From positions 1-57,648 of the forward strand of contig JAHITY010000023.1 in NCBI GenBank assembly GCA_018817165.1: DNA of 57,648 bases, in the 5' to 3' direction. The stretch comes from Candidatus Omnitrophota bacterium (GTDB lineage Bacteria; Omnitrophota; Gorgyraeia; B26-G9). The number at the start of each line of letters is the position of its first letter. Positions within the stretch are counted from its first letter, which is position 1. Position numbers and translations under genes: made by a program. Positions 1 to 57,648 of this stretch are shown one piece after another. A model generated the notes under the pieces. That model saw only the letters and a program-made list of their open reading frames with translations, made no database searches and was not told where the DNA came from.

Positions 1-115
1 ACTGTTTTTGAGAAAGTCTCTATTTTGCAACTACTTACAGATTATGAATACAATAACAAATTAACTGATTCTTGTAACCAACTAGAATTATTTGACTTAT
101 AACCGGACACTAGTG
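1..115 (+). mobile_element. Right end of an IS4-family element (transposase C-terminus 1-102 plus terminal IR)
   Basis: Frame 1 reads TVFEKVSILQLLT...NQLELFDL*, resembling IS4-family transposase C-termini, with a QLxLF clamp-binding motif. It is followed directly by AACCGGACACTAGTG, an IS4-type terminal repeat. Confidence 0.75.
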
Positions 116-174
116 GTAAATCATAATTAGTAATTCATAACTGCTTTTGCGTCCTAGCGTAGCGATCGTCCATC

Positions 175-202
175 TGTCCTCCATAGCCTTGGCGAAGGAG
201 GA
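175..202. repeat. REP-like hairpin downstream of hemW
   Basis: tcctcc-atagccttggcg-aaggagga forms an imperfect GC-rich inverted repeat in an AT-rich gap. Confidence 0.45.
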
Positions 203-234
203 TCATCCTTCGGTATTCTATTCATTGTTCTCTA

Positions 235-1368
235 TTACGACAACAGCTCACTGGCTATGGTATCATAATGCAATAAGCCTTTTTTGCTGAGTTTATATAG
301 ATTATTTTGCAGTAAAATAAACCCTTGCCCGACAAATTCATTTAAAACCTGAATTATATCCTGCGGTACTGCTTGCCCCAAAGCGTTTTCAATATCCTTC
401 AAACAAAATCCATTTAAAATCCTTAGTTTTAGGATTAGGGTTTCTTCGATCAGTTTTCTTGAACTTAAAATTTCTGAGCCGCAATGTTCAAAACTCCCCC
501 TTTTTACCTGTTGCTGATACTGCTTCAAATCACTGGGTTTACTAAATCTTTCTTTTTGGATATAGGAATAAGCCCCTGCCCCGATACCAATATACTCTGA
601 ATTACTCCAATAAATTAAGTTATGCTTTGATTGCCGACCTTTTTTCGCAAAACTAGAGATCTCATAATGTTTAAATTTATTGCTCGCTAAAAAATTATGT
701 GCTTTTTTATACATTAAAGTCTGGAGATCATTATCCCCTATCATTAAATCATTGCGCATATCATAAAAAGGCGTGTTTTCTTCGATAATTAAATCATACA
801 AAGATATATGGCTTATCTCCGATTCAACCGCGGCTTGCAGATCATCCTGCCAATCTGCCAAAGACTGACCAGGCAATCCATAAATCAAATCAGCGCTGAT
901 ATTATCAAAACCATTGGCTTTAAGCATTTCAAGCGATTGCAAAGCCTGTTGAGAATTATGTGATCTGCCGAGTAATTTTAAATACTTGTTTTTAAATGAC
1001 TGAACACCCACACTTACTCGATTAATTCCGGCTTGTTTATAAATCAAAATCTTTTGCTTAGATAAACTGCCGGGATTAGCTTCAATAGCCAGCTCATGAT
1101 TTGCTGCCAGTTTAAAACATTGCTTAATACGCGTAATTATTTCCTGAATATATTCCGCGCGAATAAAAGACGGGGTTCCTCCGCCGATATAAACACTGCT
1201 TATTTCCCGGTTTTGGCCAAGCTCGCTGGATAATTTTATATCCTGCAATAATGATTTGATATACTGTTTTATTTGCCGCGAATCAGCAGGCTCCCAAGAA
1301 TTAAAATTGCAATAATTGCACTTCTTAATGCAAAATGGAATATGCACATAGATGCCAATGGATTTCAT
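235..1368 (-). CDS. hemW: Radical SAM heme chaperone HemW (HemN-like)
   Basis: IYVHIPFCxxxCxYC, GGGTPS, EANP and HNxxYW motifs; 377 aa. Confidence 0.92.
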   Translation of the reverse strand: MKSIGIYVHIPFCIKKCNYCNFNSWEPADSRQIKQYIKSLLQDIKLSSELGQNREISSVYIGGGTPSFIRAEYIQEIITRIKQCFKLAANHELAIEANPGSLSKQKILIYKQAGINRVSVGVQSFKNKYLKLLGRSHNSQQALQSLEMLKANGFDNISADLIYGLPGQSLADWQDDLQAAVESEISHISLYDLIIEENTPFYDMRNDLMIGDNDLQTLMYKKAHNFLASNKFKHYEISSFAKKGRQSKHNLIYWSNSEYIGIGAGAYSYIQKERFSKPSDLKQYQQQVKRGSFEHCGSEILSSRKLIEETLILKLRILNGFCLKDIENALGQAVPQDIIQVLNEFVGQGFILLQNNLYKLSKKGLLHYDTIASELLS

Positions 1369-1398
1369 AAACAGGCCTTTAATATCTGATTTATCCTA

Positions 1399-2787
1399 TT
1401 ATCTGTACTCATTTCGCCAATCTCTTTCCAAAACATCTAATTCCACAAACAAAACATCCTTAACTGCTTTATAGACATTCGTGCCTTTGCCCAGCTGCTC
1501 TAAGAGCTTTTTCATATCATAAAGCGATGAACGATTAATAATGTATTGGACAAAAGCCTCAGACTGAGCATAAACTAACTCGATCCGGTTAGGCGAAAGA
1601 TAAGATAATTTGCTTAGATCCATTGAGCCTAATTTATCTAAGGGGAAAATTGTCTTATTTTCAATTGCCCGCTTGATAATCTCTATTCTTGATTTTTTAA
1701 TTGCTGCTGATTTAAACTGCTTTGCCTCAAATTCCGCCAAACCTTCATTTAACCATAAAGGCACATTATCTCCCCCGATTATCCGCACAATTACATGGGT
1801 ATATTCATGATGTAAAACTGCCTGCATCTGCAAATAATCTTTGCCTAAGTCTTCGCTAAATCTGATCTTTCCATCATATGTTCCCGCAGCCCAATCAGGA
1901 AAATAGTCGAGTTTTTTTAATTTAACCGGAGGATAAATAATAACCGGAACAGTCGCTCGGGGATAAAGATCAAAGTCCTTGCCCACCTGCTTATAAGAAT
2001 TTCTTAATATTTCCGCGGCCTTATCCGCCAAACCTTCCGTGTCAATGCCTTCAAATTTTAATTTAAAATTTTCAATTTCCCGCACACTAAAGTTTCTTTC
2101 CAGATCCTGCTCTTTTTCCAGTTTTTCCAATTTCATCCGGACCTGATATAAACTTGGATTTAATTTAAGTGCTTTCTGCCAATTATCCTTAGTAGAATAG
2201 TAATTATCCCGGACATAGGCAATTTCGCCCTTAAGCACATATAAATAAGGATTGTCCAAATCATAATGCTCAACATTCACTAACATCCGCTCAGCATTGG
2301 AATATTCATTTTCCTTAAAAAAATCATCAGCCCAAGATAAATAAACCGCGGCAATATTTTTTTTAAGCACCAGCTCTTCCGGGTTAAAATCAATCGCTGC
2401 TTTTAAATCTCGGATTGCCGAATCATATTTACCACTATCTTTAAATTCCAGGCCGCGACAATTATATAAATAAGCCAGTGCGTTTTTAATCTGTTCAATA
2501 TCCGGCTCCAGATCAAATGCTCTTTTTTGATTCTCAATTGCCTGATCCCACAATCCCTGATCCGCCAGCTCCATGGAATAATTATGATATAAGATACTAA
2601 GCTGCTTTCTAATATTTTCATCATACGGGTCATATGAATGTTTCTGCTCATATTCTTTGATTGAAGTTTGCAATTCCCTTTCACTGGCAGAAAATAGCGG
2701 ACAAACAAACCCTAAGCCATAAACTATGCAAAGCGCCAATAATCCCCAAACTAAATTACCGCGAATTTTATTCACCAAATCCCCCAT
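1399..2787 (-). CDS. TPR-repeat protein with a C-terminal peptidase MA-like (gluzincin) domain
   Basis: N-terminal TM/signal segment, TPR repeats, HEYTH followed by PLWLNEGLAE. Confidence 0.85.
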   Translation of the reverse strand: MGDLVNKIRGNLVWGLLALCIVYGLGFVCPLFSASERELQTSIKEYEQKHSYDPYDENIRKQLSILYHNYSMELADQGLWDQAIENQKRAFDLEPDIEQIKNALAYLYNCRGLEFKDSGKYDSAIRDLKAAIDFNPEELVLKKNIAAVYLSWADDFFKENEYSNAERMLVNVEHYDLDNPYLYVLKGEIAYVRDNYYSTKDNWQKALKLNPSLYQVRMKLEKLEKEQDLERNFSVREIENFKLKFEGIDTEGLADKAAEILRNSYKQVGKDFDLYPRATVPVIIYPPVKLKKLDYFPDWAAGTYDGKIRFSEDLGKDYLQMQAVLHHEYTHVIVRIIGGDNVPLWLNEGLAEFEAKQFKSAAIKKSRIEIIKRAIENKTIFPLDKLGSMDLSKLSYLSPNRIELVYAQSEAFVQYIINRSSLYDMKKLLEQLGKGTNVYKAVKDVLFVELDVLERDWRNEYR

Positions 2788-2998
2788 CTTAAAATTTAAA
2801 GCCTCTTTTCATTCCGGTTTTTTAGACAAAACCAAAACATTAGGCAAACCAAATCTTTGCTTAACTATCTTATTATATACAAAACAATTAGGCAAAATTA
2901 ATCTATATCCATTTTACACATATTTAGAACAAATTTGAATAATTCTTTTATCTTATTTAAAACTGGTTTTAAATTTTAATTATTTTCTAACTAAGACA

Positions 2999-3028
2999 TT
3001 GACAAACTAAACAGACTAATTATACAAT
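2999..3028 (+). promoter_or_regulatory. Sigma70-type promoter of the diguanylate cyclase gene
   Basis: TTGACA-18 nt-TACAAT. The -10 overlaps the first ATG, so the real start is probably ATG 3036. Confidence 0.55.
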
Positions 3029-4220
3029 GAACTCTATGAAAAAACGAGAAACCCCAAAAAACCTAGAAGACCGGCATCACGCTGAGCTGCTGATGCTCTA
3101 CGAAATCAGCATGGCAATGAGTTCCACGCTCCGACTTGATGAGATCCTTTACATTATTCTTACCAGCGTTACCTCTGGAGAAGGCCTGGGCTTTAACCGC
3201 GCCATGGTTTTTCTGGTTAATGAAAAAGATAATATTCTTGAAGGCCGCATGGGAATTGGCCCGGATTCAGAAGCTGATGCCAAAAATATCTGGGAGTTCA
3301 TCGCCGCAACCCATAAAACTCTTGATGAGCTGCTCAATGATTATAAACAATTCGGCCGCAAACAAGATTCGCTACTTAATAATAATGTTAAAAACATTAA
3401 ACTGCCCATAAACGAAAATTCAGGAATCCTGGCTCAAACAGTACTACAGCAAAAGACCTTTGAAATACTCGATTCTGAGTCAAGAAAACAAGTTGACAAA
3501 AAAGACCCGCTGATATCATTGTTCAATATGGATTATTGCTTAAGCATTCCTTTGATGGCCAATGATAAAGTACTGGGAGTTATGCTGGTAGATAATTTCT
3601 TTTCTACCAAAGTTATTACAAAAGATGATCTTTGGAAACTGACGATGTTTGCCAATAATGCGGGTCTGGCAATCGGCAATTCTCAGGAATTTGAAAAAAC
3701 TCTGATCCTTTCCAATACCGATCGTTTAACCGGGCTTTGGAACTATGGTTATTTCCAGCATCAATTAGCAGAGGAGGTTAAAAGAGCTACTCGCTTTAAC
3801 CGTCATCTTAGTTTGTTGATGATTGATATTGATCTTTTTAAGAAATTCAATGATACTTTGGGACATATTGCCGGAGATAGATTATTGCAGGAAATATCAG
3901 ATATTATTAAAGAATCATGCCGAGAAGTTGATTTGGTTGCCCGCTACGGTGGTGAAGAATTTGCAGTTATCCTACCAGAAACTTTTAAAGAAAAAGCCTA
4001 TTCATCGGCAGAAAGAATCCGAAAACTAACTGCTGCTCATCCCTGTCATTATAAGGAAGGCCAACCTTCAAAAAGAATAACAATTAGTATTGGAGTAGCA
4101 AGTTTTCCTCAGGATGCCTCCAACAAAGAAGATCTAATCGCCTTTGCGGACAAAGCACTGTATGTGGCCAAAGAAACCGGACGCAATCGGGTATGCATGT
4201 TCAGTAAAGATTTTATCTGA
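3027..4220 (+). CDS. GAF-sensor diguanylate cyclase
   Basis: GAF domain, then TDRLTGLWN, DIDLFKKFND and RYGGEEF with an RxxD I-site (REVD). Start may be 3036. Confidence 0.92.
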   Translation: MNSMKKRETPKNLEDRHHAELLMLYEISMAMSSTLRLDEILYIILTSVTSGEGLGFNRAMVFLVNEKDNILEGRMGIGPDSEADAKNIWEFIAATHKTLDELLNDYKQFGRKQDSLLNNNVKNIKLPINENSGILAQTVLQQKTFEILDSESRKQVDKKDPLISLFNMDYCLSIPLMANDKVLGVMLVDNFFSTKVITKDDLWKLTMFANNAGLAIGNSQEFEKTLILSNTDRLTGLWNYGYFQHQLAEEVKRATRFNRHLSLLMIDIDLFKKFNDTLGHIAGDRLLQEISDIIKESCREVDLVARYGGEEFAVILPETFKEKAYSSAERIRKLTAAHPCHYKEGQPSKRITISIGVASFPQDASNKEDLIAFADKALYVAKETGRNRVCMFSKDFI

Positions 4221-4247
4221 TAAGCAAATCATTTGAATGGTGATCAA

Positions 4248-7200
4248 TTAGCCTAAAACTTCTTCGGGAATAAGCTCTTCTTTGGTCTTGTTCCCATCTT
4301 TAAACTCACTAAATTTCACGCTAACCAATCGAGAAATACCCGGCTGTTCCATTGTCACTCCATACATAACATCAGCCATAGCAATCGTCTTTTTATTATG
4401 AGTAATGATAATGAATTGCGAACTTTTTAAGAATTCCTGCAAAACCCGGGTAAACCGGTCAATGTTTGATTCATCCAAAGGCGCGTCCATTTCATCAAGC
4501 ACGCAAAAAGGTGTAGGCTTGATCTTAAAAATAGCAAACAATAAAGCAATCGCGGTTAGAGTCTTTTCCCCACCGGAAAGTAAAGTAATGCTTTGCAGTC
4601 TTTTCCCCGGAGGGCGGACAACTATCTCCACTCCGCACTCTAAAACATCTTTGCCTTCTGTGAGCAGCAGCTGAGCATCTCCACCGCTGAATAAGAGTTT
4701 AAAATATTCCCGAAACGCTATTTTTGATTTTTCAAAAGTTTCCAAAAAAAGCGCCTTTGTTGTCCGATTTATTTTTTGAATTGCCTGCATCAAAGTTTGT
4801 TTAGCCGTCAAGAGATCATCACACTGAGTCTTTAAAAAATCAGCTCTTTCTCTTAATTCCTGTTCCTCTTCAACTGCTGCTAAATTAACCGCGCCGATCC
4901 GATCGATTTTACCTTTTAAAGCATCGATCAGCTCTTTTTGCGTATTCCAATCGATATCTTCCGGCAGTTCAATCTCAAGCGTATCCAGTTCCTGCTTATA
5001 AGCCTGCCGCATGGAATTAATCAAGGACTCTATCTTAAAGTTCAGCTCAACTTTTTTAACATCAATATCGCGGATCCGGTTACGAGTAAAATTCAAACGA
5101 TTTTCTTTTTCTTTGATCTTATTCTGAATCTCTTCAAAGCGGGTTAATAATTCGCTGCGTTTTTCTTTAAATTCTTCTAAAGATCCGCCAATTTCTTCTT
5201 TTTCCGATTCTAAAACCAGTGTAGCTGTATTCAATTCGCTTACCTGGATAGTCAGCGCGTCAATCCGCTTAATACTATCCTCTCGATAACGGATAAATTC
5301 TTCTAAATTCTGGCTTAATTCCTTTTTATTAGTATTCAGCAAAGAAAAACTTTCATTTAAAGCTGATTCCTGATCATTCAGCAGAGAAAATTCGGTTTTC
5401 ATTTCCGCGATAATTACCATAAGCTCTTCGCGTTCTTTATTTTTTATCGCGATCAATTCCTGATCAGCCGTAATGGCTTGGTCATTAGTGACTGTTTCCT
5501 GATCAACAATCGCCAGTCTTTGTTTTTTCTCGGTCTCTTTAGTCTCAAGATCTTGGAGGTCAAGCGCGGTTTCTTCAATTTCCAAATCAACCAAAACAAG
5601 CTCATCGACTAATTTTTTTCTATTTGTTTCAATGCTTATTTTTTCAGAATCGCGATTCGCCAAACTAATTTTTTCTTCATGCAGAGCATGACTCAACTGG
5701 GTAAATTCAGTTTCAACATACTGCAGCTGTTCGGCTTTATTATCAATCTCATGTTTATATTTAATAACATCCTGCTCAAGCTCAATACTTTCTTCTTTAA
5801 GCTGACGCATTTTTGCTTTTTGCGAAAACAATCCAGTAGCCTGATCAGCCAAAGGCCGGCTGATTAAACCTACCGGCGAATGGACTTCACCGTTTAAACT
5901 TACCAAGGTTTGCGCTAAAACAAACTCTGTCTCAGGCAGTTTTTCTTCGATACCAATCATCTTATTTTCCGTTTTTTCCGGCACAACAATCACAGAATTT
6001 TCATTACCATTAAAATCAATTTCGCGATTTGGATTATTCGGGTCGATTGTCCAGTGACCATCAACTACTAATTTATAAATATAACGCCCGGGCTCGAGAT
6101 TTAAAGCTTTTTGCCAAAGATTATTCTCTTTTTTCTCAAGATCGCTGTCTACTAAAGCATCCCATTGATTAAAATCACCAACGATTTTTACCTGATTAGC
6201 ATTTTCACTGCTAAACGAGAAAATAAATTCATTTGCTAGCGCAGTTTGCTCAACCGCCGGCTCAACAATATCCCGCGTTTCAGCTTGCAGCTGATCATCA
6301 AAAATATTTTGCTCTAAAATAAAACTGTTCTTAAGCAAATAAGACAAAACTTTTTTATATTGCTCATCACAGCTAATTACTTCTAAAAAGCTCTTAGCAT
6401 TTTCTACCTGCGCCTGTTGCTGAATAATCTGAGGGATTGAATCAAGAGTAATAAAGCGGATTCTGCCAATATTATGCTCCGCGAGAAAACTTCTTAGTCT
6501 TAAAGCCACAGCGCGACTATCGACCACCACTGCCTGAAGATATTCCGACAAAGCGGTTTCCACACAGACTTCATAACCCGGCTTTACTTCCATTAGATTT
6601 ACCAATACATCATGCACTCCGGCAAAAGTCTCAGGATAATTATCTTTTTGCAGCATAAAAGATTTTACCGCGCTGGAAAACCATTCATATTCTTTGTTTA
6701 ATTTTTCCAGCACTTCCAGCTGGGATTTACAGCCCACCAAAGCTTGACGGCTGTTCTGAATACTTATTTCCAATTCTTTAATTTGGGCATTCAGCTGCTC
6801 ATAATTAAGTTTAAGATTCTGAGCATCGCTTTCTTCCTTATTAACTTTACCTCTAAGATTTTCCACTTCCGCTATTTTGCTGACTAATTCCGCATTGATC
6901 TTAGCATATTCCTGGCTAGTCTTTTCTTTTTCCTGATTAAGTCTTAATAATCGGGCATTAGCATTACTAATGTTCGCGGAAAGCTTGGCTAATTCATTTT
7001 TAATCTGCGCGTGTTCACTGAGCAGTTTAACCGCAATAACTCTGCTTTCCTCCGCGGATTTCTGAATGATTTTAATTTGATTTTCGATTTCAATAATTGA
7101 AGCCTGACGCGAATTAAGATTAAATTCTTTTTCATTTTTTTCGTCTGAAAAAGCGGATATCCGTGCCTGGAGCTGATCGATTTGGGCCTGAAGTTCTTTA

Positions 7201-8195
7201 ATCTTTTTTTCAGCGTTTTCAATATCCCGATTATAATCCTTAACTCTTTGGCTAAATTCCTCGATGCGCTCATTATTTAATTCCACAGAATGAATATTCT
7301 GTTCAATCTGAGAAACCGTGCGGACAAATTGATTGTTTAAATGGCTATAATTATGTTCCACTTCTGAAAGCGTTGTTTTTAAAACCCCGAACTCTTCTGA
7401 CAAAACGCCCAGATCACTTTCCATTTCAGTTTGTTCCTGATGAAAACCCGTTTCTTCCTGATTCAGCTGATCTTTTGTGCCTTTAAGCTGCTGATATTGG
7501 AAATATATATACTGCGTATCGAGAGTTTTAAGTTCCCCAAAATTTTCCTGAAAACGACGCGCTTTACTTACCTGACGGGCAATTGAATTTAACTGCCGAT
7601 TTACCTCAACCACAATATCATTTACCCGCAAAAGATTTTCTTCAGTTGCCTGAAGTTTTCGCATGGCTTCATTTTTTTGTTTTTTATAACGAGTAATTCC
7701 ACTGGCTTCTTCAAAAACAATACGTCTTTCTTCAGGCTTAGAACTAATGATCGCGTCAATTCTTCCCTGTTCCAGCAAAGAATATGATTCCGTACCAATA
7801 CCAGTACCCATTAATAATTCAGTTATGTCTCTTAATCTAACCGGAGTTTTATTTAAAAGATATTCACTTTCTCCTGAGCGATATAATCTGCGGGTAATCG
7901 TTACTTCATCATAATCAATCGGCAGAACTCTTTCTTCATTAGATAAGGTCAGAGAAACTTCTGACATATTTACCGGAGGACGCGTCTCAGTTCCATTAAA
8001 AATAACATCTTCCATTTTCGCGCCGCGCATCGATTTTGCGCTTTGCTCACCTAAAACCCATTTAATCGCGTCGGAAATATTACTTTTTCCTGTTCCATTG
8101 GGTCCAACAATCGCGGTTACGCCTGGTTCGAAAATAAGAGAAGTTTTATCAACAAAGGATTTGAATCCGTAGAGTTCTAGCTTTTTAAAATACAT
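4248..8195 (-). CDS. smc: Chromosome segregation protein SMC with a glycogen-binding domain inserted in the hinge
   Basis: GFKSF, Walker A GPNGTGKSN, coiled coils, LSGGE signature, Walker B/D-loop LDEMDAPLD; 1315 aa. Confidence 0.96.
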   Translation of the reverse strand: MYFKKLELYGFKSFVDKTSLIFEPGVTAIVGPNGTGKSNISDAIKWVLGEQSAKSMRGAKMEDVIFNGTETRPPVNMSEVSLTLSNEERVLPIDYDEVTITRRLYRSGESEYLLNKTPVRLRDITELLMGTGIGTESYSLLEQGRIDAIISSKPEERRIVFEEASGITRYKKQKNEAMRKLQATEENLLRVNDIVVEVNRQLNSIARQVSKARRFQENFGELKTLDTQYIYFQYQQLKGTKDQLNQEETGFHQEQTEMESDLGVLSEEFGVLKTTLSEVEHNYSHLNNQFVRTVSQIEQNIHSVELNNERIEEFSQRVKDYNRDIENAEKKIKELQAQIDQLQARISAFSDEKNEKEFNLNSRQASIIEIENQIKIIQKSAEESRVIAVKLLSEHAQIKNELAKLSANISNANARLLRLNQEKEKTSQEYAKINAELVSKIAEVENLRGKVNKEESDAQNLKLNYEQLNAQIKELEISIQNSRQALVGCKSQLEVLEKLNKEYEWFSSAVKSFMLQKDNYPETFAGVHDVLVNLMEVKPGYEVCVETALSEYLQAVVVDSRAVALRLRSFLAEHNIGRIRFITLDSIPQIIQQQAQVENAKSFLEVISCDEQYKKVLSYLLKNSFILEQNIFDDQLQAETRDIVEPAVEQTALANEFIFSFSSENANQVKIVGDFNQWDALVDSDLEKKENNLWQKALNLEPGRYIYKLVVDGHWTIDPNNPNREIDFNGNENSVIVVPEKTENKMIGIEEKLPETEFVLAQTLVSLNGEVHSPVGLISRPLADQATGLFSQKAKMRQLKEESIELEQDVIKYKHEIDNKAEQLQYVETEFTQLSHALHEEKISLANRDSEKISIETNRKKLVDELVLVDLEIEETALDLQDLETKETEKKQRLAIVDQETVTNDQAITADQELIAIKNKEREELMVIIAEMKTEFSLLNDQESALNESFSLLNTNKKELSQNLEEFIRYREDSIKRIDALTIQVSELNTATLVLESEKEEIGGSLEEFKEKRSELLTRFEEIQNKIKEKENRLNFTRNRIRDIDVKKVELNFKIESLINSMRQAYKQELDTLEIELPEDIDWNTQKELIDALKGKIDRIGAVNLAAVEEEQELRERADFLKTQCDDLLTAKQTLMQAIQKINRTTKALFLETFEKSKIAFREYFKLLFSGGDAQLLLTEGKDVLECGVEIVVRPPGKRLQSITLLSGGEKTLTAIALLFAIFKIKPTPFCVLDEMDAPLDESNIDRFTRVLQEFLKSSQFIIITHNKKTIAMADVMYGVTMEQPGISRLVSVKFSEFKDGNKTKEELIPEEVLG
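5982..6230 (-). other. AMPK-beta/CBM48 (E-set) glycogen-binding domain inside the SMC hinge (aa ~656-738)
   Basis: VKIVGDFNQW...W...L.LEPGRYIYKLVVDGHWTIDPNNP...D.NGNENSVIVV matches the AMPK1_CBM-like motif set. Confidence 0.88.
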
Positions 8196-8244
8196 TTTAT
8201 ATCCTTATATTATCTTTCGCAGGGGCACTCCCTTGCACTTTGAA

Positions 8245-8273
8245 ATTATAGCAGATTAGCCCAATATATGCAA
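8245..8273 (-). promoter_or_regulatory. Sigma70-type promoter of smc
   Basis: Minus strand TTGCAT-17 nt-TATAAT with an extended TG, about 50 nt upstream of the smc ATG. Confidence 0.6.
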
Positions 8274-8298
8274 CATATTTACAAAAAAAAGTTTTCAA

Positions 8299-8314
8299 AC
8301 ACAATATATGGTGT
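8299..8314. promoter_or_regulatory. NrdR-box-like palindrome upstream of smc
   Basis: ACACAATATATGGTGT versus consensus acaCwAtATaTwGtgt; a partial second copy (CCCAATATATG) overlaps the -35. Confidence 0.5.
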
Positions 8315-8319
8315 TAGTA

Positions 8320-8473
8320 CAGCGGTTAGCGTATAGCGATTAGCGGTTAGAAGAAACACAAAGTCACAAAACAACTAGAAGAAAATTCGTAAAGTTTAGA
8401 GAAAATAAAAAATATGCACTAACCGCTATTCTCTGCCTTTCCTGCTTTTCTATTCGCTAAACGCTATTCGCTG
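8320..8473. repeat. Inverted pair of degenerate heptamer tandem repeats
   Basis: agcggtt-agcgtat-agcgatt-agcggtt at 8320-8350, with reverse-complement units ctaaccgctattc and ctattcgctaaacgctattcgct at ~8419-8473. Confidence 0.6.
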
Positions 8474-8478
8474 CTTTC

Positions 8479-9909
8479 TTACCAGTATCTTATTCTTACC
8501 CTGTAATCAATTGTTTTTTCTTCATCTTTTTTTAATTTTACGATAAATTTTATTGTACTGGCTTCGGTCTTAATGTATTTATCCGACGAATCAATAATCT
8601 GCCAGTCTCCGGGAATCGGTTCAATCACTTCTACTTGCACTTCTTTGTCTTTGTGATTGCGCAATTTTATCTGCCATTGCTGCTCAGTATCAAAGAGCTG
8701 GTTTGAATTTCTTGATAAGATTTTATAATCCAACTGCTTTCTTTCACCAATCACATCAAAAGCATCACCCATTTTAATTGTGATCTTTTCATTTTTTGGA
8801 GTATGCTCTATTTTATCTTCACCAATAAACTGCAGACTGCCTTGTTTATCTTTTTTATAAGCGCGAATAATTCCCGCCGGCAAAGGCATGCCCAGATTAT
8901 TTTGTTCCTTGTTTTCAATTTCTAAAAACACTCCGATTTTCTCTTTAGACATAACCTGCCCGGTATTCTGATTGCGATAATAATAATTCGCGCCATAATA
9001 AACCAGCTTTTCTTTGATCGGAATATCCCCGGCTTTTAATAATTCAATCTGCTTAGTCTGTTGATTTTTTAATGTTGAAGCCCGCTGCAAAGTATATAAA
9101 TGATATTCGAAAAACGACTCTTCGGCAAAAGCTTTATCTGATTCCATCATAATACTTGCTTTTGCCCGGCCAAGATGCCCGCTGGCTTCCTGGACTTGAT
9201 TAACATTCCCAGCCACGAGTTTTATCAAGGCATTCTTATAGGCTGCCCCGCTTTGATTATTGATTGTTACCCAGCCGTTTAAATCAGCGATTGAATTATC
9301 ATCATTGATCACGGCAATATAATCCGCTTTCCAGTTGATTCCCGTGGTTAGATATGATGCCTCAATATTCTGGGCTTTGGAATTATCGTTTTTCAGCATC
9401 CAGATCAAAGTTGGTTTGGCAATTAAATTTTCCGGTATTTCCGGTAAGATAACTCGGCCAGGAGGATTGATATGGATTTCATTATTGATTTTATATATAG
9501 GAGAGCCATTATTGCTTAATAATTCGGCAGCAAAGATCTCTTCTTTACCTGTATAATAATTCTTATCCAAGATCTTTACCTGTTTACCGACAAACTTATC
9601 TAAAAGCTTTTGGGAATTCAATAAATCATATTCATAATTCTGTTCCAGGACTGAGAGTTTGTCCGGAGAAGTCAATGATTTAATGCTCACGGTAACCGGC
9701 TGGATCTGACTGGCCACATCCATGAACTTTAGATAATTCTCCCCAATCCCCATTTTAATCTCGCGCAGATCTTTAACCAGCCCAAGATTATTATTGTAGA
9801 TCGTTATCGCGATCTGTTTCTGATCCTGCTCTGTGCTCGTATATTCTTTGGCCAAAGCAATGTTCGGTAATAATAAACATACTAAAAAAACAAAACTTAT
9901 TCTTTTCAT
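8479..9909 (-). CDS. DUF4139 domain exported protein
   Basis: Signal peptide; ITIYNNNLGLVKD, EQNYEYDL, YLTTGINWKADY and GMPLPAG.IR motifs. ATG 9909 has an RBS. Confidence 0.85.
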   Translation of the reverse strand: MKRISFVFLVCLLLPNIALAKEYTSTEQDQKQIAITIYNNNLGLVKDLREIKMGIGENYLKFMDVASQIQPVTVSIKSLTSPDKLSVLEQNYEYDLLNSQKLLDKFVGKQVKILDKNYYTGKEEIFAAELLSNNGSPIYKINNEIHINPPGRVILPEIPENLIAKPTLIWMLKNDNSKAQNIEASYLTTGINWKADYIAVINDDNSIADLNGWVTINNQSGAAYKNALIKLVAGNVNQVQEASGHLGRAKASIMMESDKAFAEESFFEYHLYTLQRASTLKNQQTKQIELLKAGDIPIKEKLVYYGANYYYRNQNTGQVMSKEKIGVFLEIENKEQNNLGMPLPAGIIRAYKKDKQGSLQFIGEDKIEHTPKNEKITIKMGDAFDVIGERKQLDYKILSRNSNQLFDTEQQWQIKLRNHKDKEVQVEVIEPIPGDWQIIDSSDKYIKTEASTIKFIVKLKKDEEKTIDYRVRIRYW

Positions 9910-10079
9910 TGTTACCCCCTTCAATGAGCACCTGACTTACGGAGTGTTTTTCACGACGTCAAGTCAGCCAGTGCGAATTAATGCAGAAATGGCTGCGGCC
10001 TAGCAGACACTTTCTGTATCCTTATTATTTAAATTTCAAAAATAGGCAATACTTCTAGAATTATTGCCTTTACCTTATA

Positions 10080-10107
10080 TTAGACAAAGCTATCGCGCAA
10101 AAGTTCC
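10080..10107 (-). promoter_or_regulatory. ECF/sigmaE-type promoter upstream of the DUF4139 gene
   Basis: Minus strand GGAACTT-16 nt-TCTAA matches the RpoE-type consensus. Confidence 0.6.
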
Positions 10108-10120
10108 CAAATATCTGAAA

Positions 10121-10861
10121 TCAGTCAAAAATCCGGGTAAGCGCGGCGATCTGATCAAATAAATCCTTTGATCTGGCAAAATCATTAATTTGCGAAGTAA
10201 AAGTAAAGATCAGCATATTTTTTTTGCGAGGAGTTGTCATTACCACTTGATAACAAGCCAAATTCAGACCATTTATATTTTTATAAACTACTTTATAGCG
10301 CATACCAATAAGCTTATCGGTTTTAAATTTTTGCTTAAACTCAAGCTTGCCGCCTTTTAAAACCTTTAATACTCCATCAATAATTGCCTGAAACATAATA
10401 TCCATATTCGGCACACCCCGAATATTATGCACTGAGATATTGAAATTTCGCGCACCCAAAATGCCTGGCTCAACCATTTGTTCCCTGACTTCTTTATACA
10501 AAGCCGGATCATTGGCCGCGGTAATAAACCAGGTCTTGGGATAACAAAAAGTAAAACCCTTATCCTTTACAATCTCTTGATTGAAATCTTCCGGTACCAC
10601 AACATCGCTTTGCGCTATATCAAGTTCTTTATTCCCAAGTTTTTCCATAACCTTAAGCTTAATATCAGTCAGAGGCTTTTTCAGGATAAGATAAACCACT
10701 AAAATGAACAGTAATATTAGAATAAAGTTCTTGATCAGCTCTTTTTCATGAGCGCTGATTGGCGGCAATTCAACAACCCGCAGCGCGCCAAACAGGCCAG
10801 CAGTGATCAAGATCATTAGAATCGGAAACGAAATTATTTTTTTCTGAGAAGGATTTGACAT
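10121..10861 (-). CDS. Membrane-anchored hypothetical protein with a PsbP/DcrB-like C-terminal domain
   Basis: Two TM helices, then GFTFCYPKTW...FDQIAALTRIF pattern. Confidence 0.65.
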   Translation of the reverse strand: MSNPSQKKIISFPILMILITAGLFGALRVVELPPISAHEKELIKNFILILLFILVVYLILKKPLTDIKLKVMEKLGNKELDIAQSDVVVPEDFNQEIVKDKGFTFCYPKTWFITAANDPALYKEVREQMVEPGILGARNFNISVHNIRGVPNMDIMFQAIIDGVLKVLKGGKLEFKQKFKTDKLIGMRYKVVYKNINGLNLACYQVVMTTPRKKNMLIFTFTSQINDFARSKDLFDQIAALTRIFD

Positions 10862-10868
10862 GTTTACT

Positions 10869-10897
10869 ATTATAAGTAGTTATATCGCGGAATGCAA
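10869..10897 (-). promoter_or_regulatory. Sigma70-type promoter, probably leaderless transcript
   Basis: TTGCAT-17 nt-TATAAT, then 7 nt to the ATG with no SD. Confidence 0.55.
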
Positions 10898-10945
10898 ACA
10901 AAAACACCCCTAAGCTAAGCGCTATGGTTATATCGCCAGCAGCGC

Positions 10946-11317
10946 TTATTTTGCTTTATCAATTTTAGGCCAGGCCTTTATGATCTGCAATACTTCTCTT
11001 ACATAGGCGCATTCACATTTGACCGGACAAGGCCGCAGTTCATCTTTAAGCAAACAATATTGGGGACACTCCGCGCTTCCCTTGCAACAGGTTTCAAAAA
11101 TCTGACCAGAATATAGATCAGTAAATTTTTCTGCTCGAATAGCCATAGTTGTTCCGCAATCAGAGTGCGTAAACAGGAATAAGCCCGATACTAAATCCTC
11201 AAAATCAACCTGATACCCATGAATTGCAAGCGTAGAATCAGCCAAAAAACTATTTCGACTAGTCCACTTAAACGCACAGCTGGGACATTGCTTAAAAACC
11301 TTATCATTTTCACCCAT
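10946..11317 (-). CDS. Cys-rich hypothetical protein (putative metal-binding)
   Basis: CPSC, HxxC and a C-terminal Cys cluster ending CECA; 123 aa. Confidence 0.75.
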   Translation of the reverse strand: MGENDKVFKQCPSCAFKWTSRNSFLADSTLAIHGYQVDFEDLVSGLFLFTHSDCGTTMAIRAEKFTDLYSGQIFETCCKGSAECPQYCLLKDELRPCPVKCECAYVREVLQIIKAWPKIDKAK

Positions 11318-11324
11318 ATTTAAT

Positions 11325-11930
11325 TTACCTATTTTCCATAATCAATGAATTAAAAAACAAAGGAATCAGCGCTTCTACTTGTTTTTCCTTTTCTGTCGGA
11401 TACTCGACAACTAATAAAAAGATTCTATCCACAGGCACGATTATTCTTTCTACCGCAGACATTGTATTATTTGTGATTTTTAATTCAGCACCAGGATAAC
11501 CGCTATATTCTAAATATTCTTGCTTAAGGATTTTATTTTTCTGATCAGATTTAAATCCAGCGACAAATTCCTGGATTGTCTTTTCTTGATTTAAAATATT
11601 CTTTCGCATTTCCGTTACTGAAAACTTGAACCCTTCGATACTTTTTGATCCTATAATATAGGCTTTTAGATAATCCTTGTTTTCATCCTGCCAACTGGAT
11701 GTGAAATCATTAAACGGTATAGGCAAAAATACTTTGAAGCTTCCTTGAGTGGATTTTGCTTCATACCAGCCATTTTCATTGGCAATACCCGCCTGAACCC
11801 TGTGCATGGTTAAGCCTTTTGGGTCAGCAGCAAAAGATTTTGCGGACAAACATAAACACAGGATCATCATAATCCCGGGGATTATAAAAAAAATAGCAGA
11901 ATATCTCCTGTTTATTAAAAAAATCTTCAT
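11325..11930 (-). CDS. Exported hypothetical protein (PsbP-like fold possible)
   Basis: Signal peptide; FKVFLP...FFNSLIM end pattern. Confidence 0.65.
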   Translation of the reverse strand: MKIFLINRRYSAIFFIIPGIMMILCLCLSAKSFAADPKGLTMHRVQAGIANENGWYEAKSTQGSFKVFLPIPFNDFTSSWQDENKDYLKAYIIGSKSIEGFKFSVTEMRKNILNQEKTIQEFVAGFKSDQKNKILKQEYLEYSGYPGAELKITNNTMSAVERIIVPVDRIFLLVVEYPTEKEKQVEALIPLFFNSLIMENR

Positions 11931-12052
11931 GCTTATAGAGTAATACTATTTTATCTGAAAAACAATAAAATAAAATATAATATGTTTATCTGAGTATTGG
12001 AAAGAATGGTTTGATTTGATTGTCTTGCTTAAAAAATTATTTGCCATTTTAA

Positions 12053-12829
12053 TCAAATAGACTGATCAGGCAAGATATTTAATTTATTAACCGCAAGCTT
12101 AACTAATTTATTTTTTAGATTCTTTTCAATTACATAAAAAGGCATTGATTCCGGATTCGCAATTTTCCAGCGTTGCGCGATCAGACTCCGGGCAATCGTA
12201 AAAACTGAAGGATCATCCGGATTAAGATACTTCTCGCTCAGTTCATAGTCACCAGGAATTTCTTTAAAGCCGAATTTTTCATATAAAGTACTTGAGGGAT
12301 GAATAATCAGAAAACGCTTAATTCCCAGATGCCGGGCACTTTCCAGGACAGCAGCAAAAAGCACAGCCCCTTGACCATTGCCTCGGTCTAAAACCCAAAA
12401 AGCCGGTCCGGACTCATATTTATTTTCGATTATTGCCTGATTTCCCTTAATCTCGTATTCGCAATATCCTAAATGTTCTTCTTGTCCATAATCATCCAAC
12501 CGCATCAAATCATGATAAACTTCTATAGACTCGCTAAAAACCACTATCCGTTTGCGAACAATAAGGGTTTCACCGTTAATTTTTATTCGATAGATAACTT
12601 TCCCAATCGTATCCTCTGGACTAAGAGAGTTCACAACAAACTGCTCAGCGCTTTGCAATAAATCCATTGAAGTTCCAACCAAATATGTTTGAAAAGCAGT
12701 CCTATCTAGATTTAAGCGCGGAGACAATGTATTGATATCAGTATTTAAATACCCGAAACTTAAAGCATTTGGGCTTAAAAAAGATATCAACACTATAAAT
12801 ACGATTAGTTTATGGCTAATTTTCAACAT
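12053..12829 (-). CDS. Exported protein with a GNAT-like domain
   Basis: RGNGQGAVL (motif A-like) and LYEKFGF. Start moved to ATG 12829, which follows TTGTAA-17-TATACT. Confidence 0.6.
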   Translation of the reverse strand: MLKISHKLIVFIVLISFLSPNALSFGYLNTDINTLSPRLNLDRTAFQTYLVGTSMDLLQSAEQFVVNSLSPEDTIGKVIYRIKINGETLIVRKRIVVFSESIEVYHDLMRLDDYGQEEHLGYCEYEIKGNQAIIENKYESGPAFWVLDRGNGQGAVLFAAVLESARHLGIKRFLIIHPSSTLYEKFGFKEIPGDYELSEKYLNPDDPSVFTIARSLIAQRWKIANPESMPFYVIEKNLKNKLVKLAVNKLNILPDQSI

Positions 12830-12947
12830 TGAAAAAGTATACCTGCAAATAAAGCTTTTTACAAGCATTTGACTATGATTTTAAGCTACTATCATTAAAG
12901 ATGTGATGTGTATAAATTTCTAACTGAAAAACAGTAAAATCATTTAA

Positions 12948-13583
12948 TCATTCAATTACTACTATCCCACTGAAAATCTTGTCCACAGCATCTAATCCCT
13001 GATAATTAAGTTTTTTGGCCTGATTGTAATAAAATGATTTTTTTTCTTCATTTCCTAAAAAATGATAAGCCACCGCTAAATTAGCGGGAATACTTGCTAA
13101 ATTCTTCCTAAATCGCCAGGCTCTTTCCCCATATTCCACGGCTTTTTGATAATCTTTCTCTATGATTTCAATCACCATTAAACTGGAAAAAGCTTCAGCG
13201 TTTCTGGGAACGATTTGCGCGGCTTTTAGATAAGCTGTCCTTGCCGCCTGATAATCTTTCTGTTTACGATAAATCACACCTAATCCCACATAGGCATTAT
13301 CCCAGCGTTCATTAAGCTCTATTGATTTCGCGAAACACATACCGGCATCTTCCAAATTATCTATTTTCAGATTGATCCATCCTAATAAGCACCAGCTTTT
13401 GTATGATTTGGGGTACTCCATGGAATAGGCTATAGACTCTTTTAATGCAGCCTCTAAGGAGCCCTGATTAAATTGATAATCGATTTTCCGCAATCTGGGA
13501 ATATCATCGATAAGCTGAGTTAATTCTCCGCAGCCAGCAATCATCAGACAGATTAAAATAAGTGTAATATATTTTTTCATCAT
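12948..13583 (-). CDS. TPR-repeat lipoprotein
   Basis: Lipobox IAGC, several TPRs, GGAGG RBS. Confidence 0.8.
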   Translation of the reverse strand: MMKKYITLILICLMIAGCGELTQLIDDIPRLRKIDYQFNQGSLEAALKESIAYSMEYPKSYKSWCLLGWINLKIDNLEDAGMCFAKSIELNERWDNAYVGLGVIYRKQKDYQAARTAYLKAAQIVPRNAEAFSSLMVIEIIEKDYQKAVEYGERAWRFRKNLASIPANLAVAYHFLGNEEKKSFYYNQAKKLNYQGLDAVDKIFSGIVVIE

Positions 13584-13603
13584 AGCCCTCCCTAAAATAA
13601 AAT

Positions 13604-14044
13604 TTAAACCTCAGTAAGCGCTGTTTTTTTAAAGCAGATCATTTGATAAATTGCTTTAGCCGCTTTTCCGTAAATTACGATCTTATCTTGGCCCAAACAA
13701 AACGTAAGCCTCTTTAGCCAACTATCTTTATACTCCAAATCAGACATAGAGTCCCAAGCTAAGAAAATTGGACTATGCAAAACAGCAAAGATAAAGGCTG
13801 TACTTATAATTAATCCTTTATCTATGATCTTAATATTAACGCAACTGCGATATGAACAGCGACGATTTAAATTAAGACTTTGCCAACTAAAACTATTAAT
13901 AATATCAACATTTCCCGCCGTAAGCGGAAATTGTTTAGCGATCCGATACCAGCCGCCGATCAGACTGATTAGGGCGGAGACTCCGATCCAAACAGTGATA
14001 AAGCCAAGTATTAAATATATAGGATTCAATTGATTTATGATCAT
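13604..14044 (-). CDS. Hypothetical membrane protein (cassette-like)
   Basis: N-terminal TM helix; GTTAAAC core lies 2 nt upstream of the ATG. Confidence 0.7.
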   Translation of the reverse strand: MIINQLNPIYLILGFITVWIGVSALISLIGGWYRIAKQFPLTAGNVDIINSFSWQSLNLNRRCSYRSCVNIKIIDKGLIISTAFIFAVLHSPIFLAWDSMSDLEYKDSWLKRLTFCLGQDKIVIYGKAAKAIYQMICFKKTALTEV

Positions 14045-14046
14045 TA

Positions 14047-14066
14047 GTTTAACATTTTAGCTCAAG
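14047..14066 (-). repeat. attC-like right arm (L'-spacer-R')
   Basis: Minus strand CTTGAG-CTAAAAT-GTTAAAC. Confidence 0.6.
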
Positions 14067-14117
14067 TAGAGTAATCAGGCAATGATGAAATTACCTTAAG
14101 CAATTTATTGAATTCAA

Positions 14118-15271
14118 TTATTTTAAATGTTTTTTAAAAAAATCTACTACTTTTTGCTTGGAATTAATATAGCCATACGGAACCTTTAATTTTTTGAAGC
14201 CTTCAGTAATCGGATAATTATGAATTGTCTGGGCAGAGTCAACTAGATCAGGAATAATCTCATCGTAAATCCCATACAGATCAGTTGTATCGATAAAACT
14301 GCTTTCAAAGTCTACAACTTTTACTTTTATCAAAGGGCTTAAGACTGTTATAAAAGACGCGATACTCGATCCCCCGGAATGCGCCATAAGCCCAATTTTA
14401 TCCTGGTCTAGATAATTAAGCGTCATTAAATACTTTTCCACGAGTAAAGTTTCGAAAACCCTAAGCCCGCTCAAGGTAAAACCATTTAATAATAATCTTT
14501 TACTGATTATATATTCTGTTTCCGTCAATCCCATAGCTCTAAAGGAAGGAATGATAAAGGAAAATCCCTGTTTAACTAAATCCTCGACAAAGAATTCTTC
14601 CTCAAATTTTTCAGCAGATTGTCCATGACCATGCAGCCCAATAATCACCGGGCTTTGGTCACGGCTTTGTTTGGATAATAACATCAGCACCTCAAAAGAG
14701 CCGACATGCTTGTTTTGAAATAAAAGTTTTTTTTCAATATAAAACTCTCTGTCAATGATAGCCGTACAAGTTACCCTGAGCTGCTCCTGATCTAAACTAT
14801 CTATTAAATAGCCGATATTTAATTTTTCCATGACTATATTTTTAAGATTATCTATTTGACTGATTATCGGCTCAGAGAATTCTTTTGATTTCGCTTGTTT
14901 TATAATTAGAGCTAAGACAGCTTCATTAATTTTTTTTGATGCTGAATATGATTTTCAGGAAACCAGTAATATTCTGCCAGATTTCTCAAAATTTTATTTT
15001 TAAGAATTTCCGGATTTATCGCGTACTTAGGATCAAAAACAGGATGATTTTTTTGTTTAACAATAGCTTCTTCGATTAGCTTATTTAATTCATTATCATC
15101 AATTTTATTGAAATTTGGCTGCTCGGAGAGAGGGAAATTTATTAAATTATCGCTATCAACCGCATATTTAAGAGAAAAATCATTCTTCTCCTTCACTATT
15201 ATTGCTGAAGCAGGGCAAAGCAAAAAATTACAAAAAAATATTGCTGCTAAAATGGTCAGAATCACTTTCAT
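14118..15271 (-). pseudogene. Secreted alpha/beta-hydrolase split by a 1-nt frameshift in an A8 run (ORFs 14912-15271 and 14118-14831)
   Basis: The upstream ORF has a signal peptide. The downstream hydrolase frame (GLHGHG, AHSGG) stays open back to the T8 tract at 14930-14937. One extra A gives a 384-aa protein. Confidence 0.7.
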
Positions 15272-15273
15272 TT

Positions 15274-15768
15274 TTAAGATAATTCCCGTTGCTGCTTTTG
15301 CGCTACTAAAAACGCATTCAATTGATTGGCGAATTCATGCGCGTCTTTTTTACTAAAAGCCGCCGGGCCTTTGGTCTCCATGCCGCTATCACGCAGCTCT
15401 TGCATCAGATTGCGCATTGATAAATAATGTTTTACATTATCCTCATCAAAAAACTTTCCCCGCTGATCAAGCGCATAGGCTTTTTTGCTGATCACGCCAT
15501 CAGCTAAAGGAATATCCGCGGTAATCACCAGATCTCCGGGCTTGACCATAACAATAATCCGCTGATCAGCTTCATCCGGACCAGCTTCGACAATAATATA
15601 AGTTATCAGCTCTGAGTTTCCAATACTGATCCGCTTGTTTGAGACCACAACTGTCGGCAGAGCAAAGCGTTCAATTGCCCGAAACAAAATCGCCTTTAAA
15701 CCATTAGGAAAAGCATCTCCATCAAGATATAAAGTCAGATTCATTAACATATTTTTAATCCAAATCAA
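15274..15768 (-). CDS. YaiI/YqxD family protein (DUF188)
   Basis: LYLDGDAFP, DEADQRI and GDLVITADIPLA motifs; true start probably 15750 or 15741. Confidence 0.9.
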   Translation of the reverse strand: MIWIKNMLMNLTLYLDGDAFPNGLKAILFRAIERFALPTVVVSNKRISIGNSELITYIIVEAGPDEADQRIIVMVKPGDLVITADIPLADGVISKKAYALDQRGKFFDEDNVKHYLSMRNLMQELRDSGMETKGPAAFSKKDAHEFANQLNAFLVAQKQQRELS

Positions 15769-15789
15769 AAGTTAATATATAAATATACT

Positions 15790-16287
15790 TTATTTTAAAA
15801 ATTTAAAAGTAGCCACACTAGCTTCTATGACTTCTTCCATATTTTCATCTGTGCTATCTTTATCATATGTAGCCATTATCGCGTAACTATCTTGCCCATT
15901 CATAACTATATAATAAGAAATCGCGTTTGTCCCTTGCAGCTCGCCAAACCAATAACCATCAACTCCATCAATAACCGTTTCAGACTCTTCTATTATTTTA
16001 AACCCTTGCTGTTGCATAAAACTACGCATAACTTTAATAAGTTCCTCAAATGTTTTTCCTGATGCGATTTTTTGATATTGCACCCCTAGCTTCACTCTGC
16101 CTTCAGGATCAGTGAATGTCACGGTTACTCCAAAAGCACTCTTAGTCTTTGTCCATCCCTCAGGAAATTTAATCGAAAAGCCTTTAGTTTTATCATAATA
16201 TCTTCCCGGCTCTTTTGGGCTGCCGCAGCCTACTACCATACAGATTAATAATGAAACACACAAAAACATCGCAATTCTTCTTCGCAT
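15790..16287 (-). CDS. PsbP/DcrB-like lipoprotein
   Basis: Lipobox VVGC; GFSIKFPEGW; ends VATFKF. Confidence 0.7.
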   Translation of the reverse strand: MRRRIAMFLCVSLLICMVVGCGSPKEPGRYYDKTKGFSIKFPEGWTKTKSAFGVTVTFTDPEGRVKLGVQYQKIASGKTFEELIKVMRSFMQQQGFKIIEESETVIDGVDGYWFGELQGTNAISYYIVMNGQDSYAIMATYDKDSTDENMEEVIEASVATFKFLK

Positions 16288-16310
16288 ACAAATATCCTTT
16301 CTATATAAAA

Positions 16311-17051
16311 TCAATTGATTGATCTCACATATTCCAAAATATTATTTTCCATATCATCCACCGCGCTTCTGGTCATTGAATGCCCGGTGTCATATTCTAA
16401 AAGATAAATTTCATCGGAAAACCGACCTATATCAGAAATCGTTCTTTTCGCTGAACTAATCGAAATAACGCTATCATTTTTCCCATGATAAACATGAATC
16501 GGCGGTAAGTCAGTATCAATACTCTCGGGGAAAAATTGGTGAGTAAGTTCGCCGGAGCAGACAAAAACAGCGCTAAACTTATCCTGATAATTTACCGCCA
16601 AATAATAAGCAATACTCGCTCCTTCAGAAAATCCAAAAACAAAAGGTTTGCCTACAGTAGGAAACTTTTTCAATAGTTCATCGGTTGATTGCGCTATGCT
16701 AAAGCCTACATCTCGGAGTACTTTATCATGAGCAAGGCTTGCTTCCGCATAGGTCTTGCCGGTTCCATAAGCCCAGCGGAATCCTAAGCCGCTGTTTAAT
16801 GGGCCGCGCAAAGAAATCCCCCTGATCGGGATATCAAACCTGTTTTCGCTAAGCCCTTTGATAATATCTTTCTCATTAGCGCCGCTACCATGTAAGAGAA
16901 TAATCATTGGTAGTTTTTTAGTACTTGTTGAACCAAAAACTTCCTGCTTATATTTAAGCTTATACGGCACATCTGATTTTATCTGTGGCGGAGTTAAAAA
17001 TATCTGCCAAAAAACACCGATACAAATAAGCATGATCAAAAAATTTCTCAT
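16311..17051 (-). CDS. Phospholipase/carboxylesterase family alpha/beta hydrolase
   Basis: LLHGSG, GFSEGA nucleophile elbow, HGKNDSVI, GH. Confidence 0.85.
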   Translation of the reverse strand: MRNFLIMLICIGVFWQIFLTPPQIKSDVPYKLKYKQEVFGSTSTKKLPMIILLHGSGANEKDIIKGLSENRFDIPIRGISLRGPLNSGLGFRWAYGTGKTYAEASLAHDKVLRDVGFSIAQSTDELLKKFPTVGKPFVFGFSEGASIAYYLAVNYQDKFSAVFVCSGELTHQFFPESIDTDLPPIHVYHGKNDSVISISSAKRTISDIGRFSDEIYLLEYDTGHSMTRSAVDDMENNILEYVRSIN

Positions 17052-17146
17052 CAGTTATTTTCCTCTTCATCAATTCATTATAAGCAAGATTATTGGCGCT
17101 CGCTTATCTACCGAAATCGCTGTCAGACTTATATCCGGATTCAGAA

Positions 17147-17806
17147 TTAATTATATTCTTTTTCTAAAACCTTATCATATCCCGGCTTGTTTATCGGCAA
17201 GCTCATAAAATCTTTATACTCTGATTGATTCTCAAGCTCTTCTAGATTCCATACTCCAAAATCAGGATAAGACGATGTATGACTACTTATCGCCAGTTTA
17301 TTATTAAACGGACTAAGCTTTCGGGCGAAAACTAAATCATTATGCAAAAAAGCCGAAATATCTATAATGTTTTTATAGACAACGTATATATATAAACAGG
17401 GCTTATTAGTAGGAACTTTTTGCGGATCAAACTTTCTTATTATTTTTTTTGCTAAAACCTGGTCGATTTCTTGGTAAAATTCCTCATAAGGTTTAATATC
17501 TATTTTTTTAGGTGCTTCAGGACGCCCTCTTGATTCAAGATCAACCATAATATTGTATTTTCCTTTATGCTGAGATGCCTGCAGCTTAGATTCAAAAATC
17601 ACAATTACAGGAATTTCATCGCTTTCTTTTTCAAAGGGAAAATAACCAGTTTTCTGTTTATACTCCTGGACAATAGAATAAAGATATTTTATGTCATTTA
17701 TCCTGAATTTATCAAAATCATCCTGCAATGGCTTTAAAGTTCCCCCTTCAAATTTGCCGCAAGAACAAAGAAACAAACAACACAATATTATCAAAACTTT
17801 TTTCAT
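17147..17806 (-). CDS. Hypothetical lipoprotein
   Basis: Lipobox LCSC; AAGGA RBS. Confidence 0.7.
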   Translation of the reverse strand: MKKVLIILCCLFLCSCGKFEGGTLKPLQDDFDKFRINDIKYLYSIVQEYKQKTGYFPFEKESDEIPVIVIFESKLQASQHKGKYNIMVDLESRGRPEAPKKIDIKPYEEFYQEIDQVLAKKIIRKFDPQKVPTNKPCLYIYVVYKNIIDISAFLHNDLVFARKLSPFNNKLAISSHTSSYPDFGVWNLEELENQSEYKDFMSLPINKPGYDKVLEKEYN

Positions 17807-17858
17807 TTAATATCCTTTTTTTAAATCATTTACCCTAAGCTATTGTGTTAGATTCTAT

Positions 17859-18110
17859 TTATTTTTTCTTATGATATTTAAACAGGATGATCAAGCCAGT
17901 TATATTCATAAAGATTAAAGCCGCGGCAAGGATCAATCCGATGTATGGGGCAGCAATCTCCCAATTATGCAGCCCCACCAATAAGTCTTTTGCTGCTTCT
18001 CCATATATTTCTGTGCCTCTGAATAATAAGGCTATTCCGGTTATAGCAGTCAGCAAAAAAAACAGTGAAAAAGACAAACCAATTGCCCTGTGGAATTTTC
18101 TTATATTCAT
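17859..18110 (-). CDS. PepSY-associated TM helix small membrane protein
   Basis: RKFHRAIGL...TAITG...LHNW...ITG; RBS before ATG 18110. Confidence 0.75.
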   Translation of the reverse strand: MNIRKFHRAIGLSFSLFFLLTAITGIALLFRGTEIYGEAAKDLLVGLHNWEIAAPYIGLILAAALIFMNITGLIILFKYHKKK

Positions 18111-18150
18111 CTCATCCCCCTGGTTATAAATTTTCAAATACAATTAAGCG

Positions 18151-19389
18151 TTAATTATCTGATTTTTCCTTTGCCGAATCGATCTCAGGCAAAGCTAACA
18201 AATCATATCCGCAGTTTAAATTGGTAATAAAATACAATACGAAATTCTGGAAAAATACAGCAAGCGGCAAACCAATGCAAGCAACAAATAGAACAAACAA
18301 AAAAATAAAACAAATAAGCAGAATAATTGCCAAAATATTAAACAACAGCTTTAACTTCAGTAAAAAAACAATTAAAAAATACAACAGTCCGCCAACTGCC
18401 AAGCCGGTTAATCCCGAAATCAAAAGCCCGGAAAAAAATATTATTAAGTAAATTATCCCCATGGCGATTCCCAGAAAGATCGATACCAGGACAAACAAGA
18501 ACATATCCTTTTTATGTTCGCTGAGTACGCGGCAAAGCTCTTTAAATCCCGGCCAGAAGGTTGTCCGCTTTACAGCCATAAACAAAACAATGAACTTAGA
18601 CAGGAAAAAATTCCATAGAGCAGAAAGCATAAAACAAACAAAAAGAGTAATTAAAGAAAATCGCAACACTTTAAATACTTGCTTAAAATCAAGATTATAA
18701 ATATCCGCGCAAACTCCACTGCTTCTTAATACACTCAACCCCCAGCAGACAATCAACCCGAAAAGCATAACCCCAAAAACCGTCATTAATATGGTTACTT
18801 TAAATATCGATAGCCCCTGAGACTTATAGCGACCAAAAGGCTCCTTAATCGCTATACTATCTTTGATGATCGCGTTAAACCAGATAAATAGAAACCTACT
18901 GTATAGCCAGGTAAAAAGCAGAACAACTCCCATTAAGACAAAAAAACCAATGCCGATTATCCAAAGAAATGGCCGAATTTGTTCAGATAAAACTTTTTGC
19001 TTAATTGCCAAGAAAAATTCCTTTGGCTTAAAATTCTTATCCGCCACAAATCTGATGAAAATATTTGTTTCTATTTCTGGCTCAGATTCAGACTGATCAC
19101 CGGGTTCAAACGGCTCAGCATTTTCCCCAGGCTCCGCTGATTCCGATAAACTCTGAGGCTGCTCAAATATATTGTTTACCCCTGGATTATAATTAAAGCT
19201 GGTTCCACCCAAAGCTCCGGACAGAGAGGCAATAAGCAACAGCCACAACCATTTCTTAAACGAGAAAGGCTTGAACAGCATCTGCTTTGTTCTGGCTATA
19301 CTTTTTTCAATCAAAACTCCCAACTTTAATTTTTCCATTTTAATCATTATTATCTGTTCAAAAATTAGCAGTTGCCCGCCGTTAACCAT
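18151..19389 (-). CDS. Polytopic hypothetical membrane protein
   Basis: Multiple TM helices; start uncertain (probably ~19344-19335). Confidence 0.7.
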   Translation of the reverse strand: MVNGGQLLIFEQIIMIKMEKLKLGVLIEKSIARTKQMLFKPFSFKKWLWLLLIASLSGALGGTSFNYNPGVNNIFEQPQSLSESAEPGENAEPFEPGDQSESEPEIETNIFIRFVADKNFKPKEFFLAIKQKVLSEQIRPFLWIIGIGFFVLMGVVLLFTWLYSRFLFIWFNAIIKDSIAIKEPFGRYKSQGLSIFKVTILMTVFGVMLFGLIVCWGLSVLRSSGVCADIYNLDFKQVFKVLRFSLITLFVCFMLSALWNFFLSKFIVLFMAVKRTTFWPGFKELCRVLSEHKKDMFLFVLVSIFLGIAMGIIYLIIFFSGLLISGLTGLAVGGLLYFLIVFLLKLKLLFNILAIILLICFIFLFVLFVACIGLPLAVFFQNFVLYFITNLNCGYDLLALPEIDSAKEKSDN

Positions 19390-19495
19390 TGGATATTCTG
19401 ATGTTTAGCACGCAGATAGGTTTAATAATTTATGTAAAAAGCCACAACAATATTTCGCGCGGCTTTTTCCATAAATTCATTCTCCCGATAATCCC

Positions 19496-19981
19496 TTATT
19501 GTTCGAGCGGCAGTCTCTCAGCCTTCCATGCCTCCAACCCGCCTTTTATAGTGTAAATATTAGTATATCCCATTTTCTTCAATCTTACCGCGGTAAACAA
19601 GCAGCGGGCACCAAAGCGGCAATACAATAACATCGGCGCATCTTTATCTGCTGGCATTTTTCCTTTATTAATATCGGGAAAGATGTCATTTCTATTAATC
19701 TTAAATTCTATCAAGCCTCTGGGAATTAAAATCGCTCCTTTCAGATGCTCTTTATCATATTCAAACTTCTCATTTACATCAATAATCATTAAATCCGATA
19801 TTGTCAGTATTTTTTTGTATGCATCCTGAGGCGATAACGTATTCGCTTCACCGAAATAAGCCGTACCCTCATTTACCAAATCCTGCAATGTCATACCTTC
19901 CCCTGATGTCTGAGCATAAGAAAAAGCACTTGCCATAATAACCAATACTGCCACTAAACCAACAATACCCCTCTTTTCCAC
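19496..19981 (-). CDS. Exported rhodanese-like domain protein
   Basis: IIDV..EY..HL.GA..IPRG, LYCRFGAR active-site loop, GGLEAW. Confidence 0.9.
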   Translation of the reverse strand: MEKRGIVGLVAVLVIMASAFSYAQTSGEGMTLQDLVNEGTAYFGEANTLSPQDAYKKILTISDLMIIDVNEKFEYDKEHLKGAILIPRGLIEFKINRNDIFPDINKGKMPADKDAPMLLYCRFGARCLFTAVRLKKMGYTNIYTIKGGLEAWKAERLPLEQ

Positions 19982-20035
19982 ATTCCCCTCCTTTTTTTTA
20001 GTTAAATCAAGTAGTTATCATTTAACATCCTCGAT

Positions 20036-22048
20036 CTACAATTTAAACCTTTTCACCAGCTTTTGCAGATTATCCGCGGTATTCGCCAATGTTCGTGCGC
20101 TATCCGCCATTTCCCCCATGCTTGCCATAACCTCATACACTGCCCCTGACATTTTCTCTGTTGAAGCCTCTGTTTCCTCTGAGATAGCAGAAAGATTATG
20201 AAAAGCACCAGAGACATTCTGGGCATTGCTTAATTGAACAGCCGAATTGCTCACAATTTTTGCTACTTTTTCTACGGCAACGTTTGCCACTTCTAAGATT
20301 TTATTTAATGATTTACTAACCTCTTCAATAATCAATTTTCCCCCTTCCGCTTGCTCCGAGGTAATTTGAGTAGACTTAACGGCGAGCACCGTCTCTTTTT
20401 GGATATTACGAATAAGCACGGCAATTTGTTCGGCTGATTTAGCAGAATTTTCCGCCAAAGTCCTAACTTCCTCGGCAACAACGGAAAACCCCCGCCCGGA
20501 GTCACCGGCTCTTGCCGCTTCTATGGCCGCGTTCAACGCCAAAAGGTTTGTCTGATCAGCAATAGTTGTGATTACTTCTACAATTCTGCCGATTTCCTGC
20601 GAATACGTTTCCAGCCTTCCCACTACCCGGGTAATTTCCGTTGCCACTTCAACAATTTGACTAGATTTTTTGACTGCCTGATGGGAGGCTTCCATATCAT
20701 GTTTCGCTAGATCCACGGTGTCACGGGAATTTTTCATTCCATCAGTAGCATTAACAGCTGCTTCTTCGACCATATTCGACATCTGTTTCATAATAAGCAT
20801 CGTATCACTAATCATATGTGTTTGGTTTTTCATCCCTTGCGTAATCCCGAGAACAAGAGAGGAGATATTTTGTGTAGAAACGTTTGTCTGATCTGTCGAG
20901 GCATGCAACCTTATCGCCAAATCATTTATCATGTCCGATGATTTTTTTACCTCGAAAACAATACCATAAAAATTATAAATCATCCGGTTTAAAGACTCGC
21001 ACAAGTCACCAATCTCATCTCGCGATGTAATTTCTATTTTCTGCGCCAAATCACCTGTATCTGCAACCTTCTTGGTAAAATTTACCAAGGCAAGTATCGG
21101 CATGACAATCCCTCTGGAAATAATCGCCGCAGCAACCGAAACCAAAACTATGATTACGAACAGCAACTCGACCATCCATAATTTCATTTTTTTTAAAAAC
21201 GAGAGAATGTCTAAAAATACTTTCTCCTCATCTAAACATACAATCGCACGCCAGTTTACCCCTTTATACGCATTGTGTCCTTTTTCAACTGCCATGCCGC
21301 CGATTCTTTTATTATTTCCTTCAAGACATACAATACTGCCTTCATTTTCTTGTTTTTCAATCGCAAAATCAACTATTTTCATCTCATCACCCAAAAGCCC
21401 GACATTCGTAAACAATATATTTTGTTCATCCTTTTCCAGAATAAAAACATCCGCATCCTTTATATAATTATCAATTATTTCCTGAATAACCTTAAGATTT
21501 ATCCTACTCATTAAAACCGCGACAACCTCATTACTCACCGTATCCCGCACCGGAAGAAAAAAAAGTAACGCGAACTTATTGTCTTCTTTTTTAATCTGTG
21601 CTAAAAAATTACCTTGTTTTACTTGCTGAAAAAAATCTGCTTTCCCGATATCTTGCAAAAAACATTCTTTTCTGAGATCATTGCTTCCCGCCACAATTTC
21701 CCCTTGCAGCGAAAGCATAAAAAGACAATCATAATTCTCGTTTTTTTCTTTTAACGTTTTTAAGGCAAGACTAGCCTGCCCATACATGCTGTACGAAATA
21801 CTGTTTTGGATCACATCCAAACCTGTATAATCAACAAGGTCAGTATAGCGTTCAAATAAATATTTATCTACTGTGTCAAGAATCGCCGTAGCCTGAAGTT
21901 CCAACATATATTGCGTGTTTGCAATCATCAGATGCTTCATTCTTTTAGAAAAACTACTGGATAAAAAAAGTATTGAAAAAATAAGTGGAATTAAAGACAC
22001 GCCAAGTAATGTAGAAAAAATTTTTCGGTGGAGATTCATTGATTTCAT
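20036..22048 (-). CDS. Methyl-accepting chemotaxis protein (Cache-HAMP-MCP)
   Basis: Two TMs, HAMP (DEIGDL), [20 protein letters not shown]...[10 protein letters not shown]. Confidence 0.93.
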
Positions 22049-22503
22049 TTTTCGCTCGATTCCTATTATACTGATTAGTCAGCTACCATTCATTCTCAAA
22101 TTTCTTCGATAATATTGCTGATCCGCTGAGCAAATTGAACCAGATAACCAATAATGACATAACGCAAATTCTTAATCCGCTATTTTTCTTTTCACAGGCT
22201 ATCCTTATCGATCACAGCAGACCGACATTTATTAATCAAGCAGATTTCCTCAACTGCATAATCCCCGATCCCAACAATAACTCCGCCTAAACTCTTATTA
22301 TTTATTGTCTTCCACAGCACTATTTATTTTTCATCAATTTTCCGGATTACACTTCTTCAAATAAACTGGAACTCCAAAAAAAATAGCTAGATTACGCGAT
22401 AAAATAACCACAAAAAATATTAAGAGATCTTTTTTTATATACCCTCTTTTATTTATTTACAATTTTAAATAGCTATAAAATTTATTATACATTCTAATTG
22501 CAA

Positions 22504-22937
22504 TTATCGCAATGATTTATCTTTCTCCCCATAACAGACATTACTCATTTCGCTGCTAAACATTTTCCATTTACAATTAGCTTTTTGAAAAATAGTAATA
22601 ACATTAGTGCTTAGATCTCTAAATTCCGGACCGCTGATCTTTCGCGTGATCTGAAACCAACTGGCTTTTGCCATGGTTTTACCACTTCAATAATCCGGAT
22701 ATCGCTCACCACATATTCTAGATCATATGCCTCAAAAATATATTTCATTCTAGATCGGGTTTCCCCTAAACCGGTGAAGCTGGATCAACTATATTCATAT
22801 ACGTTTCTAAATCCTCCGCTTGCGCAGCCCTGAAATTTTCCTAGATCAAAGCGATTATTTCATTTTTTCATTGTTTTTTGGCGAACAGCCGATTAAAAAT
22901 ACCAATCAAACAAGCCACAGCACTTTTATGTTTTCAT
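22504..22937 (-). pseudogene. Decayed NTF2/SnoaL-like lipoprotein gene
   Basis: Reconstructable across stops and frameshifts as ...LIGCS...ENFRAAQAEDLETYM...IFEAYDLEYVVSDIRII...FQITRKISGPEF...KWKMFSSE. Confidence 0.55.
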
Positions 22938-22970
22938 TATTTCTCCTGTTTATTTCCTCTAAATTAAAAA

Positions 22971-24212
22971 TCACTGAGCAGAAACTGCACTTATTTCGGG
23001 CTCCGCTTTAGTCGGTTGAACTTTTTGATTCTTTTCTTCAGATACTTGTTGAATAATTGCTTTCAGATATTTTTTTTCAAGAACATTTAGTTTGTCTGAT
23101 TGATATAATCCTACGCAATATTGAAACAATAAACTAGATTGAAAACAATTGCTGCCTAATGACCACATCGCGGAGCGAAAAACCGCTTCTAACATTGCTT
23201 GTTGCTTTACATCATCTGAATTAATATCCAACTTTTTATTTTTAACTTTTTCTAATGTCCCAATGAATTTACTCAGTTTAAATGAAGAAATAATCTGGCG
23301 GACTGGTTTTACTCTACCGGTAGCAAAAAATTCCGCCCAAAGCATATCCAGCTGATCGCCGGTTGTTATTTCAGTATAGGGGTCGGGAATTTTAATTTTA
23401 TTCAGCCCTTGTCTGTACTGTTTTAAATCCTCTTTTAATCCCAGTTCTTTTGTTTTATTGCTCAAGTGAAATAGCAATATAATATCTTTTTTTTGCTGTT
23501 CAGTTGCTTTTTTATTAAAAAACTCGATTATCTGTGGGCTTAAAAAATCATTTTCTTCAATAACATATTTATAAAACCATAAAGCTGACCAGACAATCGA
23601 ACCATCTTTATTAATATACGGTCGGGGTGGTGATAAAAATGCTGTGATTGCTTTTCTCGATTCAGGTTTCGAAGGATAGGAGAAAATCCATTCCATATCA
23701 CCCTTATTCAGCTCGGGCAATTCAAACTCTTTTAAATTTATTTTCACTTTCTTTTCTACTCTTTGATTTTTAATCCAGTCAAATGCTTCAATTTTGATAA
23801 TATATTCTCCGAACATATCCTCTGGTTCAAAACAAACAGTTAATCTCTCTTTTGCCGGAAGTAAATGCGGACCAGTGATTTTCCCGGAATAGCCATTAAG
23901 ATCTTCTATTTGCTGATAGCGCGTATTATCCGGCTTGATAATTAAAACCATATAAGTTATTTTTGCAATGCCGTCTTTATCTGCGCCATAGTTATTAAAA
24001 ATCGGCAGTATATTAAAATATTCTCCTTTGGAGACACTCTCAACCTTTGAGACCATAGGTCCAAATTGTGAAGGGATGGCAAACCACCAATCCATTTCCA
24101 TATTTTGCTGGGTTAAACCGATCACAAAATCAAAAGCAGCGCTTTCATCCTTTGCCAAGGCAGTTGAAGCAATCAGCAAAATTATAACTATTATTAATCC
24201 TATTCTTTTCAT
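22971..24212 (-). CDS. Exported hypothetical protein
   Basis: Signal peptide; 413 aa; GGAG RBS. Confidence 0.75.
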   Translation of the reverse strand: MKRIGLIIVIILLIASTALAKDESAAFDFVIGLTQQNMEMDWWFAIPSQFGPMVSKVESVSKGEYFNILPIFNNYGADKDGIAKITYMVLIIKPDNTRYQQIEDLNGYSGKITGPHLLPAKERLTVCFEPEDMFGEYIIKIEAFDWIKNQRVEKKVKINLKEFELPELNKGDMEWIFSYPSKPESRKAITAFLSPPRPYINKDGSIVWSALWFYKYVIEENDFLSPQIIEFFNKKATEQQKKDIILLFHLSNKTKELGLKEDLKQYRQGLNKIKIPDPYTEITTGDQLDMLWAEFFATGRVKPVRQIISSFKLSKFIGTLEKVKNKKLDINSDDVKQQAMLEAVFRSAMWSLGSNCFQSSLLFQYCVGLYQSDKLNVLEKKYLKAIIQQVSEEKNQKVQPTKAEPEISAVSAQ

Positions 24213-24219
24213 TATTTCT

Positions 24220-24291
24220 CCCTAAGCTTTGAACTCAACTAACTGAAACCACACAAGCACGGATAAAAGCAGCTACAGTAAGTTGTTAGAT
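24220..24291 (-). repeat. Degenerate attC-like site
   Basis: Minus strand ATCTAAC...GTTGAG-TTCAAAG-CTTAGGG; core GTT mutated to CTT. Confidence 0.4.
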
Positions 24292-24359
24292 ATTTTATAT
24301 ATTGGACTAAACCATCATTGCATCGACCAGTCTAAATTATCCCTTTCAAGACAATTAGA

Positions 24360-24992
24360 TTACAAATAAGATCCCTCTTGCTCTAAAGCTGCCATTCTTG
24401 TTCCCAGCATATCCATAAATGATCCGCGATCACCGGTCCACTGAAAACTATTCCCGACAAATACATCACAGAAAAACGGAACTAATATCGCTTCCCCCTT
24501 GGGAAGCGCTTTTCCCAGTCCGTGCATAAAAACAGGAATTATCGGAACATTAGGAAACTTCTCGGATATCCGGCTAATCCCAGATTTAAACACAGATATT
24601 TTTTCCGGTTCCCCCCGAGAACCTTCCGGAAAAAATATTAGAATTTCATTTTTTTTCAATGAATCATAACAATCAGAAAACATATCTTCTTTTACAAATT
24701 TCACATCTCTTCTTAGCGGAATTATTCGGATAATTTTCTGGGAAAACCAAGACAGCAATGGATTTTTCAGAAAATAATCCATTGCGGCAACCGGACGAAC
24801 AATCTTCATTGCCTTTTGCTTAAGAATAGTAATTAACACCATGGCATCCAAATGGCTATTGTGGTTGGCAATAATTATAGCCGGGCCTACCTCAGGTAGT
24901 CTATCTCGATTACGCACATTTACGCCTAGGATAATATTTACAATTAACCTGACAAACAAATTTAAAAATATATATCTAAGTATTGTATTCAT
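24360..24992 (-). CDS. Lysophospholipid acyltransferase (PlsC family)
   Basis: NHNSHLD (HxxxxD) and FPEGSRG. Confidence 0.92.
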   Translation of the reverse strand: MNTILRYIFLNLFVRLIVNIILGVNVRNRDRLPEVGPAIIIANHNSHLDAMVLITILKQKAMKIVRPVAAMDYFLKNPLLSWFSQKIIRIIPLRRDVKFVKEDMFSDCYDSLKKNEILIFFPEGSRGEPEKISVFKSGISRISEKFPNVPIIPVFMHGLGKALPKGEAILVPFFCDVFVGNSFQWTGDRGSFMDMLGTRMAALEQEGSYL

Positions 24993-24993
24993 A

Positions 24994-25920
24994 TTAATAA
25001 TATAAATACCTCACAAAATGAAAAAACAAAGGGGCGGTATAGGTTAAACTGTCAATTCTGTCCAGTATCCCCCCATGACCCGGCAACATCGCTCCGCTAT
25101 CTTTTAATCCTAAATCTCGTTTTAAAGCGGAAATTACTACATCTCCGATAAATCCCGCTGTACTAATAATCAACCCGGCAATTATCGAATGTATTGGACT
25201 TAAAGGGGTCAATATTGGGGCAATAAGATATGCCAAAACACAAGTAACAATAACTCCGCCAAAGAACCCCTCATAAGTTTTATTTGGGCTTACCTTAGGA
25301 ATTATTTTATGTTTTCCAAAAGTTTTACCAGTAATATATTGTGCCACATCATTAAACTGAGTAAGAAAAACCAGATATAAAACCCAGCCGCCATTACCCG
25401 CAACCAAACCGCCTATTTTCGGCATCACCAAGAAAAACGAAACATGGCTAATACTGTATACTGTGGTCATCAACCCCCAGTGTAAAGTACCTGCGGCATT
25501 TAAAAATCCTTGCGTCTGCCCGATAAGCACCATGCGCAATGGTAATAACAGAAAAACATACAACGGAATAAAAATTAAAAACATACCATACCACCCTGAA
25601 TAAACCCAATAATACTGGATTAGAATAGACAAGTATGCCCAGAACAATACCCGATGATCGGCCCTGCGCGTGGGGATCATCGATAAATATTCTTTGAGTG
25701 CCAAAAAACTTAGGAATCCGAAAAACAAAATTGATACTTTTTTGGATAAAATCATCGCCAAGGAAAAAATTATTATCATTATCCACCAAGACTTTACACG
25801 GTGGGATAGCTCCTTATAATCTTTTTGCGGTTTTATTTTTTTTAAAACAAAAACCACAGTACTCGCAATAGACAACATTACAAATAATCCCATCAAGCAG
25901 ACAATTATATTAAACGGCAT
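24994..25920 (-). CDS. Phosphatidate cytidylyltransferase (YnbB/CdsA family)
   Basis: SPNKTYEG, KRDLGLKDSG..LPGHGGILDRIDS. Confidence 0.93.
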   Translation of the reverse strand: MPFNIIVCLMGLFVMLSIASTVVFVLKKIKPQKDYKELSHRVKSWWIMIIIFSLAMILSKKVSILFFGFLSFLALKEYLSMIPTRRADHRVLFWAYLSILIQYYWVYSGWYGMFLIFIPLYVFLLLPLRMVLIGQTQGFLNAAGTLHWGLMTTVYSISHVSFFLVMPKIGGLVAGNGGWVLYLVFLTQFNDVAQYITGKTFGKHKIIPKVSPNKTYEGFFGGVIVTCVLAYLIAPILTPLSPIHSIIAGLIISTAGFIGDVVISALKRDLGLKDSGAMLPGHGGILDRIDSLTYTAPLFFHFVRYLYY

Positions 25921-26527
25921 GCTTATTCACCTCTTTCAATGCGCTGCTTATTCGGTTAAATATAGTTAAGCCCAATAAAGCGATAATCAACAATAACATA
26001 ATCGTATATATCCGTGGCGTAAACAAACCGAATCCAATAAATAAGGAAATCAATCCAAATACAAATGCCCGGTCACTTTTGCCCATTGGGCCATTATATT
26101 TTCTTTGCGCACCGATTTGGACACTAACCACCCCCGCCATTTCACTAATAACCGACAGCAAGACAATTACTAAGACACACATTCCATTCAAACTGTTTAT
26201 CAAGGCAAAAGGTAAATACAAAGTAATATCCGAAAATACATCTCCAAGTTCATTCAGAATAGCTCCAAGGGAAGTCTTCATATTAAATTCTCTGGCAAGC
26301 ATTCCATCAATAGCATTTAATGCCATACGCACAAGCAGCACCAAGGGAATAATAAATAATATTTTTTCATTCTGACGAAAAAACACAATTGTTCCTCCGC
26401 CAATAAACGAAACCAATATTGCACTAAACGTAACCTGATTGGCCGTAATCCCGGCCTTAGCAAGATTTTTAACTAAGGGCCTTAGTAAATCCTGAAACTT
26501 AGGTTTAATATCGTATATCGATGGCAT
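25910..26527 (-). CDS. CDP-alcohol phosphatidyltransferase (YnbA-like)
   Basis: YDIKPKFQ, TANQVT, NAIDGMLARE, GPMGKSDR. Confidence 0.92.
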   Translation of the reverse strand: MPSIYDIKPKFQDLLRPLVKNLAKAGITANQVTFSAILVSFIGGGTIVFFRQNEKILFIIPLVLLVRMALNAIDGMLAREFNMKTSLGAILNELGDVFSDITLYLPFALINSLNGMCVLVIVLLSVISEMAGVVSVQIGAQRKYNGPMGKSDRAFVFGLISLFIGFGLFTPRIYTIMLLLIIALLGLTIFNRISSALKEVNKHAV

Positions 26528-26551
26528 ATAAATATCCTTTTTATTTTTCTT

Positions 26552-26572
26552 AGCTAAGGTCTAATCTCAGGC
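26552..26572 (-). repeat. attC-like right arm, core mutated
   Basis: GCCTGAG-ATTAGAC-CTTAGCT. Confidence 0.45.
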
Positions 26573-26660
26573 AGAGAAACCTGACGCCATTTAATAGCGG
26601 ATTACTTTTAATTCAAGTAAAGGGGCTCGATTATTGATTATTGCTTATAACTTTTGCGCC

Positions 26661-27677
26661 TTATTTTTGGCTTTCAAACCATTCTCTGATGTCTTTAGTA
26701 TACCAAGGCATGTATACATGAGGAACCTCTTTTATCTGTTTATATTCAACTTTATATCCCAGGTCTTTCAGCTGTTTTTTTGTATTTTGAGCATTAAAAA
26801 TTCTTTGCTTTGTATCCTTATCTCCAATATAAACCAGTACGGGTATATGCTTCCTTGATTCCCGAGATAATACAACTTTTCCGATTCCCTGGCGGGCTCT
26901 GGCAATAGATCCAGCTACAGATGCGATTGCTTTAAATTTTTCAGGGTATTTCAAACCAAGGTATAAAGCAAAATTACCGCCGCTTGAATGCCCAACCAAA
27001 TATATTTTATCAATATCATAAGATTCCTTAATATCCTCGATCATTTTCAAAACACCGGACACATCATCTTCTGTCCAGCCTTGTCCTATAGATTTAGGAC
27101 ATGCTACTATTATATCGCCTTTAGAAACCTCATTTCTCCAATAATTCATAAACCCCATTGAATTACCATCATACCAGTGCAGACCGATAACTAAAGATAA
27201 CTTTTTACTGGTTTTTTTTGTTGGAGCACCCAAAAGATAGGCATTTCTGCCCGCTTTTTTGTTAAGCACATTAACTACAACACGCTTATTATTAATAGGA
27301 GAGTGAATGTTCTGGATAGTCTCTTCATTGACAGTCGGGGCAATAAGTTCTTTTTCTTTGACAATAACTTCTGATTTCGGCTCTTCTTGTTTTTCTTCTT
27401 GTAATGCTTGTTCCATTTTTAGATCCGCTTGTTTCTGCCACTCTTCTTGGATATTTTGATTTTTATCATCACTAACTTCAATGATTTCAGCTATATCATT
27501 ATTATCTACGGTTATTGTGCCAATCCCCACTTCAAATATCACCGCTTCATCCGTTCGCTCGATAACAATTCCCTCAAAAGAACCTCCATTTTCAAGTAAC
27601 AGAGTATCTGCTAATACTATCGCAGTCAAAAAAAAGCTACAAAAACCGAAACAAATAAACATTACTATTCTTTTCAT
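26661..27677 (-). CDS. Exported esterase (alpha/beta hydrolase)
   Basis: Signal peptide, N-terminal DT+LL.NG..+EG module, GHSSGG, GDKD, H. Confidence 0.8.
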   Translation of the reverse strand: MKRIVMFICFGFCSFFLTAIVLADTLLLENGGSFEGIVIERTDEAVIFEVGIGTITVDNNDIAEIIEVSDDKNQNIQEEWQKQADLKMEQALQEEKQEEPKSEVIVKEKELIAPTVNEETIQNIHSPINNKRVVVNVLNKKAGRNAYLLGAPTKKTSKKLSLVIGLHWYDGNSMGFMNYWRNEVSKGDIIVACPKSIGQGWTEDDVSGVLKMIEDIKESYDIDKIYLVGHSSGGNFALYLGLKYPEKFKAIASVAGSIARARQGIGKVVLSRESRKHIPVLVYIGDKDTKQRIFNAQNTKKQLKDLGYKVEYKQIKEVPHVYMPWYTKDIREWFESQK

Positions 27678-27748
27678 TTTATTTCACCTTTCGATCTCGA
27701 CTACTAAACTGATAATCTACGCGTGCTCTTTTTGGGGGATCTAAAACA

Positions 27749-28084
27749 TTACTTTTTGGCTTTCCTTTTAACCTTAGGTTTGGGCATAGGAAACTCATTT
27801 TCTGTTATGATTATTAGCTTAGACAACCATTCCCGATCTTCTATTTGCTCTTGAATAAGCAAAGATTGTTTTGCCCCTGGATATGCCGGGGCTTCAATAT
27901 ATTCACCAATATATTTCTTCCCAGCATCAGTTGATTTCACAAAAAGCTGATTATCACAAATAAGCGCGACCACCTTACCTTTTGAATAAAGCGCATATTC
28001 GCCAAACATTTTCCTGAACGATATTGCGCATGCAGGATCAATTTGGTCTTTGACAAACTCTACGAAATCTAAATCAGATGCCAT
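27749..28084 (-). CDS. TfoX/Sxy N-terminal domain protein
   Basis: MASDLDF...RKMFGEYALY..GK..ALICDNQLFVK. Confidence 0.9.
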   Translation of the reverse strand: MASDLDFVEFVKDQIDPACAISFRKMFGEYALYSKGKVVALICDNQLFVKSTDAGKKYIGEYIEAPAYPGAKQSLLIQEQIEDREWLSKLIIITENEFPMPKPKVKRKAKK

Positions 28085-28121
28085 TTAACTTCTTTCTTAA
28101 AACTGAATAAGATTTATGATT

Positions 28122-28383
28122 CTAGTAACCATTTGATTGCGCTTGCTTTATCTTCAAATATTGAGAACCGGAGCTTATTTCAGCAGTTGATAATAGATCT
28201 GTTTTATTGAAGGCAATTACTGGTTTTATGTTTTCTGATTCTGCCAATGTAATATATCTTTCAAATCTATTTAAACTATAATCTCTATCCATGGATTGAA
28301 TTATTAAAGCAAGATCAATATTAGCAGCAATTATTTGTTTGTCTGAAATCTTATAAATTTATTCTCATAGTGTCATTTTTCAT
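28122..28383 (-). pseudogene. rsgA: Fragment of a ribosome small subunit-dependent GTPase RsgA gene
   Basis: Minus frame reads KQIIAANIDLALIIQSMDRDYSLNRFERYITLAESENIKPVIAFNKTDLL; no in-frame start; truncated after NKxD. Confidence 0.75.
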
Positions 28384-28393
28384 AATTATTTAA

Positions 28394-28420
28394 TTATCTG
28401 ATTAGAGCTCAAGCAGCCCC
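28394..28420 (-). repeat. attC-like right arm remnant fused to a GGGG junction motif
   Basis: GGGGCT-GCTTGAG-CTCTAAT; core lost. Confidence 0.4.
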
Positions 28421-28428
28421 TTTTTTCT

Positions 28429-28677
28429 TTAATAAAACTTGCGATGTTTCTTACCTAGACCGATCAGTTCATGGGCATGATCAAAATTATTTGGGTATAA
28501 ATTTGGAGGAACCTTATGTTCAGACTTAAAATGTTCATATACTTTATAACGAGCACATTGCGTAAAACCACTAAGACAGAAGGTTATTTTTATTATTTTT
28601 TTTCGTTCTTCCATCATCCGTAATTGGTTATTAAAAAATGTACAAGTCCCGGCTATCGGACAAGCCATGATCTTCAC
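28429..28677 (-). CDS. Small Cys-rich hypothetical protein
   Basis: CP...C.FF...C....CARY...VP.NLYPN; AAGGA RBS. Confidence 0.7.
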   Translation of the reverse strand: MKIMACPIAGTCTFFNNQLRMMEERKKIIKITFCLSGFTQCARYKVYEHFKSEHKVPPNLYPNNFDHAHELIGLGKKHRKFY

Positions 28678-28684
28678 TCCTTAT

Positions 28685-28736
28685 TTATAATATTTGAACT
28701 CAAGCAACTTAGCTTACAGCTTATTGCTTACAGCTT
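28685..28736 (-). repeat. attC-like right arm plus heptamer repeats
   Basis: GCTTGAG-TTCAAAT-ATTATAA, next to agcttac-agcttat-tgcttac-agctttt. Confidence 0.5.
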
Positions 28737-29294
28737 TTCACTATTAACTTTATTCCCTTTTATTTCGATATAGGTAAAACGATACTGCGCTTTGCTAAGT
28801 TTGGTATAAAACTTTTCTTCCCGTATGGCCGCAACAGTAGGATCTACAATTTTAGAAAATCCTTCCCATATGCCAAACCAACCTAAAGGCATTACCACAA
28901 TACTTATAATATTTATCGCTAAATCATTAAACAACTTGTAATACGCGATCAGTGTTAAAAAAGTAAGAAAGCAAATACCACACAATACAAATATAACACC
29001 CTTTACCCGAATGCGTAAATTTTCTTTTTTCCGCATTAAAGCTCTATGCAGAAAATGACGCTTCAATCTCTTGGAAACTGTGTGCTCAGACTTTTTATCT
29101 TCAAGCAATTTAGGAGCACAAATTGTAACAATAAAATCTCCTTTACTTGTTTCTCTGTAACGCTGTTTGAGTTCAATAATAAAATCTTCAGAAAGCACTC
29201 TTTCACTCAAAGGCCTTGGATCGAAATCAGAAAAAATATCGTCCCAAGTATCGATAGCGATTACCACTTCTCTTGATGTTTTAATTTTACTCAT
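28728..29294 (-). CDS. Hypothetical membrane protein
   Basis: D..DDIFSDFDPRP...R.LS.DF N-terminus; two TMs; W.GIWEG. Confidence 0.75.
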   Translation of the reverse strand: MSKIKTSREVVIAIDTWDDIFSDFDPRPLSERVLSEDFIIELKQRYRETSKGDFIVTICAPKLLEDKKSEHTVSKRLKRHFLHRALMRKKENLRIRVKGVIFVLCGICFLTFLTLIAYYKLFNDLAINIISIVVMPLGWFGIWEGFSKIVDPTVAAIREEKFYTKLSKAQYRFTYIEIKGNKVNSEKL

Positions 29295-29341
29295 TTACTA
29301 ATTTCCTTTTTAAAAACAAATTCCAAATCAATCTACTTATA

Positions 29342-29385
29342 TTATAACATTTGAACTCAAACAGAGCAATGCCCCGCATTATCCG
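29342..29385 (-). repeat. attC-like right arm plus shared central module
   Basis: TTTGAG-TTCAAAT-GTTATAA; adjacent gccccgcattatccg resembles gcacaacgttatccg at 41176. Confidence 0.55.
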
Positions 29386-29445
29386 ATTAACTCGTCTAAT
29401 TAAGCATTATGACACTGTATTTCACTTATGAAAATTTAACCACAC

Positions 29446-30018
29446 TTACTTTATAATATTTATTTCTTTCAATTTCCAAAAGCATTTTGCTGTCGCTTCA
29501 ATATCAGCTGATGCATTATGAGCTTCTTCAAAATCTTCACCAAATAATTTCATGTATAATTCTGATAATTTAGGCCATTTATTACCATAAAGCCCTGGAA
29601 TTTTACAGAAATTTGTAGTTGATTCCATTGTGCATACTAGCTTTCTGGAAAAAAGATTAGTTGTTATTTCTTTTCTAATCATTTCTGCCCCAATAATTTT
29701 TGAATCAAAATTAATATTATGAGCAACGAGAATATCCGAACTATTAATTTCCCCATTAAATTCATTTAATACCGCGCTCAAATCTTTCCCATCATTAATT
29801 GCTTTTTCTGTACTGATCCCATGAATCTTGGCTGCTTCCGCTGGAATAAGAAACCCCTCAGGTTTTATAATATAATCTTTAGTCCTAATTCGCTCGCCCT
29901 TTTCATTAAAAACAATCCAAGCTATTTGCACTAACCTTGGCCAATTATTTCCATCACTAATCGGTGCCTTCCAATTTCGCGGAAGACCAGATGTTTCAGT
30001 ATCAAAAAATAGAATCAT
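29446..30018 (-). CDS. DEDDh 3'-5' exonuclease (DnaQ-like)
   Basis: FFDTETSG, VAHNINFD, AHNASAD. Confidence 0.93.
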   Translation of the reverse strand: MILFFDTETSGLPRNWKAPISDGNNWPRLVQIAWIVFNEKGERIRTKDYIIKPEGFLIPAEAAKIHGISTEKAINDGKDLSAVLNEFNGEINSSDILVAHNINFDSKIIGAEMIRKEITTNLFSRKLVCTMESTTNFCKIPGLYGNKWPKLSELYMKLFGEDFEEAHNASADIEATAKCFWKLKEINIIK

Positions 30019-30122
30019 TTTATATTCCTTTTATTTTTTTCTTAAGGTTTAACTTAGACAGAAATTAGCACAAGCACAAGTATATAGAAAATGCTGTATG
30101 AAGGCTCCAGTTTTTAAACTCT

Positions 30123-30596
30123 TCAATCTTTTCCGTTTTCCTGGGCGGACCCTGTTATTTCAAACAGCCTCTGCTCTTTATCTTTAAAAGTTTTTGCTCC
30201 CGGATCAATTATTTTATCAAAACCGGTACCAAATGTATATCCAACCGCAACGATCTGCAAGACATAATCCCCGGGAACATATCCCGGAGATTCAATATTA
30301 ATATATTCCAGTAAATCAACCGGGCCTTCTGATTTTAAAACCTTTGAACCATCTAGTTTGATAATATAAACTTTTGCATTTTCAAAATCGTTAAATTCCC
30401 AATACGCTCCTTTTTCACCCATGAAATCTTTTTCAAAATCAGTAAATGTCACCATAAGCGCTTTATTCTTCCAGGCTTGCTTCAGCAAAGCCGAATCTTT
30501 CGCATTTGAGAATCCATGGGGAATTTCCGCCAATGCCCAGGAAGCAGCAGCGCAAATAGACATTATAACCAATAAAACTAGTACGTTTTTCTTCAC
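30123..30596 (-). CDS. Exported hypothetical protein
   Basis: Signal peptide; GTG start with AAGGAG RBS. Confidence 0.65.
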   Translation of the reverse strand: MKKNVLVLLVIMSICAAASWALAEIPHGFSNAKDSALLKQAWKNKALMVTFTDFEKDFMGEKGAYWEFNDFENAKVYIIKLDGSKVLKSEGPVDLLEYINIESPGYVPGDYVLQIVAVGYTFGTGFDKIIDPGAKTFKDKEQRLFEITGSAQENGKD

Positions 30597-30623
30597 AAGA
30601 TTACTCCTTTCTATATAGAAAAC

Positions 30624-31163
30624 TTATTTTTTCTTTATGCTATTGATAATCTCGTCAAATATATATACTTGAGACGGATCAAATCGCGGCGTGACCTTTG
30701 CTTGAAAAAATAAAACCTGATTTCCCGTTTGTACTGCCGCCTCTAATTTCTTAAGATACGTCTTATTCCCTTTCCCCTTATAATCATAAACCCCTTTTAT
30801 CCCATTTAAACCATTCACCATGATAACCTGCTGCTGCGGTATTATATTATATTGTATATCAAAAGCGTCTCCTTTGATAAATTCATCAAGCGGCTTATTC
30901 GCTGAATTATCCAAAAGGATTATATCTACAGTGGCAGTATATCTTTCAGTATTAAATGCTCTATGCTCGATAACTTTACATCCTAATATATTTCTCGATT
31001 CTATTCGCCTGCTTTTCCAGCCATGCAAATGATCAAAATCTATTCTTAAAGATCCTATAGTAAGAAAATAATCGCCGCTAACACCTTTTGCCATTCCTTG
31101 AGTTGTTATCAATACTGCAAAGATCAGAATAATTACACCTATTACTACATTTATTTTTTTCAA
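30624..31163 (-). CDS. Exported hypothetical protein (PsbP-like end motif)
   Basis: Signal peptide; GGAGGT RBS; ends FDEIINSIK. Confidence 0.65.
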   Translation of the reverse strand: MKKINVVIGVIILIFAVLITTQGMAKGVSGDYFLTIGSLRIDFDHLHGWKSRRIESRNILGCKVIEHRAFNTERYTATVDIILLDNSANKPLDEFIKGDAFDIQYNIIPQQQVIMVNGLNGIKGVYDYKGKGNKTYLKKLEAAVQTGNQVLFFQAKVTPRFDPSQVYIFDEIINSIKKK

Positions 31164-31182
31164 ATTTCACCTCCATTTTTTA

Positions 31183-31240
31183 TTTCAACTTTTGAGCTCA
31201 GACTGAAATTAGCGTATAGCACCAAGCGTTTAGAGTTTAG
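31183..31240 (-). repeat. attC-like right arm plus heptamer repeats
   Basis: GTCTGAG-CTCAAAA-GTTGAAA, next to agcgtat-agcacca-agcgttt-agagttt. Confidence 0.55.
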
Positions 31241-31311
31241 AAATTAACGAAAACTTTAAATCTTTAAACAACAACCCTAAGATATTCATTAAAATGTCGC
31301 TATCCCTTTTT

Positions 31312-32535
31312 TTATTTCAGTTTGTTTATAGATTTTAAAATTATTGAAGCGATATTTTTAGCGATTATTTGGTATCCTTCTTTTGTGCAATGCCGATCAT
31401 CTTTGGAGATAAAATATTTTTCTAGTGGAGCTTGTATTAGTAAATTATCAAAAACCGATTTTTGATCAACTAAAGGTATATTATTTAAATTTGCGATTTC
31501 TAACATTACTCTCGAATCATCATGAGGATACCCAGAAAACATCAATGTAATCCGCTTTTCTTTACAAATTTTTACAATTGAATCTAGATTATCTGACAAT
31601 ATTTGGCTTGAGACAGCGCTATGCAGGCCTAACTCATCTATTTGAATCCCTAAATTAGCAGACTTATTGTCTATTTTTAAGTCCAGTGCTTTTTTGTAAA
31701 ACATTCTAGATTCATTATATTTCTTTAAAACTAAATAATAACCAGCCTGATGTATATAACTATTGTATAATTGATTTCTAAGAAAGTTATTTCCTGGAAA
31801 ATCATTTAAAAGATAGCGGTAATTTCGAATACTCTCTTCAATTTTATTTTGCCTTATTAACGCATCCTTTAATTCTAATTGTACTATTTTATTATTAGGA
31901 TCAGACCGAAACAATTTTAATAGGAGCTCTATTGTTTTATCGTATTCACAATTAAGCTTATGCCGTCTCGCGACCTCTAAACTTGAGCTAATGCCTTCTA
32001 ATTGTGAATTGTTTTTTCTGAATTTGCATTTTAAATTTTCAATTGAGATATTGAGCAATTTTAATATCCGAAATTGTGAAAGAAAAATTTTACTTTTAAT
32101 GAGTAAATATATATTTTCAGCTTTAACATCCTCAAAATTATAATGGTCGTTGCACCCTATCATAACAATAACAATATCCGGCTTAAAAAATTTCAAGTTT
32201 TCTTTTAATTTTAACAAAACTTGTGAAGAGTTCTGTCCAGGGACGCCTAGGTTGTACACTTTAAATCCCCTGACTTCATTTTTTTGTTTTAAAATTTCTT
32301 CTAGTTGCGCAGGGTAGCTATTTTTAAAACCAGCTCCTACCCCATAGGTAAAAGAATCGCCCAAACAAATAATATTAAATTTTTTGGCATCTATTTGAGC
32401 TGATTCATACCGAGGAGAGTGCTGTTTTTTATAAAAATTACTATAAATGTTCAGGGATAGCTCAATTAAAACAAAAGCCAAAATCAGACCCCAAAGAGCT
32501 AATAGCAATTTTTTTTTATTTCCAATTTTAGACAT
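31312..32535 (-). CDS. SGNH/GDSL hydrolase with an inserted TPR region
   Basis: GDSFTYG, NLGVPG, GCND, DRHCT..GY; helical TPR-like insert. Confidence 0.85.
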   Translation of the reverse strand: MSKIGNKKKLLLALWGLILAFVLIELSLNIYSNFYKKQHSPRYESAQIDAKKFNIICLGDSFTYGVGAGFKNSYPAQLEEILKQKNEVRGFKVYNLGVPGQNSSQVLLKLKENLKFFKPDIVIVMIGCNDHYNFEDVKAENIYLLIKSKIFLSQFRILKLLNISIENLKCKFRKNNSQLEGISSSLEVARRHKLNCEYDKTIELLLKLFRSDPNNKIVQLELKDALIRQNKIEESIRNYRYLLNDFPGNNFLRNQLYNSYIHQAGYYLVLKKYNESRMFYKKALDLKIDNKSANLGIQIDELGLHSAVSSQILSDNLDSIVKICKEKRITLMFSGYPHDDSRVMLEIANLNNIPLVDQKSVFDNLLIQAPLEKYFISKDDRHCTKEGYQIIAKNIASIILKSINKLK

Positions 32536-32746
32536 AGAGTATAGACAGGTTATTTAATCTAAAGTTAATTTAAATTCACATTTAACCTATAATATAAGCG
32601 AATCAGATAATCTTATCAAAGCATTTTCCCACCATAAACTTTCAACTTTAAGTCTTCAAACAATACACCCTTAAAATCAACGTATAGCGATTAGAGCTTC
32701 GTTTTCACTTTCGCGGGCTGATTTCTTTTTCCCCATATTTCCATTA

Positions 32747-34363
32747 TTACAATATAAAGTCTGTGGATAAAAACTTTGATTTCCGCTCTCTGACAATCAG
32801 ATCAATAATGCTTTTATTTAAATCTGTATCTTTTGCCGCAACAAGAGTTCTAATAGTGAAAACCTTGAGTGCGTCTGAAACAGAAAGCGTTCCCTCAGCA
32901 GAGTCTTTTCTTCCTGTAAAAGGAAAAGTGTCCGGTCCCCGCTGACATTGGGAATTAATATTTACTCTGCAGACTTGATTAACTAATGGATCAATAATAT
33001 TAGCTATTTGCTTATAATCTTGGCCAAATATGCTAACTTGTTGTCCATATGGCGAGTCCTGGACATATTTTAAAGGAGTTTCGATGTTTTTATATGCAAC
33101 AATCGGCACTATCGGCCCAAATTGCTCTTCGTGATATATTTTCATCGCAGCGCTAACTGGATATAAAATAGCAGGATAAAAAACTGTTTGATTAAACGTC
33201 CCACCATTAGGATTCATTATTTTGGCACCATTGTTTATAGCATCGTTTATTAAATTAGTCAGATATTCACTTTTGCCTGGCTCAGGAAGCGGGGTAATAT
33301 TCACATTTTTTTCCCAAGGCATGCCTATTTCCAGACTACCTAATTCTTTAATAAATAACGAAATAAATTCATCAATAATATCCTCATGAACAAAAAGTAT
33401 TTTCAATGCCGTGCATCGTTGCCCATTATATGAAAGTGAACCGATCAAACACTCTTTCACTGTTGAAGAAAGCACAGCATCTTTTAGAATTATTCCGGCA
33501 TTTTTAGCCTCTAATCCCAGCACTGATTTTAAACGGTGAGGCTTGGGATGTTGTTTTTTCAAGATATCCGCCACACGGCTTGAACCAATAAAAGCTAAGA
33601 CATCTATTCTCCCTGATTTCATCAACGGAGCTATAACTTTTTCTCCTTCCCCATAAATAGTATTTACAACCCCTTTAGGAAATGAATTTTGGAATGCTTT
33701 CAACAGCGGAGAATGCAGTAAAACGCCAATTTTCGGAGGCTTGAACATTATCGTATTACCCATGATCAATGCAGGAATAAGCGTGGTAAAGGTTTCATTT
33801 AAAGGATAATTAAATGGACCCATACATAAGACAACTCCCAAAGGAGCACGCCGGATCTGACCAATAATCCCCTTTTCAATCACAAATCTTGACGCATTAC
33901 GGTCAAGCTCTTTTAAAGCGTCGATTGTATCTACTATATAATCAATCGTTCGGTCAAATTCTTTTTGCGCGTCCTGAAGCGTTTTACAGATTTCCCACAT
34001 AAGGATATTCACCATCAAATCCCTTTGCTTTTTCATCTCAGCAACAAATGCTTCGACACATTTTATTCTTTCCGCAACCGAAAATGTAGGCCAGATTCCT
34101 TTGCCACTGTCATAAGCCGATACTGCCGCATTTAACACTTCCAGCGCTTCTTTCTCAGACATTAGCGGATACTTTCCAAGATATTTACGCTCTAATCCAG
34201 ATTGGGACTTAACATAAATCGGCGAATAAACAGATTCGAACTCTCCGCTCCATTTTACTATTTCACCAGCAGATAAATATCCATCCTGATTAATCGGTAA
34301 AATTTTATTCTCATTCGGGATTTCACTTTCTTCAGAAAATATTTCATTAAGCAAATTTCTCAT
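32747..34363 (-). CDS. gapN: NADP-dependent non-phosphorylating glyceraldehyde-3-phosphate dehydrogenase (ALDH family)
   Basis: GPFNYPLNE, GLEAKN, GQRCTA, EEQFGP, QRGPD.FPF.GRKDS. Confidence 0.85.
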   Translation of the reverse strand: MRNLLNEIFSEESEIPNENKILPINQDGYLSAGEIVKWSGEFESVYSPIYVKSQSGLERKYLGKYPLMSEKEALEVLNAAVSAYDSGKGIWPTFSVAERIKCVEAFVAEMKKQRDLMVNILMWEICKTLQDAQKEFDRTIDYIVDTIDALKELDRNASRFVIEKGIIGQIRRAPLGVVLCMGPFNYPLNETFTTLIPALIMGNTIMFKPPKIGVLLHSPLLKAFQNSFPKGVVNTIYGEGEKVIAPLMKSGRIDVLAFIGSSRVADILKKQHPKPHRLKSVLGLEAKNAGIILKDAVLSSTVKECLIGSLSYNGQRCTALKILFVHEDIIDEFISLFIKELGSLEIGMPWEKNVNITPLPEPGKSEYLTNLINDAINNGAKIMNPNGGTFNQTVFYPAILYPVSAAMKIYHEEQFGPIVPIVAYKNIETPLKYVQDSPYGQQVSIFGQDYKQIANIIDPLVNQVCRVNINSQCQRGPDTFPFTGRKDSAEGTLSVSDALKVFTIRTLVAAKDTDLNKSIIDLIVRERKSKFLSTDFIL

Positions 34364-34394
34364 TTCTTCCTCATTTTTCTATTAATTTGCATTT

Positions 34395-34757
34395 TTATGC
34401 AGTCAAGAAATACCTCGATGCCTCCACAAACCCGAGATTCCAGATAAACGCTCCTAAAAATAAAAATATGACTTTCATCCAATTCGGGATTTTAGTAGTA
34501 AAATAAATAATTATAGCCGCCCCCCAAATAGTAGCTCCAATTATTGTGGTAATACTATACCATTTAGGAAAAAATTTATAACTAACCATTAAATATCTCA
34601 CCATACAATAGGGAGAAGCAAAAAGTATGTATGGAATTGATTCAAAAGTGTAATATTTTAAATCAAAATACGGTTCAAGCTTTAATAACGATACAATAAA
34701 GGGAGCAGTAAAATATCCTGATGCCGTTGTCACTAGAGCTATCCATATTTTTTTCAT
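34395..34757 (-). CDS. Hypothetical membrane protein
   Basis: Hydrophobic 120 aa; GTTGGGA core just upstream. Confidence 0.65.
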   Translation of the reverse strand: MKKIWIALVTTASGYFTAPFIVSLLKLEPYFDLKYYTFESIPYILFASPYCMVRYLMVSYKFFPKWYSITTIIGATIWGAAIIIYFTTKIPNWMKVIFLFLGAFIWNLGFVEASRYFLTA

Positions 34758-34767
34758 TTTTTTTATC

Positions 34768-34804
34768 TCCCAACGTTTGAGCTTTTATCCTGAGGACTTG
34801 CCCC
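34768..34804 (-). repeat. Collapsed spacer: GGGG junction, REP remnant and attC right arm
   Basis: GGGGCAAGTC-CTCAGGATAAA-AG-CTCAAAC-GTTGGGA. Confidence 0.6.
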
Positions 34805-37237
34805 CTAGTTTTCCAGATATTCCCCTGTTCTTATACCCTCTTTAATAAATGCGGACAATTGTTTATATTGTTTTACATTCCTTATAACTAATTCCGGATT
34901 ACTGCTGCCTGTAGTATTAATCGTAATATTCCCTGTGCCGAAAATTTTATTCATTAATCCTTGATTAGAATTAGTAAAATCTACTTTATTAAAGATTATC
35001 GATTTTTGCTTTTTAAAAATAATCCCTGATTTCGTGTAAATACGGTATGCGTCCAAATTATAGGAGATTGATTTTATAGATATAGTGGCTAACACAATGA
35101 TAAGCACATTCACAATGGCTAAAGAATAATATGCCAACATCGGTATGGAATTCATAAAAATAATATAAAAGCTCCCCACACATATTAAATCTAAAAAGAA
35201 TAACCCAATACAAACAGGAAAAACAGAGTTTAGCAAACTCTGTTTAAAACATTGCCGCGGCTTATAAGATGTATCTTTTATCTGCTTAATGAGTTCTTTC
35301 ATTTCTTCAGTATCTGGACGTTTATAAAAAATCGTGTCAATAAACTCATCTAAAACAGAAATACCCTTAGCATATTTAATTGTAATTGTATTGCTTTTAA
35401 TATAATTGCCCTCATTGGTCTTAATTACTGTCTCTCCGGCAACATTAAATTTTAAATTTCCATAATTTGACCAAGGGTATTTAACTGTTTCAACATCTTT
35501 TATATCGTCATAAAGGATGTAATAGTTTTCCTTCAAAATAATCCCTTTCGCGAAATGCAGATAATCTTCGTAAAAAATTAAACTCTGATTATTTGAAGCT
35601 AATTTTTGATATACGCACAAAACTACAAAAATCGTGCTTAGAATTATCACCGGAATCCATGTAATCTCTGATGAAAAAGCAGTAGCTAATGCCATTAAGA
35701 ATAATAATGCATTTGCCCCGATATTGCCTGATATAAAATTAGCCGGATTAATACTGGATTTTAGTGTGCATAAAACTCTTTGCGTCCTTATGCCCTTCTT
35801 AGATAAAATCTTCTCCACTAATAACTCTGAATTATCAATATTTCTAAAGGTTATATTATTTCCTGAGCCAATTGACCAGAAAAGAACACTGCATGTTTTA
35901 AGCCACTGGTCAAAAAGGCTGGTTTTAAAAATAATTCCCGTAATTTTATCAAATGAAAATTCCGTAGTCTTTCGCGATAAAAAACTGTATGTATGTTCTG
36001 CTGCATTGGCCTTTATTTTAAATATATTATGTTTTACATTAATGATATTACTGATCGCAAGCGCTATGCCCAGAGGAAAAATTAGGATTAAAATTGGAGA
36101 TAGCAATAGCGTAGGCATCCAGACTCTCTGAGAATTCATTCTAAATTCTTCCTCATATTCTGTATCTACTTGCGTCTGCCTTTGAACTGATCTTTCAGTA
36201 GTTGCATCTTTTGATTCAGAAGAAAGCAATTCATCCATCTTGTCATTTATTAAAGAGTCTTTCTGTTTAGCAATTAACAAGTCAATGTTTTTAGAAAGTT
36301 TTTCGCCATTAGCTATATTTTTAAATAGAATCTCCTGCGCACTGCCCTGACAACTTAATTTCACATCATATAAATTAAGTTTTTTACTTATAAAAGACTG
36401 AGTTATTTCAGAGTCAGATAGGTTTTCCATGGGGATAATCGAGAAATTCTTATTAAGAAATCCTTCTGCATATGTAATCGCATCATCGTAAAGTTCATAT
36501 ATTCGATTTTTTAAATCTAAAAAATGAAAAACTGCTCGGATGATTATCACCAAGACAACAACACCTATACAAATAATTAGCATTACTGCATTCTTTGTAA
36601 TAAACTGCACAATTTCTTCCCATTTCATATCCTCTGCCAAACCTACTGCAATACCGGAAACAACAAAAAATGCGGTAACAATACCCCCAAAGACTTCAAA
36701 AAACACAGCGATGCTTTGCGGTCTTTCCTCCTGAATAAGGTTTTTTTGAGCAAGCCTAAACCCGTTTTGTTTCATAACCTCGATAATTTGTTTATAGAGC
36801 TCTTCTGCTTGTTTTACAGACTTTAAGTATATTTCTGTTTGAGAACTACCGGCAGATTCAATCTTGATAAATCCAACACTAAAAAAATTATAATCCAAAA
36901 AAGGCAGCCGCATTGTTAAATGCGTTATATTCTTAATTTCTAATTCTTTCTCAAAGTCACTAAAAAGTCCGCCGCCTTTGTGCACCAGCTTATCAACATA
37001 GACATAGTACTCCTCTTTCTTATACCGGCTATCTGAAACAATAAAGCTCCCGCCGACAATAAAAATAAAACCTGCTAATAAATAAAAAGCGGATAAAGGC
37101 ACAAGCAGCTTAATAGCAAAATAAGCAATTATAAGAAGGATGCCTACGCCTATTGCTACCTGAATAAGATTATATATTACAAAAGCCTTATAATCTGGTT
37201 TTAGCATCCTAGAGCTTGGCTCATTATTTTCAACCAT
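34805..37237 (-). CDS. Membrane protein with tandem bacterial PH (bPH_2, YdbS/YdbT-like) domains
   Basis: About five TM-pair + (Y..GI...I...QG....FG.G.I.I.TAG)-like units; 810 aa. Confidence 0.8.
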   Translation of the reverse strand: MVENNEPSSRMLKPDYKAFVIYNLIQVAIGVGILLIIAYFAIKLLVPLSAFYLLAGFIFIVGGSFIVSDSRYKKEEYYVYVDKLVHKGGGLFSDFEKELEIKNITHLTMRLPFLDYNFFSVGFIKIESAGSSQTEIYLKSVKQAEELYKQIIEVMKQNGFRLAQKNLIQEERPQSIAVFFEVFGGIVTAFFVVSGIAVGLAEDMKWEEIVQFITKNAVMLIICIGVVVLVIIIRAVFHFLDLKNRIYELYDDAITYAEGFLNKNFSIIPMENLSDSEITQSFISKKLNLYDVKLSCQGSAQEILFKNIANGEKLSKNIDLLIAKQKDSLINDKMDELLSSESKDATTERSVQRQTQVDTEYEEEFRMNSQRVWMPTLLLSPILILIFPLGIALAISNIINVKHNIFKIKANAAEHTYSFLSRKTTEFSFDKITGIIFKTSLFDQWLKTCSVLFWSIGSGNNITFRNIDNSELLVEKILSKKGIRTQRVLCTLKSSINPANFISGNIGANALLFLMALATAFSSEITWIPVIILSTIFVVLCVYQKLASNNQSLIFYEDYLHFAKGIILKENYYILYDDIKDVETVKYPWSNYGNLKFNVAGETVIKTNEGNYIKSNTITIKYAKGISVLDEFIDTIFYKRPDTEEMKELIKQIKDTSYKPRQCFKQSLLNSVFPVCIGLFFLDLICVGSFYIIFMNSIPMLAYYSLAIVNVLIIVLATISIKSISYNLDAYRIYTKSGIIFKKQKSIIFNKVDFTNSNQGLMNKIFGTGNITINTTGSSNPELVIRNVKQYKQLSAFIKEGIRTGEYLEN

Positions 37238-37260
37238 ATTTTCTCCTTTTTTTATTTCTA

Positions 37261-37354
37261 CAGATAAACTTATAGCGTTAAGCGTTTCGGAAAATGTCCC
37301 TTAAAAGCTCTAGTTATTTAATTCGTCAATTTTTCCGTTTTCCGGGTCTGAGCC
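37261..37354. repeat. Spacer module shared with 53051-53088 and 39630-39654
   Basis: gataaacttatagcgttaagcgtttcggaaaatgtc; ends ggtctgagcc 2 nt from the stop codon. Confidence 0.6.
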
Positions 37355-37356
37355 TA

Positions 37357-38154
37357 TTATTCCTCCTTCATCATATCCTTCATCATGTTGCCCATGGAAA
37401 ATCCCTTTTTTTCTACCTGTACTTTTGCCGCGTCGAATTTGTCGTCCGTAATCCCTGTATTAACTATCAGCGACTTGACGATAACAGTAAACATAAGTTT
37501 ACCATTCATATACGTGGTTGTTTTATACGGCATCTCCCAATCACCTTTAATTTTTTTATAATCGGAAAATTCCGTGATTATAATTTCTTTTTTTGAGCCT
37601 TTTCCCTGTATACGCATGGGCACAAGATTTTTCTCAGTCAACCATATAGTATTAAAAGGCGCATCCTTTTGCTCTGGGATTTCCACAACATAGCACTCCC
37701 GTCCTCCGACGTTTTCTTTGCCTTTAATCGTTGCTTTGTCTGAAATAAAATCCCACCAGTTTTTATCTTTTTGTTGTTCCAAGCTCTCTTTTGGGAGAAG
37801 TTTTTTCTTGCCCATCATAGACGATATCATCCATGTATCTTTTCCGTCAAAAATGATCGTGTTCTTCATCGGCCCCATACTCTCCGGCATGCCGGGCATA
37901 TCGATTATACTCTCACTGCGGAATTTTTTACCCTTTTGGAGAGATGTCATCTTCACAATCATATCACCATCCGGCGTAATCGTAGTCATCTCCTGAGTGA
38001 TATTGATGTCCTTAATATCATTGAGAAACTTATCTTGATTAGCCTTTATCTGCTGCAACACTTCCGGCCACTGTACCGCGAAGCCTAGTCCCGACACAAT
38101 CATTATTATCAACATTGCCATAATACCTGTCACCAACACCTTACTTTTCCACAT
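37357..38154 (-). CDS. LolA-like outer-membrane lipoprotein-sorting family protein
   Basis: Signal peptide after ATG 38154 (GGAGG RBS); G.E.VGGR.CYV, YKKI.G.W.P, N.GI.DD.F. Confidence 0.75.
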   Translation of the reverse strand: MWKSKVLVTGIMAMLIIMIVSGLGFAVQWPEVLQQIKANQDKFLNDIKDINITQEMTTITPDGDMIVKMTSLQKGKKFRSESIIDMPGMPESMGPMKNTIIFDGKDTWMISSMMGKKKLLPKESLEQQKDKNWWDFISDKATIKGKENVGGRECYVVEIPEQKDAPFNTIWLTEKNLVPMRIQGKGSKKEIIITEFSDYKKIKGDWEMPYKTTTYMNGKLMFTVIVKSLIVNTGITDDKFDAAKVQVEKKGFSMGNMMKDMMKEE

Positions 38155-38236
38155 ATTGCCTCCTTTGCAAGTTACACTAGAGTACACCCCTAGTGTGGAC
38201 TCTTCATCTTTCAGCCAATTTTTAATACCTTGCGAT

Positions 38237-38308
38237 CGTTTCTTCATCGAACACGTCCTTCGGATATTGTACCCGATTTTTGGTGTCCGTCAAGTCCGGG
38301 CTAGCTCA
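38237..38308 (-). mobile_element. IS3-family left-end remnant (IRL, promoter and first orfA codons)
   Basis: TGAGCTAGCCCGGACTTGACGGACA is 20/25 identical to the IS3 IR at 57509; contains TTGACG-16-TACAAT and ATGAAGAAACG. Confidence 0.7.
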
Positions 38309-38391
38309 TTATGTCACTCTATTTCCCTTTTTAGTTTTCGGCGCATGAACCTATTATTCTACTTTTAAATCTAGCCCAGCTATTCTTCAAT

Positions 38392-39414
38392 TCAAACAAT
38401 AACCTCTTCTCTAATATAATATTTCTTGAGAAGCATCGCGATACAATAGCTAAATATTACAACCAGTATAATTGATATATACAATCCTATTATTTGATTG
38501 CGAACAAAAACAAGTACTATTTTTTTTACAGGACTAGTCAAGAATGGATGTACGCAATAAAGCGCCAATGAATATCTGGACATATATTTAATTACCCTAT
38601 TTGGCTTTATCTTCGGATTTAAAGCAATAAGAAATATAGCAAAAACAGCAAACAGCAGAGATATTCTTGTATACCCTGGGATTGCATATCCTTGCCCAGC
38701 AAAGAATATCTGTCCAACTGAAAACTTCCATTCAAGTATGGAAAAAAATACACACAATAGCATTGAAAGCGGTATAAACATATTTCTATTTTCTATAATC
38801 TTATTTCTATTTCGCGCAAACAAAACTGCGGCAAATGAAAGCGGGATGAAATTTAAGGGGCTCCAATAGGCGCTTAAGGCATAAAAACCAGTAACTTTGG
38901 TGATCTGAGGTAAGAATGCCAATAGAATAGCAGAACTTAAGAATATTGACCGTTGAAGAGTTTGGTTTAGCTTAAGGAAAAAATACACAACAAAAACACA
39001 AATAATTAAGCTACTAAAAAAATAATAAATTGTCTGGCCAGCACTCAATATTATATAAATAAATTCACTCAAAGAAAAGGGGTAAATAGCGGCTAATCCA
39101 TGGAATCCTTGAGAATATATGATTAATGCTATCGGCCAAAATGATAACAGGATTATTAAACGTGCCAAACGCTTTTTTAACACTAATAAGCTAACCGGAT
39201 TGGAAGCATACAAATAAATTGATATAAAAATAAACGTTGGAACCGCCAATAGCAGTATATGAAAATTCAAAAAATCGGATATACCAAAAATATGGCCCAG
39301 ATACCCCTCTTGCGAAAATATAAGTGATTGCCCCACTCCTCCCATATGCCAAACAACGACAAAAATTGACATAATTGCTCGGAGATAATCTATTCCTTCT
39401 ATTCTAGGTTTCAT
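38392..39414 (-). CDS. Acyltransferase family 3 (OafA-like)
   Basis: IDYLRAI...VVVWH, AVPTFIFIS, S.YSLALY.VHP. Confidence 0.88.
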   Translation of the reverse strand: MKPRIEGIDYLRAIMSIFVVVWHMGGVGQSLIFSQEGYLGHIFGISDFLNFHILLLAVPTFIFISIYLYASNPVSLLVLKKRLARLIILLSFWPIALIIYSQGFHGLAAIYPFSLSEFIYIILSAGQTIYYFFSSLIICVFVVYFFLKLNQTLQRSIFLSSAILLAFLPQITKVTGFYALSAYWSPLNFIPLSFAAVLFARNRNKIIENRNMFIPLSMLLCVFFSILEWKFSVGQIFFAGQGYAIPGYTRISLLFAVFAIFLIALNPKIKPNRVIKYMSRYSLALYCVHPFLTSPVKKIVLVFVRNQIIGLYISIILVVIFSYCIAMLLKKYYIREEVIV

Positions 39415-39429
39415 AATTTATTTTATTCC

Positions 39430-39778
39430 TCCTAGCGTTTGAGCTTTTACCCTGAGCACTTATAGTCAGCCTAGCCAATAGCCAATGAAACATAGTTCAT
39501 CCAGTGTAAAATTCACAGTCAAAAAGTTTCAATTAAACCCGATCACAGCTTTTTTATTTTTACTATTCACAATTAGCCATAAGCTATTGACTGTTTTCTT
39601 AAGCAAATTTTATGTTTTACCAACAAATCAGCGTTAAGCGTTTAGAAAAATGTCCAGATTCTCCTCTAGAAAAACATCGAGACAAGCCAGAGTTGGCCCT
39701 GTTTTCGTACGCTATAGCGGAAAGGAAACGCCCCGCGTTATCTGATTGCCTATGTTTTCAGTTTTCAGTGCCTGCCCC
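39430..39778 (-). repeat. Long mosaic spacer (attC-like arms, REP remnant, heptamers, GGGG junction)
   Basis: Right arm at 39430-39444; left-arm module cttaagcaaattttatg at 39598-39614; 39709-39778 is homologous to 55069-55139. Confidence 0.7.
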
Positions 39779-39783
39779 TGTTA

Positions 39784-40200
39784 TTATTCTTTACGATAAA
39801 TTGTTCCAGTTTCAGGGTCTATCACTAAATCTACTGTTTTCACACCGGGAGGAGGAGTTGTTAAATTAGCTAAGTTAAGGCCTCCTGTAAAATTTCCTTT
39901 CACAGCATGAACTTCTGACCATTTATTATCCTTTTTACCCAGGCTCTGTTTATTATCATCGTCTGGGAATACATCAACATTATCAAAGAAAAATTCACCT
40001 TTTTCATTTGGATCACTAAGCAAAACTTCAAAAATACGAAAATTAGTTCCTGGAAAATTTCGTTGCAATCTAAACCTATGGCTGTCATCTCCTAATGAAA
40101 AATCAGTATTAACAAAATATATTCCTCTACCCAGAGCTGCCGACTTTACTCCTATAGTTCCATTAACATCAAGAGCATGTTCAGAATTATTTTCGCTCAT
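39784..40200 (-). CDS. Hypothetical protein
   Basis: 138 aa; GGAGG RBS; coupled to the lipase gene. Confidence 0.65.
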   Translation of the reverse strand: MSENNSEHALDVNGTIGVKSAALGRGIYFVNTDFSLGDDSHRFRLQRNFPGTNFRIFEVLLSDPNEKGEFFFDNVDVFPDDDNKQSLGKKDNKWSEVHAVKGNFTGGLNLANLTTPPPGVKTVDLVIDPETGTIYRKE

Positions 40201-40226
40201 ATTGCCTCCTTCTTTTTAAAAATCAA

Positions 40227-41096
40227 TTATTTGTCATTGTTTCGCTTTAGCGCCCATTGTGCTAGCTTTTCAGAATAAATCGCAATAGAATGATGCTCTA
40301 TACTTTCCTTCTTATTCTTCCAAAAACCCCGCAAACGAAAGAAATCATTATAATTTGAAATAACTTTTACCTGAGAAAGATCTTCTCCGCAATCCGTCAA
40401 ATAACGCATATCACCATGATGCTCATATCCTTTAAACTTCACAAGAAAATCTTGCATCTTCTTTACTGGGATTAGTAATAATACATCTATTAGGTAAGCC
40501 GTAGGGGCAAATGGAACTATATCAAAAGCATTTACCACCCGATAAATCGGAGCCTTTATATTATCATCAAACTCATCATTACCAACCATAGGACTGCCAT
40601 AGGTATAACAGGCTGCCAAATTATCAGAGTCCAAGCAGCGAGTCGCAATTAAAGCCAATGCCCCTCCCAAAGAATGCCCGGTTATATAAAGCGAGTAAGT
40701 CCCGAGCTTTTTAACCTCAGCGACAATATCCGCTTTAACATATTCAAACGCTTTATAAAAACCATCATGAATTTTTGCCTCATCATTATCTTTATAAAAT
40801 TTAGAATTTAAATCAGCCATTATATCCCTGGGGTCTTTAACCTCTGTCCCCCTAAAGGCTAAAACAGCTACTTTATCAATATCTCTTTTAGCGATAAATG
40901 CCTGCGTCCCCTTACAATCAAATACCTTAATCAACTCAAAATCCGCCTTTTTCAAAGCAGTTTTTAACTTATCCGAATTATTTTCAAACTCAAAATAAGC
41001 CAATTGAGACATTTCTGCCATTAACCAAGCAGTCCTGTCACTATACGCCGCTCTTTTAACTGGCGACTTTAATAATTTTTCATATTTAAAACACAT
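40227..41096 (-). CDS. Lipase class 3 family protein
   Basis: LAFRGTE, IHDGF, ITGHSLGGALA, TYGSP.VG, D.VP, HHS..Y. Confidence 0.92.
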   Translation of the reverse strand: MCFKYEKLLKSPVKRAAYSDRTAWLMAEMSQLAYFEFENNSDKLKTALKKADFELIKVFDCKGTQAFIAKRDIDKVAVLAFRGTEVKDPRDIMADLNSKFYKDNDEAKIHDGFYKAFEYVKADIVAEVKKLGTYSLYITGHSLGGALALIATRCLDSDNLAACYTYGSPMVGNDEFDDNIKAPIYRVVNAFDIVPFAPTAYLIDVLLLIPVKKMQDFLVKFKGYEHHGDMRYLTDCGEDLSQVKVISNYNDFFRLRGFWKNKKESIEHHSIAIYSEKLAQWALKRNNDK

Positions 41097-41146
41097 CTTA
41101 CCCTCCCAACTTCACTAAGTAAATCACACTACCTATTTACCGCCTT

Positions 41147-41215
41147 ATCTAACTTTGAGCTCAGGCTGAGGAAACGCACAACGTTATCCGGTTTTCCTGA
41201 AGCGAATTTTTATGT
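41147..41215 (-). repeat. Near-complete 69-bp attC site
   Basis: ACATAAA(R'', AAC>AAA)-AATTCG-CT[T]CAGG(L'')...CCTGAG(L')-CTCAAA-GTTAGAT(R'). L''/L' pair with one extrahelical base; the site starts 2 nt after the stop codon. Confidence 0.75.
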
Positions 41216-41217
41216 TT

Positions 41218-42027
41218 TCATAAAAAACGAATTGATGTAATAACATTATTAAAAATTTCACTTGATTCCGTATAAGTATTAGCACTAGAACTAAACATAA
41301 AAGAAAATAAAGCTTTTAGTCTAGGAACATACGTTATTACTCCAGTCTGGCATAATTTTATCTTTTTATCATTTGGCTTGCACGTAGATGTCATTATAAA
41401 TTTCATACTTTTGCCATTATCAACAAATATATATTCCTTTGTTAAAGTTACGTTTTCCGCATTACATCCTACCTTTAAATTAGCTGCCTCTGCTTCAGAA
41501 TAGGCCCCATATAGCTTTTCTATATTAATTTGACTTGCATCAAAAGCTCCTAAATTTAGATTAGAATATAAATCAGTTAAATCATTTTTAGCAAAATAAA
41601 CCACGTTGAAATTTGTATGAAAAATATTTAATGGATCCTTTTTGATATATTGATAAAGTACACCACCTTTTGGATCCCAATCACTAGGTCTTGAAAAAAC
41701 TATTTTATGTCTTTCATCTAAATCAATAACATAATCAGGCGGACATATCGCACCTTTAATTAGCTTATTCTGAAGCTCTTGTATCTGTTGTCGATATTCT
41801 TCAATTTTGTCACTTGTCATTTGTTTATAGATTTGGAAAATAATAGAAGTTAACATCGATGCAGTAAATACAAACGCTGCAAATGCTCCACCTAATTTCC
41901 AATTTTTTAAAGTTGCTTCAGCGGAGGAATCTAAAATTGAAAAGCAAATATACGCAATAATAATACTTACAATAAGTATGCAGAAACCAGATATTATTGC
42001 AAATGTCATTCTATTTTTACTATCCAT
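41218..42027 (-). CDS. Membrane protein with a PsbP-like C-terminal domain
   Basis: Two TMs (KLGGAFA), short coiled coil, ends FNNVITSIRF. Confidence 0.7.
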   Translation of the reverse strand: MDSKNRMTFAIISGFCILIVSIIIAYICFSILDSSAEATLKNWKLGGAFAAFVFTASMLTSIIFQIYKQMTSDKIEEYRQQIQELQNKLIKGAICPPDYVIDLDERHKIVFSRPSDWDPKGGVLYQYIKKDPLNIFHTNFNVVYFAKNDLTDLYSNLNLGAFDASQINIEKLYGAYSEAEAANLKVGCNAENVTLTKEYIFVDNGKSMKFIMTSTCKPNDKKIKLCQTGVITYVPRLKALFSFMFSSSANTYTESSEIFNNVITSIRFL

Positions 42028-42180
42028 AATTAGTTAATATCCTTTCATATTCACATAAAAAATAATATTAGATCATCCAGTTTGCTGAAAAATCCACATA
42101 ATCTCTCAGCATTTATATCCCTTTCCCCCATCCCGTAAGGGGAACTTAATGTTTTACCAAAAACAAAACCGTTAACTTTT

Positions 42181-42201
42181 CTCTAAAGCGAATTGTTATA
42201 A
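42181..42201 (-). repeat. attC left arm overlapping a stop codon
   Basis: TTATAAC-AATTCG-CTTTAG, with the gene's TAA inside R''; same spacer as the aadA attC arm TAACAATTCG. Confidence 0.6.
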
Positions 42202-42447
42202 GTGTTTATTTATTATATCAGCTATCATAAGTATCCACACAACAAAAAACATAGAAATGAAGCCTAAAAATAAAACAATAAGACTCCAAAAACCTAGTGG
42301 GTTTTTATTTTTAACGCATACGCTCGTGGAATCTTTATAATTGATTTTCCCAAATTTCAATCCCAGATAAATATTTTTTCCCAAAAATATCACAAAGTAC
42401 CAGCAAACAATAGTACCTATTATAATTCTAAGTATTGTCATTCCCAT
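42196..42447 (-). CDS. Small membrane protein
   Basis: Two TMs with a NP.GFW motif. Confidence 0.65.
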   Translation of the reverse strand: MGMTILRIIIGTIVCWYFVIFLGKNIYLGLKFGKINYKDSTSVCVKNKNPLGFWSLIVLFLGFISMFFVVWILMIADIINKHL

Positions 42448-42452
42448 TTATT

Positions 42453-43058
42453 TCACCATTCAGCATTACAATCAAAACACTTTGTTTTTCTTTTCCAGCC
42501 AAACAAAGGAACACCAAGCAACTGCCAAAAAACCATGCCTTTTTTAGAAATTTTCTCACGATATACATTTTTTGATTTGCATTCAGGACAGATTAATGTC
42601 TGCTCTGAAGGATTATCCGGCTGATCAGTTTCCTCTATCGGTTGTTTAAAATCAGATAAAATTTGCCGGGCATTACTGGAGTCAGCACTATTCACCTGCA
42701 GCCTTACCCCGCCTATTGCATTGGAATACAGCCAGTTCAGAGTTACCAGATTTTCATCCTGTATATAACATTCTATTCCCTCTGACTCCAAGCGTGTTTT
42801 AGCAATATGAGCATCAATAACATTGAGAAATTTCCCTACTGTAACCAGCTCTTGTGCTGTCTCTTCGGCTTGAGGCACAGTTTCTTCTTTAGACTCTCTT
42901 AATTCAGCTAATTTTGATTCCAGCCCCCGCTGTTTACAAAGATTAATCAGGATTTCATAAACCCCTTCCTGGTAATCATCTTCAGGCAAAAGCAGTGCTT
43001 CCAGCAAAGCCTCATCATTATAATTATCATATCTGGCAATAATTTCTTTTTTATCCAT
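42453..43058 (-). CDS. DUF2007-like signal-transducing protein with a C-terminal zinc ribbon
   Basis: AHIAKTRLESEGIECYIQDEN...GGVRLQV; CPEC...CFDC. Confidence 0.85.
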   Translation of the reverse strand: MDKKEIIARYDNYNDEALLEALLLPEDDYQEGVYEILINLCKQRGLESKLAELRESKEETVPQAEETAQELVTVGKFLNVIDAHIAKTRLESEGIECYIQDENLVTLNWLYSNAIGGVRLQVNSADSSNARQILSDFKQPIEETDQPDNPSEQTLICPECKSKNVYREKISKKGMVFWQLLGVPLFGWKRKTKCFDCNAEW

Positions 43059-43118
43059 ATCGCAACCTCACCATCCGAAACATAATATTCAACTTTAAAC
43101 TATTTAGCATAGCTACCC

Positions 43119-43176
43119 CGTTTCTTCATCGAACACCTCCTTCGGGTATTGTGTCCGTCAAGTCCGGGCTAGCTCA
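43119..43176 (-). mobile_element. Second IS3-family left-end remnant
   Basis: Same IR and ATGAAGAAACG as 38237-38308, with an internal deletion; supplies the stop codon of the DUF3592 gene. Confidence 0.7.
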
Positions 43177-43999
43177 CGCTGTCCCATTTTTTTCCCTTTT
43201 CAATTGAAACATCACCTGTTTCATGCACAAGTATTTTTACAGGCGGAGTTAAATCAGACGGCACCTTGATTTCACGGGTTTTAACCTTTCCGTTTTTCAT
43301 CCATGATTTTATTGTGATAGTATCTCCCAACTTCATACCTTCTGCTTCAAACCACTTATTATCAGGCGACGGCAGCGATCCATCTTCAAGTTCGAATTCA
43401 ACAGAGTCTAGCAGTTCACCATTCACGCCGTATTCAATCCCAGTCGTCGCATCATCGACATCAATAATAATTATCGGGGAAGGTATTTTATTATCTTCTG
43501 TTTGTTGTGCGAAGTCAGGGCTTGCCCCCCTAGACTCCTTGCTAAAAATCGCGATAACAACAAACTCCGATCCAAATAAAGCGAAAACCAGCCCAAATAA
43601 AGGAAAAAACCATATCGAACCATCTACTCCCGGCTCTAAAACAGCTTCGTATGGATCTTCGCTATTATAATATACCGTTACTTCTTTGCCTTCTGGATAT
43701 TTATTAACGTATCTGCTAGCAGCTGAAGAATCGCTTGAATTTGCTTGCACAAATTTGATTTTATTCCCATTAATTTTAGTATAGTTGACAGTGTATTCAT
43801 AAAGAACTTCCGCACTATAAGTTGATCCTGAATCACTATCTTGATGCGTTTCTATTTTTGATGATATTACTGTCCCCTCTACTTGCAGCCAACCTTCACT
43901 TTCTCGTGCTTTATTTACTGTTTTAAGTCCAAAAATCATTATTATAATTCCGACGATAACGAAAATTGATGAAAACGCAATTGCCCCAAATTTTTTCAT
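43169..43999 (-). CDS. DUF3592 domain membrane protein
   Basis: W..V.G.V.SS...Y.Y.V...YP.G..V.VYYN..DP..AVLE. Confidence 0.85.
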   Translation of the reverse strand: MKKFGAIAFSSIFVIVGIIIMIFGLKTVNKARESEGWLQVEGTVISSKIETHQDSDSGSTYSAEVLYEYTVNYTKINGNKIKFVQANSSDSSAASRYVNKYPEGKEVTVYYNSEDPYEAVLEPGVDGSIWFFPLFGLVFALFGSEFVVIAIFSKESRGASPDFAQQTEDNKIPSPIIIIDVDDATTGIEYGVNGELLDSVEFELEDGSLPSPDNKWFEAEGMKLGDTITIKSWMKNGKVKTREIKVPSDLTPPVKILVHETGDVSIEKGKKWDSVS

Positions 44000-44106
44000 T
44001 TTCTCCCCTTTCAATATTTTCTATTACTATTATTCACTAAAATTTTTCAATAGTTCAGACCTGCCCCCATTGTTTTTGTTTCCCAATAAAAGTATTATCT
44101 CACTAC

Positions 44107-44349
44107 CTAATTTTTTTGTTTAAATATCTTTCTTCGAATAATAATAAATGTAAATAAAACAATAATGGGTAATAACAATGCAACATAATTTAGCATTGTC
44201 AGAGGTATAACCACCAGGGGATTATGCCACCAAACTTTTTCGGGAAACCATTGCCAGCTTGAGATTGCTACTCCTACTGAAAAGCCAAAAAGAGACCCAA
44301 TTATTAACAATCCATATTTATCATAATTTTGTATAGAATTTTCATTCAT
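44107..44349 (-). CDS. Small membrane protein
   Basis: Two TMs; flanked by spacer modules. Confidence 0.55.
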   Translation of the reverse strand: MNENSIQNYDKYGLLIIGSLFGFSVGVAISSWQWFPEKVWWHNPLVVIPLTMLNYVALLLPIIVLFTFIIIRRKIFKQKN

Positions 44350-44380
44350 TGTTTATTTTTCCATTATCCTTTTAAATTTC

Positions 44381-44452
44381 CGCTAACTTCCCCCTTAGCA
44401 TTTTTGCGGGGCTTTTCCCGCCGATTTATGGCTGGGAAGCAAATTTTATGAT
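44381..44452 (-). repeat. Degenerate full-length attC-like site
   Basis: CATAA-AATTTG-CTT...GCGGG/CCCGC stem...GCTAAG-GGGGAA-GTTAGCG. Confidence 0.55.
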
Positions 44453-44472
44453 TTACCAACAATACAACCATT

Positions 44473-44853
44473 TTACATGTGTTCCAATTTTTTATGAACA
44501 TATAGAAATATCAATAAGAAGCCAAAATCTAAAAACGCAAAAACAACCCAGATTAAAGGAATTACTCCAAAAGCCAAATGATAAAATACCACTGAACAAT
44601 AAGATATTTTTAACAAAATCCCATAAAGCAATAAATTCTTATTGGCTATCGGATCTCTGGCAATATTCATAAACAGAACCGCAAACGCTATCAATAACAA
44701 TGCCGGAAATTGAACATAACCTAAATGATTCGGAGGAGTAATATTAAACGTCTTACAAATCTGCAGCGGAACAATTAGAAATAAAACACCTAGAATCCCA
44801 TCATACAAAGCGGCAAATATAAAAAAAGGTTTTAGCCATTTAGGAATCTCCAT
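44473..44853 (-). CDS. Membrane protein (radical SAM operon)
   Basis: Four TMs, IARDP; overlaps the radical SAM gene end. Confidence 0.75.
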   Translation of the reverse strand: MEIPKWLKPFFIFAALYDGILGVLFLIVPLQICKTFNITPPNHLGYVQFPALLLIAFAVLFMNIARDPIANKNLLLYGILLKISYCSVVFYHLAFGVIPLIWVVFAFLDFGFLLIFLYVHKKLEHM

Positions 44854-46183
44854 TTTTCACTCTCCTTTTTTCGCGGATATTATTGCGTAAATTATTTTTA
44901 AAATTATCCCTGCGCCAAGCAGTAAATTCCTTACTGTATAACTTAACTCCCAAATTTCTAAAACCAGATGTTAATTCATCGGCAGTCATATTATTTGGCT
45001 TAAAGTTCAAATCAAACAAAGTACATTTCCGCCATTCTTTATCCTCAATTATTCTGTTCTCTTTTTTCAAACGCGCATACAAAGGAGTACCGGGAAAGGC
45101 AGTCATAATTGTTATCTGCACTTCATATAATCCTGATTCTTTTACAAAATCAAAAATTTGATCAAATATTTCCGGACCATGACCATCTAAGCCTATAACA
45201 AAACAGCCGTTCACAGTTATCCCATGTGATTGGATTATTTTTATCGCATCCTTATATTTACTTAATCTTTTAAATTTCCAATCCGATCGGGTTTCAAGCC
45301 CTTTTAACCCTGTTAATACTGGGCTTTCAAATCCAATCAAAACCTGAGCGCAACCACTTTCCCGCATAAGGTCCAATAACTCCTCATCCTCACTAACCGA
45401 AAGATCTGTTTCTGTAAACCACTTAATATTCTTATCCTTTAATTTCACAAGCAGTTCTTTCCAATAAGCTTTGTCTACAATACTATTATCATCCGCAAAT
45501 TCAATAAAGGGATATTTCCAGATATCGAGTATTTTGTCAATCTCCTTAATAACCTTATATATCGGCTTTTGCTTATATTTACTGGTTAAAATAACAGAGC
45601 TGGCACAAAATTCGCATTTATGCGGACAACCTCTGCTGGTTTGCACAGTAAGCCGATTATATTTAGAAATATCCAACAGTTCAAAAGCAGGCATTGGCGC
45701 ATCAGCTAAATCAAATGAACCAGTCAAAGATCCATAATTTTGCTTAAGCTCCCCTTTTTCACAGTCTTTAAGCACCTGATTCCAGACCAGCTCTCCTTCC
45801 CCAATAATCACAGAGTCACAATACTTGATTGCCTCTTCAGGCAGACAGCTCACATGCGGACCGCCAATAACAACTGGAATCCCTTTTTCCTTATACCTAG
45901 CGCCAAGCTCATACGCTTCATCTATTTGAGCGCTATAGCTTGAAATAGCCACTAAATCAAAACCATTCGGAATCTCATCGATCTCTTTTAAATTAGGGAT
46001 TTCAATATACTCTATTTTATGTTCTTTAGGAGTCATTCCCGCAAGCGTTAACAATCCAAGACTAGGTAAAGAGGCGATTGTTTTACTTCTTTCCACAAAA
46101 CCAGGTAAGGTTAAACCCAGCCTCAAAAGCTCCTCATCACAAGCACGAATACCGCTCATTGCTAAAAGTCCGATTTTCATCAA
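44840..46183 (-). CDS. B12-binding domain radical SAM protein
   Basis: PSLGL.TLAG.TP, GGPHV, TSRGCPHKCEFC, F.DDN, PGTPLY. Confidence 0.93.
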   Translation of the reverse strand: MMKIGLLAMSGIRACDEELLRLGLTLPGFVERSKTIASLPSLGLLTLAGMTPKEHKIEYIEIPNLKEIDEIPNGFDLVAISSYSAQIDEAYELGARYKEKGIPVVIGGPHVSCLPEEAIKYCDSVIIGEGELVWNQVLKDCEKGELKQNYGSLTGSFDLADAPMPAFELLDISKYNRLTVQTSRGCPHKCEFCASSVILTSKYKQKPIYKVIKEIDKILDIWKYPFIEFADDNSIVDKAYWKELLVKLKDKNIKWFTETDLSVSEDEELLDLMRESGCAQVLIGFESPVLTGLKGLETRSDWKFKRLSKYKDAIKIIQSHGITVNGCFVIGLDGHGPEIFDQIFDFVKESGLYEVQITIMTAFPGTPLYARLKKENRIIEDKEWRKCTLFDLNFKPNNMTADELTSGFRNLGVKLYSKEFTAWRRDNFKNNLRNNIREKRRVKNGDS

Positions 46184-46581
46184 ATCTCCTTTTTAATATA
46201 ACCAAATGCCATTATAAATACAGCACAAGCAAATGATCCAGCCGGAATAAAAAATAAGTTCTCGAAAAATCTATTCCATATAGTCAAAAGACAAATCGTC
46301 GGCATAAAAACAGCAGCATTGATCATTGTATATGATCCGATTCTTTTATACTTCAAAGACAATTCTGCTGCATCAATACATAATCCATAAAGAATATTAG
46401 TCAACGATAAAGCCATAAAAGATAAATGTGCCAATCTTAAAAATCGCCTAGTTAAACCCGCATAACCACCCAGCCATTCCGATTTAAAAGCAAATAATCC
46501 TATCCACATGGCCATCAATATTCCAACAAACAACCAACTCCAACCAAATCTTATATTATTCAAACCTATCTTATTTTTCAT
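46180..46581 (-). CDS. Membrane protein (radical SAM operon)
   Basis: GW.W...GY....RR.LRL.H; ATGA overlap with the radical SAM gene. Confidence 0.75.
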   Translation of the reverse strand: MKNKIGLNNIRFGWSWLFVGILMAMWIGLFAFKSEWLGGYAGLTRRFLRLAHLSFMALSLTNILYGLCIDAAELSLKYKRIGSYTMINAAVFMPTICLLTIWNRFFENLFFIPAGSFACAVFIMAFGYIKKEI

Positions 46582-46623
46582 TTTTTCCTTTTATTTTTTA
46601 CTTCATATATTCATTTTGACTTT

Positions 46624-49503
46624 TTAATGGTCAACTGCAATTATGCAGTACTTATTTTCGTGGTCTACACACAAAAAATAAAGTTTTCTCTCTGAACTCC
46701 CAATAAATTCCTTTAACTTGTAAACAGGATTGATTGCCTTTGTCTGTACAATCTTATACCCTTGCTCTAGGTCTTCTTCCAGCCAGACAATTCCCTCAGG
46801 GCCAAAACAAAGTATTCGCCCATCCTCTTGTTCACAAATAAAATTAAGATTTTCTACATACGTGTCCTTAATATCTAAAATGTTGATACTTTTCGATTCT
46901 ATATCACTTATTATTCGATAACCTTTATAAACCCTTTGATTCCGCTCTACGATGAGTTTCCCTTCCTTATTAATGAGTACTGGTCTTCCTGAATAAGGAA
47001 CTCTCAAATATGTATCCTTGTCTATTGTCTTCCAAACTCTGTCATAATTGTTGTAAAAATAAACACATCCTGAAGTATAATCAATAAGAGGAAGACTATA
47101 AATATTTCCAGGTTCTGTTAAAGTGCCAGTTACCCAAGCTTCGGATGGACTGGATAAACGTTCCAGTTTAATACCGCTTTCATCAGGAACAGCCAAAAAG
47201 ATATCCTGTATACAATTTTTATTAGCTAAAATCATCATCTGTTCCGTAGAATTTATTTTTATAGGACCTAAAATAGCTGGAGAATCTACTTTTACAGGCA
47301 AATCAGATAAGTCAATCCTTTTCTGTATAAAAAGAGGTCTTGAATCTTTGTATATTTCAACCTTGTTATTATCGCAAATCCATAAAATATCCTTAAATAA
47401 ACATATATTCATATTGCTTTTATTATTTTCCTTTTTTTGAGAGGCATTATCTACATAACATTTATCTGGAGCTATGCGCAATAAAAGCTCAAAGTATTTC
47501 TGAGCAAGTTCATGAAAATCCCTACCTTTCCATAAATTTTCTTCTTGTATAACATATGAAGATTCCTCAGACAAAATACAAATAGATCCATTTTTACCTG
47601 GAATTAGCTTTGTGTTTCTCTCATCAACAAATATAGGATATTGAAAGATATTTTTTCCTTCACAACAAAATATATTTCCCTTTTTTGTGTAGCTTTCTCT
47701 ATATAATTCATTCTTGTCTAATTCTTTTTTTTCATCAGGGCTTAACCAAGTTACTTTTTTATCTATGATTTTAAAATTATCTTTCTCAAAACCGGCCATA
47801 ATTCCTGAGCTGAAAAATGAATCGCTATTTGAAATGAACCATATACGTCCCTTTGAGTCCATAACAGCTTTATTGCTTGCTGGTAACAGTTTAATAGGAG
47901 GTTGCGAATGCTCATTAAAATTACTTTTATAAACCCAAAATTGTTTATTTTGATGTTTTGAATAGTCATTGTAATAATCCTTCCTAAGGAAATATATTCG
48001 TCCGTTCTTATCGCTTCCGATGCATTGCTCCATTGATTTCATAATCAAGCTTTTATCGAGCCATACGAGCGTTCCTTCTTCTATTCGTGCCAAGCCGTTT
48101 TGTGGAAGGAAAAGTACTATTCTACCCATTTCATCTCTCATAAAACGAATATTGTACCCATAATTGCCAATAGATTTATCAAAAGAGTAAACTTCATATA
48201 AATGTCCGTCATTTTTAAGATGGAAAATTCCACCCAGAGAATTTCCTGTATCATTTTCAATATATCTCAAAAGTAAATAGACTCCAGCAGCTCCTTGGTT
48301 TTCGAGAACACGCATTCCACTTATCCATCTTCCATCAAAATATTGATATCCCTGAGAAAGAAGATCTCCAATTCTTCGAATAGAGTAAGGAGACATCAAG
48401 CCTGTTATGCTGTCTATTTCATTTATAGCTCTCTCAATTTGATCAGTGGTTTTATTCAGAGTTTCATTTAATTTTCTTGTTTTATCTTCATCGTTTATTT
48501 CATTATTAAAATAATCTTCATTCTGCATAGAATGCATAACTGAGATTAAGGAGTGCTCTAATCTTTCCAGATGTATGTATTGAGAGGGAATTTTTCTCAG
48601 CTCCTGAGATATATCTCTGAAATATTTCTTGTCATAGACTGAAACTTTTTTTAATAATGGAACTAATTTATCAATATCTTTATTTTTGGCATATTCTATA
48701 ATATTATTCAGATCCTCTTCTTTTGGTTTACTATCATATTTTTCATTTAAAAAAGCGATCTTTGAACCAATAACAATCCATCGACCATCTTGACAATGAA
48801 GCGCTACTTGCATATTACTCAATGGAAAGTTTTTGTTTTCAATCTTATTGATTGCACCTTCCTTTCCATTGATTATATAAATAATGTAATCTTTATCTAT
48901 CTTCCCCTGATTTTCTGGAAGAACAATTAAATCCTCTCCTGCAGGAATAATTGAAGAATGTCGGATAATCTCTTCAGAGATAATAGGTTCGCCTGCTTCT
49001 TTTCTTAATCCATCTGATGAGTTAAAAAACCACTGGCCACCCATATTATAAGCAGAGCTATATTTAATGCCTTTAGGTATATTAATATTTTTTGTTTTAT
49101 TATTCTTTACAATTACACCTTCTTGCATTTTTCCACCAACAATAACAAGTTCCTCTTCTTTTCCCCACCCTATGACCTCTCCATCGATCATAAGATGGAA
49201 TTGGCCATTTAATTTAAGAAAACTTTTAAGAACACGATCAAAAGAGGCCCTATAATAATTATCGCCCTTATCCATAACAAAAATCGGAACATGTTCCGGT
49301 GAAGTATAAATCCTTGCGATATTACAAGGTAGTGGAACTAATCGTTTTTCTTCATTAAGATCCTTATAAATCTGTTCTCCAATAAGGTCATGTAATTCTA
49401 ATTCGTCTATAACTCCACTTGATTCATTTTTAGCTGCTATACTTTCTAAAGATAAACAAAGCATAATTGAAAAAAAGATTGTGATAAATAATTTAAATTT
49501 CAT
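46624..49503 (-). CDS. Large exported protein, probable beta-propeller
   Basis: Signal peptide; repeated D..GRI(W/Y)F blades; 959 aa. Confidence 0.7.
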   Translation of the reverse strand: MKFKLFITIFFSIMLCLSLESIAAKNESSGVIDELELHDLIGEQIYKDLNEEKRLVPLPCNIARIYTSPEHVPIFVMDKGDNYYRASFDRVLKSFLKLNGQFHLMIDGEVIGWGKEEELVIVGGKMQEGVIVKNNKTKNINIPKGIKYSSAYNMGGQWFFNSSDGLRKEAGEPIISEEIIRHSSIIPAGEDLIVLPENQGKIDKDYIIYIINGKEGAINKIENKNFPLSNMQVALHCQDGRWIVIGSKIAFLNEKYDSKPKEEDLNNIIEYAKNKDIDKLVPLLKKVSVYDKKYFRDISQELRKIPSQYIHLERLEHSLISVMHSMQNEDYFNNEINDEDKTRKLNETLNKTTDQIERAINEIDSITGLMSPYSIRRIGDLLSQGYQYFDGRWISGMRVLENQGAAGVYLLLRYIENDTGNSLGGIFHLKNDGHLYEVYSFDKSIGNYGYNIRFMRDEMGRIVLFLPQNGLARIEEGTLVWLDKSLIMKSMEQCIGSDKNGRIYFLRKDYYNDYSKHQNKQFWVYKSNFNEHSQPPIKLLPASNKAVMDSKGRIWFISNSDSFFSSGIMAGFEKDNFKIIDKKVTWLSPDEKKELDKNELYRESYTKKGNIFCCEGKNIFQYPIFVDERNTKLIPGKNGSICILSEESSYVIQEENLWKGRDFHELAQKYFELLLRIAPDKCYVDNASQKKENNKSNMNICLFKDILWICDNNKVEIYKDSRPLFIQKRIDLSDLPVKVDSPAILGPIKINSTEQMMILANKNCIQDIFLAVPDESGIKLERLSSPSEAWVTGTLTEPGNIYSLPLIDYTSGCVYFYNNYDRVWKTIDKDTYLRVPYSGRPVLINKEGKLIVERNQRVYKGYRIISDIESKSINILDIKDTYVENLNFICEQEDGRILCFGPEGIVWLEEDLEQGYKIVQTKAINPVYKLKEFIGSSERKLYFLCVDHENKYCIIAVDH

Positions 49504-52079
49504 TTTTCCTCCTTAAATGCTTTATCTTCTTCTAATGCTTTTTCTGGCAAACTAATCAGATGTAAAATATTCTCTTTTTTTGAGCCGCTGGTCGTTGAAA
49601 TAAAAGCAAGATAACCTTTTCTGCTATAAAAAGATTTACTTATTTCACCTTGATATTTTTCTAAATAATAAATGTCAGCAATCTCATAATCCTTGAAGTC
49701 TGATTTTCTGTCGGCTTTCAAATGATCCATTCCAAAACTTGACCAAAGATAAACAGAACCGGGAGCATCTGAAAAAAGATAGGAAGAAGATGATGATGAA
49801 AATGGTATAACTATTTCATCGACTATTTCATTATTGCGACAGACAAAAAAAGTATTTGATTTTTTTCCTCTTATGTCATTAAGCCAAATATTTTGTGCTC
49901 CATCGCAAAGAATCGGCCAACCAGAGTCTTTTAAAGAACCTATAATTCCTTTCTCATTAACACATGTTGCTGCCTGACCAACAGAGTCGCACACTCCCAT
50001 AGACATGTTGTTTGTGGCAGGGATCCAAAGAGCCCCTGAAACATCTTTTATGCTGCTCTTCATATATACCTCTTCAGAAGTATGAGGAGCTTTTTCAAAA
50101 ACCATTTTTCCATCCTGGATATTACCAAAAAATGAACTTCCGCTATCATCTGCCAGTCCAAAATCTGTTATATAAACTTTTTCACCATTTCCTACTGTAT
50201 TGATATACCACGGTTCTCCTGTTCTGGCTCCTGCCTCCATAAGAGTTGATTTTGCATTAAACCATTTATCACTTATAAGAACGCTAAGTTTTCTTGCATC
50301 AAGAAGCCATATATTTCCGTTACTATCAGCAACTATTCCATTTACAAAACTGTAATAACACTCTTTCTCCGAAGGCATACTTGTAAAATGCTTTCTAGCA
50401 TCATCTCGATTTTTAAAAATAAGGTCTTTTAAATTTTCAGACTGAAAGACCTTATCCGGAGTAATATAAAAGTACAAGGTATCCATACAACATAAGATCC
50501 TTCCTTCCTTACCCGGGAGCATGTACTTGATCTTCCTGTTACGAAGAACTTCTGGAGCTAAATGCCAGGTTTTCCCATCATAAAATGAGAGCCCCCTTTC
50601 TTCTAAAATTGCCCAAATATTTCCATTGGAATCCACACAGAAACGTTCACTCTTCAAATCAAATGTTTCTTCTTTGAGGATTTTTCTATTATCTGCTTTT
50701 TCAGACTGATAAATCCCAGGTTTTCCTTCTTTTGTAAAGAAAACCATTCCTTCCTTCTTCATACCAATGACAGATGTAGTATTCATCTCAGGAATCTCAT
50801 CAATGAAAACTCCTTTTACAAAATCAAGTCTCCTTGGCTTAGAGCCATTATACCCCCCGATCCAAATGCTTTTACCATCAGGGCAAAGATAAGTCTTGGT
50901 CCATGCCCCAGATTCAATGAACTCCTTGCCAGAATGAAAAATCGGTTTATCTTGATAATTAAGAACAAGCAAACCATCCTCTACTTTTTCTCCTTTTTTA
51001 AGAACATTTTCAACTTTAAAAAAGCTTATCCCCGTTTGATTATCTATATGCAAACGTCTTATTTTTTCAATATTAAGGTCTCCAAATTGAGTAAAAGAAT
51101 CCTTTCCTGATTGAGTAAAAGAATCCTTTCCGGAAAGTTCTTCTAAAACCCACATAAGCTGCTCAAGAGCATTAGAATCATATGTCTCGTTTAAAGCCTT
51201 CTTAATATCATGCCTGACGTTTTCTCCAAGATTTAATATCTGTTGAGCAATATCTCTTCTAACCTCATCTGTTTCTGCAGATTTGAGAGATTCGAAAAGT
51301 CCAATAAAATCAACTTTTTTTGAAGCATTTTTGTAAGGAATAAAATCCATACTATCATAATCTTTTGTCGCCCACACCCCACCGTTAGAGGGAGTGATCT
51401 GTTCTATTTGAGTATTATAATCAATAATATGCTCCCACTTCTCATCACGCCACCTCCAGAGATCAAGAACATTACCTCGTGCAATATTTCCCCCATCATT
51501 GATCTCGGTAATTCCGACAGCCAATACTCCGAGTTTATCAGGCTCAAGATAAAGATAAACGTTATTATGATATGTCCTTTCAACTATTTTCTTAAAGCTC
51601 CATTTTTCACCATCAAAAATATGTACCCCGCTTGCTCCGATAAAAAAAAGATGCTTTCCAATTTGATAATTTGATTTACTCCTGAAATATTCATTATGTA
51701 TTGTATGATGAATCCATTCTTTACCATCATAACCGGACATTATTCGACCGTTATCTCTTAGAAACCAAATCCTTCCATTAGATTCAAACAATGCTGGTTC
51801 ACAATCATAAAGCTGCGGTTCCTTTTTATCAAATTGATTCATAATCACTTTTAGTGAAATATTTGGATCTTCTCTCATGCCGCCCATAGAACTCAATTGA
51901 TACCATATTCTATCATCAGGTCCGATATAAACTGAACTTAGCTGATGCGGGAGCATTTGCAGCATGCAATCATTTATATTAATTGGGCCTATATTGTGCG
52001 GATATTCATCTGTAGAGGAAAAACATGGTATTTCCAAAAATAGAAGAACTAAAAGAAAGAATAATAGTTTACTTTTCAT
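49500..52079 (-). CDS. Large exported beta-propeller protein with a HEAT-like insert
   Basis: Signal peptide; D..G.IW and YDGK.W blades; helical VRRDIAQQILNLG segment; ATGA overlap with the next gene. Confidence 0.7.
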   Translation of the reverse strand: MKSKLLFFLLVLLFLEIPCFSSTDEYPHNIGPININDCMLQMLPHQLSSVYIGPDDRIWYQLSSMGGMREDPNISLKVIMNQFDKKEPQLYDCEPALFESNGRIWFLRDNGRIMSGYDGKEWIHHTIHNEYFRSKSNYQIGKHLFFIGASGVHIFDGEKWSFKKIVERTYHNNVYLYLEPDKLGVLAVGITEINDGGNIARGNVLDLWRWRDEKWEHIIDYNTQIEQITPSNGGVWATKDYDSMDFIPYKNASKKVDFIGLFESLKSAETDEVRRDIAQQILNLGENVRHDIKKALNETYDSNALEQLMWVLEELSGKDSFTQSGKDSFTQFGDLNIEKIRRLHIDNQTGISFFKVENVLKKGEKVEDGLLVLNYQDKPIFHSGKEFIESGAWTKTYLCPDGKSIWIGGYNGSKPRRLDFVKGVFIDEIPEMNTTSVIGMKKEGMVFFTKEGKPGIYQSEKADNRKILKEETFDLKSERFCVDSNGNIWAILEERGLSFYDGKTWHLAPEVLRNRKIKYMLPGKEGRILCCMDTLYFYITPDKVFQSENLKDLIFKNRDDARKHFTSMPSEKECYYSFVNGIVADSNGNIWLLDARKLSVLISDKWFNAKSTLMEAGARTGEPWYINTVGNGEKVYITDFGLADDSGSSFFGNIQDGKMVFEKAPHTSEEVYMKSSIKDVSGALWIPATNNMSMGVCDSVGQAATCVNEKGIIGSLKDSGWPILCDGAQNIWLNDIRGKKSNTFFVCRNNEIVDEIVIPFSSSSSSYLFSDAPGSVYLWSSFGMDHLKADRKSDFKDYEIADIYYLEKYQGEISKSFYSRKGYLAFISTTSGSKKENILHLISLPEKALEEDKAFKEEK
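51087..51134. repeat. 24-bp in-frame tandem duplication (SGKDSFTQ x2)
   Basis: ttgagtaaaagaatcctttcc(t/g)ga twice. Confidence 0.85.
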
Positions 52080-52104
52080 AGAAAACCCCTGAATTTATTT
52101 TTTC

Positions 52105-52878
52105 TTAATTCACATCTAATTTAACTGGAATTTTATTAATTACATCAGCAAATATTTTTTTAAATGATTGCCAATCAAGAATATCACTATTTTTCTGGGA
52201 AGCAGTGTAAGAGAATACTATCTTTTCCTCAGTGACTCCCACCATTTTCATTATTACTGTCACAGTACTTTTTTCCTGCAATGATTTCCACAATCCTCGC
52301 CTCGCAATAAAACTTTTCACTTCAAGATACATTACTGTATCAATATTTTTTGGGATTACTGGCTTCATATCAATCGTTCTTAAGACTAGCGGACTTGGCT
52401 TTTCATCTTTTTCATCATCTTTGTTTAATTCTTTTAAAGTTTTTATATTGCCGTTAGCGTCTTTAACTCCCATATTCCCAAACAATAGTTTAAAAAATTC
52501 TTTACCCGAATCTTCATCGGAATCTATCCCCGTAGGATGTAAAAACTCTTTTATCGCGAGTATCGCTAACTGGTCACTTTCATTTTCAGAATCAAGTGAT
52601 TGAAATTCCTGACTATATCCTGCAATTTTATAACCTCTCTTGGTAAACTCTTCTTGTAGCATATTTTTTATATTTTCTTTTGACTCTTTGATCATTGCGG
52701 TTAGATTTTCTCTGGATATATCATAACCAACATCTAAAGTAACCTCAGTAACAATCGGCATAACATAAACTGAATTTACTGCTTGCGGATCGACAAAAAC
52801 ATCCGAACGAATATATGGAACCGTTGAACATCCTGCTAAAAATAACACAAGAAAAATAACTATTAATATTTTCTTCAT
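52105..52878 (-). CDS. Hypothetical lipoprotein
   Basis: Lipobox LAGC; AAGGA RBS. Confidence 0.75.
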   Translation of the reverse strand: MKKILIVIFLVLFLAGCSTVPYIRSDVFVDPQAVNSVYVMPIVTEVTLDVGYDISRENLTAMIKESKENIKNMLQEEFTKRGYKIAGYSQEFQSLDSENESDQLAILAIKEFLHPTGIDSDEDSGKEFFKLLFGNMGVKDANGNIKTLKELNKDDEKDEKPSPLVLRTIDMKPVIPKNIDTVMYLEVKSFIARRGLWKSLQEKSTVTVIMKMVGVTEEKIVFSYTASQKNSDILDWQSFKKIFADVINKIPVKLDVN

Positions 52879-52896
52879 TTTATATCCTTTTTAATA

Positions 52897-53107
52897 CTAT
52901 AACGTTTAAGCTCAGGCTTTTTAGCTGATAGCCGATGGCTTATAGCTTATAGTTTTTTTACTATTGCCCATTAGTCATGAGCTATTGACTATTTTCTTAA
53001 GCAAATTTTATGATTTACCAACAAATCAGAGTTTAGCCCTTCGAAAAGCTCAGGATAAACTTATAGCGTTAAGCGTTTAGAAAATGTCAATAGTTCAGAC
53101 CTACCCC
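52897..53107 (-). repeat. Mosaic spacer: GGGG junction, REP half, left arm, heptamers, right arm
   Basis: GGGGTAGGTC...CATAAAATTTGCTTAAG...GCCTGAG-CTTAAAC-GTTATAG; REP-like cccttcgaaaagctcaggataaa at ~53037-53059. Confidence 0.75.
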
Positions 53108-53122
53108 AATTTACCTCTTATG

Positions 53123-53974
53123 TCATTTCCTCTGATTACTTCTAGACATTAAGTAATCACCACTCACAGTCCGGCTTGTATCTAATAATAAAATTAGTTT
53201 TAATTTTTTATCCTTTGTTATGGGATAGAAAGCTCTAATATCATTTCTATTTACAACAGAAAATTCTTTGAAGTTTTTTGTAAGGTTACTAAATCCTTTC
53301 CTCTCATTTTCGTTTGGAACAAAAAGATGATCCAGGGATTTAGAAATAGTAGTTTCATCGTCCTTATTGTAATCCCACGGCGTAATTTTATAAAATACTA
53401 AATCCTTTTGACCCTCTTTAGGAATTAATAAAGTAATACTTCTTGCTTCTTGTTTCAAAGAAAGCAACATCTCATCTCTCACAAAATATAGTTTGTTTAT
53501 TTTTTCGTCCTGCTCAATAAGGTCAATAATTCTCGTTGATAAAGTAGATTGTGCTACATCAATAAGTTGTTTCTCGATTTTTTCTACTTTATATTTCGCA
53601 GCATTATGTTCAGCAACACCTTGGTATCCTACGATTATAAAAACCCCCACAACTGATGCAATAATAATATTCCGAAACCGATAATCGTTTTTTTGGGTTA
53701 TTTCAGAATCAACGATTTCCTGCTCCTTTGCTATAAGGCCTATGGAAGTGGATATAATATTTAAAGTTAAAACAATATGTAAAATCGACAAAGCAACAAG
53801 AGCACCTAAACTAAGTCCAAATGCTGAAAAAAATGCGCCACCAATTGATTCATTAAAAAATGACCATTTAAAGATATTCCCGGCAAGAATTAAAGCAAAA
53901 CACATTAAATCAAACCAGACCAAAAAAAGGATTACTTTTAACGCTAAATTTTGCAATTTTTTAAAATTATCCAT
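53123..53974 (-). CDS. Hypothetical membrane protein
   Basis: Three TMs plus a soluble domain; GGAGG RBS. Confidence 0.75.
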   Translation of the reverse strand: MDNFKKLQNLALKVILFLVWFDLMCFALILAGNIFKWSFFNESIGGAFFSAFGLSLGALVALSILHIVLTLNIISTSIGLIAKEQEIVDSEITQKNDYRFRNIIIASVVGVFIIVGYQGVAEHNAAKYKVEKIEKQLIDVAQSTLSTRIIDLIEQDEKINKLYFVRDEMLLSLKQEARSITLLIPKEGQKDLVFYKITPWDYNKDDETTISKSLDHLFVPNENERKGFSNLTKNFKEFSVVNRNDIRAFYPITKDKKLKLILLLDTSRTVSGDYLMSRSNQRK

Positions 53975-54071
53975 TGAGCCTCCTTTTTCACTTTTCTCAT
54001 AGAGTTTTCCCTACTCATACATTAAATAGAACCGTCCCCTTTAGCTTCAATTAAAGGTATCTGGGCTTATT

Positions 54072-54977
54072 TTATTCTAATATAACATTATCATTTACAT
54101 CCCCTGAAATAATCTTTTTAAAGAGACTTCTTTTATACAATAGATATATGAGTATTATCAACGTAGGAAAAGAACTGATTAGCATCATAATTTTGAATGT
54201 GTTTATATCATAGATCATCTGATTTTCTTTTGCCCACCCTGAAAACATAATTTTAAATTGATTCTCCGATATGAAAACATAATTTATAATTACCGAAATC
54301 ATTCCATAAGCTTCTAAAAAAATAGCGGTGATCCATGCTGATCTCTTAAGTTTCCATAAACCTAATCCTGTAAAAAAACTTAAAACCGCGAATATAAGCT
54401 GATAGGCTATTAGCAGTTTTCCCGAAAGCATAATCCCAAAGAAAATAGCCGGAGTTTTAGGTGTGAAAAAAATAGACGCGACAATAAAAAGTCCCCCAAA
54501 TATTAACAGCCCGGCGATAAGCTTTATTCCCACATTAACTAATTGAGCATGATTATTCTTAGCATCGAAAAGCTCTTCTATTGATTTACGTGTAAAAAAC
54601 ACTAAAAAAAACGTGGGAATTAAAATAAGAAATGCAGATATTCCAACTCTCATAGCCAAAGCAATAGTTTCTTTATTTCTCATCTGTTCAAACATTGTCG
54701 AAGAAAGTAAAAAACTTGTTAAAAGCACTAAAACCCCTATGAATAGCAAAAAACAAGATATGAAAGATATGGCAATTCTTGCCCAGCTCTTAATTCTAAT
54801 TACTCCAATACCAATACACAGGGTTATTATTCCGATAATTAACGAGGGAACCAATGAAATCATTGATAATAAATCTTTAACTTCCCCAAGGAATAAAAAT
54901 AAAATTGTTGGCGCAATAAAAAACAATCCGATTAAAGAAATGTACACTCCCGATATTATAACAAATATTTTCTTCAT
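54072..54977 (-). CDS. Polytopic membrane protein with an internal two-fold repeat
   Basis: GIG..R.K.WAR and GLGLWKLK..AW halves; about 8 TMs. Confidence 0.75.
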   Translation of the reverse strand: MKKIFVIISGVYISLIGLFFIAPTILFLFLGEVKDLLSMISLVPSLIIGIITLCIGIGVIRIKSWARIAISFISCFLLFIGVLVLLTSFLLSSTMFEQMRNKETIALAMRVGISAFLILIPTFFLVFFTRKSIEELFDAKNNHAQLVNVGIKLIAGLLIFGGLFIVASIFFTPKTPAIFFGIMLSGKLLIAYQLIFAVLSFFTGLGLWKLKRSAWITAIFLEAYGMISVIINYVFISENQFKIMFSGWAKENQMIYDINTFKIMMLISSFPTLIILIYLLYKRSLFKKIISGDVNDNVILE

Positions 54978-54993
54978 ATTTTCATCCCCCTAT

Positions 54994-55170
54994 TTCCAAC
55001 CCCTAAGCCTTCCCCCAATCACTAGTAGTGAGCGAAGTCGAACTATATCGAAGGGCAGGCAGCTTGTCACGCTATGGCGGGGAGGAAACGCACAGCGTTA
55101 TCCACTTGCCTGTGTTTTAAGTTTTCAGTGCCTGACCCCTTATCCTCCAAAAGCCTAAAATAGCACCGTC
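54994..55170 (-). repeat. Mosaic spacer with a REP inserted in the attC L' box
   Basis: GGGGTCAGGCAC...GGATAACGCTGTGCGTTTCC...GCTGCCTG|cccttcga...ttcgacttcgctcac...|AGGCTTAGGG-GTTGGAA. Confidence 0.7.
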
Positions 55171-55176
55171 AATTTT

Positions 55177-55680
55177 TTATTCTACTTTTAATAATTCTAT
55201 AGCACTATTAATCTGTTTTGCAGCTGCTTGAGTTTCTTTTTTTGTAAAATTTCCAGTAAGTTGCATTTCACCGATTGATAATTGTTCTCTGATTGCCGCA
55301 ATGAAAAGTATTTTCCCATTTAAAATAATTGCAAGCTGTCTATTAACATTTCTTCCTGTGATTTCTTTGACTTTAGCAGCCCCGGCTTCAGTAAATTTAA
55401 AATACAAAGCATAATTAGCTTTTTGAGCCTCATCTTTTTCACTGCTAAAAAAGAATTCTTCTGCTCTGGCAAATTTAATATCTGTTTCAGAAAGTTGACA
55501 TTCTTTATCTATAAAAACCTCTTTTTTACCCCATTCGTCTTCCATCATAACTTCTTCATTATTATCTTTTTTAGTGTCATCTGCAAATCTAAATTCCAAG
55601 ATATTGTTCCCTGAAAACACAAAAGGTTGCCATAAGCAGACAATGAACGCAATGCAAATAATAATTTTTAAAACTTTCAT
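55177..55680 (-). CDS. Stand-alone SecDF P1 head subdomain protein
   Basis: LEFR...F.FT.AGA.K...IT..N..RQLAI+LNG....A.IRE....G...ITG.FT..E...A..I. Confidence 0.85.
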   Translation of the reverse strand: MKVLKIIICIAFIVCLWQPFVFSGNNILEFRFADDTKKDNNEEVMMEDEWGKKEVFIDKECQLSETDIKFARAEEFFFSSEKDEAQKANYALYFKFTEAGAAKVKEITGRNVNRQLAIILNGKILFIAAIREQLSIGEMQLTGNFTKKETQAAAKQINSAIELLKVE

Positions 55681-55690
55681 TTTTCTCTCT

Positions 55691-55761
55691 CCCTAACTTC
55701 TGAGCTCAGGCAGCTTCTCCCGCTATGGCGGCAAGCAAACACACAGCATTATCCACTTGCC
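55691..55761 (-). repeat. attC-like right arm plus central modules
   Basis: GGATAATGCTGTGTG...CCGCCATAGCGGGAGAAGCT-GCCTGAG-CTCAGAA-GTTAGGG. Confidence 0.7.
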
Positions 55762-55778
55762 AATTAAGTATTATACCC

Positions 55779-56020
55779 TTCATTTCTTTTCATCAGCTAA
55801 AAGAAACGAAGCAAAGAAAGAGCCGCCCCACTGGAATTTTATGCGATGTTCTTCTTTTTGGGGTTCAGCAAGTAAGATGATTCCGGTGATTCACTCAGGC
55901 ACGCAAAACAGCGTGCCTTCACGCCAACTAAACATCCTGTCTAAGTGGCGCTGCGCCGTCCTGGCTCCGTACAAATCCCCTCCATCAAAGAACCTCAGCT
56001 GAAAAATTCCAAAGGGGAAA
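55779..56020. repeat. GC-richer non-coding MITE-like insert
   Basis: Begins ttcatttctttt...aaaagaaacgaagcaaagaaa; internal stem aggcacgc/gcgtgcct; ggaattt...ttcttt pairs with aaagaa...aaattcc. Confidence 0.45.
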
Positions 56021-56058
56021 CTTCCCTATTTATTTTTGTTCAATGTCAAGGTTTAACC

Positions 56059-56451
56059 CTATTGTTCTTCAACAACTTTCCAACCATCTAAGTCGCCAGG
56101 CAAATAAAGAACTTCCCTTAAGTAATATTCTATCGCTTTTTCCGCAGAATTAAATATTTTTTCTGTTTGCATTGTGATTTTATTTAGATCGTAAGGGCTC
56201 GCTGCGCGCGATCTATAAATATATTTGTTTTTATCAATTTTTTCTATTACAGTAGCGTCATCTATAGGTTCGCCATTCTTTTTTGAAATCCATTCGTGAG
56301 GGAACCATTTATATGTTTTTAAATATTCAATTATTTCATTTCTTAATTCTGTTATTGTTAACGGAGGGTGTGGCCAGATACCTTGATCTATTCGTTCTTC
56401 CATGTTTAGGTGTCCACCCTTTAATAGAAATATTTTCGTTTTTGATTCCAT
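56059..56451 (-). CDS. Hypothetical protein
   Basis: 130 aa; GTTATAG core upstream; ends LPGDLDGW. Confidence 0.7.
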   Translation of the reverse strand: MESKTKIFLLKGGHLNMEERIDQGIWPHPPLTITELRNEIIEYLKTYKWFPHEWISKKNGEPIDDATVIEKIDKNKYIYRSRAASPYDLNKITMQTEKIFNSAEKAIEYYLREVLYLPGDLDGWKVVEEQ

Positions 56452-56463
56452 TATTAATTTTTC

Positions 56464-56543
56464 CTATAACACTTAAGCTTTGACCATGAGTTTGTCGAAT
56501 GGCAAACAGCTTGTCCGCTATGGCGGAGAAGCAAATTTTATGG
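56464..56543 (-). repeat. attC-like site with a REP half inserted at L'
   Basis: CCATAA-AATTTG-CTTCTCCGCCATAGCGGACAAGCTGTTTG|ccattcgacaaactcatggtcaa|AG-CTTAAGT-GTTATAG. Confidence 0.65.
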
Positions 56544-56865
56544 TTTGCCAAAAATAGAACCGTCCCCTTTATTTCTTTTAGTTTTTTCACTATTTAAATA
56601 AATCAATTTATCAAACAACGTCCCCGCTCATTTCTTCTTTTTAGTATTTAAGATTTATTTTAATTTTTTCACACATAGTTCATAAAGTTTTAATTAAACC
56701 TAACAATAGCTTGTCTACTTTTTTTGCTATTGACCATTAGCCATCAGCTATTAACTGTTTTCTTAAGCAAATTTTATGGTTTACTAAAACCAACCCGTCC
56801 CTTTTAATTCTTTTAGTTTTTTCTCTATTTAAATAAATCAATTTATCAAACAACGTCCCCGCTCA
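56529..56865. repeat. Imperfect ~100-bp direct repeat (56529-56630 and 56765-56865)
   Basis: aagcaaattttatggttt...ctatttaaataaatcaatttatcaaacaacgtccccgctca twice. Confidence 0.85.
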
Positions 56866-56934
56866 CATAAGCTCTTCTGAATCCGCGGCGTTTTCTGCCG
56901 CGGGTTCAGGTCAAGCTCAAATGTTTTGTTATGC
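56860..56934 (-). repeat. attC site of the first cassette
   Basis: GCATAAC-AAAACA-TTTGAGCT...CTGAACCCGCGGC/GCCGCGGATTCAG stem...AGCTTA-TGTGAGC-G. R'' is complementary to GTTATGCAT at the cassette start. Confidence 0.8.
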
Positions 56935-56938
56935 ATTT

Positions 56939-57379
56939 TTATGGATTAGTTCCTCCTGGATCAGGATAAATAATTTCGCCCCAAAGGTTTCCAGTTTCTT
57001 TTTCTAGTAATAATACCCATTCGTTTGCGTCTGATCGATTTTGATAATATAACAAATTATTTTCTGAGGGCAACTTGTTATGCGTAAGGTGTTCAATCCC
57101 CAGTAAGTTTATAAAAGGTGGTATATAATTCATAGAAACATGATTATTAATCTTCTGAAATTTATATTTTTTTATAAACTCCTTTATGTTGTTTTTTGGT
57201 AATTCAAGATAAAAAGTTACATAGAATTCGCCATTATCATAGGTTTCTATATTCACACTGTTATCAGGAAAAGAAATTCCTGTGATTTGCGAAATCCAAG
57301 TAATATTATTTTGAGATTTAGAACAGTTAATCGCCGTAATAAATATCAACAGCAATATTATGTTTCTAATAATTTTCAT
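56939..57379 (-). CDS. Hypothetical lipoprotein (first cassette)
   Basis: Signal peptide with Cys (AINC); AAGGA RBS; bracketed by complementary core sites. Confidence 0.8.
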   Translation of the reverse strand: MKIIRNIILLLIFITAINCSKSQNNITWISQITGISFPDNSVNIETYDNGEFYVTFYLELPKNNIKEFIKKYKFQKINNHVSMNYIPPFINLLGIEHLTHNKLPSENNLLYYQNRSDANEWVLLLEKETGNLWGEIIYPDPGGTNP

Positions 57380-57392
57380 TTTATTCCTTTAT

Positions 57393-57450
57393 ATGCATAA
57401 CAGTAAATATGTGTTTTGTCGCTTTTTGTAATATTTTTAGTTTAGGAACA
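57393..57450 (-). other. Candidate attI site
   Basis: GTTATGC core preceded by A-rich sequence (ACAAAAAGCGACAAAACACATATTTACT) with no attC L' arm or stem, at the head of the array. Confidence 0.45.
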
Positions 57451-57508
57451 AAGATGCATGCAAAACAGCAAAACACCATCCCCTCCCCACTCCAAAATTA
57501 AATGTTCC

Positions 57509-57648
57509 TGAGTTACCCCGGGTTTAACGGACAAATTAATTATGCAACACCTGCGACTCCATCATCTCGGGAGTAACGTAATTTAATGTTTGATGTAATC
57601 TCTGCCGGTTGTAAAAAATCTCTATAAACTTAAATATTTCTGATCTTG
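57509..57648 (-). mobile_element. Right end of an IS3-family element
   Basis: IR TGAGTTACCCCGGGTTTAACGGACA at 57509-57533, next to a transposase C-terminus. Confidence 0.85.
57536..57648 (-). CDS. IS3-family transposase OrfB, C-terminal fragment (partial)
   Basis: RSEIFKFIEIFYNRQRLHQTLNYVTPEMMESQVLHN* fits the IS3 IExFYNxxRxHxxLxyxxP motif. Confidence 0.85.
   Translation of the reverse strand, partial: RSEIFKFIEIFYNRQRLHQTLNYVTPEMMESQVLHN

What the first reader, a model, noticed from the sequence alone, without database searches (positions are those of the whole stretch)
5982..6230. SMC carries a glycogen-binding (AMPK-beta/CBM48) domain inside its hinge
Seen: residues ~656-738 of an otherwise intact 1315-aa SMC read VKIVGDFNQW...LEPGRYIYKLVVDGHWTIDPNNP...NGNENSVIVV, with acidic linkers on both sides, between the two parts of the hinge. 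Established: these are AMPK1_CBM/CBM48 motifs; bacterial SMC is typically ~1180 aa with no such domain. Inference: the condensin may be tethered to, or regulated by, glycogen granules, linking carbon storage to chromosome organisation. I know of no description of this fusion.
Basis: partly seen in the sequence, partly recalled or inferred. Interest (0 to 1): 0.82.

Follow-up and report, generated by a model that had tools for sequence, protein, structure and literature searches.

The report
Condensin hinge carrying a glycogen-binding domain
The only chromosome-condensing SMC protein of this uncultured groundwater bacterium has a well-conserved glycogen-binding module looped out of its hinge on two floppy linkers, copied from a neighbouring-family ParA ATPase, which suggests that these bacteria physically link their chromosome machinery to their sugar stores.

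Summary
Window 4248-8195 (-) encodes an intact 1315-aa SMC. Residues 655-741 match Pfam AMPK1_CBM (E 1.4e-12) and CBM_48, both above their cut-offs. The domain sits between hinge residues 525-627 and the last hinge strands (763-790), on two acidic, unconserved linkers.

It is not a misassembly. The same insertion at the same site occurs in 15 of 16 genomes of one Omnitrophota family, and in none of about 400 other genomes of the phylum searched.

A domain tree places the insert with the C-terminal CBM of that family's own ParA-CBM ATPase, which is the likely donor.

The AMPK glycogen-contact residues are kept: W678, K708, G730 and N733 in 19 of 19 distinct sequences, W715 in 18 of 19. The domain is as conserved as the hinge itself. 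The modelled fold matches the AMPK beta1 glycogen-binding domain (TM 0.89).

The genome encodes GlgA, GlgB, a GH57 branching enzyme, glycogen phosphorylase, ScpA/ScpB and a separate canonical ParAB.

My best reading is a dimeric hinge tip with two alpha-glucan-binding modules that tethers chromosome-bound condensin to glycogen particles. Binding itself is untested.

I found no description of the fusion in the literature searched. I rate it a new variant of a known kind.

The parts
4248..8195 (-). smc gene, 1315 aa. It is the only SMC-hinge gene in the genome.
7686..8195 (-). N-terminal half of the ATPase head (residues 1-170), with Walker A at residue 31.
   Evidence: Mean pairwise identity is 93.5% among 9 fused SMCs.
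6315..6623 (-). Hinge, N-terminal part (residues 525-627), matching Pfam SMC_hinge positions 2-106 of 116.
   Evidence: Model pLDDT is about 90. Foldseek matches the T. maritima hinge 1gxj with TMt 0.67.
6234..6305 (-). Linker 1 (residues 631-654). It is acidic, predicted disordered, and variable in length (11-27 aa) among relatives.
   Evidence: pLDDT below 50; 14.6% mean identity
5973..6233 (-). AMPK1_CBM/CBM48 beta-sandwich (residues 655-741). Residues W678, K708, W715, G730 and N733 align with AMPK beta1 W100, K126, W133, G147 and N150.
5910..5972 (-). Linker 2 (residues 742-762). It is acidic, predicted disordered, and 15-26 aa long among relatives.
5826..5909 (-). Hinge, C-terminal strands (residues 763-790). 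They are part of the predicted hinge-hinge interface.
4326..4775 (-). C-terminal half of the ATPase head (residues 1141-1290), with the signature motif at 1206 and Walker B at 1232.

Best explanation
This is the housekeeping Smc of an Smc-ScpAB condensin. Near the base of one Omnitrophota family, a surface loop of its hinge received a copy of the C-terminal glycogen-binding module (AMPK1_CBM/CBM48) of that lineage's ParA-CBM ATPase. The module folds independently and hangs on two flexible acidic linkers of roughly 20 residues. It lies outside the hinge dimer interface, so an SMC dimer carries two such modules at the tip of its arms, far from the DNA-clamping heads. Shown here: the architecture, its conservation, the origin of the domain, the retention of sugar-contact residues, and the presence of glycogen metabolism. 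Inferred: the modules bind alpha-1,4/1,6-glucan (glycogen), so that chromosome-loaded condensin is tethered to glycogen particles. The most likely consequence is that glycogen particles stay attached to, and are inherited with, the nucleoid. This would be a tether between storage granule and nucleoid that works alongside ParA-CBM. A regulatory effect of glycogen load on hinge function is a possible second consequence.
For: 1. The domain match is above Pfam cut-offs. The best PDB sequence hit is the AMPK beta1 glycogen-binding domain 1z0m (E 5.5e-7). The modelled insert superposes on 1z0m_C with TMt 0.89 and rmsd 1.6 A over 85 columns.

2. Residues aligned to AMPK beta1 W100, K126 and W133, whose mutation abolishes or weakens glycogen binding (review PMC6274970, passages only), are conserved. 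W is kept in 19 of 19 distinct fused SMC inserts, K in 19 of 19, and the second W in 18 of 19. The G147 and N150 equivalents are kept in 19 of 19.

3. Selection is purifying. The CBM has 53% mean pairwise identity and no indels (87 aa in 9 of 9). The hinge has 58% and 51.5%. The linkers have 12-15% and variable lengths.

4. The fused form is in 15 of 16 family-f1 genomes, spanning 12 of 13 genera. The SMC tree does not exclude a single gain.

5. In a tree of 53 CBM domains, a branch with support 98/90 unites the 13 SMC inserts with the 4 f1 ParA-CBM domains. It excludes 20 ParA-CBMs of other families and 16 stand-alone CBMs.

6. The genome has glgA (552 bits), GH13 glgB (926 bits), glycogen phosphorylase (1120 bits) and a GH57 branching enzyme. 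The GH57 gene lies about 5 kb downstream of the ParA-CBM gene.

7. In 7 genomes of another class of the phylum, a stand-alone AMPK1_CBM gene lies directly beside glgA on the same strand (rows printed). This ties the domain family to glycogen in this phylum.

8. The condensin looks complete and functional. There is a single SMC, ScpA and ScpB are present, and the ATPase motifs are intact. The hinge homodimer is predicted with ipSAE 0.52 against a best control of 0.00. That mark was reached by 20 of 30 proteins solved as pairs of one chain and 1 of 23 solved as single chains. Runs agree in at least 60% of contacts and partner pLDDT is at least 71. No interface residue lies in the CBM. This is a textbook pair, so the pass may come from likeness to solved hinges.

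9. The CBM core is net acidic (mean -4.1, range -9 to +1, 19 sequences), which argues against DNA as its ligand.
Against: No binding experiment exists, and no expression data either. The conserved W/K/W/G/N residues are also hallmarks of the Pfam family, so part of their conservation may reflect the fold rather than the ligand. One lineage (G404) has A in place of the second tryptophan. The SMC inserts sit on long branches (about 1.0-1.3 changes per column for several) compared with the ParA-CBM domains; this may mean relaxed or altered specificity. One family member (G330) does without the insert, so it is dispensable in at least one lineage. Co-occurrence with glycogen synthesis cannot discriminate: glgA is in 369 of 401 genomes, including families that have no AMPK1_CBM. 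No glycogen gene lies next to smc in the window. A recent preprint reads the donor ParA-CBM as an immune carbohydrate sensor (10.64898/2026.10.19.760177, passages only). The consequence I propose, granule inheritance, is pure inference.
Confidence: 0.55

Rival explanations
1. The inserted beta-sandwich no longer binds glucan, or does not only bind glucan. Instead it serves as a protein-docking module that recruits a partner to the hinge. Candidates are a component of the ParA-CBM system or another CBM. This would parallel the AMPK beta CBM, which also packs against the kinase domain.
For: The SMC inserts lie on long branches relative to the donor ParA-CBM domains. G404 lost one stacking tryptophan. 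The review PMC6274970 (passages) reports that the AMPK beta1 region 68-123 binds glycogen debranching enzyme independently of glycogen-binding residues. The ParA-CBM cluster encodes two proteins that share an N-terminal peptide and could be partners.
Against: All five sugar-contact positions are kept in 18 of 19 distinct sequences, down to 38% identity. No candidate partner was identified or tested. The domain is tethered by disordered linkers and does not pack on the hinge.
Confidence: 0.2
2. The module does bind glycogen, but its role is regulatory rather than tethering. Glycogen load at the hinge would modulate hinge opening, DNA binding or ATPase cycling, and so couple chromosome compaction to carbon status. 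This would parallel the inhibition of AMPK by glycogen.
For: The evidence for glucan binding is the same as in the best explanation. The insert emerges right next to the predicted hinge-hinge interface: interface residues include fragment positions 133 and 262, which are protein residues 632 and 761, the insert boundaries. Glycogen inhibits AMPK through its CBM (abstract of PMC2642990 as listed; passages of PMC6274970).
Against: The long disordered linkers, with variable length and sequence, are a poor means of transmitting an allosteric signal. Nothing here distinguishes regulation from tethering.
Confidence: 0.15
3. The CBM is a carbohydrate sensor in an anti-phage context, as proposed for ParA-CBM systems, and the SMC has been drawn into defence.
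For: Preprint 10.64898/2026.10.19.760177 (passages) proposes an immune role for ParA-CBM. It describes a variant with a second inactive ParA and an inactive REase, which resembles the C87 cluster.
Against: This SMC is the only SMC in the genome and is accompanied by ScpAB, so it is the housekeeping condensin. ParA-CBM was found in 13 families among the 40 loci examined, and its CBM tree groups by family. AMPK1_CBM is in 346 of 401 genomes. This looks like vertical, near-universal inheritance, unlike typical defence islands. The preprint does not mention SMC (0 occurrences).
Confidence: 0.05
4. The insertion is an assembly chimera or a neutral passenger without function.
For: One family member (G330) lacks it.
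Against: The same site carries the insert in 15 of 16 family genomes from separate assemblies. Eight further protein clusters appear in public databases. Logan contigs bridge both junctions with 0 differences (the runs may be the source sample). The CBM is conserved at 53% with no indels, while its linkers drift to 12-15%.
Confidence: 0.03

Closest known systems
Bacterial Smc-ScpAB condensin (for example B. subtilis or T. maritima Smc)
   Same: The two head halves have intact ATPase motifs. The arms are of conserved length. The hinge fold matches 1gxj and 5h69. A hinge homodimer is predicted. ScpA and ScpB are in the genome.
   Different: A segment of about 130 residues (linker, CBM, linker) replaces a 17-22-residue hinge loop. 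The C-terminal glycine motif of the hinge is degenerate, but that holds for this class generally.
AMPK beta-subunit carbohydrate-binding module (PDB 1z0m/1z0n; Pfam AMPK1_CBM, CAZy CBM48)
   Same: The fold agrees (TMt 0.89, rmsd 1.6 A) at about 30% identity, and the glycogen-contact residues are conserved.
   Different: The host protein is an SMC ATPase, not a kinase scaffold. The domain is an internal insertion on two linkers rather than part of a heterotrimer core. Binding has not been measured.
ParA-CBM ATPases (described in preprint 10.64898/2026.10.19.760177; own copy at G000:C87:44498-45604)
   Same: They carry the same CBM lineage. The own-genome copy is the best in-genome match to the insert (48% identity), and the f1 ParA-CBMs group with the SMC inserts. 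Both hosts are nucleoid-associated ATPases (for ParA, from general knowledge).
   Different: In ParA the CBM is C-terminal; here it is internal to a hinge. ParA-CBM is widespread in the phylum, whereas SMC-CBM is confined to one family.
Plant PROTEIN TARGETING TO STARCH (PTST) proteins: coiled coil plus CBM48 (PMC4339375, seen as search listing and start of abstract only)
   Same: A long coiled-coil protein carries a CBM48-type module and is used to bring a partner to an alpha-glucan granule.
   Different: They are unrelated proteins with no ATPase and no DNA role. The resemblance is one of design only.
Hinge-docking and granule-nucleoid tethers recalled from memory, not checked here: the MukB hinge binding topoisomerase IV ParC, and PhaM linking PHB granules to the nucleoid
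   Same: The first uses an SMC hinge as a docking platform. The second attaches a storage granule to the nucleoid for inheritance.
   Different: Neither uses a carbohydrate-binding module, and neither is an insertion in a canonical Smc hinge.

Membership tests
SMC (Smc-ScpAB type) | Split ABC-type ATPase head with Walker A, signature motif and Walker B | tested here: met
   SMC_N matches over 3-1288 at E 4.2e-71. The motifs are at residues 31, 1206 and 1232.
SMC (Smc-ScpAB type) | SMC hinge domain between the two arm halves | tested here: met
   PF06470 matches at E 8.1e-23. Foldseek matches 1gxj, 5h69 and 7dg5 with probability 1.00.
SMC (Smc-ScpAB type) | Hinge-mediated dimerisation | tested here: inconclusive
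   A prediction only: ipSAE 0.52 against a best control of 0.00. The mark was reached by 20 of 30 proteins solved as pairs of one chain and 1 of 23 solved as single chains. The pass may reflect likeness to solved hinges.
SMC (Smc-ScpAB type) | Long antiparallel coiled-coil arms | not tested
   No coiled-coil predictor was run. The segments 171-505 and 791-1140 have conserved length (335 and about 350 aa) in 9 fused SMCs, and the model ends are helical.
SMC (Smc-ScpAB type) | Kleisin ScpA and ScpB partners encoded in the genome | tested here: met
   PF02616 scores 137 bits and PF04079 scores 189 bits. The two genes are adjacent on C126.
AMPK1_CBM / CBM48 | Profile match above the curated cut-off | tested here: met
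   AMPK1_CBM scores 48.1 bits (cut-off 26.8) and CBM_48 scores 26.2 bits (cut-off 22.4).
AMPK1_CBM / CBM48 | Beta-sandwich fold like the AMPK beta glycogen-binding domain | tested here: met
   Match to 1z0m_C with TMt 0.89 and rmsd 1.6 A. pLDDT is about 80 over the domain.
AMPK1_CBM / CBM48 | Glucan-contact residues (AMPK beta1 W100, K126, W133; also G147 and N150, the last recalled) | tested here: met
   By alignment, these are W678, K708, W715, G730 and N733. They are kept in 19/19, 19/19, 18/19, 19/19 and 19/19 distinct sequences.
AMPK1_CBM / CBM48 | Binding of glycogen or other alpha-glucan | not testable with these tools
   This needs a pull-down, ITC or co-sedimentation with point mutants.

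The most novel reading that the evidence does not exclude
In this Omnitrophota family, glycogen particles are integrated into chromosome cell biology. Two nucleoid ATPases, an orphan ParA and the condensin Smc, carry the same glycogen-binding module. Storage granules and chromosomes would then be organised and partitioned together, with the SMC hinge tip anchored on glycogen. This would be the first SMC complex physically tethered to a storage polymer, and a ParA-type positioning system for glycogen.
Probability: 0.35. Interest if true: 0.8.

Novelty: new variant of a known kind. Interest (0 to 1): 0.62.

Why it matters
SMC hinges are known as dimerisation and DNA- or protein-contact sites. 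A dedicated polysaccharide-binding module built into a hinge, and kept by purifying selection across a bacterial family, would be a new way to localise or regulate a condensin. Recent work shows that glycogen forms condensates in E. coli that displace the nucleoid and skew division (PMC12706056, abstract read). A lineage that bolts a glycogen-binding domain onto both a ParA and its Smc suggests that some bacteria actively manage that interplay. The idea can be tested with recombinant domains and point mutants even though the organisms are uncultured. It also offers a natural, modular hinge-insertion site for engineering SMCs.

Tried and rejected
Misassembly is rejected. The same insertion site is found in 15 of 16 family genomes. 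Logan contigs from runs X1 (record covering 5600-6681) and X2 (covering 5600-6800) bridge the insert DNA at 5910-6305 with 0 differences. Both runs may be the source sample, so this is not independent evidence.

Expression could not be assessed: no RNA holder was listed.

Co-occurrence with glycogen synthesis cannot discriminate. glgA is present at E<=1e-60 in 369 of 401 phylum genomes. Families without any AMPK1_CBM match still have it (f6 5/5, f9 3/3, f11 5/6). Family f18 lacks both (0/3 and 0/3).

I considered the idea that loss of the hinge glycine motif is specific to the fused family and linked to the insertion. It is rejected, because SMCs of other families of the class that lack the insert also have a degenerate motif.

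DNA binding by the insert is unlikely, because the CBM core is net acidic.

The gene neighbourhood of smc in the window holds no glycogen genes. The neighbours are a HemN-like radical SAM protein, a TPR peptidase, a GAF-GGDEF protein, a DUF4139 protein and unknowns.

A search for fused SMCs outside this family gave the following. Among the best 150 of 6108 hits in 1.84 billion representatives, only one (P0016) is a fused SMC; it is identical over the CBM insert to the G403 family-f1 SMC. The rest are multi-CBM repeat proteins. Weaker fused forms below rank 150 would not have been seen.

Whether G330 lost the insert or branched off before it was gained is unresolved: the base of the SMC tree is a trichotomy.

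Supplements of papers were closed and were not consulted. The supplementary tables of the ParA preprint may list ParA-CBM loci that bear on the donor system.

Full report
**1. What is there.** The window carries one long ORF at 4248..8195 on the minus strand, 1315 aa without stops.
- Pfam finds SMC_N spanning both ends (3-1288, E 4.2e-71).
- It finds SMC_hinge at 525-627, covering profile positions 2-106 of 116 (E 8.1e-23).
- Between that and the C-terminal arm it finds AMPK1_CBM at 664-741 (E 1.4e-12, 48.1 bits against a cut-off of 26.8) and CBM_48 at 655-719 (26.2 bits against 22.4).
- The finding's coordinates 5982-6230 are residues 656-738.
- GC content and skew run smoothly through the insert.
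- Walker A, the signature motif and Walker B are intact.
- This is the only SMC hinge in the 3.08-Mb genome, which is 93% complete.
- ScpA and ScpB are encoded side by side on another contig.

It is therefore the housekeeping condensin, not a spare paralogue.

**2. Anatomy of the insertion.** I aligned the protein with SMCs that lack the insert: two database SMCs and the SMC of a family member, G330.
- About 130 residues replace a loop of 17-22 residues. The loop lies just before the last hinge strands.
- An AlphaFold2 model of residues 500-810 has mean pLDDT 75.3. It gives a confident hinge (about 90), a confident beta-sandwich (about 80), and two segments below 50, which are protein residues 634-654 and 741-759.
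- Foldseek matches the hinge part to SMC hinges (T. maritima 1gxj, TMt 0.67). It matches the insert to the AMPK beta1 glycogen-binding domain 1z0m_C (TMt 0.89, rmsd 1.6 A, 30% identity).
- Both linkers are acidic.
- A two-copy prediction of the same fragment supports a hinge homodimer. The score was ipSAE 0.52 against a best control of 0.00. That mark was reached by 20 of 30 proteins solved as pairs of one chain and by 1 of 23 solved as single chains. Runs agree in at least 60% of contacts, and partner pLDDT is at least 71.
- The confident interface residues are protein residues 561-588, 616-632 and 761-781. None lies in the CBM.
- SMC hinge dimers have been solved, so this pass may only reflect that likeness.

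If the dimer forms, it displays two CBMs at the tip of the arms.

**3. Not an artefact, and where it occurs.**
- A word-indexed search of 5.8 billion proteins with residues 520-800 returned 10 proteins. Eight have the same SMC_N + hinge + AMPK1_CBM architecture, at 80% down to 38% identity. All of those that carry names come from Candidatus Omnitrophica/Omnitrophota MAGs. The other two are ordinary SMCs that match only the hinge.
- In 401 genomes sampled across the phylum, a match covering the whole hinge+CBM query occurred only in the own genome and in 3 of the 4 other members of its family, f1. The fourth, G330, matched in the hinge only.
- A denser sample of relatives settles the distribution. 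All 15 other f1 genomes have an SMC. Fourteen of them match contiguously across the insert, with insert segments of 109-142 aa. G330 has 17 residues at that site.
- The one genome of the sister family in the same order, and 8 genomes of other families, have no insert.
- An exhaustive HMMER scan of 1.84 billion cluster representatives gave 6108 hits. Among the best 150, only one is a fused SMC; the rest are proteins with tandem CBM repeats.
- Contigs made by a different assembler from two groundwater-metagenome runs bridge both junctions without a difference, but these runs may be the source sample.
- On an SMC tree built without the insert columns, family f1 is monophyletic (support 100). G330, G391 and a clade of 14 fused sequences (support 96) form an unresolved trichotomy. 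A single gain near the base of the family is compatible with the data, with either a slightly later gain or one loss explaining G330.

**4. Where the domain came from.**
- The genome has exactly two AMPK1_CBM matches. The second lies on contig C87 in a 368-aa protein whose N-terminal 250 residues are a ParA/MinD-type ATPase (AAA_31 E 3.1e-52, CbiA E 1.2e-20). Its C-terminus is the CBM (E 4.4e-16).
- This is not the chromosomal Soj. A canonical parA-parB pair sits on contig C67.
- Its CBM is the best in-genome match to the SMC insert (48% identity, 92 bits).
- AMPK1_CBM matches occur in 346 of 401 genomes of the phylum.
- In the 40 non-SMC loci I examined, all 24 frames of 348-586 aa are ParA-CBM fusions, from 13 families. 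The other 16 are stand-alone proteins of 97-160 aa.
- In a maximum-likelihood tree of 53 CBM domains, a branch with support 98/90 unites the 13 SMC inserts with the four f1 ParA-CBM domains. It excludes the other 20 ParA-CBMs and all 16 stand-alone CBMs. Elsewhere the ParA-CBM domains group by family.

The simplest reading is that the widespread, vertically inherited ParA-CBM donated a copy of its CBM to the SMC hinge in the ancestor of this family. One caveat applies: the loci in the tree were chosen as best matches to the Pfam model or to the insert, not at random.

**5. Does it still bind glucan?**
- The PDB sequence search aligns the insert to the AMPK beta1 CBM crystallised with cyclodextrin (1z0m/1z0n, E 5.5e-7). 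W678, K708 and W715 lie opposite W100, K126 and W133.
- A review (PMC6274970; I read only the passages returned by the search) states that W100G and K126Q abolish glycogen binding, and that W133L and G147R partly disrupt it. The role of N150 is from my recall.
- Across 19 distinct fused SMC inserts the counts are W 19/19, K 19/19, W 18/19 (A in G404), G 19/19 and N 19/19.
- The CBM is as conserved as the hinge: 53% against 58% and 51.5% mean pairwise identity, with no indels. The linkers have drifted to 12-15% identity with lengths of 11-27 and 15-26 residues.
- The CBM core is net acidic (mean -4.1), so DNA is an unlikely ligand.
- The substrate is available. The genome has GlgA, GH13 GlgB and glycogen phosphorylase, all far above cut-off. 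It also has a GH57 branching enzyme (GH57 + BE_C) about 5 kb downstream of the ParA-CBM gene, next to a DUF4912 protein.
- Comparing the printed rows, a stand-alone AMPK1_CBM gene lies directly beside glgA on the same strand in 7 genomes of another class of the phylum.

Against this, the phylum-wide co-occurrence test carries no information, because glgA is in 369 of 401 genomes, including families without any CBM. Nothing glycogen-related flanks smc in the window.

**6. Mechanism.**
- Shown: a complete Smc-ScpAB whose hinge carries, per monomer, one independently folded, selectively maintained CBM48-type module on flexible tethers. The module sits outside the predicted dimer interface and descends from a ParA-CBM.
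- Inferred with moderate confidence (about 0.65-0.7): the module binds glycogen.
- Inferred with lower confidence: the consequence. I commit to a physical tether. Condensin loaded on the chromosome would capture glycogen particles with a bivalent hinge tip, so that particles stay dispersed on the nucleoid and are inherited with it. This would complement the ParA-CBM, which as a ParA-type ATPase is expected (general knowledge) to use the nucleoid as a matrix.

The E. coli work showing that glycogen condenses at the old pole, displaces the nucleoid and skews division (PMC12706056, abstract) shows why a cell might manage this interaction. A regulatory role remains a live alternative, because the insert emerges at the edge of the hinge interface. 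The floppy, unconserved linkers argue against allostery.

**7. Known relatives and novelty.**
- Two full-text searches (SMC + hinge + CBM48; AMPK1_CBM + SMC) found no paper. A third search timed out.
- The 2023 Omnitrophota survey (PMC10066038) contains no occurrence of 'glycogen', 'SMC' or 'chromosome' in its main text.
- The donor architecture, ParA-CBM, is described in a preprint of October 2026. The preprint reads it as a possible immune carbohydrate sensor, and notes a variant with a second inactive ParA and an inactive REase, which resembles the C87 cluster. It does not mention SMC (I read passages only, and its supplements were not available).
- My data fit a housekeeping role better than a sporadic defence island in this phylum: near-universal presence and family-wise clustering of the domain tree. 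This was not tested further.
- Architecturally, the nearest design parallel is the plant PTST family (coiled coil + CBM48 that targets partners to starch; PMC4339375, listing only).

The SMC-CBM fusion is a new variant of a known kind, not a new kind of system.

**8. Verdict.** The scope is narrow: one family of uncultured groundwater bacteria. Interest 0.62. A specialist would be surprised by a polysaccharide-binding module in an SMC hinge, and by the ParA/SMC pairing. The hypothesis can be tested directly with recombinant protein.

Noticed in passing
G000:C87:44498-51848 (L076 8499-15849; L045): This gene cluster holds an orphan ParA-CBM ATPase (368 aa), a degenerate second ParA-like protein (305 aa), a 233-aa protein with no Pfam match, a Cu-oxidase_4 protein, a DUF4912 protein (623 aa) and a GH57 alpha-glucan branching enzyme. 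The 305-aa and DUF4912 proteins are the only two frames in the genome that share an N-terminal LGKGLEDIS-type peptide. From recall, this resembles the ParA-activating N-terminal peptide of ParB. The cluster may be a ParA-based glycogen-positioning system rather than the immune system proposed in a preprint, or in addition to it.
   Followed up: partly
For example G188:C116:934-2693, G110:C75:10223-11902, G048:C26:9133-10858, G022:C10:55994-57738, G134:C16:7727-9438, G140:C7:41215-42955, G106:C1:40934-42634: In 7 genomes of another Omnitrophota class, stand-alone AMPK1_CBM genes of about 100 aa lie directly beside glgA on the same strand. I saw this by comparing the printed rows.
   Followed up: no
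rows for G073, G161, G055, G230, G267, G137, G303 and G271 (those whose family is listed are f3): The glgA matches lie in open frames of about 1025-1054 aa, twice the usual length. This suggests a fused glycogen synthase in that family.
   Followed up: no
P0012-P0161: Many proteins carry 3-18 tandem CBM48-like repeats, for example P0012 (1812 aa, 18 matched stretches) and a large group of about 480 aa with 4 repeats. Their origin and function are unknown.
   Followed up: no
window 5826-5909, and L095-L098: The conserved C-terminal glycine motif of the SMC hinge is degenerate both in this family and in other families of the class. A hinge homodimer is still predicted.
   Followed up: partly
window 3027-4220 (+) and 8479-9924 (-): smc is flanked by a convergent GAF-GGDEF diguanylate cyclase and a DUF4139 protein that appears to start with a signal-peptide-like N-terminus. 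No link to the finding is apparent.
   Followed up: no
L086 (G404:C10): This is the one fused SMC whose CBM has alanine instead of the second stacking tryptophan (the W715 equivalent). It also has E in the GDFNxW motif. Glucan binding may be weakened in that lineage.
   Followed up: no

Follow-up and report, generated by a model that had tools for sequence, protein, structure and literature searches.

A probable CALIN-type, largely fossil cassette array in a variable block of an Omnitrophota genome

A stretch of 57,648 nucleotides from Candidatus Omnitrophota bacterium (contig C78; hereafter the window) carries a long run of minus-strand genes, and a first-pass annotation had noted, just 5′ of the gene at 17 places, the pattern [GC]YTGAG-N6/7-GTTRRR (read on the gene strand). 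It took this pattern for the L′-spacer-R′ arm of integron attC sites, and the run from 13604 to 57450 for "a large sedentary integron or CALIN" with no integrase in view. The locus thus raises the question of whether the repeated motif derives from attC sites and, if so, what kind of array it marks. In our judgment the block between ∼10.9 and 57.5 kb is probably a cassette array of CALIN type, largely fossil, and not a working sedentary integron; of the two readings proposed, the CALIN is retained and the sedentary integron is not.

The repeated arm and the attC family of the lineage

The strand bias is uninformative. Although the tiling ORFs between 4248 and 57379 do all lie on the minus strand, the dominant-strand share of ORFs of at least 200 aa in 35 windows of 50 kb has a median of 0.97 and reaches 1.0 in 15 of them. 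Co-orientation is thus a property of the whole genome and therefore no evidence for an array.

The motif itself is real but much looser than the pattern given for it, and about 10 of the 17 sites are statistically supported. The strict pattern fits three of the 17 places (14048, 41148, and 55692) and matches once more inside a gene (6249); on both strands of the 3.08-Mb genome it occurs 30 times, four of these in the window versus ∼0.56 expected. The consensus CCTGAGCTCAAAnGTTA, with up to two mismatches, has 21 matches in the genome, five of them in the window versus 0.4 expected by length, the remainder being on contigs C97, C69, C140, C73, C14, C48, C64, and C86. A position matrix of the 20-nt 3′ arm, trained on 31 attC arms that all lie outside the window, yielded nine minus-strand and two plus-strand matches in the window at ≥10 bits (0.94 expected per strand), and 11 and three, respectively, at ≥8 bits (1.74 expected). 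It scores at least 8.8 bits at nine of the 17 listed sites (14047, 24220, 26552, 28685, 29342, 31183, 52897, 55691, and 56464); minus-strand matches outside that list are at 6079 and 10106. The site at 41147 is missed by the matrix because its spacer is 1 nt shorter. Sites 34768 and 39430 have a variant arm in common (GCTCAAACGYT), and 28394 retains L′ alone. At the 10 supported sites the attC lies 3′ of each ORF and R′ abuts the next one, which is the arrangement of co-oriented cassettes.

The same arm occurs beside integron integrases elsewhere in the genome and in relatives, which bears out the L′-spacer-R′ reading. Although no integrase is in view in the window, as had been stated, the genome encodes two full-length IntI genes without stops (C73:1062–2363 and C48:11270–12565; TIGR02249 407.7 and 403.1 bits versus a cut-off of 265), which are 53% identical to each other. 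Both are located at contig edges, each with canonical attCs divergent from the gene and an array running off the contig; complete integrons are present on C73 and C48. Of 40 relatives searched, 13 have an IntI above the cut-off (10 of 17 within the same family), and in all seven loci in which the position of intI is known, the attCs are directed away from it. The closest named relatives found for these integrases, 41–50% identical, are from an Omnitrophota MAG and from Methylophilaceae. The attCs of the family are built as R″(YYTAAC)-5 nt-L″(two extra bases)-loop-L′-6 nt-R′(GTTRRR). In eight attCs of this genome, 85.9% of the alignment cells pair, compared with 13–41% when the partners are slid; in an alignment, fitted to the model, of 32 attCs from this genome and six relatives, 88.7% pair versus 75.9 ± 1.2% when shuffled (0/500), and across the several genera represented, 73 cells have changed on both sides versus 30.4 when shuffled (0/500). 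The repeated arm is the L′-spacer-R′ end of a genuine lineage-specific attC family.

The arm might instead have nothing to do with integrons and be an expression signal particular to the lineage, or simply a pattern that arises by chance close to ribosome-binding sites. Its R′ purine run does fuse with the Shine–Dalgarno sequence at five sites (GTTAGGGAG, GTTGGGAG, GCTAGGAGG, GCTTAGGGAG, and GGTTGGAAATAGGGGG), and four listed sites (30040, 43087, 44381, and 54994) are at chance level by both the matrix and the covariance measures. However, the same 17–20 nt form the 3′ end of covarying attCs beside IntI, and the arm (up to two mismatches) is limited to nine contigs, six of which also have model attC matches or attC-derived repeats. 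As whole-site models, too, match in the window, and on one strand only (see below), we regard this explanation as very improbable.

Decay of the sites in the window

The window was scored with lineage-specific covariance models (R1, built from attCs outside the window only, and R2); the E-values are rough because they stem from a shortened calibration. R1 found five matches in the window at E < 0.05; each coincides with a listed site, lies on the gene strand, and occupies a gap immediately 5′ of a gene start. The best plus-strand match of R1 had an E of 1.1. Genome-wide, 15 matches were obtained with R1 at E ≤ 1, three in the window and 12 on C48, C73, C69, C64, C97, C66, and C49, and none on any further contig.

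The best attC-like site (41146–41216, minus strand, as are all sites that follow) scores 33.3 bits with R1 (E 5e-6) and 35.2 bits with R2, which agrees with its earlier description as near-complete. Both arms are kept (5′ arm 19.4 bits), but R″ reads CATAAAA instead of YYTAAC, the 3′ spacer has 5 nt, and the bottom strand folds with only −7.2 kcal/mol, the L box being paired and the R box unpaired. The most distal site found (14046–14114; R1 28.5 bits, E 9e-5; R2 29.2 bits; 3′ arm 13.2 bits) has no stable fold (−3.1 kcal/mol, z 0.29). The site at 28684–28747 (R1 22.4 bits, E 0.004; R2 20.9 bits; 3′ arm 16.6 bits), 5′ of an 82-aa gene (28429–28677), forms a weak end-to-end hairpin (−7.2 kcal/mol, z −2.6); its arm together with the gene has an 84% match in a genome of the same genus (G001:C34:95302–95546), where the attC scores 32.4 bits. 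The window's best 3′ arm (26.8 bits) belongs to the site at 52896–52959 (R1 18.3 bits, E 0.05; R2 17.6 bits), which also forms a weak end-to-end hairpin (−7 kcal/mol) and heads a unit of six genes (44473–52878). Several units are large, this one spanning ∼8.5 kb, which counts against a cassette array.

The other sites are weaker still. Marginal matches are at 29341–29413 (R1 18.9 bits, E 0.03; R2 11.3 bits, E 3.5; 3′ arm 15.3 bits), 26551–26667 (R1 15.3 bits, E 0.3; R2 14.0 bits; 3′ arm 11.3 bits), and 24219–24292 (5′ arm 14.7 bits; R2 16.5 bits, E 0.14; 3′ arm 8.8 bits), the last two being the upstream and downstream boundaries, respectively, of a lipid gene unit discussed below. R′ is CTT instead of GTT at both of these boundaries and at 30040. 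At 31182–31235, a 3′ arm of 10.7 bits goes with a weak whole-site score (R1 10.9 bits, E 4.3), and at 55691–55710 a strong L′-spacer-R′ arm (22.4 bits) goes with a diverged 5′ arm, without a fold and without a match to R1 or R2 at E ≤ 10. An attC-derived mosaic repeat, TTGGCAAACCATAAAATTTGCTT...GTTATAG, occupies 56463–56544 (3′ arm 9.8 bits; R1 9.8 bits, E 8.7) and leaves R′ unpaired when folded; its type recurs on C140, on C133, and in G001 (L027:1149), and with its 5′ part only in a second genome of the genus (G002, L025:11485). The stretch 56860–56934, previously described as a second near-complete site, turned out to be weak on either strand (covariance model: minus 13.0 bits, E 1.2; plus 11.4 bits, E 3.2).

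A significant 5′ arm was found at only two of the 17 sites (5′ arm matrix; 99th percentile of the null 5.6 bits). No site in the window folds like an intact attC: values range from −3.1 to −7.2 kcal/mol, or reach −15.4 kcal/mol with R′ unpaired, compared with −23.1 kcal/mol (z −6.2) for the reference attC. The structure typical of integron attCs, which the family has outside the window, is thus lacking inside it, R″ being degenerate and the folds weak or the R box unpaired. Only three window sites reach E < 0.01 with R1 or R2 (∼1 per 15 kb), versus eight in 15.4 kb of the intI-adjacent array of the relative G013, a density of detectable sites ∼8 times lower. The claim that the attCs here are degenerate therefore stands; even lineage-specific models recover few of them.

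A variable block between conserved flanks

The first part of the window (1–10914) is a conserved core flank encoding a HemW-like radical SAM protein, a peptidase MA/TPR protein, GGDEF, SMC, and DUF4139 proteins (Pfam), and one unknown gene. It is collinear with G002:C81 (82–83%) and with G001:C34:116621–127199 (69–78%), and its SMC part was also found in three other genera. In contrast to this flank, the region from 10915 to 57508, with ∼51 co-oriented minus-strand genes, varies between genomes of the genus, as a comparison of gene order with one genome per species confirmed: G001 and G002 share only patches of it, partly reordered, and almost nothing of 40–57.6 kb. The variable block thus starts near 10.9 kb and not at 13.6 kb. 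Its genes are a mixture, most of them with no known function and none a resistance gene; the gene at 10946–11317 has a 73% paralogue on the array contig C140.

Two unit differences have R′ boundaries. The first concerns three lipid genes (24226–26661, minus strand; acyltransferase, CdsA-like, and CDP-alcohol phosphatidyltransferase by Pfam), which behave as an all-or-none block and whose CdsA has a 40% paralogue on C37. At the collinear place in G002 the unit is missing; 72 nt are present instead, and homology resumes at R′ (TTAGGGAG / TTATGGAG). In G004:C6 the unit is 79% identical and begins at GTTAGAT, 3 nt past the upstream stop codon. The joint 24225→26665 is present in a contig of a related strain, and a metagenome contig departs from the window after 26557, so that the break falls within R′, past its first base and before the TT. 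Downstream of the gene at 26661–27677, the attC-like sequences of the window and of G002 could not be aligned with each other. The second case is a cassette gene remnant (28085–28428, minus strand), which from its translation we take to be an rsgA-like GTPase that has lost an internal segment and is truncated at one end. In G012:C193 an intact homologue is present in cassette orientation ∼2 kb from intI; the R′ box is where the similarity between it and the window pseudogene begins.

That indels between relatives are attC events did not hold in several other cases, which are microhomology or in-gene deletions (three such junctions versus G002). These junctions fit a mixed hypervariable island, that is, a general hotspot in which genes are gained and lost through IS activity, illegitimate recombination, and further routes of transfer, and in which only a minority of units are cassettes dropped by trans-encoded IntI at secondary sites or beside earlier attCs. 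The three IS3 fragments within or at the edge of the block, the large operons, an MCP gene with four paralogues, and the stretch from 14.1 to 24.2 kb (∼12 genes, one an MCP), in which neither the matrix nor R1 supports any site, point the same way, and integration at secondary sites is among the CALIN origins listed by Cury et al (2016; PMC4889954) in the part of that work drawn on here. On the other hand, supported arms are present in nine of the 24 gaps of ≥40 nt within 24.2–57.4 kb, each of them on the gene strand and immediately 5′ of a start, and attC-derived mosaic repeats, shared with the array contigs C140 and C133, occupy further gaps. Moreover, sparse matches are not peculiar to the window: in the intI-adjacent arrays of relatives a model match follows only about one-third of the ORFs (four per 14 ORFs in G004:C8:37.6–47.8 kb). 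We consider such an island a real but unlikely alternative to a CALIN-type relic.

The far end of the window is the right end of an IS3-type element (57509–57648, minus strand), whose ORF 57539–57646 matches the rve_2 C-terminus (22.3 bits versus a cut-off of 22); the final 141 nt recur unchanged at the end of C75. Two solo left-end fragments of the same type lie within the block (38237–38308 and 43088–43185, both minus strand), 93% and 82% identical, respectively, to the end of C73, which bears an IS left end plus orfA. Probably the block continues beyond a single IS3 copy and takes in the final 9.5 kb of C73 (C73:113766–123298), a link between C73, IS3, and C78 that is unassembled and that we infer from synteny and the matching IS halves. 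In G001, a single contig (C34) leads from core matching C73:66093–113766 through a 32-kb variable block to core matching window positions 10914–152; gene-strand 3′ arms are present in that block at 95304 (28.5 bits), 98240 (25.8 bits), and 95634 (17.2 bits). The first-pass annotation had proposed looking for an intI beyond the IS3 at 57509; the synteny with G001 indicates a core flank there and no integrase.

Alternatively, the window could belong to the far portion of an integron that is complete and active, its intI being out of sight because the assembly breaks at repeated attCs and IS copies. Both intI genes are at contig edges with arrays running off, contigs do break within attCs (e.g., C97:1–77), the window terminates in an IS, and strand logic permits C78(+) followed by C73(+). 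Yet the orthologous G001 locus lies on one contig between core flanks, without intI or a remnant of it. Furthermore, the IS3 left end with orfA on C73 and the right end on the window match in orientation; this puts the intI of C73 ∼111 kb off, with core genes in between. In their folding, too, the attCs of the window differ from the intI-adjacent ones. A profile search gave no TIGR02249 match on C78, and tblastn with IntI detected no remnant (best E: window, 0.68; C73 end, 0.78; G001 locus, 0.12); an intI with attI and Pc adjoining the array was found neither in the window nor in the orthologous G001 locus. A hidden intI thus appears improbable.

Relation to known integrons and a possible history

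The Vibrio superintegron with its VCR repeats is an example of a sedentary chromosomal integron. The window resembles this type as a large chromosomal array with one lineage-specific attC family and strain-variable content, but it has no adjacent intI, attI, or Pc, and its attCs are heterogeneous and decayed instead of homogeneous. In the operational classification, as far as given in the portion of Cury et al (2016; PMC4889954) used, a sedentary chromosomal integron has >19 attC sites or is present in all genomes of a species; the window has at most ∼10 supported sites. CALINs are defined there by at least two covariance-model attC sites clustered within ∼4 kb with no intI gene or pseudogene nearby. 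No integron integrase gene or pseudogene was found near the block. Under R1, the sites at 28684 and 29341 (E 0.004 and 0.03) are 657 bp apart; under R2, 29341 has an E of only 3.5, and 12–14 kb separate the three sites that reach E < 0.01. The likeness to CALINs, as portrayed in those sections, further extends to co-oriented cassettes, attC-type sites, IntI elsewhere in the genome, IS elements, cassettes of unknown function, and the lack of resistance genes. The block differs from them in that most sites are too decayed to fold or score, in its length (∼47 kb in the window, ∼57 kb with the C73 end), in its conserved position, which is the same in at least two species of the genus, and in that some units are multi-gene, up to ∼8.5 kb. 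In the relevant part of Wu et al (2013; PMC3607928), T. phagedenis is described with an attC remnant lacking intI, attC sites and cassettes having outlasted the loss of intI. The chromosomal integrons of Treponema covered there likewise have a low-GC host and lineage-specific attCs missed by standard similarity searches; however, their intI is co-oriented with the cassettes, whereas in the lineage studied here the attCs are divergent from intI in all seven loci noted above.

A CALIN-type relic is supported directly by the homology of its sites to true attCs, the family-wide fold, the variable content, the few R′ boundaries, and the absence of intI. The integrases of the lineage would have recombined the folded bottom strands of attCs between the G and the TT of the R′ box and in this way taken up cassettes of the form TT-RRRY...gene(s)...attC...G, and the cassettes would have accumulated head to tail at one chromosomal place flanked by two core stretches, a locus that would now be without intI, attI, or common promoter of its own. 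Drift of the attCs (loss of R″, GTT to CTT, spacer changes, mosaic repeats) may then have turned most of them into fossils, genes would have become truncated, and the block would be shaped today by insertions of IS3 and by deletions of the ordinary kind. We infer that the whole block stems from IntI capture and that most of its sites are inactive now. Both intact IntI proteins, encoded elsewhere in the genome, might still use the best preserved of the putative sites in trans (41146, 28684, and 52896). The window would thus hold a CALIN-type array, an element of a kind already described, here in a groundwater lineage.

Two integrases and one attC family in the genome

The genome to which the window belongs (3.08 Mb, 143 contigs, 36.9% G+C; the window is one entire contig of 57,648 bp, and the stretch is present in two groundwater metagenome runs) encodes two full-length integron integrases (IntI; 407.7 and 403.1 bits with TIGR02249, cut-off 265). 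Their genes, at 1062-2363 of contig C73 and 11270-12565 of contig C48, both lie at contig edges, and the divergent proteins share 53% identity. Three relatives (G002, G017 and G018) likewise have two intI genes. Of the 40 relatives searched, 13 had an IntI above the cut-off, among them 10 of the 17 from the same family and the two remaining members of the genus; the IntI relatives retrieved by related-locus search were only 41–50% identical.

A textbook attC, the integron recombination site, is present upstream of each intI on the opposite strand. It reads R'' (YYTAAC), a 5-nt spacer, L'' (GCTcCAGGgCA, two bases of which are extra), loop, L' (TGCCTGAGC), TCAAAT and R' (GTTATRR), and the attCs adjoining the two intI genes form one sequence family. 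At every locus with known intI position the attCs are directed away from intI, which is the divergent layout of canonical integrons, unlike that of Treponema, in which the two are described as co-oriented (PMC3607928). Iterated nhmmer recovered ∼11 canonical sites, on C73, C48, C64, C97, C69, C66 and C49; within the window it gave a single clear site. Across eight sites, 85.9% of the cells paired, as opposed to 13–41% with the partners slid; across 32 sites (this genome and six relatives), in an alignment fitted to the model, the share was 88.7% compared with 75.9 ± 1.2% when shuffled (0/500), and both-side changes were seen in 73 cells compared with 30.4 in shuffles (0/500). Directly after canonical attCs, a ∼950-aa gene is located on an array contig (locus L009 on C97, 2100-6275) and again in the relative G004 (C8:26024-28882); thus, multi-kb cassettes exist in arrays of this lineage.

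Worn attC sites in the window

The first-pass annotation had placed a strict sequence pattern at 17 positions upstream of genes in the window. In its strict form the pattern is present at 3 of the 17, with one extra match inside a gene; it occurs 30 times genome-wide, and 4 times in the window compared with ∼0.56 expected. A looser consensus of the gaps was apparent on the gene strand (..GCCTGAGCTCAAAnGTTAGRR), preceding the ribosome-binding site by a few bases, and the proposal that the motif is the L'-spacer-R' arm of attC was borne out by its match to the family adjoining both intI genes. A matrix of the 3' arm, made from 31 non-window arms, gave nine matches of at least 10 bits on the minus and two on the plus strand (0.94 expected per strand), and backs nine of the listed sites, which score at least 8.8 bits. 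With 41147 added, about 10 of the 17 have support; two of the others carry a common variant arm, one has L' only, and the remaining four do not rise above chance.

The covariance model R1, built from eight attCs, none of them from the window, and run with filters off, returned five window matches at E<0.05, all on the minus strand and all at listed sites: 41146-41216 (33.3 bits), 14046-14114 (28.5 bits), 28684-28747 (22.4 bits), 29341-29413 (18.9 bits) and 52896-52959 (18.3 bits). The top plus-strand match had an E-value of 1.1. At E≤10, the 24 matches were divided evenly (12 per strand), nine of them being listed sites. A second model, R2, made from 32 sites outside the window, concurred on the top three and scored 29341 weaker. 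Genome-wide, R1 gave 15 matches at E≤1, 12 on integron contigs and three in the window. Rfam gave no window match at gathering threshold. A block unrelated to integrons would agree with the four chance-level sites; next to the R1 matches it is highly improbable.

Three other approaches were set aside: a fuzzy-regex count of the arm was unreliable (it missed 55691) and gave way to scans by Hamming distance and by matrix; inverted-repeat alignment of the arm with its upstream sequence had no power, with only 52897 salient (z 4.5) and the good site at 41147 missed; and a strict rule-based R/L-box scan gave three plus-strand and four minus-strand candidates, none at a listed site, which is the background level.

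The 5' arm is largely worn away, being significant at 2 of the 17 sites (41147 and 24220). Several gaps contain a repeated element, TTGGTAAAcCATAAAATTTGCTT.., that can be read as an R''-spacer-L'' arm in degenerate form; it is also found on two array contigs, C140 and C133, as well as in the blocks of the same-genus genomes G001 and G002. As single-stranded DNA, a reference attC pairs both boxes and folds at −23.1 kcal/mol (z −6.2), compared with −3.1 to −7.2 kcal/mol for window sites, or −15.4 with R' unpaired, which fits the earlier label of a decaying array. Of two sites described as near-complete, the one at 41147 held and that at 56860-56934 is weak; an attC-like element at 56847-56935 has similarly low scores on either strand. 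The surrounding 487-nt gap (56452-56938) contains a ∼90-nt tandem duplication (GAGCGGGGACGTTGTTTGATAAATTGATTTATTTAAATAG..), and an attC-derived repeat comes after each of its copies.

Not all worn sites need be fossils. Some may represent a second, non-canonical attC class, maybe still recombined by one divergent IntI paralogue, although this is unlikely. Such a class may be characterized by R'' CATAAA, an inner GC hairpin (GCTTCCCCGC...GCGGGACAAGC) and a ∼15-nt spacer before R', whose purine run may double in places as ribosome-binding site, and it may be common to the window, C140, C133 and the same-genus genomes. The CATAAA-class repeats showed no end-to-end fold; a third covariance model for them was dropped for this reason, and because a window-derived model would be circular.

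Gene order and boundaries of the variable block

The initial 10.9 kb resembles core genome (HemW-like protein, SMC, GGDEF protein, DUF4139). Positions 226-10904 are collinear with G002:C81 (82–83% identity) and G001:C34 (69–78%), and the SMC part is also present in three other genera. The SMC protein (1315 aa; 4248-8195, minus strand) carries a carbohydrate-binding module inserted beside the hinge (residues 655-741; AMPK1_CBM, E 1.4e-12; CBM_48, E 1e-5), a domain unusual for SMC. A 5'-UTR-like double hairpin (..CTGCTNGGCCGCAG.. then GGCTGACTTGACGTCG..CCGTAAGTCAGG) is located at 9925-10120, with further copies at C73:6667-6770, 8809-8850 and 14140-14600. It gave 24 BLAST matches on 13 contigs, in places in tandem; many copies are present in same-genus genomes, and in Rfam it matched only Lnt RNA, below threshold (22.5 bits; gathering score 55).

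Past ∼10.9 kb, only patches are common to relatives. Contig C104 of G002 is collinear with 12.2-27.7 kb, interrupted by gaps the size of units, seven patches recur in G001 in partly changed order, and at 40-57.6 kb almost nothing but short repeats is in common; the gene-order comparison proposed earlier yielded a collinear flank and a patchy block. Its content is mixed (hydrolases, lipases, lipoproteins, DUFs and unknowns, but also an MCP, an aldehyde dehydrogenase and a B12-radical-SAM operon), with few paralogues in the rest of the genome. All genes at 4248-57379 are on the minus strand, as annotated. However, strand bias is genome-wide (median dominant-strand share 0.97 for long ORFs in 35 windows of 50 kb; 15/35 at 1.0), and co-orientation is therefore uninformative on an array. 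This extreme bias is matched by GC skew.

The entire locus is contained in one contig of G001 (C34): core matching C73:66093-113766, a 32-kb variable block with gene-strand 3' arms of 28.5, 25.8 and 17.2 bits, and core matching 10914-152. The end of C73 is the left end of an IS3 with orfA; that of the window is the matching right end, with an open frame matching the rve_2 C-terminus (22.3 bits). We infer, from synteny and matching IS ends rather than assembled sequence, that C73:113766-123298 most likely forms the first part of the block, which then continues through the IS3 to 57.5 kb and on to 10.9 kb, which would place it ∼111 kb from the intI of C73. The earlier pointer to an intI beyond the IS3 was not upheld, since the orthologous C34 locus is core-flanked and no intI remnant was found in it. 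That the block is part of a live, complete integron is accordingly very unlikely. A 3'-arm-like motif is kept inside the last core gene (C73:112977-112996, 15.2 bits; G001:C34:83921-83940, 19.0 bits), ∼0.8 kb ahead of the variable block in both genomes.

A few boundaries fall on R'. The three-gene CdsA lipid unit (24226-26661) is absent at the collinear place in G002, and the two sequences become homologous again at the R' box (window, GCTTAGGGAG; G002, CGTTATGGAG); in G004 the unit starts at GTTAGAT, 3 nt past the stop codon of another gene. One contig of metagenome run X1 has the joined form 24225->26665 and stems from a related strain, because 17 of 145 letters differ; a second departs from the window past 26557, at the point within R' where its first base meets the TT. 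Contigs of run X2 cover only part of the stretch and were not used for inference. The joints 27686->31252, 32572->41346 and 37355->43182 were left unused because their sides are <30 letters and touch repeats. An rsgA-like gene, intact in the relative G012 at ∼2 kb from intI, is a deleted remnant in the window (28085-28428), its homology starting at R'. A pure cassette picture is countered by the 19437-17925 loss in G002, a microhomology deletion, by two further G002 junctions inside genes, and by the region past the 26661-27677 gene on its downstream side, where window and G002 fail to align. A mixed island containing some cassettes would accommodate these events, and is a possible, less favored explanation. 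The 22049-22970 stretch (922 nt without any ORF of at least 80 aa; 2.4 kb of unlike sequence in G002) probably represents decayed gene remains.

A probable relic array and its meaning

On balance, the block is probably a largely fossil cassette array. It would fit the published notion of a CALIN, an attC cluster without integrase (PMC4889954); among the origins set out there, it would agree with the array having lost its intI or become separated from it, with capture at secondary sites, or with both. It would be an integron array in late decay, in which 3' arms and mosaic repeats remain, 5' arms and fold are lost, genes are truncated, and ordinary deletions dominate; a relic whose chromosomal position is fixed, in an uncultured lineage from groundwater where IntI is common. 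As such, it is an extra case rather than a new principle. Relics of this kind are likely undercounted by attC models, so the cassette-derived gene content of metagenome-assembled genomes may be underestimated. If a second attC class were active, the 50 kb would serve as a functioning reservoir invisible to standard attC models.

What the first reader, a model, noticed from the sequence alone, without database searches (positions are those of the whole stretch)
28413..56860. Recurring GGGG-junction motif joins genes to a shared spacer: a possible second cassette-making or cassette-moving system
Seen: on the minus strand, usually 0-40 nt after a stop codon, spacers start with a same-orientation G-run motif. 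Examples: GGGGCTGC 28420, GGGGCAAGTC 34804, GGCTCAGACC 37354, GGGGCAGGCAC 39778, GGGGTAGCT 43119, GGGGGCAGGTC 44068, GGGGTAGGTC 53107, GGGGACGGTTCTATTT 54039 and 56567, GGGGTCAGGCAC 55139, GGGTTAAACC 56059, GGGGACGTTGTTT 56625 and 56860. Homology between spacers stops at or within a few nt of this motif. In normal cassettes R'' follows the stop codon directly. Inference: the motif is the cut/join point of a separate enzyme, possibly an HUH/RAYT-type Y1 transposase (my recollection of similar motifs, unverified), that attaches genes to an attC-bearing module. How cassettes are created is an open question, so this could be a footprint of that process.
Basis: partly seen in the sequence, partly recalled or inferred. 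Interest (0 to 1): 0.85.

Follow-up and report, generated by a model that had tools for sequence, protein, structure and literature searches.

The report
Y1 transposase repeats in integron cassettes
The G-rich motif that recurs just after cassette genes is the outer end of short repeats belonging to a known class of tyrosine (HUH) transposases, unusually crowded and uniformly oriented inside an integron cassette array, with no evidence so far that they build cassettes.

Summary
All 13 motifs sit exactly where stated. Nine of the 13 lie 0-40 nt after a stop codon. Homology between copies starts within -8..+4 nt of the first G in 31 of 39 hits.

The motif is not one thing. Ten of the 13 sites resemble the terminal inverted repeats that flank RAYT-like Y1/HUH transposase genes in this genome and its relatives: seven strongly, three moderately. 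One such gene, on contig C140 of this genome, is flanked by two inverted copies of the motif found at 39778 and 55139. Three sites (28420, 34804, 43119) do not fit.

The proteins carry Y1_Tnp plus a DnaA_C-like tail. The repeats do not fold and start with a G-run. Both features match the published TIRYT/"TIRtron" class, whose repeat consensus is GGGGWSAS.

The cassette-making idea is not supported, but it is not excluded either. In the array the repeat heads are about 15 times denser than in the genome's other intergenic DNA. They are almost all in gene-sense orientation, here and in relatives' arrays. That bias is unexplained.

The parts
39756..39778 (-). solo TIR head, family of the C140 transposase; 5 nt after the stop of ORF 39784-40200
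   Evidence: 1 mismatch in 23 to the family string. 0.94 identity to the C140 flanking repeat; only 0.0016 of 4489 null sites score as high.
55116..55139 (-). solo TIR head, same family; 37 nt after the stop of ORF 55177-55680
   Evidence: 16 of 16 identical to the C140 flanking repeat, null fraction 0.0009. Fits the published consensus exactly.
37335..37356 (-). solo TIR head; supplies the stop region of ORF 37357-38247
   Evidence: 19 of 20 identical to the inverted repeat flanking a transposase gene in same-genus genome G001 (L116). The paralog on C2 ends at its own stop 8 nt before the G-run.
44047..44068 (-). solo TIR head; no attC follows in this spacer
   Evidence: 0.82 identity to a relative's repeat (L135), null fraction 0.004. 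3 mismatches in 22 to the copy upstream of the broken Y1 gene on C115.
53087..53108 (-). solo TIR head, same family as 44068
   Evidence: 2 mismatches in 22 to 44068. Only 0.71 identity to flanking repeats, null fraction 0.04.
54020..54039 (-). probable solo TIR head; no attC follows
   Evidence: 0.70 identity to the repeat flanking a transposase gene in G019 (L143), null fraction 0.056. Family has 8 places at up to 3 mismatches.
56548..56567 (-). probable solo TIR head, about 20 nt before a degenerate attC 5' end
   Evidence: 0.75 identity to L143, null fraction 0.019. A weak attC model hit at 56543-56464 follows.
56602..56625 (-). TIR head that opens a repeated module of about 85 nt plus attC (second tandem copy)
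   Evidence: Identical 24-mer at 6 places on C78, C133 and C140; 2 mismatches to the copy upstream of the Y1 gene on C79. 0.85 identity to L141.
56837..56860 (-). TIR head opening the same module (first tandem copy)
   Evidence: As for 56625.
56780..56802 (-). second, diverged head inside the module, just before the degenerate R''
   Evidence: 9 places, all on C78, C133 and C140, all on the gene strand.
56041..56060 (-). solo TIR head overlapping the stop codon of ORF 56059-56451
   Evidence: 17 of 20 identical to the repeat on both sides of a transposase gene in G011 (L123), null fraction 0.004.
   Evidence: 0.81 identity to the C103 transposase's flanking repeat.
30131..30152 (-). TIR copy read through by ORF 30123-30596
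   Evidence: 0.85 identity to L116. The stop of the ORF lies after the copy.
38336..38351 (-). weak, diverged TIR head
   Evidence: 0.75 identity, null fraction 0.019. Member of repeat family D5.
28413..28420 (-). G-run next to the last, degenerate attC 3' arm; not a TIR head
   Evidence: Best identity 0.60, null fraction 0.50. No other copy in the genome.
34795..34804 (-). G-run directly after a stop and before an attC 3' half; family unclear
   Evidence: Best identity 0.65, null fraction 0.17. The shared stretch with 39461-39436 starts 5 nt after the first G.
43111..43119 (-). G-run inside a repeated leader plus gene start; not a junction
   Evidence: Homology with 38237-38303, C73 and C66 starts 33 nt upstream of it. 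It forms the 3' arm of a long hairpin.
41147..41215 (-). best attC site of the array
   Evidence: 39.6 bits, E 2e-7, with the family attC model R1.
28685..28746 (-). attC site
   Evidence: 26.6 bits.
29342..29412 (-). attC site
   Evidence: 21.1 bits.
52897..52958 (-). attC site (3' part of a long-loop attC)
   Evidence: 21.3 bits. The same long loop type occurs in relatives.
55776..56019 (-). MITE-like element of about 245 nt inserted in the spacer/attC after ORF 56059-56451
   Evidence: 88-95% identical copies on C19, C37, C130 (two), C133, C56 and others, and in G001 and G011.

Best explanation
These belong to RAYT-like Y1 (HUH) tyrosine transposase elements of the TIRYT/"TIRtron" kind.

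Shown:
- A full element is a transposase gene of about 220-320 codons between two inverted copies of a 20-28-nt repeat, whose outer end starts with a G-run, often preceded by TAG, CAG or AAG.
- The copies in the window are solo repeats without a transposase gene. They lie in the only free DNA of a cassette, between the stop codon and the attC site, or in ORF-less spacers.
- Homology between spacers ends at the G-run because that is where the repeat ends and gene-specific DNA begins.

Inferred:
- The solos were put there by these transposases acting on single-stranded DNA, or are left over from full elements.
- The array tolerates or attracts them.
- In some cases they then spread together with a neighbouring degenerate attC, as the repeated module at 56452-56860 suggests.
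For: 1. Contig C140 of this genome has a 313-aa ORF with the HUH triad and the downstream tyrosine motif (motif assignment from general knowledge of Y1 enzymes). It scores Y1_Tnp 57 bits and NCBIfam "REP-associated tyrosine transposase" 82.2 bits against a cut-off of 80. It is flanked by inverted copies of the motif of 39778/55139 (alignment score 62).

2. The genome has 17 Y1_Tnp places over the Pfam cut-off. Seven pass a strict flanking-repeat score. Four more (C126, C76, second C109, C86) show G-run heads on both sides by eye.

3. Relatives of the C140 protein were found in 37 of 41 genomes (E <= 1e-20). Of 29 loci fetched, 19 have flanking inverted repeats. Of the 26 scored loci in all, 21 have a run of three or more G within the first 15 nt.

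4. Window sites were compared with 40 flanking-repeat copies, against 4489 intergenic G-runs as null. Seven sites score at null fraction <= 0.005 and three at 0.02-0.06.

5. The heads do not fold: z from -1.06 to +1.12 in 10 of 10. The proteins have a DnaA_C-like tail. Both are traits of published TIRYTs, whose repeats share the consensus GGGGWSAS (passages read in PMC3733652, and PMC6006769).

6. That literature also reports that such repeats lie mostly downstream of genes and can supply the stop codon (PMC3733652). Here the paralog on C2 ends at its own stop, and the window copy runs two codons on into the repeat's flank.
Against: - Three of the 13 sites do not match (28420, 34804, 43119). 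Three match only moderately (53107, 54039, 56567).
- Each family is small, 2-14 places at the mismatch levels used. Matches are therefore short, and some rest on repeats found only in other genomes.
- Only 55139 fits the published 8-nt consensus exactly. The others differ by one position or one missing base.
- The right-hand repeat of the C79 element lacks the G-run.
- The DnaA_C match is below Pfam's cut-off (19.5-26 bits against 31.5).
- Nothing shows that any of these transposases is active.
- The genome is a 143-contig assembly with 3.8% estimated contamination, so linkage of C140, C133 and C79 to the window rests on shared repeats.
- A plain "junk accumulates here" reading does not explain why heads in arrays are nearly all in gene-sense orientation while the rest of the genome shows no bias.
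Confidence: 0.8

Rival explanations
1. One reading: the G-run is the cut/join point at which a Y1 transposase attaches genes to an attC-bearing module, or moves such modules. It would be a second system that makes or moves cassettes.
For: - The same head-plus-attC modules follow unrelated genes. The module opened by the 56625/56860 head occurs at 7 places on C78, C133 and C140, and in same-genus G001.
- The 39778 and 55139 spacers share about 84% over 70 nt, starting at the head.
- Heads are 15 times denser in the array than in other intergenic DNA: 8 in 4,412 nt against 47 in 407,715 nt.
- Orientation is 10 sense to 1 antisense in the window array and 9 to 0 in relatives' arrays.
- In several places a head stands where the 5' half of the attC should be (34804 here; L078 position 3611).
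- In G001 one copy follows an attC loop directly.
Against: - Heads occur without any attC (44068, 54039; G001 second copy) and outside arrays (28 places in the rest of the genome).
- On C75, three heads are antisense to the genes.
- The attC parts in the shared modules are degenerate: the R'' triplet is changed, the L'' core is missing, and model scores are weak or absent. They look decayed, not newly made.
- Independent insertion next to similar attCs, or duplication of a spacer, gives the same homology boundary.
- The paralog test does not discriminate.
- No junction or circle molecules were seen (contigs only).
Confidence: 0.1
2. The G-runs are parts of the attC sites themselves (L'' arm, or the spacer between L' and R'). 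The homology breaks are then ordinary IntI crossover points.
For: - At 55139 the G-run and the following bases can pair with a C-run downstream, with single-base bulges (reading).
- The bases just before and after the 56625/56860 G-run resemble an L'-spacer-R' end with a GTT triplet. In G001 they directly follow an attC loop.
Against: - The attC model was built from 34 canonical sites (87.7% of cells paired). It places none of the 13 G-runs inside any of its 25 hits at E <= 10.
- The same motifs flank transposase genes on contigs without attC hits.
- Most heads have no pairing partner.
Confidence: 0.05
3. Chance or composition: the coding strand is G-rich, and the G-runs are unrelated (ribosome-binding sites, terminator stems).
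For: - GC skew of about -0.2 on the plus strand.
- Three listed sites have no relatives.
- 10.6% of gene flanks elsewhere also hold a sense run of four G.
Against: - 11 of 26 flanks in the window against 186 of 1750 elsewhere.
- Matches of 16-23 nt to transposase-flanking repeats.
- No hairpins.
Confidence: 0.03

Closest known systems
TIRtrons / TIRYT (TIR-associated tyrosine transposases) and their TIR repeat families; Di Nocera et al. 2013, PMC3733652 (passages read; figures and additional files not seen)
   Same: RAYT-like Y1 gene between terminal inverted repeats that are not palindromes. Repeats share a G-run consensus (GGGGWSAS). Solo, paired or clustered copies occur elsewhere in the genome. 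Several different transposase/repeat pairs exist in one genome.
   Different: Here most solo copies sit in an integron cassette array, nearly all in one orientation and often next to attC. The paper's passages say nothing about integrons. Many heads here have three G, or a one-base difference from the consensus.
TnpA_REP subclass 2.1 (Y1 HUH with C-terminal Bac_DnaA_C/HTH domain); Quentin et al. 2018, PMC6006769 (passages read)
   Same: Domain make-up of the 313-323-aa proteins on C140, C79 and C21 (Y1_Tnp plus a DnaA_C-like tail). No REP hairpins beside the gene. Same repeat consensus quoted.
   Different: Subclass membership was not tested by a tree. The 220-aa proteins (C103, C93, C109) lack the tail.
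REP/RAYT and REPINs (GTAG-tagged palindromic repeats)
   Same: Transposase flanked by inverted copies of a dispersed repeat. Repeats lie after genes. A TAG-like tag at the head can serve as a stop codon (PMC3733652). The C140 protein reaches the NCBIfam RAYT cut-off.
   Different: No stem-loop. Copy numbers are 2-14 per family, not hundreds. Classic GTAG palindromes do exist elsewhere in this genome, but they are other sequences.
IS200/IS605 insertion sequences
   Same: Y1 HUH transposase fold family (Pfam Y1_Tnp). A single-strand mechanism is presumed.
   Different: The IS200 NCBIfam model scores only about 19 bits against a cut-off of 55. Ends are inverted repeats, not subterminal hairpins. 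No tnpB lies beside them (not searched systematically).
Elements known to live in integron arrays: group IIC-attC introns (abstract start of PMC7923331 in the listing), IS1111-attC and ISCR elements (recalled, from no call)
   Same: Mobile DNA lodged at or beside attC sites in a fixed orientation. ISCR also uses an HUH enzyme and sits beside integrons.
   Different: Different enzymes and ends. None is a Y1 TIRYT. I found no paper linking RAYT/TIRYT repeats to cassette arrays (searches; the two 'attC' co-occurrences are letter strings).

Membership tests
TIRtron / TIRYT repeat | RAYT-like Y1 transposase gene flanked by terminal inverted repeats | tested here: met
   C140, C21, C93, C103, C34, C109 and C79 pass a strict score. 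C126, C76, the second C109 and C86 pass by eye. 19 of 29 relatives' loci also pass.
TIRtron / TIRYT repeat | repeat carries the G-run consensus (GGGGWSAS) near its outer end | tested here: met
21 of 26 loci have a run of three or more G in the first 15 nt. By eye, exact consensus in several loci (e.g. C109, C34, L118, L120, L127).
TIRtron / TIRYT repeat | repeat is not a stem-loop | tested here: met
   10 of 10 heads fold no better than shuffles.
TIRtron / TIRYT repeat | HUH triad and catalytic tyrosine in the protein | tested here: met
   Both motifs can be read in the C140 translation. Y1_Tnp matches span 4-119 of 121 profile positions. Assignment of the residues is from general knowledge.
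TIRtron / TIRYT repeat | C-terminal HTH / Bac_DnaA_C domain (subclass 2.1) | tested here: inconclusive
   19.5-26 bits against a cut-off of 31.5 in 3 of 6 proteins; none in the three shorter ones (172-223 aa).
TIRtron / TIRYT repeat | window copies are members of the same repeat families as the gene-flanking copies | tested here: met
   7 of 13 strongly, 3 of 13 moderately, 3 of 13 not.
TIRtron / TIRYT repeat | mobilised by the transposase | not testable with these tools
   Only assembled contigs of two runs were available.
REP (GTAG palindromic repeat) | imperfect palindrome forming a stem-loop | tested here: not met
REP (GTAG palindromic repeat) | tens to hundreds of copies per genome | tested here: not met
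   2-14 places per family. 47 head-like sites in all other intergenic DNA.
integron attC site | R''/L''...L'/R' arms with AAC/GTT, as scored by a covariance model of the family's own attCs | tested here: not met
   0 of 13 G-runs fall within any of 25 model hits. IntegronFinder's own model was not available.
IS200/IS605 | IS200-type transposase, hairpin ends without inverted repeats | tested here: not met
   NF033573 scores about 19 bits against a cut-off of 55. Ends are inverted repeats.

The most novel reading that the evidence does not exclude
TIRYT-type Y1 transposases work on the same folded single strands as the integron integrase. They would place their repeat in a fixed orientation at the boundary between a gene's stop codon and the attC site. 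By inserting beside or into attC hairpins, or by carrying a repeat-plus-attC module to the 3' end of another gene, they would reshape cassettes and occasionally create new ones. The array-specific crowding, the uniform orientation across several genera, and the heads that stand in place of the attC 5' half would be footprints of this.
Probability: 0.12. Interest if true: 0.85.

Novelty: new member of a known kind. Interest (0 to 1): 0.5.

Why it matters
The finding was flagged as a possible second cassette-making system. It turns out to be a known kind of element, which removes most of the mystery: the junction motif is simply the end of a transposase-associated repeat.

One piece appears not to be in print in the library searched. 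Solo TIRYT repeats pile up inside integron cassette arrays at about 15 times the background density. They point the same way as the cassettes, in this genome and in arrays of related genera.

Both systems handle single-stranded, structured DNA. A functional link is therefore conceivable, either as targeting of attC or as co-mobilisation, and it can be tested at the bench. If the link is only tolerance of junk DNA in arrays, the practical lesson concerns annotation. Such repeats blur attC detection, break assemblies, and can be mistaken for parts of attC.

Tried and rejected
1. My first working idea was that the G-run is the L'' arm of a variant attC with the stop codon inside R''. I dropped it for two reasons. 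The canonical attC of the family became clear. The same motif then turned up as an inverted pair around a transposase gene.

2. I considered the 56625/56860 motif as an L'-spacer-R' end and kept it only as a weak rival.

3. Minimum-energy folds of whole spacers were uninformative.

4. Rfam gave one chance hit at E 0.61. No tRNA was found.

5. BLAST of the derived flanking repeats against the genome found only 3 places in the window array. It is too insensitive for 20-nt queries, so I replaced it with an anchored ungapped comparison with a null.

6. Replication-strand bias cannot explain the orientation. Solo heads outside arrays are 8 on the G-rich strand and 10 on the C-rich strand. There is also no bias with respect to the neighbouring genes: 7 after a stop against 11 after a start, and 6 co-oriented against 6 convergent.

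7. I tested whether solo heads bring promoters to downstream cassettes. Transposase-proximal copies are followed by good -35/-10 pairs by eye. The scan of 37.1-57 kb gave 97 promoter-like sites against 81.9 +/- 9.4 in shuffles, and none of the listed sites lies at a solo head. Not supported.

8. Sequencing runs: two groundwater-metagenome runs hold the stretch, both only as assembled contigs. The joints reported have short sides (20-37 nt) and come from other copies of the repeats. No circle or excision junction can be claimed. Run X2 has little cover over about 46-52 kb, which I do not interpret.

9. The PDB sequence search with the C140 protein found no hit at E <= 0.01.

10. The IntI search in named genomes gave only 41-50% identical relatives, the best in a Candidatus Omnitrophota MAG. 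I did not use it further.

11. MEME and IntegronFinder were not available. Supplementary files and figures of the two key papers (lists and drawings of TIR sequences) were not seen and could refine the family assignment.

Full report
**What the region is.** The window is contig C78 of a 3.08-Mb, 143-contig assembly. From about 28.4 kb to its end, all large ORFs lie on the minus strand. Many are preceded by the 3' end of an attC site just before the ribosome-binding site. The genome has two full integron integrases, both at contig ends (407.7 and 403.1 bits against a cut-off of 265). The genes in the array are a mixed bag, about half without any Pfam family. The premise of a cassette array is sound.

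**Defining the local attC.** I collected the conserved 3' arm in relatives (found in 15 of 17 same-family genomes) and extracted 39 sites with a recognisable 5' arm. I aligned 34 of them, leaving out one dubious and four very long ones. I then checked a hand-drawn R-box/L-box structure: 87.7% of cells pair, against 8-39% when partners are slid. From this I built covariance model R1.

It finds twenty weaker ones up to E 10. None of the 13 G-runs lies inside any of these 25 hits. The window's attCs are degenerate compared with the clean arrays of relatives.

**Checking the observation.** All 13 motifs are at the stated coordinates. Nine lie 0-40 nt after a stop, one lies at 49 nt, and three lie in one long ORF-less spacer.

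A sense-strand run of four G within 60 nt after the stop occurs in 11 of 26 flanks here, against 2 of 26 antisense. Elsewhere it occurs in 186 of 1750 flanks (Fisher p = 4e-5). Twenty flanks on C140, C133 and C75 were set aside.

Site 43119 is the exception: there the homology starts 33 nt upstream, and the G-run is the 3' arm of a hairpin in a repeated leader plus gene start.

**What it is.** Contig C140 shares spacer repeats with the window. On it, the motif of 39778/55139 occurs twice in inverted orientation around a 313-codon ORF. That ORF is a Y1/HUH transposase:
- Y1_Tnp, 57 bits.
- NCBIfam REP-associated tyrosine transposase, 82.2 bits against a cut-off of 80.
- A weak DnaA_C-like tail.
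- Both catalytic motifs can be read in the translation.

The genome holds 17 Y1_Tnp places. Printing their flanks shows that most are bracketed by inverted repeats whose outer ends begin with a G-run, each gene with its own variant.
- The variant before the Y1 gene on C79 is the 56625/56860 motif.
- The variant before the broken gene on C115 is the 44068/53107 motif.

Relatives of the C140 protein occur in 37 of 41 genomes of the class. Of 29 loci fetched, 26 had enough flank, and 19 have clear inverted repeats by the strict score. Among them are near-exact counterparts of 37354 (G001), 56059 (G011) and 54039/56567 (G019).

An anchored comparison used 40 gene-flanking copies and a null of 4489 intergenic G-runs outside arrays.

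**Placing it among known systems.** The heads do not form hairpins (10 of 10), and each family has only 2-14 places. They are therefore not classical REPs. Classical GTAG palindromes do exist elsewhere in this genome.

They fit the TIRtron/TIRYT class. These are RAYT-like genes flanked by non-palindromic inverted repeats that share the consensus GGGGWSAS, with solo, paired or clustered copies elsewhere (PMC3733652, passages). The class was equated with TnpA_REP subclass 2.1, which carries a DnaA_C/HTH tail (PMC6006769, passages). The first paper also notes that such repeats lie mostly downstream of genes and can provide the stop codon.

The one paralog comparison I could make agrees. The C2 copy of ORF 37357-38247 is 79% identical up to its own stop. 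The window copy runs two codons further, into the repeat's flank.

**What remains odd.** Head-like sites (identity >= 0.8) number 8 in the 4,412 intergenic nt of the window array and 0 in the 3,547 nt of 1-28 kb. They number 47 in the 407,715 nt of other intergenic DNA, which makes them about 15-fold enriched in the array (Poisson 7e-8). The array was picked for the motif, so this is post hoc.

Orientation:
- At >= 0.75, ten intergenic heads in the array are on the gene strand and one is opposite. The opposite one is the end of a MITE.
- In ten array stretches from six relatives, all nine heads are on the strand of most genes.
- Outside arrays there is no bias with respect to GC skew or to neighbouring genes.
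- On C75, three heads are antisense.

Several heads stand directly before a degenerate R'' (56567; L080 and L078 in relatives) or where the 5' half of an attC should be (34804; L078 position 3611). A module that runs from the 56625-type head through about 85 nt into an attC follows unrelated genes at seven places here and again in G001.

Against it:
- Heads occur without attC (44068, 54039; G001).
- The attC parts of the modules are decayed.
- No junction molecules were observed.

**Verdict.** The motif is real. The element is a known kind. Its crowding and one-way orientation in integron arrays seems unreported in the library searched and deserves a survey and a bench test. The claim of a cassette-making system is unproven.

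Noticed in passing
Cassette-like structure or stray attC sites may reach into the apparently ordinary first half of the window.
   Followed up: no
window 55776-56019: A MITE-like element of about 245 nt with its own inverted ends sits in the spacer after ORF 56059-56451, apparently splitting an attC. There are many 77-95% identical copies in this genome, one in G001 and eight in G011. Contig depth there is about ten times that of the neighbouring bins.
   Followed up: partly
L001 1062-2363 and L002 1489-2784 (contigs C73 and C48): Both integron integrases are 431-433 aa long. The family model covers only the last ~315 residues, so each has an N-terminal extension of about 110 residues.
   Followed up: no
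whole genome G000: Classical GTAG-tagged palindromic repeats are the most abundant 13-mers (28-39 copies), and other hairpin repeats reach about 20 copies. One of the latter directly follows the stop of the C2 paralog. The genome is rich in several repeat systems.
   Followed up: no
window 30123-30596 (-): This ORF reads through a transposase-repeat copy (30131-30152), so its last dozen codons are encoded by the repeat.
   Followed up: no
window 38237-38310 and 43119-43176; also C73 122872-122974, C66 2797-2899, C57: A repeated leader of about 65-100 nt holds a promoter-like site (38293-38266) and the first codons of a gene. At 43119 only a 9-codon stump of that gene remains.
   Followed up: partly
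window 42170-42201 (-): A 32-nt stump in which an attC R'' and its spacer are joined almost directly to an R'. It looks like an attC that has lost its whole middle.
   Followed up: no
ends of contigs C46, C47, C83, C107, C109, C118, C122, C126, C133, C142: The same transposase-repeat variant lies about 110-150 nt from many contig ends. These elements are a main cause of the fragmented assembly.
   Followed up: no
window 44473-52878 (-): A six-gene block has almost no spacers: a B12-binding radical SAM enzyme, two proteins of 859 and 959 aa without clear families, and a lipoprotein. It sits as one unit between two attC-bearing spacers and may be a multi-gene cassette.
   Followed up: no
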